A stretch of 64,000 nt of DNA from Malacoraja senta (lineage: Eukaryota), in NCBI GenBank assembly GCA_038087875.1, contig CM075991.1, positions 14,014,001-14,078,000 on the forward strand, in the 5' to 3' direction. The translations under genes were made by a program, and so were the position numbers. This document shows, in pieces, positions 1 through 64,000 of the stretch. Under the pieces are notes generated by a model. It was not told the origin of the DNA, searched no databases, and was given only the letters and a program-made list of their open reading frames with translations. Every line of letters starts with the position of its first letter. Within the stretch, counting starts at the first letter, position 1.

Positions 1-280
1 TGAGGCAGCATCTATGGCACGAAGGACTTCTTCCAGTCTGATGAAGGGTCTCGAACCGAAATGTTGCCTATTTAATTCGCTCCATAGATGCTGCCTCACC
101 CGCTGAGTTTCTCCAGCATTTTTGTCTACCAGCTTTTTTAAGTTCAGTTCAATACATGATTACAATCGAGCCAAAAACATAATTTCGTTTGAACTTAGGT
201 TCAAATGACATAATAAAAATATCTTGTATCTTGTATCCGCAGTGTACCAATACATGATAAAGGAAATAACCTGAATAATA

Positions 281-584
281 TTTAGTTTAGAGATACAGTA
301 CGGAAACAGGCCCTTCGGCCCACCAGGTCCGCACCGACCAGCCATCCCCGCACATTAACACTATCCTACACACCCGCTAGGGACAATTGTTACATTTACC
401 AAGCCAATTCACCAACAAATCTGTACGTCTTTGGAGTGTGGTAAGAAACCGAAGATCTCAGAGTAAACCCACGCAGGTCACGGGGAGAATGTACAAACTC
501 TGTCCGGGCAATAGTCAGGATCGAACCCGGGTCTCTGGCGCTGCATTCGCTGTAAGGCAGCAACTCTGCTGCTGCGCCACCGTG
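281..584 (-). mobile_element. tRNA-derived V-SINE (HE1-like), full length
   Basis: On minus: tRNA-like head (CACGGTGGCGCAGCAGCAGAG...GGTTCGATCC), V-domain (GGAGTTTGTACATTCTCCCCGTG...CCACACTCCAAAGAC-like), CR1-type tail GGGCCGAAGGGCCTGTTTCC and (CTAAA)n end. Confidence 0.85.
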
Positions 585-1325
585 ACTGATTAGTGCAAGA
601 TAAAGCCAGTAACGTCCGGTCAAGCATAGTCCGAGGGACCCCAATGAGGTGGATGGAAGTTCATGACCGCTCTCTGTTTGTGGTAGGAGTGGGACAGTTC
701 AGTTGCCTGATAACAGCTGGGAAGAAACTGATCCCGGATTCTGGAGGTGTGCGTTAATGAAGGTTCCTGGAGATTGTGATCTTCACTCAGTGTAAGCGGC
801 ACAGCCATGGCCTAATCTCTCGGGGCGGCAGTGGAACAAGGTCACATTCCCAGCAGAGAGAACTGGCCAGCACATTGTCACATAGCAGCAAGTTGACGTG
901 AGAGGTCAGAGTCTCACGAATGAAACACTGCATCAGCAGATGCCAGGAATTATCCAGCTTCCTTCACAGAGAGGATGGTGCCGGCAAGTTGATTAGTTTT
1001 AGTTTAGTTTGGTTTAGTTTTAGTTTAATTTAGTTTGGTTCAGTGGGTCTTGATCCGAAACGTCATCCATTCCTTCTGTCCAGAGATGCTGCCTGTCCCG
1101 CTGAGTTAGTCCAGCATTCTGCCACTGTCTTTGGTGTAAACTAGCATCTGCAGTTCCTTCCTACACATTTAGTTTAGTTTAGTTTAGTTTAAAGTTACAG
1201 CATGGAAACAGGCCCTTCGGCCCACCAAGTCCATGCCGACCATCCACGAAGTCCACGCCCGTTCACATTAGTTCTGTGTTATCCCACTTTCTCATCCACT
1301 CCCTACACACTCGGGGCAATTTACA

Positions 1326-1534
1326 GACGCCCCAGGAACAGCTGGAGCAGAGGTGTCCAGACAGAAATGTCTGAGAGTGGGCTCAACTGGGGAGATCTCG
1401 CAAGAACTGCCAACACCCGAATGAGGTGGAGGACATTTGTCAATGGGCTCTGCTCCCTAGAGATGGACATTTGTCAATGGCCTCTGCTCCCTAGAGGAGC
1501 AAAGGGCTTAAGAAGAAGTAAGAAGAAGAAGAAA
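1326..1534 (+). mobile_element. RTE-clade LINE 3' end fragment
   Basis: Translates RRPRNSWSRGVQTEMSESGLNWGDLARTANTRMRWRTFVNGLCS, typical of an RTE ORF C-terminus; ends in a (GAA)n tail; internal ~33-bp tandem duplication. Confidence 0.65.
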
Positions 1535-1637
1535 GACGCTACAACGTTTTTGCCCGACTGAGGAGACTACCGGCAAGATGTGGCGACAAACTGGTCGCCT
1601 GTAGTTTGCTAATATATCGCCTAAGTGGGACAGGCCC
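1535..1637. mobile_element. Terminal fragment of a Harbinger-like MITE
   Basis: Ends in AAGTGGGACAGGCCC, the same TIR as the elements at 23928, 26885 and 31818. Confidence 0.55.
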
Positions 1638-1658
1638 ATTACTCCAGCATTTGGTGCC

Positions 1659-2131
1659 AAGTAGGCCCCTATCGGTCATGACTGACCATGGGTAATTCAT
1701 CCTAGTTTGTCGGATGCAAGCCTGGGCGATGTCATATGGAGGACAGGCTGTTGCCCCACGCAGCACGTCCCCCCTCTCCACGTCGCTGATCGATCCAAAG
1801 GAACAGCAGGGCCGTTACAGTTTGGCACCAGCGCCGTCGCAGGAGCTGCCACAGCGAGGTTGTAGACAACGACGAACTGCCTTAGGGGCTCCGACTCCGG
1901 ATTTTCTTGAGGTTTACTCCTGGAGCCTTTTCCATGACTGGATATGGCCACAAGGCAGTGGAGGTTTTAAATCAGTTTTCCCTCTCCTAGACGGACTGCC
2001 TTCCCAGGCTGATGAGCCCCATCTGCCCGAGACTCGTGGGGGCGGGAGCGTCTACCTTCCCATGCAGGTCTATAGCACCTGCCCACTGCCTATGTCTATA
2101 GCACCTGCCCACTGCCCACTACACCTAAGAT
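1659..2131 (-). mobile_element. Non-autonomous non-LTR element, probably derived from an RTE 5' UTR plus 3' tail
   Basis: Perfect 13-bp TSD AGCATTTGGTGCC at 1646-1658 and 2132-2144. Minus strand has AGCCTGGGAAGGCAGTCCGTCTAGGAGAGGGAAAACT, resembling RTE 5' UTRs (recalled, not searched). Confidence 0.6.
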
Positions 2132-3005
2132 AGCATTTGGTGCCTATCCTGGGTGTAAACCAGCATCTGCAGGTCCTTCTTGAACCATTGGCCCAATATC
2201 CCGTTCATGCTCCAGCTAGTTTAGTTTAACTTAGTTTAGAGATACAGTGTGGAAACTGGCCCTCCGACCCACCGAGTACCCACCAACCATCGATCTACCG
2301 TACACTAGTTCTATTTCCCACACACAAACACAAGACCCATGCCCACCCACCGTATTCAATCATTTGCAAATCACAAAGAGCTGGAGGACATCAACAGGTC
2401 AGGCAGCATCTGTGGAGGGAATGGGCAGAGGATGTTTCAGGTCTGAAGAAGAGTCCAGCCCAGTCTGACTGATTGTGTGGGAAGGAACTGCAGATGCTGG
2501 TTTACACCGAAAATGGACACAAAATGCAGGAGTAACTCAGCGGGTCAGACAGCATCTCTGGGGAGAAGGAATGTATATAATGGGTGACGTTTTGGGTCGA
2601 GACCCTTCTTCAGGCAAAGCTGGTAGGCTGAAAGTACAACCTCTTGTTGCAAGAAGATATGTTAAAGACTCGTCACTGCGAGATAGCTTGCATAAATGCC
2701 GAATCATTGGGCAGATGCAATAACATGAAGAAAGGCAGTGTTTGTCCTTTTCGAAGCCCAAGGGCTTAACATGTGATCGTGACTTGGCCGAAACACTCCG
2801 CACTTAGTATCACGTTACTGGTAGTTCTTTTTCACCTTGGATGTCAAATGAGATTTTGCTTTTAGTACTCCATTCGCACAGAATGCCATTTGGCCCATCA
2901 GAACTATGCTAGCCCCTAGAGAGCTATCCCATCAGTCCCATTCCCCCTATCGCCCTGCGACTCCACGCTCCCACTCCTTTGCCGCCCGCCTTTACTTTAC
3001 GACTA

Positions 3006-3990
3006 AGCTCAGCACGGGATCACCTCAAGGCTGCGTGCTCAGCCCCCTGCTGTACTCACTCTATACTCATGACTGCGTAGCCGGTCCAAGTGCGAACTCC
3101 ATCATCAAGTTTGCTGACGACACCACTGTTGTGGGACGTATCGCTGATGGTAGATGAGTCAGAGTATAGAGGTGAGATCGACCGTTTGACCAAATTGGGC
3201 CAGCACAATAACCTGGCTCTCAACACCAGCAAAACCAAGGAACTGATTGTGGACTTTGGAAGGGGTAGGATGGGGACCCATAGTCCCGTTTATATCAATG
3301 GGTCGATGGTGGAGAGGGTCAAGAGCTTCAAATTCCTGGGTGTGCACATCTCTGAAGATCTCTCCTGGTCCGAGAACACAGATGCAATTATAAAGAAAGC
3401 ACATCAGCGCCTCTACTTCCTGGGAAGATTATGGAGAGTCGGTTTGACAAGGAGGACTCTCTCGAACTTCTACAGGTGCACAGTAGAGAGCATGCTGACC
3501 GGTTGCATCGTGGCTTGGTTCGGCAACTTGAGCGCCCAGGAGCGGAAAAGAATACAAAAAGTAATAAACACTGCCCAGTCCATCATCGGCTCTGACCTCC
3601 CCACCATCGAGGGGATCTATCGCAGTCGCTGCCTCAAAAAGGCTGGCAGTATCATCAAGGACCCACACCATCCTGGCCCCACACTCATCTCCCTGCTACC
3701 TTCAGGTAGAAGGTACAGGAGCCTGAAGACTGCAACGTCCAGGTTCAGGAATAGCTACTTCCCCACAGCCATCAGGCTATTAAACTCAACCCAAACAAAA
3801 CTCTGAGCATTAATAGCCCATTGCACTTTATCTGTTTATTTATGTGTGTGTGTATATATTCATTGGTATATGGACACACTGAATGTTCTGTATTCAATGC
3901 CTACTATATTCTGTTGTGCTGAAGCAAAGCAAGAATTTCATTGTCCTATCTGGGACACATGATGATAAACTCTCTTGAATCTTGAATCTT
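3006..3990 (+). mobile_element. Rex1/Babar-clade LINE, 5'-truncated (RT C-terminal half plus 3' UTR)
   Basis: STGSPQGCVLSPLLYSLYTHDC...KFADDTTVVG, frameshift near 3150, then ORF 3090-3806 (KTKELIVDF, FKFLGVHI, LLPSGRRYRS); (CTTGAAT)n tail. Confidence 0.85.
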
Positions 3991-5003
3991 TAGACCTCAG
4001 AGACACAACGTGGAAACAGGCCCTTCCGCCCACTGAGTCCAAAGGGCCAGAAACACTGGTTCAATCCCGACTACGGGTGCTGTCTGTACAGAGTTTGTAC
4101 GTTCTCCCCGTGACCACGTGGGTTTTCTCCGAGATCTTAGGCTTCCTCCCACACTCCAAAGATATAAAGAGTTTGAGGTTAATTGGCTTGGTATAAATGT
4201 AAATTGTCTCTAATGTGTACTAGGGCTGAATGGCCTACTCCTGCACCTATTGTCTAATGTGCGGGGATTGCTGGTCGGTGCAGACTCGATGGGCTGAAGG
4301 GCCTGTTTCCAAGCTGTTTCTCTAAACTAAACTAACAAATGAAGCCAATCAACCTACAAACCCTTGTCTTTGGGATGTGGGAGGAAACCGGAGCACCCGG
4401 ACAAACCCACACGGCCTACATTGGGGGCAGTTTATGTAGCCAAGTAATCTATCGTCAGTTTCTTTCTGAAACAAAATGCTTCTTCTGCTGTTTTAGTGAA
4501 ACAGGCCCTTCAGCCCACCAGGTCCCCACACTAATTCTATCCTACACACACCAGGTAAAATTTACAGAGGGCCAATTAACATACAAACCTTCACGTCTTT
4601 GGAGTGTGGGAGGAAACCCATGTGGTCACAAAGAGAACGTGCGAACTCCGCACGGACAGCACCGGAGGTCAGGATCGAACCTGGGTCTCTGAGGCAGCAA
4701 CTCTACCGCTGCGTCGTGGTTCCGGACTGTTGAACAAATGTCTGACGAAAGCTCTCAACCCAAAATGTTGCCTGTCCATTTCCCTCCGTAGACGCTGGCT
4801 TCTTCTCCACGTAATCTTTGACGCCCTTAGTAATCAGGAATATATCAATCTCTACTTTATACATGCCCAATGTCTTGGCCTCTAATGAATTATTCAAGGA
4901 AGCACGTGCAAACTCCACACAGATAGCACCCGAGGTCAGGATCGAACCCGGGTCTCTAGAGCTCCACTACCTGCGCCTCAGTACAGCCCCAAAACCACAG
5001 TCA

Positions 5004-5345
5004 TAGGGTGATATAGTATGGAAACAGGCCCTTCTGCCCAACTTGCCCACACCAGCCAACATGTCCCAGCTACACTAGTCCCACCTGCCTGCGCTTGGTC
5101 CATATCCCTCCAAACCTGTCCTATCCATGTACCCGTCTAACTGTTTCTTAAACATTGGGATAGTCCCAGCCTCAACTACCTCCTCTGGCAGCTTGTTCCA
5201 TACACCCACCACCCTTTGCGTGAAAAAGTTACCCCTCAGATTCCCATTAAATCTTTTCCCCTTCGCCTTGAACCTATGTCCTCTGGTCCTCGAGTCCTGG
5301 GCAAGAGACTCTGTGCATCTACCCCATCTATTCCTCGCATGTTTT
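5004..5345 (-). mobile_element. CR1 LINE 3' fragment
   Basis: Minus strand matches the CR1 ORF2 C-terminus (TRGH...RGNFFTQRVVGVWNKLP) and the 3' UTR. Confidence 0.75.
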
Positions 5346-5477
5346 TACACACATCCTCTGCAGTCTCCAGTGCCTCCATTCACCTGCAGCGGCACTGGGT
5401 CATGTTGACCTGTATCGAGCTACTGGCATGGAGTCAACGTTCACCTTCAATAACCTTCCTGAAGCTTAGACTGAAAT

Positions 5478-5505
5478 CTGAAGAAGGGTCTCGACCCGAA
5501 ACGTC
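5478..5505 (+). ncRNA. Minimal type I hammerhead-ribozyme-like motif in a Penelope-derived terminal repeat
   Basis: CTGAAGA-A-GGGT(CTCG)ACCC-GAAA-CGTC: conserved core, stem II hairpin, palindromic ACGT stem III, GUC site. Confidence 0.65.
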
Positions 5506-6934
5506 ACCTATTCCTTCTCTCCGGAGATGCTGCCTGTCCCGCTGAGTTGCTCCAGCTTTTTGTGTCTGTACACCTTATGTTGGCTGGATTGTGATCATGT
5601 CTAGTCCTGCCGCTGACTGGTTAGCACGCAACAAAAACCTTTTCACTGCACGTGACAATATTAAACTAAACTAAAGATGGGGTTTTAAAATCTTTACTCC
5701 TTTGTTATTCCGATTCCCCGACAATTCAGTGGTCGGTTCAGAGTGCAGTTCACCGTCTCGCACCATCTCCAGGTCTCAGAGTGGGATGGTGTCGACCAAA
5801 TAGCCATCATCACGGCATCAAGCCTCAGCCTGCTACCTCAAACAAAGTGCCAAGTCAATGAGAGGATGTGGTATTGGGGCAGCACAGTGGCACAGCTGGT
5901 AGAGCCGCTGCCTCAGTGCCAGAGACCCAGGTTCGATCCTGACCTTGGGTGCTGCCTGTGTGGAGTTTGCACGTATCTCCCTGAGGAACTCATTGCCACA
6001 GACGGCTGTGGAGGCCAAGACATTGGGTATTTCGAAAGCGTAGATAGATATGTTCATGTTTAGTAAGGGGGGGGTCAAAGATTATGGGGAGAAGGCAGGA
6101 GAATGGGGTTGAGAGTGAAAAATAGATCAGCCGTGATCGATTGGCTTATCTATTGCCAATAGATCATGGCTACAGATGATCTATATACTTGATGGGCTGA
6201 ATGGCCTAATTCTGTTACCATATCTTATGGTCTTATGGATCACGTGGGTTTCCTATGGGTGCTCCGGTTTCCTCCCACATCCTGAAGACTAAAGTGGCTT
6301 CTATAACATTTCCCCATCAATGCATATGGCGCGGATAAGAAAGTGTGGTAACATAGAACTAGAGCAAATAGGCGATCGATGGTCAGCACGGACTCGATGG
6401 GCCAAAGGGCCCGTATCCACGCTGTTTCTCTCTAAAAAGAAAATCATCCCATCATACAGACACTGCAAATTTAGCACTTACTTCCCAAAACACACACACC
6501 CCTTCAATAAGCCAAGCGGAGCGAAGGAATGGGTGACGTTTCGGTCGAGACCCTTCTTCAGACGGTGGCGACCCAGAACGTCACCCATTCCTTCTCTCCA
6601 GAGAAGCTGCCTGTTCCTGCTGAGTTACTCCATCTTTTTGTGTCTATCTTCGGTTTAAACCAGCATCTGCAGTTCCTTCCCACACAATAAGTCAACCGGA
6701 CCCTGGTCTGAAGATGACCGAGTCCGGACTCTGACCTCCACTACATTGGCAAATAGTCACTAATGTGTACCATGTACCACTGGCCTGCGATGGTACAAAC
6801 TGTGCCCGATGATACTTTGTCATTGAAACATTTGCTGTGAAAGTATTTCTGTGTTGTAGTTCGCTCCCTCCACTGCACACTCCTTTGTTCTGTTCTGTTG
6901 CAACTTTCACCGAAGGCAGGACTTCCTATTGTGC

Positions 6935-7452
6935 ACGAAGGAAGTGCTGGTTTAAGCCAAAGATAGACACAAAAAGCTGGAGTAACTCAGCGGGTCAGAC
7001 AACATCTCTGGAGAAAAGGAATGGGTGACGTTTCGGGTCGAGACCCTTTTTCAGTCTGAGAGGATATCAGGGGAAAGGGAAACGAGATATACGATCTAGG
7101 TGAAAACAAGTTACAGACAATGAGACTCAACAAGACGACTTTGAAGTTGGTACCACACCCCTCCCCCGCCCAAGTCGTACCAACTTCAAAGTCGTCTTGT
7201 TCAGTCTCATTGTCTGTAACTCGTTTTCACCTAGCCCACATCTAACAATGGCCAGCTTCCTCTATCATCGTTTTACTTTTTTGCATATCTTTCATTCAGT
7301 GTTCTATATCTCTCTACATCACCATCTACATCTCTCCTTTCCCTTTCCCCTGACTCTCAGTCTGAAGGAGGGTCTCGACCCGAAACATCACCCACTCCTT
7401 CTCTCCAGAGATGCTGCCTGTCCCACTGAGTTACTCCAGCGTTTTGTGTCTA
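6935..7452. mobile_element. Penelope-derived non-autonomous repeat with inverted HHR-bearing arms
   Basis: Minus copy (~6935-7054) and plus copy (~7357-7452) of the Penelope 3' repeat flank an internal region. Confidence 0.6.
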
Positions 7453-7800
7453 TCAGAGGTTCCTATTAATTTCTCAGCTCAGTCGAAGCAAACCTATCGG
7501 CAGTGTATTTACAGCGAACCTTACTTACAACACCACACACCATTCTCTTGTAAAATACTTCAGCCGAGAATTAGATCCTTAAAGTGGGCTGTGCCAGTAA
7601 AGAGGTTAATGGCAAAATCGTTGGATTCAATGTCTCATCTCCCCAGTATCAAGAAGGCCCATGCAGTTAATAGAGGCCTTTCCCAGCTGCTATGGATGCT
7701 GGGACAGGCTGCCCTCCATAGAAACCATTCACTTCACTCTCCATAGAAACACTATAGTCCACATGCATGTGGGATAACAACTCTCACCAACTTCTACAGA

Positions 7801-8100
7801 TTTAGTTTAGATTAGTGTAGTTCAGAGATACAGCACGGAAACAGGCCCTTCGGCCCACCGAGTCCCCGCCGACCAATGATCCCGCACATCAACACTATCC
7901 TACACACACAAATGATAATTTACACATACACCAGGCCAATTAACCTACAAACCTGTATGTCTTTGGAGTGTGGGAGGAAACCGAAGATCTCGGAGAGATC
8001 ACGGGGAGAACGTACAAACTCCGTACAGACAGCACGGGATTGAACCCGGGTCTCCGGCACTGTAAGGCAGCAACTCTACCACTGCGCCATCGTGCCGCCC
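7801..8100 (-). mobile_element. V-SINE (HE1-like), full length
   Basis: Same head, V-domain and tail as 281-584. Confidence 0.85.
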
Positions 8101-8591
8101 ACACTACGGATACGGCGTAGAAAGCATTTTATATCAGGATGCATCACAGCATGCTTTGGGAACAGCTCCATCCAAGACCACAAGAAAGTGCAGAGAGTTG
8201 TGGACGCAGCTCAGACCATCACACAAACCAACCTCCCTTCCATTGACTCCATCTACACCTCACGCTGCCTCGGCAAGGCCAGCAGCATAATCAAGGACCA
8301 GTCTCACCCCCTCTTCTCCCCTCTCCCCTCTCCCATCAGCAAACTTAGTTTAGTTTAGAGATACAGCACAAAAACAGGTCCTTCAGCCCATCGAGTCACC
8401 ATTGACCAGCGATCCCCGCACATTATCACTACCCTACACACACTAGGGACAAAACATCAATACCGTGCCAATTAACCTACAAACCTGTGCATGTTTGGAG
8501 TGTGGAAGAAAACCGAAGATCTCAGAGAAAACCCACGCAGGTCACAGGGAATAGGTACAAAGTCTGTACAGAGAGCACCCTTAGTCAGAAG

Positions 8592-9050
8592 CTAGCAAGC
8601 AAGTTTATTTATAGAGCACATTTCAGCAACAAGGCAATTCAAAGTGTTTTACACAAAGCATTAAAAAGCAATTAAAAACAGTCATTAAAAAGAATAGAAA
8701 GTATAAACAAGCTAAAATAGAATAAGACAAGTACAACATTGTCACAGTGCAATGTAAGAAATGAATAATTATTTAAGTTAATTAAAATCAGCATCAACAG
8801 GAAAGTCTTCAGCCCCGATTTAAAAGAACTGAGAGCTGGAGCGGACCTACGTTTTGCTGGAAGTTTGTTCCATATATGTGGTGCATAAAAACTAAACGCT
8901 GCTTCTCCATGTTTAGTTCTGACTCTGGGGACAGAAAGCAGGCATGACCCAGACGACCATAGAGGTCTGGATGGTTCATAATGTTACAGAAGATCAGAAA
9001 TATGTTTTGGCCCTAGACCATTCAGTGCTTTATAAACCAACAGTAATATT
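8592..9050 (-). mobile_element. L2-clade LINE 3' fragment
   Basis: Plus strand reads GCAAGTTTATTTATAGAGCACATTTCAGCAACAAGGCAATTCAAAGTG (L2 3' end). Minus strand encodes ILLLVYKALNGLGPK...PSRPL...VPRVRTKHGEAAFSFYAPHIWNKLP. Confidence 0.75.
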
Positions 9051-9162
9051 TGTGTCTATATTCCATTTAAATCAGCATCTGCAGTTCCTTCATACACAAT
9101 GACATTCTTACTTGCAGCAGCATATGTCAACACAGTACACTGTAAACTAGAAACAATAGTTC

Positions 9163-9215
<53 letters not shown>

Positions 9216-9703
9216 TTCCTTGTTTCTACTGGACATTTAGTCAAGGTAAATAGATACATGTCGTTCACACACTCTATCCTGAGTCTATCTTTGGTCCAAC
9301 CCAACATCTGCAGTGCTTTGGTTCTATATTATTGATCAGTGATTGGCAATTAATCACAGCTCTCGCCGTCCTTAAATTAACAGAATGCACATAGAAACAA
9401 GATGCAGGAGCAGGCCACTCGGCCCTTCTAGCCAGCACCGCCATTCAATATGATCATGACTGATCATCCACAATCAGTACCCCGTTCCTGCTTTCTCCCC
9501 ATATCCCTTGATCCCGTTAGCCCCAAGAGCTAAATCTAACTCTGTTTTTTACACATAACTTTTTGTTTCCATTGATAATTGACAGTGTAAAACGCCGACG
9601 CACACTTGCAGGGAGATGTTTGTACCGTCTGGCAACATGCTCCAAGCAAAACACGGCTGCAATGTGCCGGCTCAAAGCAAGTTGCAGCAGTTTAGTAACT
9701 TAC

Positions 9704-9900
9704 ATGCTGGCTCTGTGTGGCGAGGGTCTCGCTCCTCCCTTGGGCTGGCTCTGGGAATGAAACCCTCCCATCCTTCAACTTTTCTCAGCCTCCGCCGGGC
9801 AGCCGGTGACATTGAGACGGTGCTGGGCGCTGCGGCACTAACACTGCGGGCCTCCTGCACCCATTACACGGGGCTCCCGGCCAAATTCCTGCCTCAATCG
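9704..9900 (-). other. Candidate first exon of an unidentified host gene
   Basis: Unique, CpG-enriched sequence. GTAAGT donor at 9703-9698. ATG at 9771 in strong Kozak context (AGGATGG) gives MGGFHSQSQPKGGARPSPHRAS; an alternative ATG lies at 9812. Confidence 0.4.
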
Positions 9901-10051
9901 CACGTCCTCCTCCTCCTCCTCCTCCTCCACCCTCTCCCCTCCTCCACCCTCTATCCTCCCCTCCCCTCCCCTCCCTTCCTCTGGTGTGTAATCGCTGCCT
10001 TAAGCAACAACAACAACACCCTGGAAGTCCGAGGGCTTAAGATTCACTTGC

Positions 10052-10121
10052 GAGACAGAGAAGAGAGATAGAGAGAGAGACAGACAGACAGAGAGGAGAG
10101 ATAGAGAGAGTCAAAGATTGT

Positions 10122-10152
<31 letters not shown>

Positions 10153-10167
10153 TAGAGAGAGTCAAAG

Positions 10168-10209
<42 letters not shown>

Positions 10210-10314
10210 AATAGAGAGAGTCAAAGATAGAGAGAGAGAGAGGAGAGATAGAGAGAGTCAAAGATTGAGAGAGAGAGAGAGAGACAGACAGAGAGGAGAG
10301 ATAGAGAGTCAAAG

Positions 10315-10366
<52 letters not shown>

Positions 10367-10526
10367 GGAGGAGAAATAGAGAGAGTCAAATATTGAGAGA
10401 GAGGAACAGAGACAGAGAGAGACAGAGAGAGAGATACACACACACACACAGAGGAGAGAGACAGAGATTGAAAGAGGAACAGACAGAGAGACACGCAGAC
10501 AGACAGAGAGGACGAGAGAGACAGAG

Positions 10527-10585
<59 letters not shown>

Positions 10586-10620
10586 CAGAGAGACGGGGAG
10601 ACAGAGAGAGACAGGAAGAC
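10052..10620. repeat. (GA)n-rich compound microsatellite with recurring GAGTCAAAGATT units
   Basis: Directly visible. Confidence 0.95.
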
Positions 10621-11072
10621 TTGGAGTGAGAAATAAAGAGCAGAAGGCACTTGTTCCTCAAGGATTCTTGCAGCGCATTCCAGGGACCTTATTCTCCACC
10701 CCTTATGGGGACTGTCCACAGAATGAAATGCTGTGTTTCTGCTCTGGCCCTGGCTCCGCCTCGCTGTGTTCTTGGAGGCAGAGTCCCACAACCAGCTTGT
10801 TGCTGGGAAGAAAGGGACACACAGCCGAAGGTCGACACAAATATGCTGGAGTCACTCAGCGGGACAGGCAGCATCTCTGGGGAGGAGGAATGGGTGACGT
10901 TCCGGGTCGAGACCCTTCTTCAGACTGAGAGTCAGGGGAGAGGGAGACTAGAAAAAGTGCAAAGGACAAATGAATGAAAGAATCAACTCTGATCAAGGAA
11001 ATGTAGAGCCCACAATGGTCCATTGTTGGCTGTGGAGATGGTGATAATGAGTGGATACAAACTACTTCTACT

Positions 11073-11370
11073 AGGGCAGCACAGTGGTGCAGCGGTAGAC
11101 TTGCCTCAAAACGCCAGAGACCCTGGATCGATCCTGACTATGGGCGCTGTCTGTGTGGAGTTTGAACGTTTTCCCCATGACCTGCGTGGGTTTTCTCCGG
11201 GTGCTCCGGTTTCCTCCCACACTCCAAAGACGTACCGGTTTGTAGGCTAATTGGCTTGGCATAATTGTAAATTTTCCCTCGTGTGTGTAGGATAGCGTTA
11301 GTATGTGGGCATCGCTAGTCGGCACAGACTCGGTGGGCCGAAGGGCCTGTTCTCAACTAAATGAAACTAA
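11073..11370 (+). mobile_element. V-SINE (HE1-like)
   Basis: GGGCAGCACAGTGGTGCAGCGGTAG head, V-domain, GGGCCGAAGGGCCTGTT tail. Confidence 0.85.
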
Positions 11371-11452
11371 ATACAAACGGTGAAACTAAGCAGGATGACG
11401 AGGGTGGGATGGGGACGGAGAGAGTGGGAATGGAAGGGTCTAGCCTGCCCGC

Positions 11453-12036
11453 TGTGTGTGTGCATGCGCGTGTGTGTGTCTGTGTGAATGCGTGCGTGCA
11501 CATATGTGTGTGTGCGCATGTGTGTGCATCTGCCTATGTGTGTGCATGTGGCATGTGTAGGCATGCACATGTGCGTGCATACGTGTGTGCGTGTGTTTGC
11601 ATGCATGTACGCATGTGTGCGTGTATTTGCACGTGTGTGCGCATGTACATACGTGTGTGCATGTTTGCATGTGTGTGTGTGATCATGTGTGTGTGTGCAT
11701 GTATACATGCATGTGTGCGTGTTTGCATGTGTGTGCGTGTGTACATGCGTGTGTGCATATGTGTGTGCATGTGTGCACGTGTTTGCATTTGTGTGCACGT
11801 GTACATGTGTGTGCGCGTGCAAATGCATGGGGGCAAACATGTGTGCATACGTGTGGGCGTGTTTGCATGTGTGTGCGTGTGTGCGCAATTGCATGTGTGC
11901 GCGCGTGTACATGTGAGTGTGCATGTGTGTGTGCACGTGTACATGCGTGTGTGTGCGCGTGTACATGCGTGTGCACGTTTGCATGTGTGTGTGCGTGTAA
12001 TTGCGTGTGTGTGTGTGTGTGTGCATGTGTGTGCGT
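11453..12036. repeat. Degenerate (GT)/(GCAT) alternating purine-pyrimidine tract
   Basis: Directly visible; accounts for all the Cys/Val/His-rich ORFs here. Confidence 0.95.
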
Positions 12037-12120
12037 AGCTTCCTCCCATTGCCACTCTCCCTACCGCTGCTGCACTTCTGATGCCAACCATATTCAGTCC
12101 TTGCCTGTCACTGACATGGT

Positions 12121-12585
12121 CATAAGAGTTCATAAGTGATAGGAACAGAATTAGGCCATTCAGCCCATCAGATCTACTCCGCTATTCAATCATGACTGAT
12201 CTATCTCTCCTCAATCCCATTCTCCTGCCTTCTCCCCATAACCTCTGACACCCGTACTAATCAAGAATCTATCTATCTCTGCCTTAGAAATATCCACTGA
12301 CTTGGCCTCCACAGCCGTCTGTGGCAATGAATTTCACAGATTCACCACCTTCTGACTAAAGACATTTCTCCTCATCTCCTGCCTAAAAGAACGTCCTTTA
12401 ATTCTGAGGCTGTGACCTCTGGTCCTAGACTCTCCCACTAGTGGAAACATCCTCTCCTCATCCACTCTATCCAGGCCTTTCACTATTCTGTGAGTTTCAA
12501 TGAGGTCCCCCCCTCATTCTTCTGAACTCCAGCGAGTACAGGCCCAGTGCCGACAAATGCTCATCACCTACTCATTCCTGGGGTC
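12121..12585 (-). mobile_element. CR1 LINE 3' fragment
   Basis: CR1 ORF2 C-terminal and 3' UTR sequence on minus. Confidence 0.8.
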
Positions 12586-12844
12586 ATTCTGGAGTGGGTC
12601 ATTCCTTTGCAACAGCTCTCTCTGTCCGTGGCTGCTGGAATGCCTTGAAGGAGTGTTTTCAGGAGCAGTGTGAAAGGCCCATTGTAGAATCCCAGCTGTG
12701 TGACAGACTGTTCACACATTCTCTCTGAGAGCCCTTCCCCTTGCATTGGCACTGAAGGCTCATCATGTGACTCGATCGTCACAGAGGACAGTAAATCATG
12801 ACCTGTAAACGTGCGGGGAATTGAGCTGAAAGCCAGCGTTTGGT

Positions 12845-13140
12845 TTCAGAGATACAGCGTGGAAACAGGACCTTCGGCCCACAGAGTCCGTGCTGTCCAG
12901 CGATCACCCGCGCATCTACTAGTTCTATGTTATCCCAGTGTTGCATCTTACACACACACTAGGGGCAATTTACAGAGGCTGATTCACCTGCAAACCCGCA
13001 CATCTTTGGGATGTGGGAGGAAGCCGGAGCACCCAGAGAAAACCCACGCAGGTCACAGAGGGAATGTACAAAATCCAGTGGTCAGGATCGAACCGGGATC
13101 TCTGGCACTGTGAGGAAGCAACTCTACTGCTGTGCCACCC
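12845..13140 (-). mobile_element. V-SINE (HE1-like)
   Basis: Head, V-domain and tail as above. Confidence 0.8.
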
Positions 13141-13272
13141 ACAGTGTTTATGTTGACATAACATCATCAGGTAAGAATGAAGGGGGCTAATGGGGCCCAC
13201 CATTAGTCCATGTGGGCCATTCATTCATAAAAAGGCACTTAGGTTAACGTGGACATGCCCCCTTAAAGGAGC

Positions 13273-13286
13273 GTTGTCATGGCAAC
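13273..13286. promoter_or_regulatory. RFX X-box motif
   Basis: GTTGTCATGGCAAC, one mismatch from the palindrome GTTGCCATGGCAAC, in non-repetitive sequence. Confidence 0.4.
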
Positions 13287-16200
13287 ACAGGGCATTCAGC
13301 AGACACATGCTTTAGTTACTGGCCTTAGAGTTGAGAGATGGAAACTGTCCCTTTGGCCCATCATGCCCACGCCAACCAACATGCACCCATTTCCAGCGTG
13401 ACAACATCTTTCCCACAACATGGCGTCCAAAACTCAACACGATAAAAACGTCACTCATTCCTCGACCCGAAACGTCACCTATTTCCTTCACTCCATAGAT
13501 GCTGCCTCACCCGCTGAGTTTCTTCAGCATTTTTGTCTACCTTGGCTTTACCTTGCACTAAACGTTATTCCCTTATCATGTATCCATACAATGTAAATGG
13601 CCAGATTGTAATCATGTGTTGTCTTTCTGCTGACAGGATAGCACGCTACAAAAATGTTTCACTGTACCTTGGTACACGTGACAATAAACTAAACCGTCCA
13701 AGTGTCTATCAATGTTGTTTTACTTTGGAGTCACGTGAGTGACTACGTGAAGAAGGCCGTCAGCCCACATGCGCGTCATTATGTCTAGCGCATTGTGCAA
13801 CGCGCTGACTGGCAGGCGCGCTGCTCCTGCCAGCGGTAAGTTTAAACCCCAAGGTAAGTGTTAGACTTTCTAGGTTATGTTTTCTATTACAGGAATCTCT
13901 TCTCACAGAGTTTTCCTGTTGGATTTCGAGGCGAAGTCGGGATGGGCCGCGGGGAAACCTTTATGGACCGCGGGGTAATCCCAGTCACGGACCGCGGGGA
14001 ATCCCGGTCACGACCTCGGGGAATCCCGGCCACGGACCGCGGGGAACCGGCTACGGAGAGGGTAAGCCACTCAATTATATCTCACTCTCTGAGGAGGGGA
14101 GCGTAGGGAAGAGGCCCATTGACTCAAACAAGTCGGGCCAGGAGGATTCCTGATGGAGAGGATCCCCTCCTTCAATGGGTAACGTCTTCGGACGTCTAAC
14201 CCACATGGAGCACCTGATGGAGAGGTGCTCCACAATGGTATGCTCCAAGGAGGGAATTATATCACCGGGGGTCTCCTCGGGGCCCGCGGCAGCGGCACCA
14301 GTTTACAGGGCTGCACAGTGTCTCCCTCTCTGAGGAGGGCAGCAGTCAGGGTCAGTTCTGTCTGACTCGGAGTTCAGTACCACGAGGCACGAAGGGTATG
14401 GTCCGTGGAGGGGCCATATCAACACAGGTCTCGTCGGGGGCCTGCGGCAGCACCTGTTTCAGGGCTGCTTACTATCGCCCTCGCCATGGAGAGGAGTGCG
14501 AGGGGTCAGTGTGTAACTGACTCCAAACTGGGAAGTATGTTCGTGGAACATACTGGAGTACGTGTGTGAGGTACAAGAATGTCTGTCATTACATCCAGGT
14601 TTGCGACATCCTCACAAGCGAAGGAGAGCTGCAGGAAGAGCGGTTCCAGCCGTTGGCAGCAAAACCTCACGTCACGTCATAACAGGAACAGGTGACGGCT
14701 GTGAGACACCATGCACCTGTAAATTGTTCCTGAAAGTGCCGGCAGTGAACAGCGCTATCAGGGGTGACTTTGGAGGGGCATGGAACCCCAGGTAACCAGC
14801 CGTCGAATCTTCTCTTCAGGTAAGCCTATTCAACAGGTGGACCTGCATGAGGGAGCTAAAGCTGTCGAACTACGAGTACAGCCTCATCGTTTCGGCAACA
14901 ACACACCCCACGCCTCCATCGGCAGTAAGCGGTTCACTGAAGCTGGTGGCAGCCAGCAAGCTGGGCAGAGGTCTTTTAGGCCAAGGCCCAAGCCGGTCTC
15001 AGGAAAAATATGGAATCCACGTACCCTACCAGTCCTACTCTCCAATCAAGGACGGAAATAGAACCCGCATCAGGGGCCTTTGGGCTTACCACAAGACCAC
15101 CGGTACCCATGAAGGTAGGTGGGTCTGGTTCTTTCCGAAACATGGGGTATGTGGACCATTTACAAGTTGGTAATATTGACACTTATTTTTTGTACTAATG
15201 ACAAAGTAAACATGTGATTAGTTTATACTGCACAGTATACAAGGATTCCAAGCAGGCTTGGAATTGTGGCCAGAGTTGTCTTTTGAAGCAGCCTCAGGAT
15301 TATGGCCAGGTTTGCCTTTCGACACAGGCTCGGAAATATGACCAGAGTGTGTTTTCAAGGCAGGCTCGGAACTATGGCAGGCGTGGCCTGATCATTGTGT
15401 AAGATGCAGGATGTCGGTTCATCCCTGATTAACTCGCTTGTGCAGTATAGACATTTGAGCATAGCAAGCTTCACTACTGTCTAACAACTGATTTCCATTG
15501 GATCTTTATGGCATGCATTGATCTCAAAGATGCATACTGTTCAGTTCTCATTCACAGGGATCACAGGAGATATTTGAAATTTAGCTGGATGGGGCAATAA
15601 TAACGGTTAAAACGTTGCAAAATATGCTAACTTCAGTTCGCAGGCTATTTACCAAATTATTAAAACCGGTTCTTGGGCTGCTTGGAGCTCAAAAACACTT
15701 GTTATGGCCCAACTACATGATATTCTAAACGCTGTATTTTGCTAAAATTAATTGTTTCGGCCGTACACTATATTTGAGAAATTGGGGTTTCTCATCCATC
15801 CAGTTAAGTTTAAGTTGATACCAACTAGAGTTATTGATTGTTGGGATCTATCTTTAACTCTATTAATTTACTGTGACTCCGCCCTGCAGCAAGAGATTGG
15901 AATGATTAAAAGCCTGTAACAACCTTGTTGTTAGGAAGTAACCTCTATTCATCAAGTGTAATTGGCAATATAGTGGCTGTGTTTTCAGCTGTGCATTTGG
16001 ACCTTTGCATTATCAGAACTTACAACGTGCAAAGGAATAACTTCTGCAGTGCCATATAGGTCATTATTAACAGACCTATGCTATTACCAGCTGAAGCTAT
16101 CAAAGTCACAATGGTGGATGAACAGTATTCAACATTGTTCCTGTAACTTTTGCTCAGTAACTCTTCAGTTATATTACAAACTGATGCTAGTACTCAAAGA

Positions 16201-17410
16201 TGAAAAATTACGAATACCATCTCTAGTTACGCAGGCGGATGGGCTTTGCATGAGTTACCATTTTTCAGTTATATGGTATCAACTGCTGTAACTATAAGAC
16301 ACTAGCTGTATTCTATGGATTAAAAGTTTATTGTGCGAATATGCATAATCTGCATGCTCAACTCCAAGTTGATACACTATGGTGGTGGCATATGTTAATC
16401 ACATGGGTGCAGTCAAGTTAAATATCCTGTGATAATTTACCTAACCTCATTTGGCACTGGTATATCATCACGTAAAATCTATGACAACACAGAATGGATG
16501 TTGTATCACAAAGTATTTAATGACATTGTGGTTCGATGGAACAATGAATATCAATATGTTTACATCCAGGCTCAATCACCATTGTAAAAATATGTGGCAC
16601 AGTGGCAATAGATGTATTCTCGCTACACTGAGGAGGAATGTTCTTTATGTCTTTCCTCCATTTTTCCTCATCAGTCGGGTCTTGCACAAAATCCAGCAAG
16701 ATCTTGCCTCAGGCATTTCGTACTGCCTGACTGGCCTATGCAGCCATGGTTCCCGCGAAATGTTGGGAATAATATAGGACCTTATATGGTTATCCTAAAC
16801 ACAAAAATTTGGTGGTCCAACCTCGTGACTCGGGAAACCATCCTCTGCATGATAAAATCAATTTATAGACTTGCAGACTCTGAGAGACCGTTCCGGCGGC
16901 TCGGGTTGCCAGACTGATCTATGTACGTGCTCACTGCAGAGTGCAGGGATAGCACTGAAAAAGCAGCACATTTTTCCTCATCAGGAGATGGGAAGTGTTT
17001 TGTTTTAATGCCAATGTTACATATAATAAGGCACGGATAACTAACGTCTCGGAGTTCACTTTCAGATGGGTCTTTGACAATTAATTAAGTTACAGTACCA
17101 TTAACTGTGCCAACGTGCTTTCTCATCATAGTTGCTGCAGCGATCGGGACCCACTCTGTCGGGTCTAACCCTCTGATATCCAGATTTCTAAAGAATATCT
17201 TTAACGCAAATTCTCCCAGGCCCAGGTACTCGGAGATATGGGATGTTAGTAATTGTTCTAAAACTGCTTCGCCAGTGGGGCCCAGCTACATCTCTATCCC
17301 TGGTCTAACTCACTTTCAAAGTGGTTATGCTCATGGCGCCAGTCTCAGCGCTACGGGTCCAGCCACTACTTAAATTGTGACTGGACAGGATGGTTACATC
17401 TGCTAATAAT

Positions 17411-20400
17411 ATAACCATATAACCATATAACCATAACAGCACGGAAACAGGCCATCTCGGCCCTTCAAGTCCGTGCCGAACATTTAAATTTTTTTTTTAT
17501 TTTTGTATTTTTTTAATTAAAAATAAAATACTTCCCCCTAGTCCCATCTACCTGCACTCAGACCATAACCCTCCATTCCTTTCCCGTCCATATACCCATC
17601 CAATCTATTTTTAAAGGATAACATCGAACCTGCCTCCACCACTTCCACTGGAAGCTCATTCCACACAGCTACCACTCTCTGAGTAAAGAAGTTCCCCCTA
17701 ATGTTCCCCCTAAACTTCTGTCCCTTAATTCTCAAGTCATGTCCCCTTGTTTGAATCTTCCCTACTCTCAATGGGAAAAGCTTATCCACGTCCACTCTGT
17801 CTAACCCGCTCATAATTTTAAAGACCTCTATCAAGTCCCCTCTTAACCTTCTGCGCTCCAAAGAATAAAGACCTAACTTGTTCAACCTTTCTCTGTAACT
17901 TAGTTGCTGAAACCCAGGCAACATTCTAGTAAATCTCCTCTGTACTCTCTCTATTTTGTTGACATCCTTCCTATAATTAGGCGACCAAAATTGTACTCCA
18001 TACTCCAGAATTGGCCTCACCAATGCCTTGTACAATTTTAACATTACATCCCAACTTCTATATTCAATGCTCTGATTTATAAAGGCCAGCACACCAAAAG
18101 CTTTCTTTACCACCCTATCTACATGAGATTCCACCTTCAGGGAACTATGCACAGTTATTCCTAGATCCCTCTGTTCAACTGCATTCCTCAATTCGCTACC
18201 ATTTACCGTGTACGTCCTATTTTGATTTGTCCTGCCGAGATGTAGCACCTCACATTTGTCAGCATTAAACTCCATCTGCCATCTTTCAGCCCACTCTTCC
18301 AAATGGCCTAAATCTCTCTGTAGACTTTGAAAATCTACTTCATTATCCACAACACCACCTATCTTAGTATCATCTGCATACTTACTAATCCAATTTTCCA
18401 CACCTTCATCCAGATCATTGATGTACATGACAAACAACAGTGGACCCAACACAGACCCCTGAGGCACCCCACTAGTCACCGGCCTCCAACCTGACAAACA
18501 GCCATCCACCATTACTCTCTGGCATCTCCCATTCAGCCACTGTTGAATCCATCTTGCTACTCCACCATTAATACCCAACAATTGAATCTTCTTAACCAAC
18601 CTTCCATGAGGAACCTTGTCAAAGGCCTTACTGAAGTCCATATAGACAACATCCACTGCTTTACCCTCATCAATTTCCCTAGTAACCTCTTCGAAAAATT
18701 CAAGAAGATTAGTCAAGCATGACCTTCCAGGCACAAATCCATGTTGACTGTTCCTAATCAGACCCTGCTTATCCAGATGCTTATATATATTATCTTTAAG
18801 TATCCTTTCCATTAATTTGCCCACCACTGACGTCAAACTAACAGGTCTATAATTGCTAGGTTTACTCTTCGAACCCTTTTTAAACAACGGAACAACATGC
18901 GCAGTACGCCAATCCTCCGGCACTATTCCCGTTTCTAATGACATTTGAAATATTTCTGTCATAGCCCCTGCTATTTCTACACTAACTTCCCTCAATGTCC
19001 TAGGGAATATCCTGTCAGGACCTGGAGACTTATCCGTTTTCATATTTTTCAAAAGTGTCCGCACCTCCTCTTCTTTGAATCTCACAGTTTCCATTGCTAC
19101 TCTGCTCGTTTCCCTTACCTCACATAATTCCATATCCTTCTCCTTCGTGAATACCGAAGAAAAGAAATTGTTCAATATCTCCCCCATCTCTTTTGGCTCT
19201 GCAGATAGCTGTCCACTCTGACTCTCTAATGGACCGATTTTATTCCTTGTTATCCTTTTGCTATTAATATAGCTGTAGAAACCCTTTGGATTTACTTTCA
19301 CCTTACTTGCCAAAGCAACCTCATATCTTCTTTTAGCTTTTCTAATTTCTTTCTTAATATTCTTTTTACATTCTTTATACTCCTCAAGCACCTCATTTAC
19401 TCCATGCTGCCTATAATTATTGTAGATCTCTCTCTTTTTCCGAACCAAGTGTCCAATTTCCCTTGAAAACCATGGCTCTTTCCATTTTTTACTATTTCCT
19501 TTCAACCGAACAGGGACATAAAGATTCTGTACTCTTAAAATTTCACCCTTAAATGTCCTCCATTTTTCTTCTACATCCTTCCCATAAAACAACATGTCCC
19601 AATTCACTCCTTTTAAATCCTTTCGCATCTCCTCAAAGTTAGCCTTTCTCCAAACAAAAATCTCAACCCTAGGTCCAGTTCTGACCCTCTCCATAATTAT
19701 ATTGAAACTAATGGTATTGTGATCACTGGACCCGAAGTGCTCCCCGACGCATACCTCCGCCACTTGCCCTGTCTCATTTCCTAACAGGAGGTCCAGCACT
19801 GCCCCTTCTCTAGTAGGTACCTCTATGTATTGCTGCAAAAAACTATCTTGCACACATTTTACAAACTCCAAACCATCCAGCCCTTTTACAGAATGTGTTT
19901 CCCAGTCTATGTGTGGAAAATTGAAATCTCCCACAATCACTACCTTGTGCTTACTACTAATATCTGCTATCTCCTTACATATTTGCTCTTCCAATTCTCG
20001 CTCCCCATTTGGCGGTCTATAATATACCCCTATAAGTGTTGCTACACCTTTCCCATTTCTCAGTTCCACCCAAATAGCCTCCCTAGACGAGCCCTCTAAT
20101 CTATCCTGCCAAAGCACTGCTGTAATATCTTCCTTGACAAGCAATGCAACACCCCCACCTCTTGCCCCTCCAATTCTATCACCCCTGAAGCAACGAAATC
20201 CTGGAATATTTATTTGCCAATCACAGCCCTCCTGCAACCATGTTTCACTGATCGCCACAACATCATACTTCCAGGTGTCAATCCAGGCTCTAAGCTCATC
20301 CACCTTTCTTACAATGCTCCTAGCATTAAAATATACACATTTAAGAAACCCACCACCACTTATTCTCTGTTTATTATCTTTTTCTTCTTTCTCCCCTACA

Positions 20401-20494
20401 TTTTGGGTCCGAGTGCTTCCCTTCTCTGCCTCCTGCCTCCCACATTTTCCACTAGCTTTCTCTATTTGAGTCCCTCCCCCCAACCGTTCTAGTT
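17411..20494 (-). mobile_element. CR1 LINE (5'-truncated at the ORF1 stop) nested in the DIRS A recombinase
   Basis: Intact ORF2; 3' UTR with GGGCCGAGATGGCCTGTTTCCGTGCTGT and an (ATATGGTT)n tail at 17411-17437; YR sequence resumes on both sides. Confidence 0.95.
17538..20483 (-). CDS. CR1 ORF2: APE endonuclease plus reverse transcriptase, 981 aa, uninterrupted (non-ATG start as called)
   Basis: APE motifs YFNARS, ISETW, YRPP, GDFN, SDH; RT motifs NYRPVSLTS, QHGF, DFSKAFD, GVPQGSVLGP, KYADD; CR1 C-terminus TRGH...FFTQRVV. Confidence 0.95.
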   Translation of the reverse strand: MGGGTQIEKASGKCGRQEAEKGSTRTQNVGEKEEKDNKQRISGGGFLKCVYFNARSIVRKVDELRAWIDTWKYDVVAISETWLQEGCDWQINIPGFRCFRGDRIGGARGGGVALLVKEDITAVLWQDRLEGSSREAIWVELRNGKGVATLIGVYYRPPNGERELEEQICKEIADISSKHKVVIVGDFNFPHIDWETHSVKGLDGLEFVKCVQDSFLQQYIEVPTREGAVLDLLLGNETGQVAEVCVGEHFGSSDHNTISFNIIMERVRTGPRVEIFVWRKANFEEMRKDLKGVNWDMLFYGKDVEEKWRTFKGEILRVQNLYVPVRLKGNSKKWKEPWFSREIGHLVRKKREIYNNYRQHGVNEVLEEYKECKKNIKKEIRKAKRRYEVALASKVKVNPKGFYSYINSKRITRNKIGPLESQSGQLSAEPKEMGEILNNFFSSVFTKEKDMELCEVRETSRVAMETVRFKEEEVRTLLKNMKTDKSPGPDRIFPRTLREVSVEIAGAMTEIFQMSLETGIVPEDWRTAHVVPLFKKGSKSKPSNYRPVSLTSVVGKLMERILKDNIYKHLDKQGLIRNSQHGFVPGRSCLTNLLEFFEEVTREIDEGKAVDVVYMDFSKAFDKVPHGRLVKKIQLLGINGGVARWIQQWLNGRCQRVMVDGCLSGWRPVTSGVPQGSVLGPLLFVMYINDLDEGVENWISKYADDTKIGGVVDNEVDFQSLQRDLGHLEEWAERWQMEFNADKCEVLHLGRTNQNRTYTVNGSELRNAVEQRDLGITVHSSLKVESHVDRVVKKAFGVLAFINQSIEYRSWDVMLKLYKALVRPILEYGVQFWSPNYRKDVNKIERVQRRFTRMLPGFQQLSYRERLNKLGLYSLERRRLRGDLIEVFKIMSGLDRVDVDKLFPLRVGKIQTRGHDLRIKGQKFRGNIRGNFFTQRVVAVWNELPVEVVEAGSMLSFKNRLDGYMDGKGMEGYGLSAGRWD

Positions 20495-21091
20495 GTTTAT
20501 TATGTAGTTAAGCAGAGCAGACCAGGGGCGTCAGGTCCTAAACAATTTTTCATGGCATACCCCATGGACCTTCGGTTGTCTGTGGTCACACATTTACAAC
20601 AATACGTCAAGGTCACCAAGAGCCTTAGAAGCTCTGCACTAGCAATGTTTGTTAGTTACTAAAAACCTCATAAAGGTATCTATCCAGACCATCTCCAGGT
20701 GGTCAAACGGGTTTTGGCTTATGCAGCAGTAGATACTAATATTTTCTATCTCACTCCACTAGGGCTGCTACAATATTAGCAGCAAGGGTTATGTACGTTC
20801 CACTGGACCACATCCTAGCGGCTGCAGGATGGTCAAACGAACGAACTTTCTAACATTTTATAATAACCCATTGCCAGACCGGGTTTTTTTTGTGCCAAAT
20901 TCCATTTACGTTTTGTTTCATAGTTTCCCCCAGGATGGTAGTGGTCACTATTATTTTCCTTTGATGATTAAAGCATCAGCATTTTTAACAAACTATGCCA
21001 TGGCTGAATGCATTAATCTTTTTCACTCATCCATGGTCAACGTTTGTGACGCCTGGACTCGTATCCGGCATGAAATCACAGAGCTTCAAAG

Positions 21092-21204
21092 TCTTCACGT
21101 AGTCACTCACGTGACTCCGAAGTAAAATAGTAAGATTAAACGAGAACTTACCAGTTTGAAGTTTGATCTTTATTTTATGAGGAGTTACGATGAGCGATTA
21201 CGTG
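21092..21204 (+). repeat. DIRS A internal complementary region (ICR)
   Basis: First 36 nt are the reverse complement of the left terminus (13718-13753, 1 mismatch). The remainder is the reverse complement of the right terminus (21351-21428, 1 mismatch). Confidence 0.92.
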
Positions 21205-22629
21205 CCCACCGCTCCCAACCCTCATATTATAGAGGTCATCTGGTAGTTCTAGTTCTCTCCAATCTTACTATGTTCAGGTCAACTACTGTTATCTGTGATT
21301 TCACTCCGCTGCTTTGAAGATTGACGCACATGCGGGCTGACGGCCTTCTTCACGTAATCGCTCATCGTAACTCCTCATAAAATAAAGATCAAACTTCAAA
21401 CTGGTAAGTTCTCATTTAATCTTACTATAATAGTACCTTCCTCAACTGCCTCCTCCAGCAGCTGGATCCATTTACACACAGACCTCTATAATAAACCTCT
21501 GAATTATTAAAGACAGCCATCATTAGTGTCCCTTTTTGAAGAATTCTCACTTATAAGGACAAAAAGTAAAGTCCCAAATTGTGTCTGAAAGTTACCTTGA
21601 AAAGAATATGCTTCACACTGTGACTATTAGTTCAAGGAAATGCTTGTTTGGAACACTAACTATAGTTTGGAACATTTAAAAATGCTTAATTAGAGATTTG
21701 GGCGGCACAGTTGTGCAACTGGTAGAGCCGCTGCCTCATAACGTAATAGACCGAGCTTCGATCCTAACCTTTAGTGCTGTCTGTGTGGAGTTTGTACGTT
21801 CCCTCTGTGACTGTGTTTCCCCAGGTGCCCCGGTTTCCTCCCACATCTCAAAGACGTGCGGGTTTGTAGGTTAATTGGCCCTCTATAAATTACCTCCAAT
21901 GTGTAGGGGGTTCGGCTCAGTCTATTGTCACGTGCAGCGAGGTGCAGTGAAAAGCTTTTGTTGCGTGCTGACCAGCCAGATGAAAGACAACACATGATTA
22001 CAATCGAGCCATTTACAGTGTACAGATACATGATAAGGGAATGACGTTTAGTGCAAGGTAAAGTTAGTGAAGTCTGATCACGGATCAGTCTGAGGTTCCC
22101 CAATGAGGTAGATAGTAGTTCAGGACTGCTCTCAGGTAGGATGGTTCAGTTGCCTGATAGGATCTGGGAAGAAACTGCCCTAGAATCTGGAGAAACTGTT
22201 CCTAAAACTGCATGGCCTAGAACTAGTGATCGATGGTCGACATGCACTTGGTGGGCCGAAGGTGGCTGGTTCCATGCTGTACCCATCAATGAAAATGTGA
22301 ATCCAGATTTTTGTGGACAGCACAAAGGGTTGCCCCTCACCATTCACCTCACTTACACCCAACCTCTGGGATCTTCTGAGACCATTTAAAGACTTCATCT
22401 AGTTGGACATCAGAACCAGCGAGCGTTTCAAGGCACAGTGAGACACGTTGAAGAACTCACCATGAACTAAGTAGCAATAAGCTTGAAATGTAATCTTAAA
22501 TTATATACAGAATTTACTCCAGCACTCTGTGTCCTTTTGTTAATTTACCCGTTACTAGTTAAAAAACAGTTTGTGGAATGTGGAAAGGCCATCAGTATAT
22601 ATGTGTGTGTGTGTGTGTATATATATGTC

Positions 22630-23218
22630 AAAAAGGCACAACAGAGGATGTACTTCCCACAGCAGCTGAGGAAGCACAATCTGCCACAGGCAATGATGGT
22701 CCAATTCTATACGGCCATCGTAGAGTCTGTTCTCACCTTCTCCATCATGGTCTGGTTTGGCTCAGCCACCAAGCACGACATCCGGAGGCTGCAGCGAATC
22801 GTCTGATCAGCAGAGAAGGTTATTGGCTGCAACCTTCCCTCCATGATGAACTGTACACTGCGAGGGCCAGGAAGCGAGCGGGCAAGATCATCTCTGACCC
22901 CTCTCACCTTGGCCACAAACTCTTTGAATCACTTCCCTCTGAAAGGTGACTCCGGACTGTCAAAGCCGCCACAGCCAGACGTAAAAACAGCTTTTATCCA
23001 CGAGTAGTAGCTCTACTCAATAACCAAAAATCTGTAGCCTCCTTTTGCTCTGGTATTTTGTTTGGTTCACATGTTTAATCAATAATGTTTTATTATTAAT
23101 TTGTAATGTTTTATGTGTCATTCGTATCTGTCATTGTATGTCATGTTGTTACTTGTGGGCGGAGCACCAAGGCAAATTCCTTGTATGTGAATACTTGGCC
23201 AATAAACTTATTCATTCA

Positions 23219-23222
<4 letters not shown>
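22630..23222 (+). mobile_element. Rex1/Babar-like LINE 3' fragment
   Basis: KKAQQRMYF...FYTAIVESVLTFSIMVWFG...LPS; (TTCA)n tail. Confidence 0.75.
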
Positions 23223-23257
<35 letters not shown>

Positions 23258-23927
23258 ATAGGAAGGAACTGCAGATGCTGGTTTAAATCGAAGATAGACA
23301 CAAAAAGCTGAAGTGACTCAGTGGGACAGGCAGCGAGAAGGAATGGGTGACGTTTCGGATCGAGACCCTTCTTCAGACCTTTAGACATACATATATGTTT
23401 GTGTTTATAAATATATCTGGGACACATGACAATAAAACACTCTTGACTTGTCTCTTGACTACATCAACATGACAATGTAGCAGATCAGTGCCAGACCCCA
23501 TGTGCAACCAAACAGTGAGTGCCATTTCACCTACGTAGACATGACAGAACTATGATTGATCATGGAATTGTCCTCTATTCATTACTGTAGTGAATAGGTT
23601 GAGACCTCCCAGAGACTTTGAGTGCTCTTTAAAACACTTCATTATCTCAACAGCTGAAAGATTGATATGTTTTTAATAAAGACACCATAACTCCAATGTA
23701 AAAGCCAACTGCCTCCCTTAACAGTGCTCCTCTGAGTGTGGGTTGTATCGGGAATGGGTCTGAAGGGAAGAGCTGGAGGTGTTTTTCAATCGCTTGCATT
23801 AGGAGTAAATCCAAATAGACACAAAAAGCTGGAGTAACTCAGCGGGACAGGCAGCATCTCTGGATAGAAGGAATGGGTGACGTTTCGGGTCGAGACCTTT
23901 CTTCAGACTGAGAGATTAAGGGACTCA

Positions 23928-24680
23928 AGGGGCTGTCCCACTGCGGCGACCTAGTCCGCGAATTCGGATGAGTGTCTTCGACCATCAAGCTCGAGGGCAC
24001 TCGCCTGAAAAAACCTCGAGCTGGATCGACCGTCAGCGATGAAACCGCGAGCTGGATCAACACGGCACGCACACACACACACAAACACATCGCAAAGGCG
24101 GGGGCCAGGGAAAGCGGGGGAGCGCTGTCTGAAATTCACACCCGCGGTGAAGAGGAAGGTGAAAGACAGCTGCACAGTGTACAGTAAGTCCGTTAGAGAG
24201 CGCAGAGAGGGGGGGGAGAGCAGGGGAGAGAAGGAGAGAGAAGGGGAGAGAAGGAGTGGAGATACTTTTAAGAAGTCAGACAACGTTTAATAAAGTTTGG
24301 CGGGCATTTAAACTATCGGTCGGTTTTCCTTGGTCCTGAAAACTCCAATGAGCCAATTAAAATGCCCAGTCAGCGAAGGAGATTGCCTACGGCTGCCCTC
24401 GACAGCCTGTAACTAAATAGCGACCCCACTCCACTGCACTACGAGTTCAAAAGAACCATGCCGACCAAATTTTACTCGCGGAAAATTTTGCAACATGCAG
24501 AAAAATTTTCCAAGACCTAGCTGAGGCCGCGAGCATTCGGGAGCTTCCCTCCAGCATGAAGGAGAGTTCCAGTGACCTTATAGGACCTCCTAGGACCACG
24601 TGTCGACCATGCCGCGAGTTTAAGTCGAGGGCAAACTCTTCTAAACTCGCAGATTAGGTCGCCCAAGTGGGACAGCCCCT
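23928..24680. mobile_element. Non-autonomous Harbinger/PIF-like DNA transposon
   Basis: TIRs AGGGGCTGTCCCACT..GGCGACCTA / TAGGTCGCC..AGTGGGACAGCCCCT; 3-bp flanks TCA/TTA. Confidence 0.75.
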
Positions 24681-25529
24681 TTAGTCTGAAGAAGCATCCG
24701 GACTCAGTCTAAAGAAGTTCAGTATTCCGACTGCACATGCCCAGGTCATAGGTCACTCGCGATAAACATTCTCGGGAATTCTTAGCGAATTTATGGAGGT
24801 CAAATCAATGGATATTTTTACGGCAGAGATAGATAGTTTTTTGATCATTTCGGGTGCTAGGGGTTATGGGGAGAAGGCAGGAGAATGGGGTTAGGAGGGA
24901 GAGATAGATCAGCCATGATTGAATGGCGGAGTAGACTTGATGGCTTAATTCTTCTCCTATCACTTATGCATCTGCAACAGCTTCATCCCCCAGGCCATAA
25001 GATTATTGAACAATCAATTAAACCGAGGCTAGAACTTTTTAAATATCGACACTTCTAAAAAAAAAAAAACTGGAGAGTCAAATGCAACGAAATTTCGTTC
25101 TAGGTGCACTGTGTATAGGTGTATATCTGAATGACAATAAAGTTTTCATTCTTTCATTCATTTATAAGCAATGTCTGTGCCAAACATGATGGCAAGATAA
25201 CCTAACCTCCTCTGCCTGTATGTGATCAATACCTCTCCATTACCAGCATGTCCATGTACCTGTCTAAAAGCCTCTTGAAACCAACCACTCTCTGTGAAAA
25301 ACCTGCCCTGCACATCTCGTTTAAACTTTGCCCCTCAAGTCTTTGACTTATCCACCCTGACAGCACCTGGGGTTGGGATTGAACTCAGATCTCTAGCACT
25401 GTGAGGCAGTAACACCACCAGCTGCGCCATTATGCTGGCACAAAGCTAGTAGCTTGGGGAGCTCTTTACTAAGCACCACGGGCTGAGAGTCCTCCTTTAA
25501 TATTGAAATATTTCTATAGTTCTATTCAC

Positions 25530-25845
25530 AGAGTCACACAGCGCGGAAACAGGCCCCTCGGCCCAACTTGCCCACACCAGCCAACATGTCCCGGCTACAC
25601 TAGTCCCACCTGCCTGCGTTTGGTCCATGTCCCTCTAAACCTGTCCTATCCATGTACCTACTTGCCTCTTAATTGTTGGGATAGTCCCTGCCTCAACTAC
25701 CTCCTCTGGCAGCTTGTTCCATACACCCACCACCCTTTGTGTGAAAAAGTTACCCCTCAGGTTCCTATTAAATCTTTTCCCCTTCACCTTAAACCTATGT
25801 CCTCTGGTCCTCGATTCACCTACTCTGGGCATCTCATCTACCCGA
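25530..25845 (-). mobile_element. CR1 LINE 3' fragment
   Basis: GESRTRGHRFKVKGKRFNRNLRGNFFTQRVVGVWNKLP. Confidence 0.8.
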
Positions 25846-26531
25846 TCTCTTGCAAGTGAAGGCTCCCCTGTCGGTGCAGTGTGACCCAGGACTGCACGAG
25901 TCATAGCCAAAAGTATGTGACCTTCTGAGTCCGCCACCATCCTGAAATCATCTGTAGCCTTTCCGCTGACTGGAGAGCATGCAACAAAAAGCTTTTCACT
26001 GTACCTCGGTACACATGACACCAAACAAATCAAAACAAAACTATTGATAATAGAAACGAAAATCTGGAGTGACTCAGTGGGACCGGCAGCATTTCTGGAG
26101 AAAACGGATTGGTGGCGTTTCGGGTCGAGACCCTTCTTCAGACTGAGAGTCCGGGGAAAGGGAAACGAGAGATATGGATGGTGAAATAGAGAGATATAGA
26201 ACAATGAATGAAGGATATGCAGACAAGATGACGATGATGAAGGAAACGGATGCGGGCTAGGTGAAAACGGGTTGCAGACAATGAAACTCACCAAGACGAC
26301 ATTGAAACTAATACAACGACTAGAGTGGGGGAGGGATGGAAGAGAGTGGGGATGCAAGCGTTACTTTAGTTAGAGAAATCAATATTCATACCATTGGGTT
26401 GCAAGCTGCCCAAACAAAATATGAGGTGCCCAAGCAAAAGCCAAACTAATCCTTCATTCTGCCCTTTGTACGATGCCTTTTCCCACTTCACTCTTTGTCA
26501 TGAAGGAGGTGAGCCACCATACAATATTCAA

Positions 26532-26884
26532 TAGACAATAGGTGCAGGAGTAGGCCATTCGGCCCTGCAAGCCAGCACCACCATTCACTGTGATCATGGC
26601 TGATCATCCACATTTAGTACCCCGTTCCTGCCTTCTCCCCATATTCCCTGACTCCGCTATCTTTAAGAGCTCTATCTAACTCTCTCTTGAAAGCATCCAG
26701 AGAATTGGCCTCCACTGCCCTCTGAGGCAGAGAATTCCACAGATTCACAACTCTCTGGGGAAAAAGGTTTTCCTCATCTCCGTTCTAAATGGCTTACCCC
26801 TTATTCTTAAACTGTGGCCCACTGGTTCTGGACTCTCCCAATATCGGGAACATGTTTCCTGCCTCTAGCGTGTCCACACCCTAA
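26532..26884 (-). mobile_element. CR1 LINE 3' fragment
   Basis: CR1 3' UTR and ORF2 C-terminus, similar to 29473-30030. Confidence 0.8.
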
Positions 26885-27117
26885 AGGGCCTGTCCCACTT
26901 ACGCGACCTTTACAGGCGACTGCCGACACCCGTCATAGGTTGCCGAAATTTTCAACATGTCGAAAATTCAGCGGTGACCTCTCACAACCATAGGAGATCT
27001 CTCACGATCATACAGCCTGTGGTCGTGAGAGTTCTCCAAAGAGTCGTCGCATATTTCTGGTCGCAGCTGAATTTTCAACATGTCGAAAATGTCGGCGACC
27101 AATGACATGTGCCGACC
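26885..27117. mobile_element. Truncated Harbinger-like MITE
   Basis: Starts TAA|AGGGCCTGTCCCACTT; no second TIR found. Confidence 0.55.
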
Positions 27118-27900
27118 CCTTATTCTTTGGTGCGAAGTCCTACAGTCACTGATGTTCATGTAAAGGATTGAGAACTCTTAACCAAAAGGACACAAAGTGC
27201 TGGAGTAACTCAGCGGGTCAGGCAGCATCTCTGGAGAACATGGACAGGTGACATTTCGGGTCCAGACTACTTCTTTAGACGTTCACAGCTCAGAACCTAA
27301 AGTTATTGAAACTTTGGAATTCCCTGTTCCGGGAGAGTCGGAGCGGTGAGATCATCAGAAATATTTAAGGTGGAGATAGATAAATTCTAAAGATAGACAC
27401 AAAATGCTGGAGTAACTCAGCGGGACAGGCAGCATCTCTGGGGAGAAGGAATGGGTGACGTTTCGGGTCCAGACCTTTCTTCAGGCTCCTAGGTCAACCC
27501 TGCACCATCTCTGGCCACAAGTATGTGACCGTGTGAAGTCACCACTCTCCTCCTGGAAGTTTAGGAGTACGTTTCAGACTGGAACAAGTCGGGAAACAGA
27601 GGCCTGCCTTTGGCTTCCTGAGAGGAAATGACTTTCAGATCCACGCAAGCGATTGATTTCAGGGGATAAAAAAAAGTAGCCACGTCTGTGTGGAGAGAGG
27701 TCTCTCTCTCTCTCTCTCTCTCTCACTCTCACTCTCTCTTTCTCTCTTTCTCTCTCTCTCAGACGCAAGCTCTGGGCTAAGATTCACTCCCTCGCCGCTG
27801 TTCTCTCTGGTCCCAGCCTCCTGACCCCCATCACACCAGCAGCGTTGCACAGGCCGGGTCGGGGACCGGCGTAATAGTGGGACACCCCTAAGTGGCAATG

Positions 27901-28000
27901 CTCCCCCTCTCCCCCTCTCCCCCTCTCCCCCTCTCCCCCTCTCCCCCTCTCCCCCTCTCCCCCTCTCCCCCTCTCCCCCTCTCCCCCTCTCCCCCTCTCT
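27901..28000. repeat. (CTCCCCCT)n 8-bp tandem repeat, about 12 copies
   Basis: Directly visible. Confidence 0.95.
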
Positions 28001-28271
28001 CACCTCTCGCAGGTCGCTCCTCGCGTCGGCTGCTCACCCCCTGGTCTCCCAACAGATGTCAGGATTAATGAAATCATGGGCAGCAGGGGTAGAGAGAGAG
28101 AGAGAGGGAGGGAGGAGTCCAAACTGGAAAACCCTCCACCTCTGCACTCCCGGGCGGCTGGATCCAGAAACACTTCATACGGGAAAAGGATGTTTAATCA
28201 CTTTAACTTTGCTGGGCTAAGAGAAAGCCCCCGGGACTCCAGCGCAGTGTTACTCTTTCCGTGTTCTCCAG

Positions 28272-28307
28272 AGTAACCAAGGACTGACTGACTCAACTCT
28301 TTTGTCT
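28272..28307 (+). other. Candidate 36-nt exon (or the 3' end of a first exon) of an unidentified gene
   Basis: Pyrimidine-rich acceptor TACTCTTTCCGTGTTCTCCAG ending at 28271; GTAAGT donor at 28308; frame 0 reads SNQGLTDSTLLS; lies in a unique, CpG-containing island. Confidence 0.3.
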
Positions 28308-29169
28308 GTAAGTAAGCCGGCTGTTGGGATCAAACCAGCAGTGGACTTGCAAAAAACAAAACTAACTGGATTCTGGATTAGATGCAAATGCTGTGCAATT
28401 GTTGCATTCATGTTTTAAGGGGTTCTCCCTTTATTATGGGGTTTGCAGAGTATCTGTGGTCCTGCTGCAAGTGAGAATGTCATTGAAGATTGCAGACACA
28501 AAGTGCTGGAGTAACTCAGTGGGTCAGGCAGCATAGAAACATAGACCTAGAAACGTGGTGAATAGGTGCAGGAGTAGGCCATTCGGCCCTTCGAGCCAGC
28601 ACGGCGCCATTCAATCCAAAATCAGTACCCCGTTCCTGCTTTCTCCCCCATATCCATTGATTCCGTTAGCCCTAAGAGCTAAAGAAAGAACTGCAGATGC
28701 TGGAAAATCGAAGGTACACAAAAATGCTGGAGAAACTCAGCGGGTTCCGGAGAGAGGAGGAGAACTTCTTCATAGTATTCCGGAGAGAGGAGGAGAACTT
28801 CTTCAAAGTTCTATATAACTCTATCTAACTCTCTCTTGAAAGCATCCAGAAAATTGGCCTCCTGAGGCAGAGAATTCCACATGTTCACAACTTTCTGGGT
28901 GAAAAAGAGCTATATGCGTGCACAGCCCGAAGTTGTAAGACAACTTGTTCTGTTTGATCTTCTGTTTGTGCACGCCAGGTTGATTGCATTCGTCGAAACA
29001 GGGTGGACCACGTGAAGGTTGCAATCTCCCATCCCAGAAGCATCTCTGGAGAGAAGGAATAGGTGAGGTTTGGGTTGAGACCCTACTTCTGTGTCTTCTA
29101 TTCCTATTCCTTCCCTCGAGAGATGCTGCCTGTCCCACTGAGTTACTCCAGCATTTTGTGTCTATCTTC

Positions 29170-29423
29170 CATCCCGACTATGGGTGCTGCCTGTACGGAG
29201 TTTGTACCTTCTCCCCGTAACCGCGTGGGTTTTCTCCCAGATCATCGGTTTCCTCCCACACTCCGTAGACGTACAGGTTTGTGGGTTAATTGGCTTGGTG
29301 TATGTGTAAATTGTCCCTAGTGTGTGTGGGATAGTGTTAATGTGCGGGGATCGCTGGTCAGTGTGGACTCGGTGGGCCGAAGGGCCTGGTTCCGGCTGTA
29401 TCTCTAAACTAAACTAAAATAAA
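29170..29423 (+). mobile_element. V-SINE, 5'-truncated
   Basis: V-domain plus tail with (CTAAA)n. Confidence 0.8.
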
Positions 29424-29472
29424 ACATGCACAGGTGACCTTTTAGGTTGGAGCCCTTTTGAATAGATGGAGT

Positions 29473-30032
29473 CAATAGACAATAGGTGCAGGAGTAGGCC
29501 ATTCGGCCCTTCAAGCCAGCACTGACATTCACTGTGATCATGGCTAATCATCCACATTCAGTACCCCGTTCCTGCCTTCTCACCATATCCCCCGACTCCG
29601 CTATCTTTAAGAACTCTATCTAACTCTCTCCTGAAAGCATCCAGAAAATTGGCCTCCTGAGGCAGAGAATTCCACAGATTCACAACTTTCTGGGTGAAAA
29701 ATATTTTCCTCATCTCCATTCTAAATGGCTTACCCCTTATTCTTAAACTGTGACCCCTTGGTTCTGGACTCCCCCAACATCGGGAACATGTTTCCTGCCT
29801 CTAGCGTGTCCAAACCCTTAATAATCTTATCTGTTTCAGTAAGATCCCTTCTCATCCTTCTAAATTCGAGAGTATACAAGCCCAGCCGCCCCATTCTATC
29901 AACATATGACTGTCCCACCATCCCGGGAATTAACCTGGCGAACCTATGCTGCACTCCCTCAATAGCAAGAATGTCCTTCCTCAAATTTGGAGACCAAAAC
30001 TGCACACAATACTCCAGGTGTGATCTCACCAA
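29473..30032 (-). mobile_element. CR1 LINE 3' fragment
   Basis: VRSHLEYCVQFWSPNLRKDILAIEGVQHRF...GESRT. Confidence 0.85.
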
Positions 30033-30149
30033 TCTATTACAGGATATGTTCTCCAGAGACGCTACCTGACACTCTGAGTTCCTCCAGCACTTTGTGCCTC
30101 TCTGAGTGTGCGGCCAATGTTATATCGTCTGGCCTGCCAGGTCTTGTGC

Positions 30150-30940
30150 ATTACCCATATCCCTCTATACTCTGCACTTCCATGTGCCTATCCAAAAGCC
30201 TCTTAAACACCACTATCATATCTGCCTCCACCACCACCCTGAACAGTGTGTGCCAAAACCTCCACCCCTCTCTGTGTAACAAACATGCCCCCCGACATCT
30301 CCAGTAAACTTTCCCCCTTCCACTTCTAGTGCTGGATATTTCCACCAGGGGAAAAGGTTCTGATTGTCTACCCTATCCATGCCTCTCATAGTTTTATATG
30401 TGTCTGTTGTCTCCCCTCAACCTCTGATGTTCCAGAGGAAACAATCCAAGTCTATCCAACCTCTTCCTGTGGCCTTGCACCCTCTCCAAAGCCTCCACAA
30501 TCTTCCAGTGACGGAGTGATCAGAACTGCATGCAATACTCCAAATGCAGCCTAACCAACTCTTAGAACTGTATCATGATTTCCTGACCATTATATTCAAT
30601 GCCCCTAGCAATGAAGGCAAGTATAACATTCGCCACCTTAACCACCGTACTTACTTATGCTGCCAACTTCAGCGAGCTATGAACTTGGACTCCAAGATTC
30701 TTCTGCACATCAATGCTGTTGAGGGTCTTGCCATTAACTGTATACTTTTACATTCAACCTCCCTAAGTACAACATCTCACACTAACTCAGGTTAAACTCC
30801 ATCTGCCATTTCCCCGCCCATCTCTGCAGCTGATCTATATCCCGCTGTGTCTTCCGACAGCCTTCCTCACTGTCTGTAACTCCTCCAATTGTGGTATTGT
30901 CAACAAACTTACTCAGCAAACCATCTCGATGTACGTCCAA
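30150..30940 (-). mobile_element. Older, decayed CR1 RT/C-terminal fragment
   Basis: SKFVDNTTIGG...QRDIDQLQRWAGKWQMEFN; VVEADMIVVFKRLLDRHM. Confidence 0.75.
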
Positions 30941-31150
30941 GCCCTCTAGATATCTATTCAAGAGAGAGTTAGATATAGCTCTTAGGGCTAACGGAATCAA
31001 GGGATATGGGAAGAAAGCAGGAACGGGGTACTGATTTTGGATGATCAGCCATGATCATATTGACTGGCGGTGCTGGCTGGAAGAGCCAAATGGCCTACTC
31101 CTGCACCTATTGTCTATGTTTCTATATTTAGAGAGAGTCAAGAGTCAAGA

Positions 31151-31334
31151 GTAGACAAAAATGCTGGAGAAACTCAGCGGGTGAGGCAGCATCTATGGAG
31201 CGAAGGAATAGGTGACGTTTCGGGTCGAGACCCTTCTTCAGTCTGAAGAAGGGTTTCGGCCCGAAACATTGCCTATTTCCTTCGCTCCATAGATGCTGCT
31301 GCACCCGCTGAGTTTCTCCAACAATTTTGTCTAC
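31151..31334. repeat. Imperfect ~184-bp palindrome made of two head-to-head Penelope-derived repeats with HHR cores (31214-31241 minus, 31243-31270 plus)
   Basis: ...GACGTTTCGGGTCGAGACCCTTCTTCAG-T-CTGAAGAAGGGTTTCGGCCCGAAACATT...; arms extend to GTAGACAAAA / TTTTGTCTAC. Confidence 0.85.
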
Positions 31335-31817
31335 CTTCGATTTTCCAGCATCTGCAGTTCCTTCTTAAACAAGTCAAGAGTGTTTTATTGTCATATGTCC
31401 CAGATGGGACAATGAAATTCTTACTTGCTGCAGCACAACAGAATATGTGAAGATGTAAACATTGTATATAATGGGGGAAGAGGAAAACAATAAAAAAGTT
31501 CAATGTAACACATGTAGTGATACAGATGAGCTCAGAAATACTATATTTGAAGATTTTCTGTCGTGCAGCTGGCAAAATGTCGCCTCAGGTAGGCGCCCTT
31601 AGATATACTTGTATACCCTGTAAAATGTTGTGCACGTGAATGAAAGGTGAAGGGGGGAATGGCGGGCAGCAATAGCCGGTCTTAATAGAAACTGACAGAA
31701 GGAGTCAGTAATCTAATGTTGGAGAATTCATCATTGAATGTGGAAAGGTGTCATGTACCTAGGTGGAAGATGAGGTGCTGTAACTCGAGATTGCACTGGG
31801 CTTGATTGTGAACCTCA

Positions 31818-32052
31818 AGGGCCTGTCCCACTTTCACGACCTTTTTTACTCGTGGGCGTTTTTCATCAGGCTAGAAAAACGCCCCGACCTACTTGATGCC
31901 ACGAGTACCTACGACTAGCATCACGGCCTGCTACGACCTACCTACGACCTCCTACGACCTCCTACGACCTCGTGACGACCATACTGCGAGTATGAGTCAA
32001 GGGCAAACTCGGCAGAGGTCGTGAATTAGGTCGTGAAAGTGGGACAGGCCCT
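31818..32052. mobile_element. Harbinger-like MITE inserted in a decayed Penelope fragment (~31700-32370, minus)
   Basis: Perfect 25-bp TIR AGGGCCTGTCCCACTTTCACGACCT; flanks TCA/TAA; internal CTACGACCT repeats. Confidence 0.8.
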
Positions 32053-32799
32053 TAAGGAGGCCACGGGGAGAGGGATCAGGGTGGGAGCGTGATGGGGGTT
32101 TAAAGTGAGAAGCAACAGGAAGCTGAGGGTCACTTCCGCTCTGCATGACGATCGGCCGGTCTGCACTCGGTTCCTCTTCTCGTGTGAAGGAGGCTACGTG
32201 GTAAACACCGAGTGAAGTACAGTAGTTTGGAAGAAGATCAAGAACCGCAGCCTTACCTGGAAAGGCCAAGGATGGTGGGAAGGGAAGAGGTGAAGGGACA
32301 GGTGTGGCACCTCCAGCAGTTGCAAGAAGTGTTACAGGGGGAGGTCAGAAGTGGCGGGAGAGGTCAGAAGTGCGGACCATGAAGTTACAAAAACATGTGT
32401 CGGAAGGAACTGCAAATGCTGGTTTATACCCAAGATAGACACAAAATGCTGGAGTAACTCAGCGGGCCAGACAGGTTCTCTGGGGAGAAGCAATGGGTGA
32501 TGTTTCGGGGCAAGACCCTTCATCAGACTGAAGACATCAGACTCAAGAAACTCCACCGTCGTCAGAAGCATTGGAAGTCTCATTCTGATGAAGGGTCTCA
32601 ATGCGAAGCGTCACCTATTCCTATGGGTGGGTTTTCTCCGGGAGCTCCCGTTTCCTCCCACACTCCAAAGATGTACAGGTTTGTAGGCTAATTGGCTTGG
32701 TATAATTGTATCAAAAATTGTCCCTAGTGTGTGTAGGATAGTGTTAATTGGTGTAAAAAAATTGGTGTTAAAAAGTGTAAATTGCCCTGTGTGTGTAAG

Positions 32800-32800
<1 letters not shown>

Positions 32801-32879
<79 letters not shown>

Positions 32880-33660
32880 TTTAAAACTTTATTTCGGACT
32901 CAAGGGCCAGACACGGGACAACATTACATAAAAATACATTGCATATAAAACATCATAAAATATATATCAAATCTTAGTATGTCACTGATAAAAGCATCAT
33001 AAATTATATATTTAAAAAAACACAATACATGAATTAAAATCCAGAATAAAAAAGAATGATCAATGTCCGACAACGAGACAACGATACCAGTGTCTCCACA
33101 ACTGGGATTCATAGCCTAAACCTTACATTTGACAAGGCCACAATAATTACATTTTTAAAGTCATTTATCCTGCAGATTAATTTATACATATGATTTCTTG
33201 GACTAGCTTCTAACGTACTGACTCCTGCAGCCACAAACATCTTACTAGCACTACACCATCTAGGTTTCCTTAGCAGTGTTCTCATGGCATCATGATAGGC
33301 CACCTTTAGTCTCTGCAGGCTTGCCTTTCCATAGTTCGACCACAGGTGCGCAGTATAGAGTGGTGCAATATGCTCTAAACAGCGACATCTTCACCACATC
33401 TGTACACGCACCAAACTTACGCAAGAGAATGTTCGCCTGTACATACAGCATGCGTTGTTGCCTATAAATATCCTCATCGTCTGTCATTTGTTCTGCCCAA
33501 GATATTTTAGCTTATTACAGACACTAAGATTATTGTCAGACAATTTAAAATCAGGACATTTTAGACATTTATCCTCTTTGGTTCTACAGATCATAACAGC
33601 ACTCTTACAAGCATTATATTTAATATCATGTTCCATACCATACAGCTGGATAGAACTAGT
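32801..33660 (-). mobile_element. RTEX-like LINE 3' fragment with an (ATT)n tail
   Basis: YNACKSAVMI...KYLG; DDEDIYRQQRMLYVQANILLRKFGACTDVVKMSLFRAYCT; AYHDAMRTLL...SASKMFV; (AAT)n at 32801-32880. Confidence 0.65.
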
Positions 33661-33991
33661 GTACAGGTGATCATTGGTTGGCACGGACTTGTGATGTTTC
33701 TGTGATGTATCTCTAACCTAAACTCCGTCTGAAGAAGGGTCTCGACCCAAAACGTCACCTATTCCTTCGCTCCATAGATGCTGCCTCACCCGCTGAGTTT
33801 CTCCAGCATTTTTGTCTACCTAAACAAAAGCATGATTGTTTCCAATTACTGAAAAGGGGATTGGGAGGGAAATGGGAGCCCTGGTAGAGGTGGTGATGGA
33901 TTAGCCTTCAGGTGATATTTGGCAGCAAGTCCCAGACCTTAGTCCCTGCAACAATGAAGGAAGATACAACTTGGAGAGAAACCTTGGAGGG

Positions 33992-34285
33992 TTTAGTTTA
34001 GAGATCCAGCACAGAAATAGGCCCCCCGGCCCACCGAGTACACGCCACCCAACGATAACCTGTACACCAGCTGTACCCTGCACACATGTGGCAATTTACC
34101 AAAACCAATTAACTTTCAAACCTGTACATCTTTGGAAAAAGGGAGGAAATCGGAGCACTCGGAAACCCCCCCACTCGATCACATGGAGAACGTGCAAACT
34201 CCATAAAGCCAGCACCCATAGTCAGGATTGAACCTGGGTCTCTGATGCTGTGAGGCAGCAACTCTACTGCTGCGCCACTGTGGCG
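33992..34285 (-). mobile_element. V-SINE (diverged)
   Basis: Head, V-domain and tail recognisable. Confidence 0.7.
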
Positions 34286-34370
34286 GAATTATGGTCTCGC
34301 CCTGCACCTGAAACCCCTCAGGTTATGGTCTTCCCTCTGGACATGGAACTGTCAGTTCTGGTCCTCATGT

Positions 34371-34721
34371 GGACCAGTAAACCACAAGTCCTGGTCTCTC
34401 CTTGCACCTGAACCCAGAGGTGGTGGTCTACCCCTGGACCAGTAAACCACAAGTCCTGGTCTCTCCTTGCACCTGAACCCAGAGGTGGTGGTCTACCCCT
34501 GGACCAGTAAACCACAAGTCCTGGTCTCTCCTTGCACCTGAACCCAGAGGTGGTGGTCTACCCCTGGACCTGAAACCCACAAGTCCTGGTCTCTCCTTGC
34601 ACCTGAACCCAGAGGTGGTGGTCTACCCCTGGACCAGTAAACCACAAGTCCTGGTCTCTCCTTGCACCTGAACCCAGAGGTGGTGGTCTACCCCTGGACC
34701 TGAAACCCACAAGTGCTGGTC
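34371..34721. repeat. 65-bp minisatellite, about 5.4 near-identical copies
   Basis: Units start at 34371, 34436, 34501, 34566, 34631 and 34696. Confidence 0.95.
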
Positions 34722-34889
34722 CTCTCCTGCCAACGACACTCCAGAAGCCCAACGCAATCCTCTGCATAATTGGCACCGCATCAAACATCACCTCCACGAC
34801 TGCACTGTGTGTACTGTGTACAACATGCACCTGCAGTTACTCGCCCTAGCTACTCCGACAGCACTTCCCAAACCCACCAAGGACAAAGG

Positions 34890-35198
34890 CACCAGGTGGA
34901 GGAAGGCTCTGCTCGAGCCGGCTGCCTGCCCCTTTTCCGGGGTTACGTCCGCACCCGGGTGGTGTTAGAGAGGGAGTACGCACTGTCCACGGGCGACCTG
35001 GGGGATTACTGGGACCGCTGGGCACCGCGGGGGGTTGAATGCATCCTGGACAAGGATTGTAACATAGTTGTATAATAGTTTATTTAGTATATTTGTTTGT
35101 CTTGTATTATGGTGGTGGGTTCTGGTTTGGTTTTATGGTATTGTATATCATGTTTTAATATTTGAATAAATATATTTGATTATATTTATTAAAAAAAG
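34890..35198 (+). mobile_element. Tx1-like (L1 group) LINE 3' end
   Basis: CLPLFRGYVRTRVVLEREYALSTGDLGDYWDRWAPRGVECILD-stop, then AT-rich UTR, AATAAA and poly(A). Confidence 0.6.
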
Positions 35199-36785
35199 AA
35201 CAAAGGCATCAGACCCAAGGAACTCCAACGACGGCAGAAGCTTTGCGATATGATACAATACATACAATACAATACAATACGATACAATACGATACGGTAC
35301 AATACGATACAACACAGTACGATACGATACAATAACGATATGATAGGGTACGATACGATAGAACTTTATTTATCCCAGGAGGAACATCGGTCCACCAACA
35401 GTCATAAAACACAACAAGATACATGAATCATGAAACTAAAAATGTCACACACACTTCCCAAAAGCACCATGGCAGGACCTTCTCTCGAAGGGTGGCAGCA
35501 GATGAGGGAGGTGACACCACGGGCAATGAAAGTTGCTGTTGTTCTTTAATTGAATACAACAAACAGGATGGTAACAGTCAAGTGAAGAGACGGGGGAAAG
35601 CCATTCTCAACAGCAAGCTTGTTTTAGATCAAGTTTAACAGAGGTCCCTGTTGCCGCAGGAAATTGCAGCGAATTGTGGACGCAGCCCAGACCGTCACAT
35701 AAACCAACCTCCTTTCTATTGACTCCATCTACACCTCACACTGCCTCGGCAAGGCCAGCAGTATAATCAAAGATGAGTCGCATCCCAGCCACTCCCTCTT
35801 CTCCCCTCTCCCATCAGGCAAATGGTATAGAAGTGTGATAACGCACAGCTCCAGATTCAGGGGCAGTTTCTTCACAGCTGTTATCAGGCAACTGAATCAT
35901 CCCACCACAACCAGAGAGCGGTCCTGAACTACTATCTACCTCATTGGTGACCCTCGGACTATCTTTGATCGGACTTTGCTGGCTTTACCTTGCACTGAAC
36001 ATTATTCCCTTATCATGTATCTGTACACAGTAAATGGCTCGATTGTAATGATGTATTGTCTTTCCGCTGACTGGATAACACGCAACAAAAGCTTTTCACT
36101 GTACCTTGGTACACGTGACAATAAACTGAACTGAACATATTTTGAGATGTGTTTGATCAAAGTTGTTTAATATAGATATGAATTTGAGGGTCTTGTTCAA
36201 GTGGATGTGAAGAGGATATTTGATACTTCCCACTCAGGGTGAACCTAGAACTGGGCATCACTGTTCAAAAATAAGGGGTGAAGGATTTAACGAGAAATAA
36301 AGCCTGTGTGTTTCTCTCAGAAGGTAATGAGTCATGTACATAAGTGATAGGAGAAGAATTAGGCCATTTGGCCCATCAAGTCCACTCTGCCATTCAACCA
36401 TGGCTGATCTGTCTCTCCCTCCTAACCTCTTTCTCCTGCCTTGTCCCCATAACCGTTGACACCTGTATGAATCAAGAATCTATCAATCTCTGCCGTAAAA
36501 ATATCCATTGACTTTGAAAAATATCCACAGCCCTCTGTGACAAAGAATTCCACATTGCCCTTGCAATGAATCATTGTGTCACAGAGTCATACAGCAGGCC
36601 CATTGCTCCAAGATGCCCCATCTACTCTGGAAGATATATAAAATGATGAGGGGCATAAATAAGGTGGAAGATCACAGTCCTCTTCTCAGGGTAGGGGAGT
36701 CTAAGGGTAGGGGAGGGCGGGTAGATCCAAGATCAGAGGGGTAAGATTTACAAGGGACTCAAGAGACAGATTTTTCATACAGAGG

Positions 36786-37231
36786 CAGGCAAGGAAATCG
36801 CTATCAAAACATGCGGGGAACACAATTTCTTGGCGGCCGCTCGCGTGCATGCGCATGCACACACGCGAGGCGTCGGCCGTGGGCCCTGTGGACGATAACA
36901 TCGGGAGCTGACCTGGTTGGTGACCGACTCCGAACTCCAGCAACAGCAGCTTCATCCGCCCCGAATCATGGGGCTTGAATCAGCCCATTCACGGGGCCTT
37001 TCATCGGCCGGCGGGGGCTTCAACATCGGGAGCCTCGATCGCCTCGATGCAGCAGTTCGATTTTAAGCCGCATCGGGCGCTGAAAGGCCCCACGAACGGG
37101 CCGATTAGAAAGCGTCTGATAAAGTCCAAATTTCAAAACATTGTCCCCCACCTCTCAAAGCATGAGAGTACCCCCCCCCCCCACGTCCCCCCCTCCGCCC
37201 ACCCCCGTCCCCCCAGGATTTCCGCCCCATG
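36786..37231. mobile_element. CpG-rich non-autonomous hAT-like element inserted in a CR1 fragment
   Basis: 8-bp TSD TACAGAGG/TAAAGAGG (36778-85, 37232-39); imperfect TIRs CAGGCAAGGAAATC / GATTTCCGCCCCATG. Confidence 0.55.
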
Positions 37232-38193
37232 TAAAGAGGATAGGGTGTGTTTGGAATGAGCTGCCAGAGGCTGGTACAATTATAATGTTTACAAGACAAC
37301 ATTGATGGAACGGAAAGATTTGGAGAGACACGGGCCAAATGTGGGCGACTGGGACTTTCTCAAGTAGACTCCTTGGTCAGCATGGACGAGTTGGGCCGAA
37401 GGGCCTGTTCTGTGCTGTATAAGGCGAGACTCCATGCACAATATTCATTGTCGTTGCTTATTGCCCCTGAAGTGAGGGGGCAAATGGCCATACACCATGT
37501 TGGTGGGTCTGGACCCACAAAGTCATGGACTCCTCGAGCTTGGACCAGCACCTCCACACCTATCATTTCCATCAAACTGTGTAGGAAGGAACTGCAGGTG
37601 CTGGTTTAAAACTGAAGATAGACACAAAATACTGGAGTAACTGACCGGGTCAGGCAGCATCTCTGGAGAGAAAGAATGGTTGACGATTCATTTCGAGACC
37701 CTTCTTCAGTCTGATATAATAGTAAGATTAAACGAGAACTTACCAGTTTGAAGTTTGATCTGTATTTTATGAGGAGTTACGATGAGGGATTACGTGAAGA
37801 GCCCGTCAAAGCAGCGGTGTGGAATCACAGGAAACGCAATAATTGAAATAAACATAGTAAAGAAAAGGAGAACTAAGATACCAGTTGATCTATAATCGAG
37901 GGTGGGAGCGGAGGGCACGTAATCCCTCATCGTAACTCCTCATAAAATACAGATTAAACTTCAAACTGGTAAGTTCTCGTTTAATCTTACTATTTTACTT
38001 CGGAGTCACGTGAGTGATACGTGAAGATTTTAAAGCTCTGTGATTTCAAACCGTGTAACAGTTCATACTTCACTCGCTGCCGAAGTCATTCAAGGGGGGA
38101 AGTATGTTATCGTAATCAACCATGAATCTGTTTGTAAACAATAATTGTATTTATTAAACAATAACAAAAGAAAAATGCTCCCCCGGGCTTAAA

Positions 38194-39177
38194 TTATATA
38201 TTTGCAGATTCTAAAATTCTTTCTGCAAATAACACAGGTTCTGCTAGCGGCTTATTGTAGAACGTTTGGAACGTTTTCTCCGTGGACCACCCCGCTGTAG
38301 CCAGGATGTGGTCCAGTGGTACGTCCATCCTTTTAGCCGCCGATGTGGATGCTGCCCTAGTGGAGTGAGATGAATATACGTCAGTGTCCACTCCAGCAGC
38401 TCCCAGTACCTGCTTTAGCCACCTTGAGATGGTTTGGCTCGACACCCGACCATGAGGTTTCTTGTGGCTGACCCATAAGGCTTTTTCTCTCCCTCGGGAA
38501 TCTCTTGTTGTGTTGATGTAAGTCAGTAGGTGAGTCATGACACACAACCGTGGGTCAGGTGGGTATGCCCGGAAATCCATAACTAGGCCTGAAGTTCCTG
38601 GCCTGCTCTGCTTTACCAGCTCCTGAATGGTGAATGATACCCGGTCTGGTGTTACCATGTTGTCCAGTCGCAGTAAGTGGAGGGACTGGACTCTTTGTGC
38701 TGAGACTAGTGCCATCAGCATGACCGTTTTCAAGGTTAGCTGTTCCAGAGTGAGAGACCTGGCTGGTGACCATCCCCTTAGGTATGTCAGGACCACACTG
38801 ACATCCCAGATTCTGGTGTATCTAGGTCTAGGGGGGTTAGAGTTGAATATACCCCTCATGAGTTTAATCACCAGTGGGTGAGACCCTATGGCCTGTTGTC
38901 CTGGCACCTGTTTTAAGTAGGCTGACAGAGCACTTCTGGCAATATTGATGGCGCTGTAGCTCAATCCTTCATTATGGTGAAGGCCGGCCAGGAACTCCAG
39001 TACATTGGTTATGGTTGCAGATGAGTACGTTGTCCCAGTATTCGAGCAGTATGTTTCCCACTTCCTGATGCTCGATAGGTATTGTTTCCTGGTGGACATA
39101 CGGTGGGACGCTGTCATCGTGTTGATGGTCCTGTCAGACAATCCCAGGCCCAGCAGTGGTCCTTTCATAACCTGCAA
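38194..39177 (-). CDS. DIRS tyrosine recombinase, 327 aa, intact
   Basis: SAM-like N-terminus (LSYSAINIARSALS), HPLV..LMRG, PRY..IWDV, catalytic R (SAQR), HSTR, AGW, FQTFY. Confidence 0.93.
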   Translation of the reverse strand: MQVMKGPLLGLGLSDRTINTMTASHRMSTRKQYLSSIRKWETYCSNTGTTYSSATITNVLEFLAGLHHNEGLSYSAINIARSALSAYLKQVPGQQAIGSHPLVIKLMRGIFNSNPPRPRYTRIWDVSVVLTYLRGWSPARSLTLEQLTLKTVMLMALVSAQRVQSLHLLRLDNMVTPDRVSFTIQELVKQSRPGTSGLVMDFRAYPPDPRLCVMTHLLTYINTTRDSRGREKALWVSHKKPHGRVSSQTISRWLKQVLGAAGVDTDVYSSHSTRAASTSAAKRMDVPLDHILATAGWSTEKTFQTFYNKPLAEPVLFAERILESANI

Positions 39178-41190
39178 CCCAGTAGGTTAATTTTGTCATG
39201 GCATGGATGACTTATGCCTGATACCGGGTGAGTCAGTAGGTCTGGGCTACTGGGAAAGGTCATAGGAGTTTCAATGACCATGTCGAGGACCACTGGGAAC
39301 CATGGCTGTGTAGGCCAGTCGGGTACTATCAAAATACCTGAAGCAGAGTCCAGCTGTATTTTGCATAGTACCCTACTGATGAGGCAGAAGGGGGGAAAAG
39401 CATAAAATAAATAGTTTCCCCAGTTCAGCGCGAATGCATCTATCGCTACTGCCTCAGGGTCTGGTTCCCAAGCGACATACATTGGTACCTGGTGAATTAG
39501 TCTGGATGCAAAGAGATCGATATCTGGTGTGCCATATTGGTTTGTAATTTTAGCAAAAGCTCTAGGATTTAACATCCATTCGGTGTTATTATTGAATTTG
39601 CGTGACCTGGTGTCTGCCACTGTATTTAGCTTACCTGGTAGGTAAGTTGCTGATAGCCAAATATGTCTATCGACACACCATTGCCAGATTTTGTTGACCA
39701 AATTGTCACATGATATCGATTTTATTCCGCCCATATGGTTAATATAGGCCACCACCGTGGTATTATCAATTTGTAAACGAACATGCAAATGGTGCATATC
39801 CGTGGAATATGCTTTTAAACCATAAAACGCACCCAACATTTCCAAGTAATTTATGCCCAGTGTTTGTAGTAAAGATGATTCTAGGTTAGTCCATCTACCA
39901 CCTGTGCTGGATATGGTATTAGTTGTTCCCCCAGCCTTGAGCACTGGCATCTGTTTGTATAATTAATGTTGGGTTATTGATGATGATAGGGCTGGAAACT
40001 ATGCCAAATGTGTTCTATCCACCATTGTAACTCTGATATTGCTTCAATGGGTAATTTCATGGTTCGGTCAAAGTGACCTGCATGTCGTTTCAATGCCTGT
40101 ACTTTTGCCCTTTGTAGGTTCTGATAGTGCAGGGGTCCAAATTGTGTAGCTGGAAATGCTGCTACCATTTTGCCAATTACTCTTGCCACTTGTCGAATGG
40201 TTGGTCGATTGCTTACCATTAAATTGTTACACGTCTGTGCCAATTCTGCTGCTTTATCTTTTGGCAACGTTACAGACATGTGGACTGAGTTAATTGTGAA
40301 TCCCAGATAGTCCATAGTTGTGGATGGCGTCAACTTAGATTTATCTGGATGTATGACAAATCCCAGGGTTTCAAACAATCGTTTGGTAGCTAATACAGCT
40401 GATTTAGCCAACTCCATGGTTTTGCCTACTATTAGGATATCATCAAGATATGCCATGACAATATGTCTTTGTTTTCTTAATGTTGCCAAGGCTGGTTTTA
40501 ATATCTTGGTAAATAGTCTAGGAGCTGATGTTAACCCATTAGGCAACGCTTTTATACTGCCATAGTTGCCCCATCCAGGTAAATTTCAGGTATCTGCGAT
40601 GACCCTTGTGAATGGGTACTGAATAGTAGGCATCTTTTAAATCAATGCTTGCCATAAAGTATCCTTTGGAAATCAGTTGTTTGGCAGTTACAAATGTTTC
40701 CATTTTGAAATGTACATACTTAACAAAGGTATTTAGTGAGGTTAAGTCAATGATGATGCGACATCCACCATATTTTTTTGCTTTTGGTAAATATATTTGA
40801 GACAAATTCCAAAGGTTCATGTTTGGATTTCTCAATGAAACCCTTTGTAAGTAACCTCCCCAGTTCTGCTTGAGCCTCTAGTTTTTCTTTGACTGAGAGG
40901 GTAAAGACCCTTTGGGGTACGTGCTGAACTGGTGGCATGTTTTCTTGAATGAACTCTATTTTGTATCCACGAATACTGTTACGTATATAACTATCATTCG
41001 TGAGAGACCTCCATGCGTCAATGAACAGGTGTAATCTCCTCCCTGTTAGTACAGTTCCCCCACTTTTTATATGCTGGTAGGAACCAGACCCACCTACCTC
41101 CATAGTTATGGGAGTGTTCATTGCTTCTGTTTCTTCATCCGCCGTTGTACTACTGGATGTCCTGTTGGTTGGGGGTGGCGCATTTTCCAT
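39165..41190 (-). CDS. DIRS pol (RT, RNase H, DAM-like methyltransferase), split by four +1 frameshifts
   Basis: RIIIDL, SIDLKDAY, LPNGLTSAPRLFTK, YLDD, YLGF, QTDAS..GWG, INYLE, DNTTVVAYINHMGG, NTVADTRSR, DIDLFAS, YAFPPF, PDWPTQPWFP. Confidence 0.9.
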
Positions 41191-42503
41191 GGGGTCCGCT
41201 CTGGGCCCTGGCCTAAAAAAGGCTTTCGGGGATGGAATGCGGACCCCGAGCTTTCACCAGTCCGGAATGTTTGTCTTCGACTGGTGGACGCGGTGGGGTA
41301 CTGCCGTCTGGGTTGTGTGGGTATGCTCGTTCCGGGGTCTGCCCTCATGAGGCTAAATGCTTTGGCCTCGTCCTCCAGGTCTTTTACCTGTTTTGTTAAG
41401 TCCTTCCCGAATAACAGGATCTGTGGCTCTGAGGCCGGTGTTTTACACAGTCCTGCATACCTGGGATTGAGGGCAGGTCTTATTATCTCCTTGCGGAGGT
41501 TGTTGATCTCGTATTGGGTGTTGCACAGCAGAGCCAGAGTGTCTTGCTGGTTTGTGGTCATATCCACCCCATCCACGGAACGAGCATAGGATGTTATCCC
41601 TGTTGTCAGGAGCTTGAGGATGCGTTGTAATTTTAGCTCCTGGCTCCGGATACTCTGTCCAACATACCCCCAGATTTGGCTGTTAACGGCCGGTACATTA
41701 AGCGAACTGCAGTTCTCCGGAGGCGAGTAGAGTTCTAGTGCCTCATTAAGTACCTGATCTTGTAGGGGTTTGAGGGACAGGTGGTTAATGCTGGCCGCCA
41801 GTTTTGGCTCCAATGGTCGCCCTGCTCGTGGTGTAGCCACGTAGCGATTCACCGCACCCAGCAGCTCTTCCTGATCCTGTACCTCAAGCGTACTCCCGAC
41901 ATCTTCAGCCAATGACCCCTGTTCCTGACCAGCCCAGTCCTGGTCGCCAACGCTGCCCTCGGCTGAGGGGGAAGCAATGGCCAGTGCATTGTAAGGCACT
42001 GCTGTGGGAGTGCCTGAACCCCCTTTGCGAGACTGCTCCAGGTCCCGAAGCAAGTCTCGCTGGAGCAGTTGCTCCATGAGCCTTTCCATTCGGCTCAGGC
42101 GGCTAGTTCTGCCGCTCTCAGGCGGACCCTCCTCATCGGAGTCAGACATAACCGGCCGGTCTGTTTTTTGTCTTGATTTGCCTCCAGCCCGCTGCTGCTC
42201 CTCAGGCTGCGCTAGTGGTACTGGGCTCAGGTCGGTCTCGATGAGGGTGGACCGCAGCATGAGCGGTCCAGGTGCCGCCTCTCGCCCCCCACTGATGGGA
42301 CCCTCCGGTTCTGTTGGAGTCGAACGGGGGGCGGTTTTCTTTGCTTGCCGTGCTTTACTCATTTTCCCAGTTTTACCTGGAATTACAGAGCAGAGCAAGC
42401 TTGCTATTACGACCTCAGAGTAAGTACTTTTTAAACTTGTAGCGGGAGCGCCTTGTACTCCCGTTCGTCGCTGTTGCACTGCGTGAACGCTAATTTCGCG
42501 CAT
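41118..42503 (-). CDS. DIRS ORF1 (gag-like); probable start at MSKARQAKK (~42362)
   Basis: Open 461-codon frame in the gag position; PENCSSLNVPAVNSQIW and LRKEIIRPALN...LLFG motifs typical of DIRS ORF1. Confidence 0.8.
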   Translation of the reverse strand: MREISVHAVQQRRTGVQGAPATSLKSTYSEVVIASLLCSVIPGKTGKMSKARQAKKTAPRSTPTEPEGPISGGREAAPGPLMLRSTLIETDLSPVPLAQPEEQQRAGGKSRQKTDRPVMSDSDEEGPPESGRTSRLSRMERLMEQLLQRDLLRDLEQSRKGGSGTPTAVPYNALAIASPSAEGSVGDQDWAGQEQGSLAEDVGSTLEVQDQEELLGAVNRYVATPRAGRPLEPKLAASINHLSLKPLQDQVLNEALELYSPPENCSSLNVPAVNSQIWGYVGQSIRSQELKLQRILKLLTTGITSYARSVDGVDMTTNQQDTLALLCNTQYEINNLRKEIIRPALNPRYAGLCKTPASEPQILLFGKDLTKQVKDLEDEAKAFSLMRADPGTSIPTQPRRQYPTASTSRRQTFRTGESSGSAFHPRKPFLGQGPERTPWKMRHPQPTGHPVVQRRMKKQKQ

Positions 42504-42604
42504 GCGTGCTGGACGGGCTCTTCACGTAGTCACTCACGTGACTCCGAAGTAAAATAAAACAATAATACATCTAAACCGAAATACCCTTCCTATACCCTTG
42601 GACC

Positions 42605-43610
42605 CTCGGTGCTGGGACCCCAGTTAATCACAATATATATTATCGATTTAGACGAAGGAATTAAATGTGACATCTCCAAGTTTGCAGATGACACAAAGCT
42701 GGGTGGCAGTGTGAGCTGTGATGAGGATGCTATGAGGCTGCAGGGTGACTTGGATAGGTTGGGTGAGTGGGCAGATGCAAGGCAGATGCAGTATAATGTG
42801 GATAAATGAGAGGTTATCCACTTTGGTGGCAAGAACAGGAAGGCAGATTATTATCTGCATGGTGTCAGATTAAGAAAAGGGGAGGTGCAACGAGACCTAG
42901 GAGTCCTTGTACATCAGTCACTGAAAGTAAGCATGCAGGTACAGCAGGCAATGACATGTTGGCTTTCATTGCTAGAGGATTTGAGTTTAGGAGCAAGAAG
43001 GTCCTACTGCAGTTGTACAGGGTCCTGGTGAGACCGCACCTGGAGTATTGTGTGCAATTTTGCTCTCCTAATTTGAGGGTGGACATTCTTACTGTTGAGG
43101 GAGTGCAGCGTAGGTTCACCAGGTTAATTCCCGGGATGGCGGGACTGACATATGATGAAAGAATGGATTGAGTGGACTTACTGTATATCCACTGGGATTT
43201 AGAAGGATGAGAGGATATCTTATAGAAACATATACAATTCTTAAGCGATTGGACAGGCTAGATGCAGGAAAAATGTTCCCAATATTGGGGGAGTCGAGAA
43301 CCAGGGGTCACAGTTTAAGAATAAGGGGTAGGCCATTTAGGACTGAGATGAGGAAAAACGTTTTCACCCAGAGAGGCGTGAATCTGTGGAGTTCTCTGCC
43401 ACAGAAGGCAGTGGAGGCCAATTCACTGGATGTTTTCAAGAGAGAGTTAGATATAGCTCTTAGGGCTAAAGAAATCAAGGGACATGGGGAGAAGGCTGGA
43501 ACGGGGTACTGATTGTGGATGATCAGCCATGATCATATTGAATGGCGGTGCTGGCTTGAAGGGCCGAATGGCCTACTCCTGCACCTATTTTCAATGTTTC
43601 TATGTTTCTA
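42605..43610 (+). mobile_element. CR1 LINE 3' portion (RT C-half), decayed
   Basis: SVLGPQL, ISKFADDTKLGG, VRPHLEYCVQF, TRGHSL; (CTATGTTT)n tail. Confidence 0.9.
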
Positions 43611-43818
43611 TCATTGGTTGACCAATGCAGCCCAACCAAAGCTTTAAACAGGTCGGGGTTCAACCCTGACTTCCAGTGCTGTCCGTGTGGAGTTTGCACC
43701 TTCTCCCTGTGACAGTGTGGGTTTCCTCCGGGTGCTCCAGTTTCCTCCCACATCCCAAAGACGTGCAGGCTAGTAGGTTCATTGACCTTTGTAAATGTCC
43801 CCCCGTGCTGGAAGAAGT

Positions 43819-43846
43819 CTGAAGAAGGGTCTCGACCCGAAACGTC
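43819..43846 (+). ncRNA. Minimal hammerhead-ribozyme-like motif
   Basis: CTGAAGAAGGGTCTCGACCCGAAACGTC, identical to 5478-5505. Confidence 0.65.
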
Positions 43847-44272
43847 ACCCGTTCCTTCTCTCCAGAGACGCTGCCTGTCCCGCTGAGTTACTCCAGCTTT
43901 TTGTGTCTATCTTCGGTTTAAACCAGCATCTGCAGTTCCTTCCTACACATTAAGTACGGTATTATCTGGTCTGGTTGGGGAGCCTTCAACAACGTTTTTC
44001 ACTGTACTTTAGTAGGTGTCAATATTAAACATGAAGTTAAACCTAAAGCTGTGATGAAACAGCAGGCCGTGGTCAACCCCAGCTTATGTTAATAACATAG
44101 CTTCCTGTACAGGCTCAGAAACAACAGCTGGGTGGAAACCCTGCCACAAAAACCATCTGAAAGAACCCAAACGAACAAAGGAATTAAACGAGAACATTCT
44201 GTGCTCAATAAGTCACGTTGTTCCGGCTGAGAAGCCAAGAGCACATTCCTTTAAATGTCACAAACACTTCCA

Positions 44273-44580
44273 GTTTAGTTTAGTTCAGAGATATACGACG
44301 TGCAAACGGGCCCTACGGCCCACCTAGTCCGCACCAACCAGCGATCGCCCGTACACCAGTTCCATCCTACACGTTGGAGACAATTTACAGAAGCCAATTA
44401 TTAAACTACAAACCTGCACCACTTTGGGATGTGGGAGGAAACCGGAGCACCCGGGGAAAACCCACGTGGTCACAGGGAGAAGGTACAAACTCCATTCAGA
44501 CAGCACCCGTAGTCAGGTTCGAACTTGGGTCTCTGGCGCTGTGAGGCAGCAACTCTACCATAACGCCACCGTGCCACCCT
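44273..44580 (-). mobile_element. V-SINE, full length
   Basis: Head, V-domain and tail. Confidence 0.8.
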
Positions 44581-45794
44581 AAATTGCCAAGCATTTTTCT
44601 GGCTCATGGTCTCTGAACTGAAGATGGAGCCAGCTTTGCTCTTAGTGTACGTCACATTGTGACATTAGCTTAACGTTGCAGAATCTGGATTTTATTTATT
44701 ATTGTCAAGTACGCTGAGACACGGTGAAAAACATTGTTGTTGCATGCTATTCTGTAAGTCAGATTGGAGTTTGCATGTTCGCCCTGAGACCACGTGGGTT
44801 TCTTCCCCTCCATTGACTCCATCTACACCTCACGCTGCCTTGGCAAGGCCAGCAGCATAATCAGGGACCAGTCTCGCTCAGTCACTCCTCTTCTCCCCTC
44901 TCCCATCAGGCAAGAGGTATTGAAGTGTGAAAACGCACACCTCCATACCACTCCCTCTCTCCCTATCCCTCCCCCTTCCCAGTTCTCCGACAAGTCTGAC
45001 ATTTTATCTCTGTTTGCTTTGTTGTTACCATCTCCTAGCTAACAATGATCTAATCTACATGTTTCTTGATCGACATCCCCTTTGTCTCATTTTCACACCT
45101 CACATTTCCTTATCTCTGTATCTCCCGCTCCCCTGATTCAGTTTGAAGAAGGATCTCGACCTGAAACATCACCTGTTCCTTCTATCCAGAGACGCTGCCT
45201 GTCCCGCTGAGTTACTCCAGCGCTTTGTGTCTAACGCCAGATTCAGAGACAGTTTCTTCCCTGCTGTTATCAGGCAACTGAGCCATCCTACTAACAACAC
45301 GAGCGCAGTCCTGACCTACTATCTACCTCATTGGAGACCTTTGACCTATCTTCAATCTGACTTTTCAGCACTAAATGTTATATCTTGCACAAATGTTGTA
45401 CTTTTGTCCTTTATGTGTGGACTGTGAATGGCTTATGGTATTTATTTTAAGTCTTTTCTTTGACTGGATTGCATGCAAAGAAAAGCTTTCCACTCTACCA
45501 CGATACTCACGACAATAATAAACTAAAGAAGGGTCTGGACCTGAAACGTCACCCAATCCTTCTCTCAAGAGACGCTGCCTGAGTTACTCCACCATTTTGT
45601 GTCTATCTTCAAACTAAAACCAAACTAGCATGAACGGGCTATCGAAGATGGCCGTGGATTTAATGGGCTGATGGGCCTGTTTCCATGCTTCATCTCGAAA
45701 CTAAACTAAAAACTCAGTAACTCAGTAACTCAGTGGGTCAGGCAGCATCTCTGGAGAAAGGGAACAAGTAAAGTTTTGGGTCAAGAGTTCTAGA

Positions 45795-46152
45795 GAGTTT
45801 ATTGTCATGTGTCCCTGATAGGACAATGACATTCTTGATTTGCTTCAGCACAACAGGATATAGTAGGCACGAATACAGAACAGATCAGTGTGTCCATATA
45901 CCATTGTATAAATATATACACACATGAATAAATTAACTGATAAAGAGCAAATAAACAGATTATGGGCTATTAATGTTCAGAGTTTTGTCCGAGCCGAGTT
46001 TAACAGCCTGATGGCTGTGGGGAAGTAGCTATTCCTGAACCTGGTCGTTGCAGTCTTCAGGCTCCTGTACCTTCTACCTGAAGGTAGTGGGGAGATGAGT
46101 GTGTGGCCCGGATGGTGTGGGTCCTTTATGATGCTGCCAGCCTTTTTGAGGT
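45795..46152 (-). mobile_element. Rex1/Babar 3' fragment (same family as 3006-3990)
   Basis: KKAGSIIKDPHHPGHTLISPLPSGRRYRSLKTATTRFRNSYFPTAIRLLN. Confidence 0.85.
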
Positions 46153-46182
46153 CGAGACCCTTCTTCAGACTATTTTGTTTCT

Positions 46183-46443
46183 GCGTGATGCTGGCCTGGT
46201 ACTCATCTGTGGGACCATGGTCCAGGGGTAAGTAGGAGGAGGTGTCTGTGAGCTGGCGCCTGTCCTCAGTGTGGTCGAGGTCAGCTCGCCAGACTACCAC
46301 GGCACCTCCCTTGTAAGCGGGTTTGATGATAATGTCGGGGTTACTGCAGAGTGAGGAGGGGGCTGTGGGTTCAGAGGGGGTGAGGTTAGAGTAGGTAAGG
46401 GGAGTGGTTGAGCCAAGATGGTTGATGTCACGCCAGCAGTTAG
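46183..46443 (-). mobile_element. Penelope-like RT fragment
   Basis: IIIKPAYKGGAVVVWRADL...DTSSYLPLDHGPTDEYQAS, homologous to ~48035-48300. Confidence 0.8.
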
Positions 46444-46812
46444 AAACATAGAATCATAGAAAATACGTGCCATTCAGCCCTTCCAGCCAGCACCGCCATT
46501 CAATATGATCATGGCTGATCATCCAGAATCAGTACCCAATTCCTGCTTTCTCACCAGATCCCTTGATTCCGTTAGCCCTAAGAGCTAAATCTAACTCTCT
46601 CTTGAAAACATCCAGTGAATTGGCCTCCACTGTCAATTCACTGCAGAGAATTCCACAGATTCACAACTCTCAGGGTGAAAACGTTTTTCCTCATCTCAGT
46701 CCTAAATGGCCTTCCCCTTATTCTTAAACTGTGTGACCCCTGGTTCTGGACTCCCCCAACATCGGGAACATTTTTCCTGAAAATTAGAAAGGTCTGAAGA
46801 AGGGTCTCTACC

Positions 46813-47472
46813 GAATGGTATGTTGGCCTTCATAGCAAGAGGATTTGAGTATAGGAGCAGGGAGGTTCTACTGCAGTTGTACAGGGTCTTGGTGAGACCA
46901 CACCTGGAGTATTGCGTACAGTTTTGGTCTCCAAATCTGAGGAAGGACATTATAGCCATAGAGGGAGTGCAGAGAAGGTTCACCAGACTGATTCCTGGGA
47001 TGTCAGGACTTTCATATGAAGAAAGACTGGATAGACTTGGCTTATACTCGCTAGAATTTAGGAGATTGAGAGGGGATCTTATAGAAACGTACAAAATTCT
47101 TATGGGGTTGGACAGGCTAGATGCAGGAAGATTGTTCCCGATGTTGGGGAAGTCCAGGACAAGAGGTCACAGCTTAAGGATAAGGGGGAAATCCTTTAAG
47201 ACTGAGATGAGGAAAAACTTTTTCACACAGAGAGTGGTGAATCTCTGGAACTCTCTGCCACAGAGGGTAGTTGAGGCCAGTTCATTGGCTATATTTAAGA
47301 GGGAGTTAGATGTGGCCCTTGTGGCTAAGGGGATCAGGGGGTATGGAGAGAAGGCAGGTACGGGATACTGAGTTGGATGATCAGCCATGATCATATTGAA
47401 TGGCGGTGCAGGCTCGAAGGGCCGAATGGCCTACTCCTGCACCTATTTTCTATGTATCTATGTATCTATGTA
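46813..47472 (+). mobile_element. CR1 LINE 3' fragment with an open C-terminal ORF
   Basis: ORF 46820-47371; 3' UTR and (CTATGTAT)n tail. Confidence 0.9.
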
Positions 47473-48019
47473 CCCGAAACATCACCAATGCCTTTTCGCC
47501 AGGGATGCTGCCTGACCTGCTGAATAGCTCCAGCATTTTGCGTCTATCTTCGGTGTAAACCAGCATCTGCAGTTCCTTCCTGCCCTATAAGTCCTATAGA
47601 TAGACACAGAAAGCTGGAGTGACTCAGCGGGTCAGATAGCATCTCTGGAGAAAAGGAATAGGTGACGTTTCGGGTTGAGAACCTTCTTCAGACCTTCAGT
47701 TCCTTCCGACACTTCAAGTCCGGTGTTTGGTGACTACTTCTTCCTGCAGTCTCTAGATGGCAGTATCGCTCCACAGCATCCTGGTCACCATCCCACACTG
47801 CAAGCCTCCTGGACCAGCAGTCATTGGAAACACAGTGGAGAATGCCACTTGTGATGCTGGGGAATATTGACCAGCCTATCCCATGCAACTGAGAACCACT
47901 GCAAACCACTCATCAAATCTCCTTGCTACATCAAAGAACCTTTATTGAGCCATGTATCGCAAGGCAGAATGCAGCACTCTCTCAAGATTAGTTTAATATG
48001 ATCATGGCTGATCATCCAT

Positions 48020-49931
48020 GCACCCTTCATCAAAAACTGCCGCCGTGACATCAACCGCCTCAACCTCTCCACTCCCCTGTCTCACTCCAATCTCTCCCCC
48101 CCTGAACGCACTGCCATCGACTCACTCCACAACAACCTAGATTGGGTTATCAAACCCGCCGACAAGGGAGGTGCCGTGGTAGTCTGGTGCGTCGATCTCT
48201 ACAAAGCTGAGGCCACGCGCCAACTCTCGGACACCTCCTCCTACTTACCCCTGGACCATGACCCCACTGACGAGCACCAGGCCACCATCTCCAGCACCAT
48301 CACCGACTTCATCCACTCCCACGCCCTGCCCGACCGAGCCTCCAACCTCATCGTTCCCCAGCCCCGCACAGCCCGCTTTTACCTTCTCCCCAAAATCCAC
48401 AAACCTGACTGTCCCAGTAGACCCATTGTCTCTGCCTGTTCGTGCCCCACCGAACTCATCTCCACCTACCTCGACTCCATACTATCCCCCTTGGTTAAAT
48501 CCCTCCCTACCTATGTTCAAGACACCTCAGACACTCTCCGTCGTCTCCGCGCATTCCACTCTCTAGGCCCTCACCCCCTCATCTTCACCATGGACGTCCA
48601 GTCATTGTACACCTCCATCCCTCACCAGGATGGTCTCGAAGCCCTCCGTTTTTTCCTCGACCGTAGAAGCAATCTATACCCGGCCACTGACACCCTCCTC
48701 CGCCTAGCGGAGCTGGTCCTTACCCTCAATAACTTCTCATTTGACTCCTCCCATTTCCTCCAAATACAAGGCGTAGCTATGGGCACACGCATGGGCCCCA
48801 GCTACGCCTGCCTCTTTGTCGGGTACGTAGAACAATCCTTGTTCAATGCGTACCAGGGCCCCATCCCCGACCTCTACCTCCGCTACATCGATGATTGTTT
48901 TGGTGCCACATCCTGCACCCACACACAACTGACTGACTTCATCCGCTTCACCACCAACTTCCATCCGGCACTCAAATACACCTGGACCATTTCCAACACT
49001 TCCCTACCATTCCTTGACCTCACTATCTCCATCGCAGGTGATAGACTTCTTACCGACATCCACTACAAACCTACCGACTCCCATGGCTATCTGGACTACA
49101 CTTCTTCCCAACCTGCTTCCTGTAAGGACTCCATCCCCCACTCCCAATTCCTCCGTCTACGCCGCATCTGCTCCCAGGATGAGGCGTTCCACACCAGGGC
49201 ATCCGAAATGTCCTCATTCTTCAGGGAACGGGGGTTCCCCTCCTCCACCATAGATGAGGCTCGCACCAGGGTCTCTGCAATACCCCGCAACACTGCTCTC
49301 TCTCCCCATCCCCCCACTCACAACAAGGGCAGAGTCCCCCTAGTCCTCACCTTTCACCCCACCAGCCGTCACATACAACAAGTGATCCTCCGTCAGTTTC
49401 GCCACCTCCAACGTGACCCCACCACTCGCCACATCTTCCCATCTCCCCCCATGTCTGCCTTCCGCAAAGACCGCTCCCTCCGTAACTCCCTTGTCAATTC
49501 TTCCCTTCCCTCCCGTACCACCCCCTCCCCGGGTACTTTCCCTTGCAACCGCAAGAGATGCAACACTTGTCCCTTCACCTCCCCCCTCGACTCCATTCAA
49601 GGACCCAAGCAGTCATTCCAGGTGCGACAGAGGTTCACCTGCATCTCCTCCAACCTCATCTATTGCGTCCGCTGCTCTAGATGCCAGCTGATCTACATCG
49701 GTGAGACCAAGCGGAGGTTTGGCGATCGTTTCGCCGATAACCAACCAACCTGACCTCCCGGTGGCTCAGCACTTCAACTCCCCCTCCCATTCCGTATCTG
49801 ACCTCTCTGTCCTGGGTCTCCTCCATGGCCACAGCGAGCAACACCTGAAATTGGAGGAAATGCACCTCATATTCCGCTTGGGCAGTCTACATCCTGGGGG
49901 CTTGAACATTGAATTCTCCCAATTCTGCTAG
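48020..49931 (+). pseudogene. Penelope RT/GIY-YIG ORF, frameshifted near 49737 (21-bp deletion plus 4-bp insertion relative to the 61738 copy)
   Basis: ORF 48176-49753 continues in another frame to 49931 (PVAQHFN...GLNIEFSQFC). Confidence 0.85.
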
Positions 49932-50135
49932 CCCTTGCTGTCCCCTCCCCTTCATCAGCCCTCTGGTTGTCTCCTCCCCTCCCCCAGCCCTCGGGCTCCT
50001 CCTCAGCCTTTTTTCCTTTCTTCTCCCCACCCCCTATCAGTCTGAAGAAGGGTTTTGGCCCGAAACGTTGCCTATTTCCTTCGCTCCATAGATGCTGCTG
50101 CACCCGCTGAGTTTCTCCAGCACTTTTGTGTACCA
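48020..50135 (+). mobile_element. Penelope-like element, 5'-truncated (RT plus GIY-YIG), with an HHR-bearing 3' repeat
   Basis: IKPADKGGAVV, LPKIHK..PSRPIVS, TMDVQSLYTSIP, GVAMG, RYIDD, LPFLD, YKPTD; CNRKRCNTC; YCVRCSRCQLIYIGET; HHR-like core at 50042-50069. Confidence 0.93.
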
Positions 50136-50178
50136 TTAGTTTAGTTTAGTTTAGTTTAGTTTAGTTTAGTTTAATGTC

Positions 50179-50262
<84 letters not shown>

Positions 50263-50411
50263 GGTTGGTTGATTGGTTGATTGGTTGGTTGGTTGGTTGG
50301 TTGGTTGGTTGGTTGGTTGGTTGGTTGGTTGGTTGGTTAGTTAGTTAGTTGGTTAGTTGGTTGGTTGGTTGGTTGGTTGGTTGGTTGGTTGGTTGGTTGG
50401 TTGGTTGGTTG

Positions 50412-50443
<32 letters not shown>

Positions 50444-50527
50444 AGCTTAACTTAGCTTAGCTCAGTTTAGTTTAGTTTAATTTAATTTAATTTAATTTAA
50501 TTTAATTTAATTTAGTTTAGTTTAGTT
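50136..50527. repeat. Compound (TTTAG)/(TTAG)/(TTGG)/(TTTAA) microsatellite
   Basis: Directly visible. Confidence 0.95.
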
Positions 50528-51355
50528 GACAGAGACTTTAAGACTTTTGCCTCCATCACAGTGAGGAGGTGCCTGGTGAACTCACTGTGGTGGATGTTAA
50601 TTTGTGTTTATTGTGTTTTGTTATTTATTATATGTATGACTGCAGGCAACAAAATTTCGTTCAGACCGAAAGGTCTGAATGACAATAAAGGAATCTAAGT
50701 CTAAGTCTAAGTCTTTAGTTTTGTTGGAGATCCAGTGTGGAAACAGAGGCCGTTTAGCCTATTGAGTGCTTGCAAACCCATAATCACCCACACACTAGCT
50801 CAATCCTACACACTAGGGACAATTTACAATTTACAGAAGCCAATTAATCTACAAACCCACACGTCATTGGAAAGTGGGAGGTAACTGGACTATATCCCAT
50901 CATTGTCCTCCTATCCCCATTCTCCCCACACCCTTTGCCACCCTTACTGATCAGGAGGGCACTCAGCGGTCCGGGACCCCCTCGGAGAGCAGGGCACGAC
51001 CTGCCCACCGCGGGCAGACAACGGGGAGGGGACCCGCCCCACATGGGTTGGCAACTGTCCCATATTTGCCGGGACATCCCGTATAGAGAGGGGGGGCTGG
51101 AAGGAGAAAGGGTAGTGGGGGTGGTGTTGTGAGAGGTGACTGGAAATTGGAGAATGCAATGTTCATACCGCAGGGGTGTAAGCTGCCCAAGTGGAATGTG
51201 AGGTGTTGTTCCTCCAGTCGCGTGTGGCCTCACTCTGGCAATGGAGGAGGCCCAGGACAGAAAGGTCAGTGTGGGAATGGGGAGTTGAAAGGTTTGGCAA
51301 CCGGGAGATCCAGGTGACTTTGGGGGACCGAGCGCCGACCCTCTGAACAACCCCA

Positions 51356-53675
51356 ACGGCACGGTGGCATGGTGGAGCAGCGGTAGAGTCGCTGCCTTAC
51401 AGCGCTTCCAGCACCGGAGACCCGGGTTCGATCCCGACTACGGGTGCTGTCTCTACGGAGTTTGTACGTTCTCCCTGTGACCTGCATATGTTTTCTCCGA
51501 GATCTTCGGTTTCCTCCCACACTTCAAAGACGTGCAGGTTTGTAGATTAATTGGCTTCGGTAAAGAAAATTAGAAGTTGTTCCTACTGTACCAGTGGCAG
51601 GGTGATCGCTGGTCGGCGCAGAATCGGTGGGCCAAAGGGCCTGTTTCCACGCTGTATGTCTGACCTCTGGTCTAAAATATAATGGTCAAAAAGTAAGGCA
51701 GACTGGATTGCACATTCATCTCTCGAGTGGCCTTGTGACCACCGCCTTCTGACTCAGCGATGAGAGTACTATCCACCAAACCACAGCTGGCAGCTCACAG
51801 CCCTGGACGTCCTGAGATGCTGTGTCCCCGATCCATCTGTCCCTGCCTGCTGAGGAGAGCAGAGGTGTCCAGGATTAACTGCAAGCCCCAACTTCCACCA
51901 CACCCGTGCGGCACGGTGGCCCAGCGGTGGAGTTGCTGCCTTACAACACCAGTGACCCGGGTTTGATCCCGACTACGGGCGATGTCTGTACAGAGTTGGT
52001 ACGTTCTCCCCGTGACCATGTTGGTTTTCTACTGGCGCTCCGGTTTCCTCCCACACTCCAAAGACATGCAGGTTTGTAGGTTAGTTTAACTCTAGTACAT
52101 TGTAAAATTGTTCCCAGTGCGGGTATGTTAGTATACGGGGTGATCGCTGGTTGGCGTGGACTATACGATAATCAAAACAGCCATCCACAGCAGTTCAACT
52201 ACCGCCACAACAGGTCCATGGTTGATGCCATCTCCCTGGACCTGCACTCATTCCTGGAACACCTGGATAAGAGAGACACCTCTGTCAAATACCTATTCAG
52301 AGACTAGGGCAGCACGGTGGGGCAGCGGTAGATTTGCTGCCTCACAGCGCTTGCAGCGCCGGAGACCCAGGTTCAATCCCGACTACCGGTGCTGTCTGTA
52401 CGGAGTTTGTACGTTCTCCCATGTGGGGTTTCTCCGAGATCTTCGGTTTCCTCCCACACTCCAAAGACGTACAGGTTTGTAGCTTAATTGGCTTGGTGTA
52501 ATTGTAAATCATCCCTAGTGTGTGTAGGATAGCGTTAATGAGCGGGCATCGCTGGTCGCTGGTCGGTGTGGACTCAAATGGACCGAAGGGCCTGTTTCAA
52601 CGCTGTATCCCTAAACTAAACTAAATTAAACTAAACTACAGGCCTGGTTTCAATACCAGTCCTATCGAAGCTCATCTCCGAACTTGCGGAACTCTGCAAC
52701 TGGATCCTCGACTTCCTGACCAACAGACCCCAGTGAATGAGGAGAGCGGACAAATCATCCTCTACGATAACCCTCAACTGGTGCCCTGCAACTGATCCCA
52801 GCCTGGCAGACACTGTTGAAAGGTCCCGACCCAAAGCGTCACACTCGCCCGTTCCCTCAACGCATGCTTCCTGACCCGCTGAGTTCCTCCTGCACTTTGT
52901 ACTTGTCTCAGGATTTTAGCATCTGCAACTCCTGTTGTTTTCTGGTTCCTCAAGTATCACCCACAGTACCACCATGCTGACATGGAGTGGCTCCTTATCC
53001 AGCTCGATGCCCACAGGTTAGGGACAGCATGGTGGTGCAGCGGTAGAGTTGGTGCCTCAAAGCGCCAGAGACCCGGGTTCCATCCTGAATGTGATTATAA
53101 AGTGGAAAATTGTCCTTGATAGTTTGTAGCTAACATCCCAAATAGCAGTGCAGTACTCCCCTGCTGAAACTCAGCTCTGCTGAATGAATTTGAGCTGGAT
53201 TTCAGAAGGGAAGAACTTAACATGCCATATCCTGTGTTTGAAGATGAGACATCTTGGTGATCTGTTTAATCCTGAAATAAGCATCCAGCTACAGACCTGC
53301 CCGACACTAGGATCACCCCCTACCACGGCTCCACCTCAAATCTGCCCCTTCGCCAGAATAAAAAAGGACATGCATGGCAATGGTGGCGCAGCGGTAGAGC
53401 TGCTACCCTTGGTAGAGTAGAGTGGTAGAGCAGAGACCCTCGATCCTGACTGTGGGGGCTGTCTGTATGGAGTTTGCACGTTCTCCCTGTGGCTGCGTGG
53501 GTTTTCTCCGGGTGCTGCGGTCTCCTCCCACATTCCAAAGACGTGCGGGTTTGTGGGTCAATCGGCTTCTGTAGATTGTCCCCGGTGTGTGGGATAGAAT
53601 TAGTGTGAGTGGGTGATTGCTGGTCTGCAAGGACTCGGTGTTCAGAAGGGCCAGTTTCCTCGCTGTATCTCCAAA
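51356..53675 (+). mobile_element. Cluster of V-SINE copies (~51356-51660, ~51908-52165, ~52306-52636, ~53380-53675)
   Basis: Repeated tRNA-like head, V-domain and CR1-type tail. Confidence 0.8.
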
Positions 53676-54574
53676 CAAATGAAAAGATGGTTTACATCAG
53701 TCTATTTGCAAATGAATCCATGTGGCTGGCCAAACACCTATTAATGCAGGCTGAAACTCTTTGATATTAGTACTTCAAAGTGAGATAAATGATTTGTGTG
53801 TGGGAAGAGCTTACTTGCTCCTCTTCGTACCAAGAAGATCACTCCAGAGTCAAGAGTGCTTTATTGAACAAAAATGGAATCATTAAATTCTTACTTGCAG
53901 CAACACAACATGTCAATAGGTCAATAGGTAACACAATTACAAAATATATTTTACCGTTCAATTAATAAAAAATAAAAAAACAGCGCAAAACAAATAGCCC
54001 GAAGTCTAGAAAGTAGAAACAAGGACCTGCGGACACTGGTTCTACACAAAAGGATACAAAGTGCTGGAGTTACTCAGAAGGTCAGGCAGCATCTGTGGAG
54101 AAGATAGACACAAAATGCTGGAGTAACTCAGCAGAACAGGCAGCATCTCTGGATAGAAGGAATGGGTGATGTTTCGGGTCGGGACCCTTCTTCAGACGGA
54201 GAGACGGGGGAGAGGGGGGCATAGAGATAAGGAAGGGTAAGGTGTGAAAATGAGACATCAAGGAAAAAGTAGAATAGATCATTGTCAGCTCGGAGAAGGT
54301 GGCAACAAAGCAAAGAGAGGTACAACTCTGGAGACCACGGAGGGGCAACGTTTCAGGTTGGGAACCTTCTTCAGACTGATTGTTTGGAGGGGGGGGGGGT
54401 TGGAGGAAAGGTGGGACAGGAGAGGCGGATACAGGCGAGGGGGGGGGGGGGGAGTAGATAGGCCAATGGTTTGAACAACGGCCAGAGATTAAAACAGAAG
54501 CCTTAAGTCCCAAGTACAACTAAGGTAGTTCGCAGTTCACAGTTCAGTTGGAGTTCGTAGGGTTCAATCGCCTG

Positions 54575-54774
54575 NNNNNNNNNNNNNNNNNNNNNNNNNN
54601 NNNNNNNNNNNNNNNNNNNNNNNNNNNNNNNNNNNNNNNNNNNNNNNNNNNNNNNNNNNNNNNNNNNNNNNNNNNNNNNNNNNNNNNNNNNNNNNNNNNN
54701 NNNNNNNNNNNNNNNNNNNNNNNNNNNNNNNNNNNNNNNNNNNNNNNNNNNNNNNNNNNNNNNNNNNNNNNNNN
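54575..54774. other. Assembly gap (200 N)
   Basis: Run of N. Confidence 1.
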
Positions 54775-55945
54775 CCAGTCTGACGGTCTGGGGGCAGTTA
54801 GACAGAGAGTCCTTGATTCCAGAGGCAGATGGGTTGGGAGAGTCCTAAATCCATGAGTTTGGTGACCAGTCTGCTGGGGATGATGGTATTGAAGGCAGAG
54901 CTAAAGTCCATGAAAAGCATCCTCACATAGCTCCCCCGGTGTTCGAGGTGGGTCAGTGCAGTGTGAAGAGCAGTGGCGATGGCATTCCTCAGTGGACCTA
55001 TTTGCTCTGTAGGCAAACTGGTGTGGATCGAAGGTGGGCGGGAGGCTGGCTTTGATGTGCTGCTGGACAGCCTCTCGAAACACTTCATGATGACTGGTGT
55101 GAGAGCGACCGGTCGGTAGTCGTTAAGGCCGCTGATAACAGGCTTTGTTGGTAGTGGGATGATTGTGGCAGACTTCAGGCACGGTGGGATGATGGATTCG
55201 GACAGGGGCAGGTTGAAGATTTTCGTGAAGACCTCGGAGAGCTGGTCTGCAACTTCCTCCAGAACCTTCCTGTCACGCCATCCGGGCCGGCAGCCTTCCT
55301 CGGTTCACCGCCCTGAGCACCCGCCTCACTTCATGCTCCTGCACAGTGAGGGTGTAGTTGTTGTTGTTAGGGGCTGGTGGGAGAATGGTGACGAGGTCTT
55401 CTGGTTCTGCCTCGAAGCGAGCAAAGAAGCAGTTCAGCTCCTCTGCCAGTGAGGCGTCGCCGTCGGCCGTCGTGCTGTTGCTGGGCTTGTAGTTGGTGAT
55501 GTGCTGGATTCCCTGCCACACCCGCCGTGGATCTTGTTGTTAAAGTGGTCCTCTATCTTCCTCTTGTGGCATCCCTGATGCCTTTCTTCAGTTGGCTCTA
55601 GCAGCACTGTACAGGGCTCTGTCGCCAGACCTGAAGGCGGTTGGTGTTGCGGTCCTTAAGTTGGCCAGTGCCAGAGTTTGTTATCAAAGTGTCAGTGCAA
55701 AAAAAAGCAGCAGGATCAGGTGGAGTGACTGTTTAGCAGCCTGTGGAAGGAAGCTGTTTAGCAGTCTGGTTGTCCGGGCTTTGATGCTGCCGTATCTCTT
55801 GCCTGATGGCAGGAGATCCAGGTGTGTGTGGAGGGGGTGCAGTGTGTCCTTTGCAATGCTCAGTGCTTTTTTCAGGCAGCGGCTCTGGAACAGTTCTTGT
55901 AAGCCAATGATCCTCTCTGCTCCCCTCACTACCCTCTGCAGAGCG
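54775..55945 (-). mobile_element. Rex1/Babar LINE fragments (RT N-half and C-terminus), decayed and rearranged
   Basis: WQGIQHITNYK...[69 protein letters not shown]. Confidence 0.85.
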
Positions 55946-56029
55946 GGTGGTAACCTATGCCAGTCCCTTATCGTCCTTGGGTGAAGGGACTATTGGTAGC
56001 AAGGTTTATTGACATTTAGCGAGTTGATG

Positions 56030-56334
56030 ATGTAGGGACCGTTATTTTGTCATGTTTCATGGCAGTTGGTGCGCTGGATGACGGGAGATTTGATGGCGTG
56101 AATTTGTGAATCTCCTTGTAAATTGCAATAAGTCTTAGCCTGATTCTGCGGAGCTCTATGGTATCCATCCGCAGGAAGTCAGCATATTATTCACGCTTGA
56201 TTTGTGCTTGTAGTCATTACATACAAAGCGGGCTGCTCGGCGTTGTACTTTCTCCAGGGTGATCATGTTGTTGTTGTTGGTGAAAGGATCCCATACGGCT
56301 CCACAATACTCCATTTTGGGCCTGACCAAGGACT
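56030..56334 (-). mobile_element. Divergent CR1-group LINE fragment
   Basis: KSLVRPKMEYCGAVWDP...LEKVQRRAARFVCNDY...SSVNNML. Confidence 0.65.
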
Positions 56335-56785
56335 TAGACAATAGACAAGAGGTGCAGGAGTAGGCCATTCGGCCCTTCGAGCCAGCACCGCCATTCAATG
56401 TGATCATGGCTGATCATCCCCAATCAGTACCCCATTTCTGCCTTCTCCCCATATCCCCTGACTCCACTATTTTAAGAGCCCTATCTAGCTCTCTCTTGAA
56501 AGCATCCAGAGAACCTGCCTCCACCGCCCTCTGAGGCAGAGAATTCCACAGACTCACCACTCTGTGAGAAAAGTGGTTCCTCATCTCCGTTCTAAATGGC
56601 TTACTCCTTATTCTTAAACTGTGGCCCCTGGTTCTGGACTCCCCCAACATCGGGAACATGTTTCCTGCCTCTAGTGTGTCCAAGCCCTTAACAATCTTAT
56701 GTGTTTCAATCAGATAACCTCTCATCCTTCTTAACCCCAGAGTGTACAAGCCCAGCTGCTCCATTCTCTCAGTATATGACAGTCC
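56335..56785 (-). mobile_element. CR1 LINE 3' fragment
   Basis: GLSYTERMEQLGLYTL...GESRTRGHSL...AGSLDAFKRELD. Confidence 0.85.
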
Positions 56786-57995
56786 CTCCTGCACCCCATG
56801 GAACAAGGTCCTAGCCTGGTCCAACCTCTCCCCACAGTCCATGCCCATTCATCCCTGGCAAATATCCTTGTAAATCTTCACTCTTGTCAGCTTAAAGACA
56901 TCCTTCCAAGAGCAGGGTGACCAAAACTAAACACAATACTTCAAGACAGACACAAAGTGCCTGAGTTACTCCAGCTCTTTGCGTCCTTTTTTGCAAACCA
57001 GCATCTGCAGTTCCTTGTATTAACATTGGTCAGGTGTGGGTTGATGCCCCTAAAGCCGTGCTACAGTATCTACTGATACCAGGGTGTGCTGCTGGGGACT
57101 CCACTGTTACATCATCAGTCTTTCTCCTCTGGACCACCACACCGGGTCACATGCAGAGCTCTCCCGAAGCCACAACTCTCATTCCACCTCCACCATCAAC
57201 TTGTACACTTCTACAAGATCACCCCTCATCCTCCTGCGCTCCACGGAATAAAGTCCCAGCCTATCTCTCCCCATAGTCCATGCCCTTCAGCCCTTGCAAC
57301 ATCCTCGTAAATCTTCCCTTCACTCTTTTCAGCTTAAAGACATCCTTCCTGTCGCAGGGTGGATGAAAGCTGAACACAATACTTCTGGACAGACACAAAG
57401 CGCTGGTGTAACTCAGCGGGACAGGCAGCATTTCTGGACAGAAGGAATGGGTGACTTTTCAGGTCGAGACCCTTCTTCAGAACGAAACGTCACCCATTCC
57501 TTTTCTCCAGAGATGCTGCCTGCCCCACTGAGTTATTTCAGCACTTAGTGTCTATCTTCGGTTTAACCAGCATCTACAGTTCCTTCCTAAACAATACATC
57601 AGGTGCAGCCTCACCAACTGGTTTAGTTTAGTTTAGTTTAGAGATACAGCGCGGAAACAGGCTATTCGGCCCACCGAGTCCGCACCAACCAGAGAAACCT
57701 GCACACTAACGCTATCCTACACACATTAGGGACAATTTACAACTATTACAAGCCAATTAACCTACAAACCTGTACGTCTCTGCGATAAAGGTCACTTTTT
57801 AATGCAGACAATAACACAAAGGGTTGAAGATAAACCATGCCAATTTTTACTCAATTCGTCATGAAGGAGTGGCAGGGACTAGTACAGAGAGTATACCAAT
57901 ATACTCAGTGCTCCCCGAGCAGCCACTCAAAGATACAATGTTTCACAATTTCTTATATACAATTAAAGTCAAGTAAATGCCTTAGTTATTCTTCC

Positions 57996-58247
57996 AAAAC
58001 TACTGCCAAGGAGTATTTCCAAGAAACAACTGTTGACATCCGGTTCAGTGACTGTTATCTTATCTTCGGAGGAGCAGTGATTTATGTACATCAGTCCGGT
58101 CAATGATGTCTGTACTTTGCTTATCCCAGGCATAGTCTGTTCGGTGGTTAGTCCAAGGATTGCAAGTTTCGCTCAAACCCACATGAGTCTGCAGTATTTG
58201 TTATCAATTGCCCCCATACGAGGCATTATTTCCGTTTTCAGCTACAC
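57996..58247 (+). repeat. Copy 1 of a ~250-bp direct duplication flanking the L1 (copy 2: 61591-61737 plus 62598-62704)
   Basis: Direct alignment by eye, roughly 90% identity. Confidence 0.9.
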
Positions 58248-58274
58248 TGGTCAGCAGTATATTTCCTCTGTCAG

Positions 58275-61200
58275 TAGTTTGAGGGGACAAATGGATGGAA
58301 TATTGGGTCAAGAGGTGGAAAAAAAAGCAAGATTTAAAACAGGCACATTATGAGCTAGGCCCTAAATCCACTGAAATACTTGCCCGAAGGCGACACAAAC
58401 CAAAGATCCTATAGCGGAGCAAGATAGACCACTCCTGCTAAATGCAATGGGCTGACGTGTAATACGCAACGGAGCGCAACGTGGGCCTTTTTTTCATCCA
58501 TTTCCGTAACCCGACCCGACCCGACTAGCAGTGTAATCAAATTGCGGGGGAACAGTTTGTGTTAATAGATTAAAAATTCTGAAAATGAGGAGAAGATTTT
58601 TCCCAAATAACTTTTATTTTTACGAGGATGTTTCCGTAACCGGCTTCCGTTTCCGCACTAGTATCCTATGGGATCTTTGGTGCGGAGACGGAAGCCGGTT
58701 ACGGAAATGGGGCCTTAAATTACCCATGAATCTGCCCATGACCGTACTACGTCTTTTTCGTCGAGTGGACCATCTTGCTCGCTATAGGATCTTTGACGCA
58801 AACAACAGGCTGGCAACACCATACACAAAATTAAGGACCCTTGTACACAGAAATTGAAGAGTGATCCAAAAGAAATAGAATATATCTTCCAGAATATTAT
58901 AAAGAACTATATACACAAACCTCTACAGTAGATGGGGAATCAATGAGGACTTTTTTTATGTACAATAGACCTGCCCTGTATTGGAGAGACACAAATAAAA
59001 TAATCACAGCAGAAATATCACTGGAGGAGATAGAGAAGACAATTGGTAGGATGAAAACAAACAAGGCCCAGGCAGCGACGGTTTCCCTATAGAATGGTAT
59101 AAAATATTTCGGAATGAGCTGAACCCACTTCTTCTGGGAACCTTTAACTGGATTATCAAAGAAGGCAAGACACCCCTGTCATGGAAAGAGGCAATTATAA
59201 CATTAATCCCCAAAGAGAACAAAGACAAGGAAAATTGTACCAACTACAGACCGATATCAATTCTGAATGTTGACCATAAATTATATTCTTCAATTATCTC
59301 CAAACGATTTGAAAAGTTCATGCCAGATTTAATTGATGAAGACCAGGCTGGTTTTATAATAGGCAGACAAACAGAGGACAGTATTAGAAGAACCCTACAT
59401 ATAATACACAAGATTCAAAAGGAAAGTACGAGCGCTGTCCTGATAAGCCTAGATGCGGAAAAGGCATTTGATAGGGTTAATTGGGAATTCTTATATCAAA
59501 CACTAGAAAGATTTGGCTTTACCGAAGATTCAATTCAAGTTATTAAGCAATTTACCAGCAACCTACTGCAAGAGTAAAGGTGAATGGGTCCTTAACTGAG
59601 AGATTTGTGTTAGGAAGAGGAACGAGACAGGGATGTTGTCTTAGCCCTACCCTGTTTGCTATATACTGTATATTGAACCATTGGCTCAAGCGATTTGTCA
59701 AGATAGGGAACTGAGGGGAGTAACTATTAGAGACAGAGAACATAAAAATTGGCCTTTTTGCAGATGATGTAATGATGTATCTCACGGAAGTAAACACCTC
59801 ATTTCCAAGGATGATGGGGATCATAGAGAAATGTAATTTTATGCAGGATATAAAGTGAATATTTCAAAAACTCAAACCCCTCCTATTTAATTGTGGTCCT
59901 CCAGAAGAAATCAAACAGAAGTATAATATTAAATGGGATTCAAAATCAATTAAATGCCTAGGGGTACATATAACAAAAAATATATCAATGTTGTATGTGG
60001 CCAATTATAATCACATCAACCAAAACAAGAAAGGATAGAGAAAGATGGTCCACCTACCCAATGGATTTTAGTAGTAAGATAAATGTGGTGAAAATGAATA
60101 TTTTGCCAAGGCTATTGTACTGGTTTCAATCTCTGCCAATAGAGATACCATTAAAACAATTCATGGAATGGGATAAATTAATATCTAGATTTATTTGGGG
60201 AGGAAAGAAGGCCAGAATTCGATACACTACACTCCAGTTGCCAAAGGACAAAGGTGGAAGGCACTTCCAAATTTTAGGATATATTTCTATGCAGCCCAAC
60301 TTCGACCACTAATTAATTGGTGTGAGGACAGCTAGGTGGAAAGGGATTGAGACATATATCCCTGACTTCCACATCCAAACACTCTTGGGAGAAAAAGCGC
60401 TTCCTGGACATATCAGGAGTATAATCGATCCAATAACGATATTTACTTTAGAAACCTGGTTCACTCTTACCAGACAATTTTAACTGAATAAAGGACTAAA
60501 AGTTTTAAGATGGATAGCTTTAGATAATGAATTTAAACCAGGGATGTATGACTCAACATTTAAAGAGTGGATGAAGAAAGGAATGACTGCATTTTGTACT
60601 GTTATTGAAAATGGAGACCTAAGAAGTTTTCAAGATTTGAAGGATAGATTTGCACTTCGGAACCAAGACTTGTTTAGATACGTCCAACTGAGAAATTATT
60701 ACAATTAAAAAAGTAAAAATGGAGGCACTAGAAGAAAAAAATCCAGTGGTAGAAGTGATAGTTAATGCATATCATCAAAAAACATGAAGGATTATTTCTA
60801 AACTTTATCATAGTTTAATGGAATGTCAAGCTCAAACTACATTTAATGTCAAATTTAAGTGGGAAAAGGAATCACAATCTCAGAAGAAGAATGGCATCAT
60901 ATGTGGGTAATACTACAGACATCCACTAATTCACAAAAATGGAGAGAATTTAATTGGAAATTTTTGCTTCGTTTCTTTATTATGCCTAACATAAAAAGCA
61001 AGCAAATTCTAAGGCAGCAAACATGCTGGAGGCAATGTGGCCAAACTGACGCAAATCATGCACATATCTTCTGGAGTTGCCCAAAAGAACTATTTTGGGA
61101 CAGAGTGAATACAGAATTAAATGAGATATTAGGATATATAGTCTCCAAGAAGTGTTCCATTTTATACCTGGGTAATATAAATGCAGTGGTGCTGAAGGAA

Positions 61201-61594
61201 GATCATTACTTGGTTAAAATTCTACTCATAGCTGGCAGAAGGGCCAATACAAGAAACTGCAGCGGACACACCCAGACCTAGACAATGGCTAGACATAGTA
61301 CAGGAAATATTTGTCATGGAGAAATGACATATTCTCTAAGAGTGAAAGAAGACGAGTTTAACAGAAAATGGGAAAAATGGATTAGGTATAAATATAGACA
61401 TCAACACTATAATTTTATTGACAATAATGTAAGTTTTAATATGAAAATAGTTCTGTATACTGCATGATTAATTGTAAACTGAACCCGACGCTGCACTGTT
61501 GTACGTTTCACTGCATTGTTGTATGTTTCGTTGTTATATTTGTGTTTTATTTGTGTATGCATAAAAGCAATAAAGACTAAAGTGAAAAAAAAAA
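58275..61594 (+). mobile_element. L1-clade LINE, 5'-truncated, decayed ORF2
   Basis: [74 protein letters not shown]...HIFWSC zinc knuckle; AATAAA at 61569 and poly(A). Confidence 0.9.
58401..58795. mobile_element. Non-autonomous DNA transposon (P- or hAT-like) inserted in L1
   Basis: ~34-bp TIR CAAAGATCCTATAGCG(G)AGCAAGAT..CCACTC; 8-bp TSD ACACAAAC/ACGCAAAC; the L1 frame RRHK|QQAG is restored on removal. Confidence 0.8.
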
Positions 61595-61737
61595 CTACTG
61601 CCGAGGAGTATTTCCAAGAAACAATTGTTGACATCGGTTTCAGTGACTGTTATCTTATCTTCAGAGGAGCAGTGATCTATGTACATCAGTCCGGTCAACT
61701 GTCGATCTGTACTTTGCTTATCCCAGGCATAGTCTGT

Positions 61738-62587
61738 CCTCACCTTTCACCCCACCAGCCGTCACATACAACAAGTGATCCTCCGTCAGTTTCGCCACCT
61801 CCAACGTGACCCCACCACTCGCCACATCTTCCCATCTCCCCCCATGTCTGCCTTCCGCAAAGACCGCTCCCTCCGTAACTCCCTTGTCAATTCTTCCCTT
61901 CCCTACCATACCACCCCCTCCCCTGGTACTTTCCCTTGCAACCGCAAGAGATGCAACACTTGTCCCTTCACCTCCCCCCTCGACTCCATTCAAGGACCCA
62001 AGCAGTCGTTCCAGGTGCGACAGAGGTTCACCTGCATCTCCTCCAACCTCATCTATTGCATTCGCTGCTCTAGATGTCAGCTGATCTACATCGGTGAGAC
62101 CAAGCGGAGGCTTGGCGATCGTTTCGCCGAACACCTCCGGTCGGTCCGCAATAACCAACCTGACCTCCCGGTGGCTCAGCACTTCAACTCCCCCTCCCAT
62201 TCCGTATCTGACCTTGCTGTCCTGGGTCCCGTCCATGGCCACAGCGAGCAACAGCATAAATTGGAGGAAATGCACCTCATATTCCGCTTGGGCAGTCTAC
62301 ATCCTGGGGGCTTGAACATTGAATTCTCCCAATTCTGCTAGCCCTTGCTGTCCCCTCCCCTTCATCAGCCCTCTGGTTGTCTCCTCCCCTCCCCCAGCCC
62401 TCGGGCTCCTCCTCCGCCTTTTTCCTTTTTTCCTTTCTTCCCCCCACCCCCTATCAGTCTGAAGAAGGGTTTCGGCCTGAAACGTTGCCTATTTCCTTCG
62501 CTCCATAGATGCTGCTGCACCCGCTGAGTTTCTCCAGCATTTTTGTGTACCTTCGATTTTCCAGCATCTGCAGTTCCTTCTTTAACA
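61738..62587 (+). mobile_element. Penelope-like 3' fragment (GIY-YIG plus HHR-bearing terminal repeat) with a 10-bp TSD
   Basis: ORF 61775-62341 has an intact GIY-YIG (YCIRCSRCQLIYIGETKRRLGDRFAEH); TSD CATAGTCTGT at 61728-37 and 62588-97; near identical to 49345-50135. Confidence 0.92.
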
Positions 62588-62700
62588 CATAGTCTGTTCG
62601 GTGGTTAGTCCAAGGATTGCAAGTTTTGCTCACACCCACATGAGTCTGCAGTATTTGTTATCAGTTACCCCCATACGAGGCAGTATTTCAGTTTTCAGCT

Positions 62701-64000
62701 ACACCTGGGCTGGAATGGAACCAATGTCCTTGGGGGAGTGTTTGCCAGTGCTGTCGGGGAGGATTTAAACTAATGTGGCAGGGGGATGGGAGCATGAGTA
62801 GAGAGACAGAGGGGTGTAAAATTAGGGTAGAAGCAATAGGTAGCAAGGTGAAAAGTAAAAGTGGCAGGCAGACAAATCCAGGGCAAAAATCAAAAAGGGC
62901 CACTTTTCAACATAATTGTATAAGTGGTAAGAGTGTTGTAAAAACCAGCCTGAAGGCTTTGTGTCTCAATGCAAGGAGCATTCGTAATAAGGTGGATGAG
63001 TTGAATGTGCAGATAGCTATTAATGACTATGATATAGTTGGGATCATGGAGACATGGCTCCAGGGTGACCAAGGCTGGGAGCTGAACATCCAGGGATATT
63101 CAATATTCAGGAGGGATAGACAGAAAGGAAACGGAGGTGGGGTAGCGTTGCTAGTTAGAGAGGAGATTAATGCAATAGAAAGGAAGGACATTAGCTTGGA
63201 GGATGTGGAATCCATATGGGTAGAGCTACGAAACACTAAGGGGCAGAAAACGCTAGTGGGTGTTGTGTACAGGCCACCTAACAGTAGTAGTGAAGTTGGG
63301 GATGGCATCAAACAGGAAATTAGAAATGCGTGCAACAAAGGTAAAACAGTTATAATGGGTGACTTCAATCTACATATAGATTGGGTGAATCAAATTGGCA
63401 GGGGTGCTGCGGAAGAGGATTTCTTGGAATGTATGCGGGATAGTTTTCTAAACCAACATGTAGAGGAACCAACGAGAGAGCAGGCTATTCTAGACTGGGT
63501 ATTGAGTAATGAGGAAGGGTTAGTTAGCAGTCTTGTTGTGCGTGGCCCCTTGGGCAAGTGACCATAATATGGTTGAGTTCTTCATTAGGATGGAGAGTGA
63601 CATTGTTAATTCAGAAACAAGGGTTCTGAAATTAAAGAATGGTAACTTTGAGGGTATGAGACGTGAATTGGCCAAGATAGACTGGCAATTGATTCTTAAA
63701 GGGTTGACGGTGGATATGCAATGGAAGGCATTTAAAGACTGCATGGATGAACTACAACAATTGTTCATCCCAGTTTGGCAAAAGAATAAATCAGGGAAGG
63801 TAGTGCATCCGTGGATAACAAGGGAAATCAGGGATAGTATCAAAACAAAAGATGAAGCGTACAAATTAGCCAGAAAAAGCAGCCTACCAGAGGACTGGGA
63901 GAAATTCAGAGTCCAGCAGAGGAGGACAAAGGGCTTAATTAGGAAAGAGATAAATAGATTATGAAAGAAAACTGGCAGGAAACATAAAAACTGACTGTAA
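62701..64000 (+). mobile_element. CR1 LINE: end of ORF1 (SGNH-like C-terminus) and APE domain of ORF2, running off the window
   Basis: HLGWNGTNVLGGVFASAVGEDLN-stop, then LNARS, METW, YRPP, GDFN; frameshift near 63555 before SDHN. Confidence 0.9.

Follow-up and report, generated by a model that had tools for sequence, protein, structure and literature searches.

A short repeat carrying a hammerhead-like motif recurs throughout a 64,000-nt stretch of the Malacoraja senta genome (GCA_038087875.1, CM075991.1:14,014,001-14,078,000, forward strand), which we call the window. The question raised by this locus is whether the copies form a ribozyme-bearing family that multiplies in its own right or are pieces of a larger element, and whether the motif takes part in their spread.

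The hammerhead-like motif

The pattern CTGAWGA-N(8-18)-GAAAC matched the window 17 times against 0.25 expected from 100 shuffles, in which the largest count was 2; two of the 17 matches (32528, plus strand, and 61637, minus strand) belong to unrelated sequence. An HMM of the repeat found 45 copies in the window. With intact boxes defined as CTGA, GA, GAAA, U16.1 and H17, 16 of these copies are intact, 14 have a mutated hammerhead part and 15 are without that part. The hammerhead-like motif is confirmed as genuine and far beyond chance. Cassette copies measure 97-105 or 124-131 nt, with the hammerhead core at the 5′ edge of the unit, which fits the ~100-130 bp given in a first-pass annotation of this DNA. 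That annotation had placed the repeat at 21 positions (5478, 43819, 31214, 38, 2586, 6536, 7027, 7362, 10896, 23349, 23879, 26114, 27457, 31243, 32498, 33729, 47664, 54168, 57453, 50042 and 62459), and each coincides with a copy. Genome-wide, CTGANGA-N13-GAAACGT gave 103,137 matches against 35 for a reversed control. The 864 kb sampled hold 399 cassette copies, ~1 per 2 kb, which extrapolates to roughly 0.86 million copies, or about 4% of the genome.

The motif reads CUGAAGA, a single unpaired A, a stem II of 4 bp capped by a tetraloop, GAAA, the palindrome ACGU and H17. The core boxes C3-U4-G5-A6-N7-G8-A9, G12-A13-A14 and U16.1-H17 are present in lineages A, B and C, and the boxes are kept in 75 of the 135 sampled copies with gap-free columns 1-32. 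Stem III is replaced by ACGU, which is self-complementary, has no loop and cannot form within one molecule. Two details of the earlier reading proved correct: a stem I of about 2 bp (only U2.1-A/G1.1 and G2.2-C1.2 can pair, and they are paired in 79.9% of cells) and an extra A after A9, found as one A between A9 and stem II. Columns 19 and 31 pair as G-C in 101 and as G-U in 28 of 147 distinct copies. The identification with the minimal type I hammerhead of Penelope also holds: the sequence features published for Penelope-like elements (PLEs) are present, in the sense orientation of PLE copies whose ORF has RT and GIY-YIG, with a helix I of only 2 bp.

In the portions of the description of minimal PLE hammerheads considered here (PMC4209133), the CUGANGA and GAAA boxes and the G10.1-C11.1 pair are common to both sets, as is a palindromic 15.2-16.2 without loop 3, because of which the motifs are predicted to act as dimers. 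The same portions report that both flanking repeats of PLEs carry the motif, that most motifs are scattered singly and ascribed to truncated PLEs, and that opposite-strand pairs occur, all as in M. senta. Helix I has 2 bp here against 4-5 bp in most of those families, matching the 2 bp of the D. virilis variant; helix II has 4 bp against 6-8 bp; and sequence variability is low, whereas extreme variability was stressed there. The 103,137 intact-box motifs are an order of magnitude above the ~4,000 of coelacanth and ~9,000 of Xenopus, counted with different descriptors. The predicted hammerhead would need a dimer or the help of a protein for cleavage after GUC/GUU.

The covariance-model check was negative: the Rfam hammerhead families (types I, II and III, HH9 and HH10) gave no match at gathering score or E ≤ 10 in the 64-kb window, and a 101-nt stretch that holds a perfect copy likewise matched none of them at E ≤ 10. 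We read this miss as reflecting the helices I and III that the models demand, and not as a sign that the minimal motif is missing. Covariation in the hammerhead stems did not exceed shuffles among 147 distinct copies (pairing, 86.8% in the copies and 87.0% in the shuffles; double-change cells, 4 against 5.9), and a competing hairpin was paired equally well (88.4%), likewise without covariation beyond shuffles; the test has little power because genomic copies decay neutrally. The claim that stem II varies while keeping its pairing survives weakly, in that the two main lineages differ by U-A against U.G, a one-sided change; neither pairing nor double changes rise above shuffles. In the minimum-energy fold, GAAGAAGGGU pairs with the bases immediately downstream of the cut site and stem II is not formed, and the hammerhead was not obtained by thermodynamic folding or by co-folding of two copies. 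Excess conservation of the core was not found either. Among copies it is no higher than at cassette positions 44-57 and 62-80, the whole cassette being conserved.

It is possible, although we consider it doubtful, that the boxes are not a working ribozyme here and are kept as a protein-binding, RT-entry or promoter region, the resemblance being inherited from ancestral PLE hammerheads. Such a role would agree with the equal conservation of the whole 97-nt cassette, which extends across PLE lineages with proteins 25-40% different, with the missing covariation in the stems, and with a 2-bp stem I that faces a competing fold. It would also agree with the copies themselves, which show no pile-up of 5′ ends at the predicted cut (7 of 399 at model positions 28-33), and with the Poseidon PLE of Anolis carolinensis (PAc), in which hammerhead mutants were without effect on insertion in vitro and no RNA-seq reads end at the cut (PMC11167929). 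For the D. virilis Penelope, the part of PMC2377424 considered describes a promoter within the element that has, near this region, a downstream element containing ACGT. The Anolis hammerhead, however, cleaves with protein present (PMC11167929), and in M. senta N7 varies most among the core positions, in keeping with the hammerhead model. Moreover, lineages A and B differ within the first 30 nt only at sites that a hammerhead tolerates, i.e., loop 2, the U-A to U.G pair, H17 and position 1.1. The lack of any footprint of hammerhead cleavage in the copies bears on the purpose of PLE hammerheads. A hammerhead of permuted or type III form that would cut at the 5′ edge was rejected from the sequence, which leaves helix I no room and offers helix III no complement upstream.

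Cassettes at the ends of Penelope-like elements

In a full-length PLE, one motif lies 127 nt ahead of a 1250-aa open frame and another 120 nt behind it. In this frame, RVT_1 (aa 734-903, E 6.7e-6) is followed by GIY-YIG (aa 1154-1187, E 1.5e-3), both domain scores lying under Pfam's own cut-offs. The cassette is a direct repeat at both ends of full-length PLEs, i.e., a pseudo-LTR (pLTR). This terminal repeat spans -27 to +130 in one element (L013) and extends further upstream in two others (L014 and L016). The same cassette follows divergent PLE C-termini (57-77% aa identity), and contigs of four public runs depart from the element at the same three edges.

Two PLE copies lie in the window, both on the plus strand. 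The first is 5′-truncated and has an open frame of 583 aa at 48002..49753 with a reverse transcriptase (Pfam RVT_1, E 1.5e-6). This frame covers aa 611-1182 of the 1250-aa ORF at 97% (tblastn); the copy is 97% identical to many genomic copies and has 75 scored genomic matches at 96-100% identity. Its 3′ pLTR cassette at 50041..50144 carries the minimal hammerhead motif at the 5′ edge and has the short 3′ end. A (TTAGT)n microsatellite follows this cassette. The second copy retains a C-terminal part at 61733..62341 with a GIY-YIG endonuclease motif (Pfam, E 2e-4), corresponding to aa 1050-1250 of the full ORF at 95% (tblastn), and a 3′ pLTR cassette at 62458..62585 with the hammerhead motif and the long 3′ end, or tail. 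The repeat had been equated with the 3′ end of Penelope; it does end both of these copies (from 50041 and 62458) but is found at both ends of the element, not at the 3′ end only.

Most probably, the repeat is the end cassette of the PLE pseudo-LTR, and the solo copies arose as short side products of ordinary Penelope insertion, not as a separate SINE or retrozyme family. The cassette pattern agrees with what has been published on PLEs (Cervera and de la Pena 2014, PMC4209133; Craig 2021, PMC8557442; Frangieh 2024, PMC11167929), and this kind of element is already known. For annotation, ~4% of the genome and ~100,000 'hammerhead' hits would then be PLE end stubs, not independent ribozyme genes.

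Ends of the copies and the insertion route

The copies have two fixed 3′ ends ~30 nt apart, with 123 of 399 ending at model position 97-105 and 144 at 124-131. At the other side, 225 of 399 begin at model position 1-3, and arithmetic on the end counts makes termination ~16 times commoner per nucleotide at the 5′ edge than inside the cassette. Upstream homology is lost within 12 nt in 173 of 221 assessable copies and kept for at least 17 nt in 48. Most copies are solo stubs that begin only a few nucleotides from the first hammerhead base. The bases upstream of the edge are most often G at -1 (77%), A at -2 (67%), C at -3 (55%) and T at -4 (54%).

About a third of the copies are in head-to-head fold-back pairs; neighbours at a gap of ≤30 bp comprise 67 head-to-head, 6 tail-to-tail and 15 tandem (same-strand) cases. 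Of 141 solo copies, 18 are flanked by a direct repeat of at least 8 nt, compared with 5 of 699 shuffled pairings; in five of the 18 copies, the repeat is no more than 2 nt from the 5′ edge. The flanks are slightly AT-richer than the sample (59% against 56%), an excess too slight for a claim of target preference. Two fixed 3′ ends, fold-back pairs and target-site duplications (TSDs) are the architecture of ordinary PLE insertions.

The window provides several fold-backs. In the pair at 31146..31369, the minus arm (31241-31146) and the plus arm (31242-31369) both begin at cassette position 1-2 with intact boxes. The minus arm is full in the pair at 57385..57591 (57481-57385), where the plus arm starts from cassette position 19. 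At 6518..6684, the minus arm (6562-6518) holds positions 1-46 and the plus arm (6564-6684) starts from position 11, while the arms of the pair at 29035..29169 hold positions 4-59 (minus) and 31-97 (plus). A longer head-to-head pair at 6939..7461 consists of two cassettes (6939-7054, minus, and 7361-7461, plus), whose PLE-type upstream sequences face each other.

PAc shares the hammerhead at the pLTR/ORF junction. Reverse transcription in PAc begins at two neighbouring internal positions some 90 nt 3′ of the hammerhead, which explains its optional 30-40 bp tail and is likened to the two 3′ ends found here; PAc also cleaves and extends both DNA strands in vitro, with which the fold-backs agree (PMC11167929). 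In PAc, the ORF starts inside stem II and the RT starts inside the ORF (PMC11167929); in M. senta, by contrast, the first ATG of the long frame comes only after both 3′ ends. For EN+ PLEs, the sections of PMC8557442 consulted describe strong 5′ truncation, partial tandems forming pLTRs, an adjacent inverted 5′-truncated copy, a 30-40 bp tail and microsatellite-side insertions, all as here. The sharp 5′-end pile-up at the first base of the hammerhead and the fold-back share of about one third are absent from those sections.

From these features we infer an insertion route in which the PLE reverse transcriptase would bind the RNA segment of the cassette and start copying at either of two internal sites, giving the short end or the 30-nt tail. 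Copying would run to a discrete RNA 5′ end at the hammerhead edge and could proceed from one or both nicked DNA strands, the use of both giving fold-back pairs. The 5′ ends of the copies are ragged at the cassette edge, which counts against the 5′-end model. Candidate sources of the RNA 5′ end are a processed or protein-protected fragment and a start site at TCAGTCT, which is both initiator-like and 3′-splice-site-like. None of the seven long B-family copies that reach the 5′ cassette begins at its edge (they begin at -27, -267, or -299 or further upstream), so transcription start at the edge does not explain the full-length templates and was rejected as their source.

We consider it unlikely that the cassette is a self-contained mini-replicon of 100-135 nt, in which a discrete short RNA from the first nucleotide of the hammerhead is copied by the Penelope enzyme from two fixed internal starts. 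The RNA 5′ end would in that case be made by processing at the polypyrimidine-CAG|U junction, and copying onto one or both target strands would have given the roughly 0.86 million copies, ~4% of a vertebrate-sized genome. On this view, the conserved position of the hammerhead would indicate the 5′ limit of the preferred template, not a cleavage site used in transposition. The genome of M. senta supplies an unusually large and clean natural data set on PLE insertion, a process whose mechanism is still poorly known: the 3′ ends fall at two fixed sites, the 5′ edge is sharp and sits at the hammerhead, two-armed insertions are frequent, and TSDs occur.

Other origins of the solo copies

The first-pass annotation had proposed that the solo end was amplified as a retrozyme- or SINE-like family far outnumbering its parent. 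The numbers bear out the second half of this proposal: an 800 kb sample holds 354 copies of the cassette and 30 loci that show any trace of a PLE ORF, four of them with the RT core, so that solo copies exceed ORF-bearing fragments ~12:1 and RT-bearing ones ~90:1. The separate family is not supported. Solo and ORF-attached cassettes share their lineages and are equally diverged (A, 10.3% against 10.2%; B, 4.1% against 2.9%), and there is no sign of a separate SINE- or retrozyme-like lineage. That the solo cassettes are an independent non-autonomous family, self-transcribed and mobilised in trans by PLE proteins, is improbable in our judgement. The discrete 5′ edge with its initiator-like TCAGTCT and the TSDs of some solo copies would suit such a family, as would the derivation of animal retrozymes from PLE pLTRs argued in a 2026 preprint (10.64898/2026.07.22.740005). 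Against it, a tRNA-like head is absent (ARAGORN, 0 genes in the window), Rfam listed no tRNA, 7SL or 5S match for the window, the copies begin directly with the hammerhead motif, and solo copies are without the upstream-of-edge sequence that full-length templates include.

As described in the portions of PMC7229834 (Cervera and de la Pena 2020) and the 2026 preprint (Li, Clavereau and Pollet) that were considered, animal non-LTR retrozymes are non-coding, hammerhead-bearing and related to PLE pLTRs, like the cassette. They are tandem arrays, however, with units bounded by two hammerheads and circular RNAs, whereas the units here are single or inverted. Tandem arrangement, the hallmark of retrozymes, is rare (15 same-strand against 67 head-to-head cases at a gap of ≤30 bp), and the single array seen (L094) repeats a 49-nt piece without the CUGANGA box. 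A Pol III unit, with stem II as a B-box-like element and a T5 run at about positions 80-85, was rejected because the 3′ ends lie beyond the T run.

Very unlikely is a reading of the 5′ edge as a splicing trace, with the polypyrimidine tract and CAG in front of the hammerhead serving as a 3′ splice site, as in the D. virilis Penelope, and the solo copies stemming from RNAs that were spliced or exon-trapped. In its favour, the first base is directly preceded in every lineage by a polypyrimidine tract, a branch-like CTGAC and CAG, ~1/3 of solo copies begin exactly with the base that follows CAG (an estimate from base frequencies), and the intron of the D. virilis Penelope ends at helix I in the part of Cervera 2014 (PMC4209133) considered. 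Against it, no common upstream exon is found among 173 solo copies, many retain 1-10 nt of the would-be intron end (e.g., ATCAG, ACATCAG), and TSDs abut the edge in five cases. A splice-acceptor origin of the edge was rejected on the first two of these objections.

The other cassettes of the window range from intact to decayed. Lineage A is represented on the plus strand by two solo copies with intact boxes, one with the long end (43818..43947) and one with the short end (5477..5573). Intact solo copies on the minus strand lie at 23806..23907, at 27386..27484 and at 47565..47692, the last with the stem II variant GGTTCTCAACCC. The CTGATGA variant occurs at 37..135 (plus), where the boxes are intact and an inverted partial arm precedes, and in a solo copy with the long end at 32398..32527 (minus), which has a short inverted arm at 32584-32622. 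G12 is mutated in the solo copies at 2476..2613 (minus; AAAAC, long end) and 33728..33823 (plus), the latter with an 8-nt target-site duplication, ACCTAAAC, 4 nt off the 5′ edge; the core has decayed in the long-ended solo copy at 37580..37709 (minus). Three minus-strand cassettes retain PLE-type upstream sequence: 24 nt at 10825..10924 (GAAA box mutated), at least 79 nt at 26045..26142 (U16.1 mutated) and 65 nt at 54100..54196 (boxes intact). A partial cassette of another lineage at 54323..54375 (minus) holds positions 1-53 with intact boxes, and the solo copy at 23257..23377 (minus; boxes intact, long end) adjoins a (CA)(TA)n repeat.

Abundance and ends of the cassette

The repeat begins with T-CTGAAGA-A-GGGT(CTCG)ACCC-GAAA-C-G-T-C and continues for a further 70-100 nt. 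Since this unit (the cassette) opens with the hammerhead motif, the hammerhead-like core is its 5′ edge and not its middle. In the window, the pattern CTGAWGA-N(8-18)-GAAAC was matched 17 times compared with 0.25 expected from shuffles, two of the matches being unrelated sequence. Self-comparison by blastn together with an HMM built from the repeat located 45 cassette copies: 16 with intact hammerhead boxes (CTGA, GA, GAAA, U16.1 and H17), 14 mutated in the hammerhead part, chiefly at CpG sites, and 15 5′-truncated and without that part. All 21 coordinates at which the first-pass annotation had placed the motif coincide with a copy. An assembly gap of 200 N (54575-54774) adjoins a cluster of copies.

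Genome-wide counts (1.94 Gb) are 13,276 for an exact match to the 31-mer of the most frequent form and 103,137 for the box pattern CTGANGA-N13-GAAACGT, against 0 and 35 for the respective reversed controls. Copies were sampled from 80 arbitrarily picked 10-kb stretches (800 kb) plus the window, 864 kb altogether, in which the HMM detected 399 copies, 354 of these in the random 800 kb. The random sample gives a density of 0.44 copies/kb, or 4.16% of bases, which extrapolates to ~0.86 million copies genome-wide.

The 3′ ends are bimodal, lying at model position 97-105 in 123/399 copies and at 124-131 in 144/399 (position 1 being the first base of the hammerhead), and the 5′ ends are concentrated at position 1-3 (225/399). 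By our own arithmetic from the end counts, copy loss per nt is ~0.6% inside the cassette versus ~10% at the 5′ edge. The upstream flank was assessable for 221 of the 225 edge-starting copies; 173 have at most 12 nt upstream in common with any other copy, sharing lengths that a mis-registered control attains by chance, and 48 run on for at least 17 nt into sequence of Penelope-like element (PLE) type. The upstream bases fade stepwise, from G(-1) in 77% through A(-2) in 67% and C(-3) in 55% to T(-4) in 54%, and this gradual decay indicates 5′ ends ragged within ~4 nt. Contigs of four public runs, which carry no RNA-end information, depart from the element at three points that coincide with these edges (~-5 to -1, ~+95 and ~+130); among the runs listed, none is recorded as RNA. 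Microsatellites, (TTAGT)n and (GTTA)n at 50137-50260, adjoin the short 3′ end of the first PLE copy in the window, and other cassette copies also adjoin simple repeats (for example at 1036 and 23257), which fits the known microsatellite bias of PLEs.

Parent elements and solo copies

RVT_1 and GIY-YIG matches were found in the two ORFs upstream of the cassettes at 50041 and 62458, and many genomic copies are ~97% identical to these ORFs. Three full-length copies from other loci (L013, L014 and L016), with a unit period of ~4 kb, carry the motif on both sides of a frame of 1224-1302 aa, at a distance of 127 nt upstream and 120 nt downstream. In a frame of 1250 aa, the RT match covers aa 734-903 and the GIY-YIG match aa 1154-1187, with both scores under Pfam's own cut-offs. 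When the two ends are aligned, the direct repeat comprises the cassette up to position ~97 or ~130 and a variable upstream stretch, reaching -27 in L013 and exceeding 200 nt in L014 and L016; it is a pseudo-LTR formed by a 5′-truncated upstream copy. Downstream of PLE C-terminal fragments of only 57-77% protein identity lies an almost identical cassette, which is therefore common to several PLE lineages. Clustering of 143 near-complete copies yielded lineages A (63), B (25) and C (4), the other 51 being smaller clusters or singletons, and both window PLEs belong to B, the youngest. Among 14 long B-family copies, seven (L015, L097-L099, L102-L104) have 5′ truncation points between +285 and +348, counted from the start of the cassette; this 64-nt zone, within the beginning of the long frame, is a second place where 5′ ends concentrate.

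Solo copies far outnumber the parent, as the first-pass annotation had proposed: the random 800 kb contain 354 cassette copies versus 30 loci where the PLE frame has left any trace, four of them with the RT core. The retrozyme- or SINE-like character that it had assigned to them was not supported. Solo copies and those attached to PLE-type sequence are equally diverged, with median divergence from the majority at non-CpG sites of 10.3% (n=111) versus 10.2% (n=32) in lineage A and 4.1% (n=10) versus 2.9% (n=8) in lineage B, and this comparison gave no evidence of a self-propagating solo lineage. Neither label is fitting, because ARAGORN found no tRNA-like head and tandem arrays are rare.

Insertion layout and proposed mechanism

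Neighbouring copies with a gap of at most 30 bp (864-kb sample) comprise 67 head-to-head, 6 tail-to-tail and 15 same-strand pairs, so that about one copy in three is a fold-back arm with its tail outward. Usually a pair combines an arm starting from position 1-5 with one whose truncation point varies; window pairs lie at 31146-31369, 57385-57591, 6518-6684 and 29035-29169. In 8/76 head-to-head pairs of the same sample (gap up to 150 bp) the truncated arm begins at model positions 42-49, where the sequence CAGA could allow pairing of the cDNA end from position 1-4 (UCUG); this may be a snap-back site. In one fold-back arm at another locus (L094:2258-2527, minus strand), a 49-nt cassette piece (model positions ~11-60) with GAAAC-GTC and without the CUGANGA box stands three times in tandem. 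Flanking direct repeats of at least 8 nt surround 18/141 solo copies versus 5/699 shuffled pairings, ending within 2 nt of the first cassette base in 5 of the 18 and separated from it by 4-20 extra bases in others. Solo copies are thus complete insertion events and not rearranged fragments of long elements.

Direct observations on the cassette are that its 3′ ends are fixed at two places, that the 5′ edge is sharp though ragged, that fold-backs and target-site duplications occur, and that solo and long copies belong to the same lineages. By analogy with the Anolis PLE, for which reverse transcription from two internal starts and on both strands has been reported (PMC11167929), the PLE enzyme would bind cassette RNA, start at one of the two internal sites and copy as far as a putative 5′ end of the RNA located at the edge of the hammerhead; copying from both nicked strands could yield two-armed insertions. 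That RNA end is possibly a protein-protected or processed fragment. Origin at a 3′ splice site is weakened as the copies have no upstream exon in common and retain ATCAG-type ends. Transcription start at the initiator-like TCAGTCT is likewise weakened, since none of seven long copies reaching the 5′ cassette begins at the edge and seven further ones are truncated at +285 to +348.

Each main feature of the cassette is already published for PLEs: hammerheads (PMC4209133), 5′ truncation, partial tandems, inverted copies and the tail (PMC8557442), two internal starts and the use of both strands (PMC11167929), and, for D. virilis Penelope, an internal promoter and an intron beside the corresponding region (PMC2377424). 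The contribution of the Malacoraja senta genome lies in scale and in a clear quantitative picture.

The hammerhead motif and other elements

Every sequence trait listed for PLE minimal hammerheads in PMC4209133 is present in the motif: both boxes, G10.1-C11.1 and the palindromic 15.2-16.2 without loop 3. The placement described there is also common to both (both pLTRs, genome-wide single copies, opposite-strand pairs), and the 2-bp helix I agrees with the D. virilis variant reported there, not with the 4-5 bp of most families. Lineage A/B differences in the first 30 nt are confined to hammerhead-tolerated positions and the most variable core position is N7, which would weakly favour a working ribozyme. 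Against it, Rfam hammerhead models gave no match to the motif. The minimum-energy fold favours pairing of GAAGAAGGGU, of the core and stem II, with bases 3′ of the predicted cut, directly after which lies the complementary ACCCAUUCCUUC. For this competing hairpin (model positions 5-13 and 30-42, for example window 43822-43859), the proportion of paired cells is 88.4%, close to that of the hammerhead stems. The covariation and excess core conservation that the first-pass annotation had looked to did not appear: neither the hammerhead stems nor the competing hairpin covary beyond shuffles, stem II changes on one side between lineages A and B (U-A to U.G), and the core is conserved no better than positions 44-57 or 62-80. 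Judged from sequence, these points would speak against activity. Copy starts around the predicted cut (model positions 28-33; 7/399) show no excess over neighbouring positions, hence cleaved RNAs are no visible source of copies. In the Anolis PLE, likewise, no RNA-seq ends were seen at the hammerhead cut (PMC11167929), and Frangieh et al. reported the hammerhead to be protein-assisted and dispensable for insertion in vitro (PMC11167929).

Sub-threshold Rfam microRNA matches (mir-297 and others) are spurious and stem from TA- and TG/CA-rich simple repeats, which occupy 9159-9217 and 11360-12180. An intact-looking 989-aa frame with AP-endonuclease and reverse transcriptase (17538-20507, minus strand) belongs to an APE+RT-type LINE, not related to the Penelope family. 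A 241-aa frame at 3081-3806 (plus strand) matches Pfam ALKBH8_N (E 3.6e-10). In the region 38194-42521 (minus strand), a 330-aa frame matches tyrosine recombinase (Phage_integrase) and a SAM-like N-terminal domain, and more long frames lie upstream (39165-39962, 39974-40585 and 41118-42521); the region may represent an element related to DIRS or Crypton.

Follow-up and report, generated by a model that had tools for sequence, protein, structure and literature searches.

The DIRS1-like retrotransposon designated here element B is probably an ordinary full-length decayed copy of an abundant skate family, with real damage in its pol gene. It lies on contig CM075991.1 of the Malacoraja senta assembly GCA_038087875.1, within the window, the whole stretch of 64,000 nucleotides analysed (positions 14,014,001 to 14,078,000 of the forward strand); coordinates below count from the first letter of the window. 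A first-pass annotation had proposed that the locus may be a fully intact autonomous element, its four pol frameshifts being long-read insertion errors, and the helper of a related copy, element A. The elements and their parts are as follows.

37718..42555, minus strand: DIRS1-like element B, 4,838 bp, ATT at both ends, limits drawn from termini and flanks
42512..42555, minus strand: left ITR of element B, a divergent part plus a 17-bp conserved core (42528-42512)
41118..42362, minus strand: gag-like ORF of element B, 414 aa, open, with skate protein homologues
39165..41190, minus strand: pol of element B, split into five pieces, with RT, RNase H and MT domains
38194..39186, minus strand: tyrosine recombinase (YR) ORF of element B, open, its ATG at 39168 overlapping the pol stop
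37916..38027, minus strand: ICR of element B, complementary to each of the termini, with its AAT junction at 37994-37992
37791..37807, minus strand: conserved core of the right ITR of element B, 17 bp
37718..37790, minus strand: right terminus of element B, divergent ITR and right extension
13715..21430, plus strand: element A, of a related DIRS1-like family, coding regions decayed, with a young LINE in its YR (~17415-20510)

Element B is a DIRS1-like element as defined in the available text of PMC3266345. ATT stands at 42555 and at 37720-37718, and the common flank extends by one base only; the element has NTT ends with no longer target-site duplication, as read from the occupied site. Over their divergent and conserved parts the ITRs match at 38 of 43 aligned positions, with a perfect core of 17 bp, and the ICR matches the element’s own termini at 36/37 and 78/79 positions around a 3-bp circular junction, AAT. 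PAT-like or Ngaro identity was considered and rejected; both need split direct repeats, and the repeats of element B are inverted. The first-pass description of a shortened right ITR core was correct, with 17 bp in element B versus 35 bp (two mismatches) in element A. At 37806 the right ITR of element B is ~22–24 nt shorter than that of element A, and the counterpart of the missing part is kept at the left end of element B. Indirect evidence that other copies of the family are longer here comes from an organism B contig whose match ends exactly at 37806, leaving 41 letters unfitted. A SINE-like repeat copy (37597-37717) adjoins the right end of element B and a region of LINE fragments (42606-43500) its left end.

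As the first-pass annotation had it, gag and YR are open, over 42521-41118 and 39186-38194, respectively. The gag frame has its ATG at 42362. Of the eight homologues found for its product, the best three (P0087-P0089, 70–74% identical) are predicted skate proteins, from Rhinoraja longicauda and Leucoraja erinacea, and point to a probable skate host. The 414-aa ORF matched no Pfam family, so that its naming as Gag rests on its position upstream of pol. The pol frame is open upstream to 41253 and has in-frame ATGs at 41190, 41121 (overlapping the gag stop) and 41103. The 674 codons claimed for pol between 41190 and 39165 were recovered: the 2026 nt read as 673 residues plus a stop, with X at the breaks. 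Pol matches Pfam RVT_1 and, weakly, RVT_3 (E 0.017), and is identical to P0001 at 449 of 643 positions. Searches of Pfam and PHROGs returned no direct match for the MT domain; the last pol piece is 39% identical to P0074 (E 1e-63) over a span that includes the RNase H and Dam-like regions of P0074. YR matches Pfam Phage_integrase (E 5.9e-07) and retains R165, H274, R277, W300 and Y310 (ORF numbering), which are invariant in the 8–9 aligned homologues. A PDB sequence search with YR gave chance matches only. Neither YR nor the last pol piece had a relative in viral contigs (0/2 candidates) or prokaryote genomes (0/28), and the 34-nt ICR pattern had no match in metagenome contigs.

Frameshift-aware alignment of pol to 12 of its 86 homologues, chosen as high-ranked and near full length, placed four +1 shifts in 12/12 cases (40788-40779, 40553-40547, 40006-39976 and 39930); two of the 12 give further shifts, at alignment ends only. 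None of the 12 alignments met a stop codon, as had been claimed. The breaks, together with a fifth one-base excess upstream of gag, are listed below.

40772..40788, minus strand: break 1 (+1), within the stretch A4-gc-A7 and next to a substitution
40550..40553, minus strand: break 2 (+1), in A4, the extra base absent from family contigs in 4/4 runs
39994..39998, minus strand: break 3 (+1), in T3/C2, the extra base absent from family contigs in 4/4 runs
39928..39932, minus strand: break 4 (+1), in G5, adjoined by a private substitution at 39926, the extra base absent in 4/4 runs
42453..42454, minus strand: fifth private +1, in the 5' leader, in a run of two, absent from family contigs in 4/4 runs

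That all four are +1 shifts stood up to this comparison; that all are simple homopolymer insertions did not, because break 1 combines an insertion with a substitution and break 3 lies in a run of only 2–3 bases. At break 1 the window encodes Y at a motif position where none of 56 homologues has Y and 28 have D. The run at break 3 is a T run in organism C contigs and a C or T run in organisms B and D. Location in homopolymers is also weaker evidence than it sounds, since 49% of pol bases fall within runs of at least two and 21% within runs of at least three. Outside the coding regions, the ICR lacks one base at 38017/38018 and carries one substitution at 37955.

Element B belongs to a very abundant family. 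Parts of the element occur in 24 public runs, none of them recorded as RNA; the two organism C runs (X19, X20) contain 0.59 and 0.54 of its words at about 1.7–2.0% divergence, and the shares of the other runs are 0.15–0.25. Short-read contigs were compared from 4 of the 24 runs (X19, X20, X2 and X21); the rows inspected were the best-supported 40 of 313 for substitutions and 12 of 16 for indels, and summed depth in these runs is no measure of copy number. At 39928, 40550, 42453 and 39996 (in some cases 39994), the family contigs of 4/4 runs are one base shorter than the window. Break 1 is absent among the 12 of 16 indel rows inspected and was seen indirectly, through five X20 contigs that end there with a single G in place of two other bases in the window. 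A family free of the extra pol bases, as the first-pass annotation implied, was accordingly confirmed directly at three of the four sites and indirectly at break 1, and none of the family contigs shown carries an extra base. A real mutation private to this copy would give the same picture as an assembly error. Among the pieces listed for these runs, no contig joins unique flank to element B. The window alleles at 41338 and 41354 have zero depth in both organism C runs, so the locus is either absent from them or was dropped as a rare variant.

Organism C contigs also lack single bases at 40361 and 40885 (pol) and at 41215 and 41757 (gag), at 22–71% of depth, the same range as at sites that nearly all copies should show. 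These four losses are absent from the window and from organisms B and D. The deletions, read without phase, suggest that frameshifted variants were amplified in organism C; we counted this apparent amplification of real 1-bp frameshifts in favour of decay. One base is likewise missing from organism C contigs at 38124, within the same span of depths and again in contrast to the window and organisms B and D.

Element B shows several signs of age. Its ICR differs from its termini at 2 of 116 positions (one deletion, one substitution), where identity of about 100% is expected at insertion according to the available text of PMC3266345. The right ITR core of 17 bp, shorter than any in the published range, is a further sign. 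The best-supported 40 of 313 substitution rows divide into 20 that are private to the window (at least 85% of depth in all four runs), 5 that belong to organism C, 13 to organisms B and D, and 2 in the flank. The private changes comprise 15 transitions, with 12 nonsynonymous, 6 synonymous and 2 non-coding, which appears in line with no selection (neutral expectation of the synonymous share, 0.29). This test separates poorly, since the rows where organisms B and D differ are likewise mostly nonsynonymous (10/13). It also counts against age that only 1 of the 20 private changes is a CpG loss, in a row selection biased against CpG sites.

Conservation in pol was judged by aligning 56 homologues of 550–800 aa, out of 86. 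Five private pol residues of element B replace a state common to family contigs and homologues; they are the Y for D at break 1 given above, I for N in the MT motif (I in 0/56, N in 48/56), T for A beside break 4 (T 0/56, A 46/56), R for G (R 0/56, G 34/56) and N for D (N 4/56, D 32/56). Against age, however, only 4 of 113 strongly conserved columns differ in the window, a count inside the range of 0–14 seen among 12 homologues. Pol contains no stop codon, where 0.7–2.3 would be expected for 18–60 substitutions. Two further patterns were rejected as signals: a G-to-A strand bias (8 versus 2 private changes) pointing to deaminase editing had no common motif and was not significant, and a YR kept in cis (3/4 YR changes synonymous, no YR frameshift) would rest on small numbers, with the YR of element A destroyed.

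We propose the following history for element B as a decayed copy. In the DIRS-like cycle described in the literature, transcription and reverse transcription are followed by completion of the ends on the ICR and by integration, thought to be carried out by YR at a 3-bp site. The extra bases would be real slippage duplications of the neighbouring base, and about 1% of other change would have been gained alongside them; all of this would date from after insertion or from a parent lineage that was itself copied in trans. Element B would no longer make a working Pol; it may still encode Gag and YR and would be no source of RT.

The main competing explanation, which we consider rather unlikely, attributes at least part of the one-base excesses, and perhaps all of them, to local errors in the consensus of a long-read assembly prone to insertions, on a locus that is truly aged, with its substitutions, ICR damage and short ITR, and whose pol would be open. 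The first-pass diagnosis of insertion error retains some force here. Five of the six private 1-bp indels of element B are insertions, and 5/5 organism-C-only 1-bp indels among the rows shown are deletions (Fisher about 0.015, calculated by hand from 12 of 16 rows). The four pol breaks cluster within 852 bp (P 0.027), and pol lacks stops. That all four are +1 has a P of at most 0.047 against 21/45 (47%) such shifts in older copies of the window, and the true value is lower because this baseline includes −2 events, as one checked case shows. Clustered errors in multi-copy sequence are also documented: the accessible portion of PMC7736813 describes ~1 error/kb in a polished nanopore assembly, clustered, in multi-copy genes and half of them substitutions. 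Human de novo indels show deletion to insertion ratios of 2.74:1, or 1.5:1 for copy-count changes, and real germline indels are often such copy-count changes (PMC4448676, in the part available), a point that also speaks for real damage. A control based on SINEs was sparse, with six private 1-bp insertions and three deletions in 84 copies.

The same diagnosis is weakened by the clean, young ORFs 17–20 kb and 5–7 kb away and by break 1, which requires a substitution as well. A LINE ORF (2,970 bp, 989 aa) and a Penelope-like ORF (1,752 bp, 583 aa) have no frameshift over 4,722 bp and 86 runs of at least four, where the rate of element B predicts 4.4 (P0 0.012; conditional test 0.05, a comparison weakened because both ORFs were noticed for being open). 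Of six homologues of the LINE ORF, four match it in a single frame over 926–946 residues; two match over their own length. The two Penelope-like copies differ by 21 mismatches without a 1-bp gap in 768 bp. With such young ORFs nearby free of frameshifts, the window is not broadly noisy. Moreover, seven indel events per estimated 20–80 substitutions in element B is near the natural ratio, and 16 repeat pairs within the window show 18 gaps per 288 mismatches (16 substitutions per gap). The single gap in the window, 200 N at 54575-54774, also counts against error; a 200-N gap is reported for one HiFi plus YaHS assembly in the part of PMC12134992 available, and as other pipelines may share it, it is a weak pointer to such an assembly here. 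Together, the readings that invoke error hold about one chance in three, the larger share of it for a locus that is damaged all the same.

Repeats of other kinds were also noted in this window of repeat-rich animal DNA. On the minus strand at 17538-20507, a young LINE with the open 989-aa endonuclease-RT ORF is inserted in the YR of element A. Two copies which we take to be Penelope-like from reading of the protein (48002-50134 and 61736-62551, plus strand) are 94% identical, each continuing into the same SINE-like tail, and the 583-aa open ORF of the first is ended by a 17-bp deletion. A second LINE family (62644-64000, plus strand) has no stops over ~1.2 kb, with a −2 frameshift near 63556 and another frameshift near 63950. 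A tandem array of 65-bp units occupies 34294-34786, its middle copies 93–95% identical.

It is very unlikely that element B is in truth fully intact and autonomous and served as the helper of element A. In favour of this explanation, element B lacks no domain or catalytic residue, element A would have needed a helper, and the termini of the two are 95–100% alike; in the available text of PMC7192593, the RT of DIRS-1 acts in trans. Yet this explanation requires four errors and tolerance of five conserved-residue changes, together with ICR damage and a short ITR in an element type whose ICR is essential in DIRS-1 (PMC7192593, same text). The assembled element does not have the three uninterrupted ORFs of an autonomous copy, pol having four +1 shifts, nor termini identical to the ICR with full ITRs. 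Full intactness is therefore improbable whether or not the breaks are errors, given the five pol residues, the ICR deletion and substitution and the 17-bp right ITR core. As for the helper role, the interior identity of elements A and B is only 66% in pol and 72% in the 3' part. Any active member of an abundant family could serve, so that element B has no special role. In PMC7192593 a truncated DIRS-1 failed to finish retrotransposition in trans, a result of limited weight since the marker stayed unspliced.

The case of element A is of interest in its own right. Its pol shows 20 frameshifts and 8 stops against P0001 (218/475 identical), and its ICR still matches its own termini at 112 of 114 positions, a combination that points to a helper. 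Element A was probably copied in trans when already coding-dead, about as recently as element B, although gene conversion is a rival explanation for its fresh ICR and termini. Helpers exist, and nothing ties element A to element B.

Returning to element B as a decayed copy, its gag and pol frames overlap in a way that suggests how intact members of the family could express Pol.

41214..41220, minus strand: heptamer T TTT TTA, as read in the gag frame, at a place where the −1 (pol) frame is open too

Heptamers of the U UUU UUA type drive −1 frameshifting in HIV-1. In a region that is otherwise poorly conserved, F-L followed by a codon starting with G is kept at the heptamer in 6/6 gag homologues that reach it. 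Sufficient upstream sequence for inspection was available at 16 of 24 metagenome DIRS loci. At one of these, L001 (3471), where both frames are long and open, A AAA AAC takes the corresponding position and there is no in-frame ATG; A AAA AAC recurs in five L001-related loci with broken frames, and other metagenome loci have T TTT TTC. RNA folding downstream of the heptamer is unremarkable (z +0.81). Two alternatives to −1 frameshifting are a splice acceptor at the heptamer letters and stop-start coupling at ATGA, which occurs at both ORF junctions of element B (41121-41118 and 39168-39165, minus strand). We tentatively hypothesize, while regarding it as rather doubtful, that the breaks are real, that most spread of the family is by full-length frameshifted copies carried as passengers in trans, and that its intact members make Gag-Pol by −1 frameshifting at U UUU UUA. 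Candidate passengers would be element A, the high-depth variants of organism C with one base deleted in gag or pol, and perhaps element B, with its dead pol and open gag and YR. Our literature search turned up no proposal of gag-pol frameshifting in DIRS1-like elements; the subject may be treated in reviews by Poulter and colleagues. For the YR of Ngaro elements, frameshifting was proposed in a review quoted in the accessible part of PMC13003380.

As it stands, element B adds a further aged copy to an abundant retrotransposon family and is of little consequence in itself. If the breaks were errors, the assembly would miscount intact elements and one candidate active vertebrate DIRS would be gained, a kind already reported, for example in Xenopus. 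The more useful by-products are a signal, open to test, of how DIRS pol is translated, and evidence that in skates coding-dead DIRS elements with fresh termini may have been mobilised in trans.

No description of a skate DIRS family appeared in the literature searched. The skate gag proteins P0087-P0089 and the pol P0001 are alike in sequence to those of element B, belong to other families or species and are annotated only as uncharacterized. The Xenopus DIRS-like families are comparable by description, the available text of PMC9210276 reporting recent bursts with both potentially active and broken copies in these vertebrate families. Dictyostelium DIRS-1, at 4,814 bp, likewise has its ends completed via the ICR, but differs in its long YR/pol overlap, long ITRs and demonstrated activity (PMC7192593, as available), whereas element B is known from sequence. 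With the DIRS1-like superfamily as set out in the accessible part of PMC3266345, element B shares gag, an RT-RH-MT pol and YR, ITRs of divergent and conserved parts, a right extension, an ICR with a 3-bp overlap, and ATT termini with an AAT junction, the commonest type. It departs from that superfamily in a conserved ITR of 17 bp against the reported 31–304 bp, in a pol/YR overlap of only ~20 nt, and in a pol that is broken four times.
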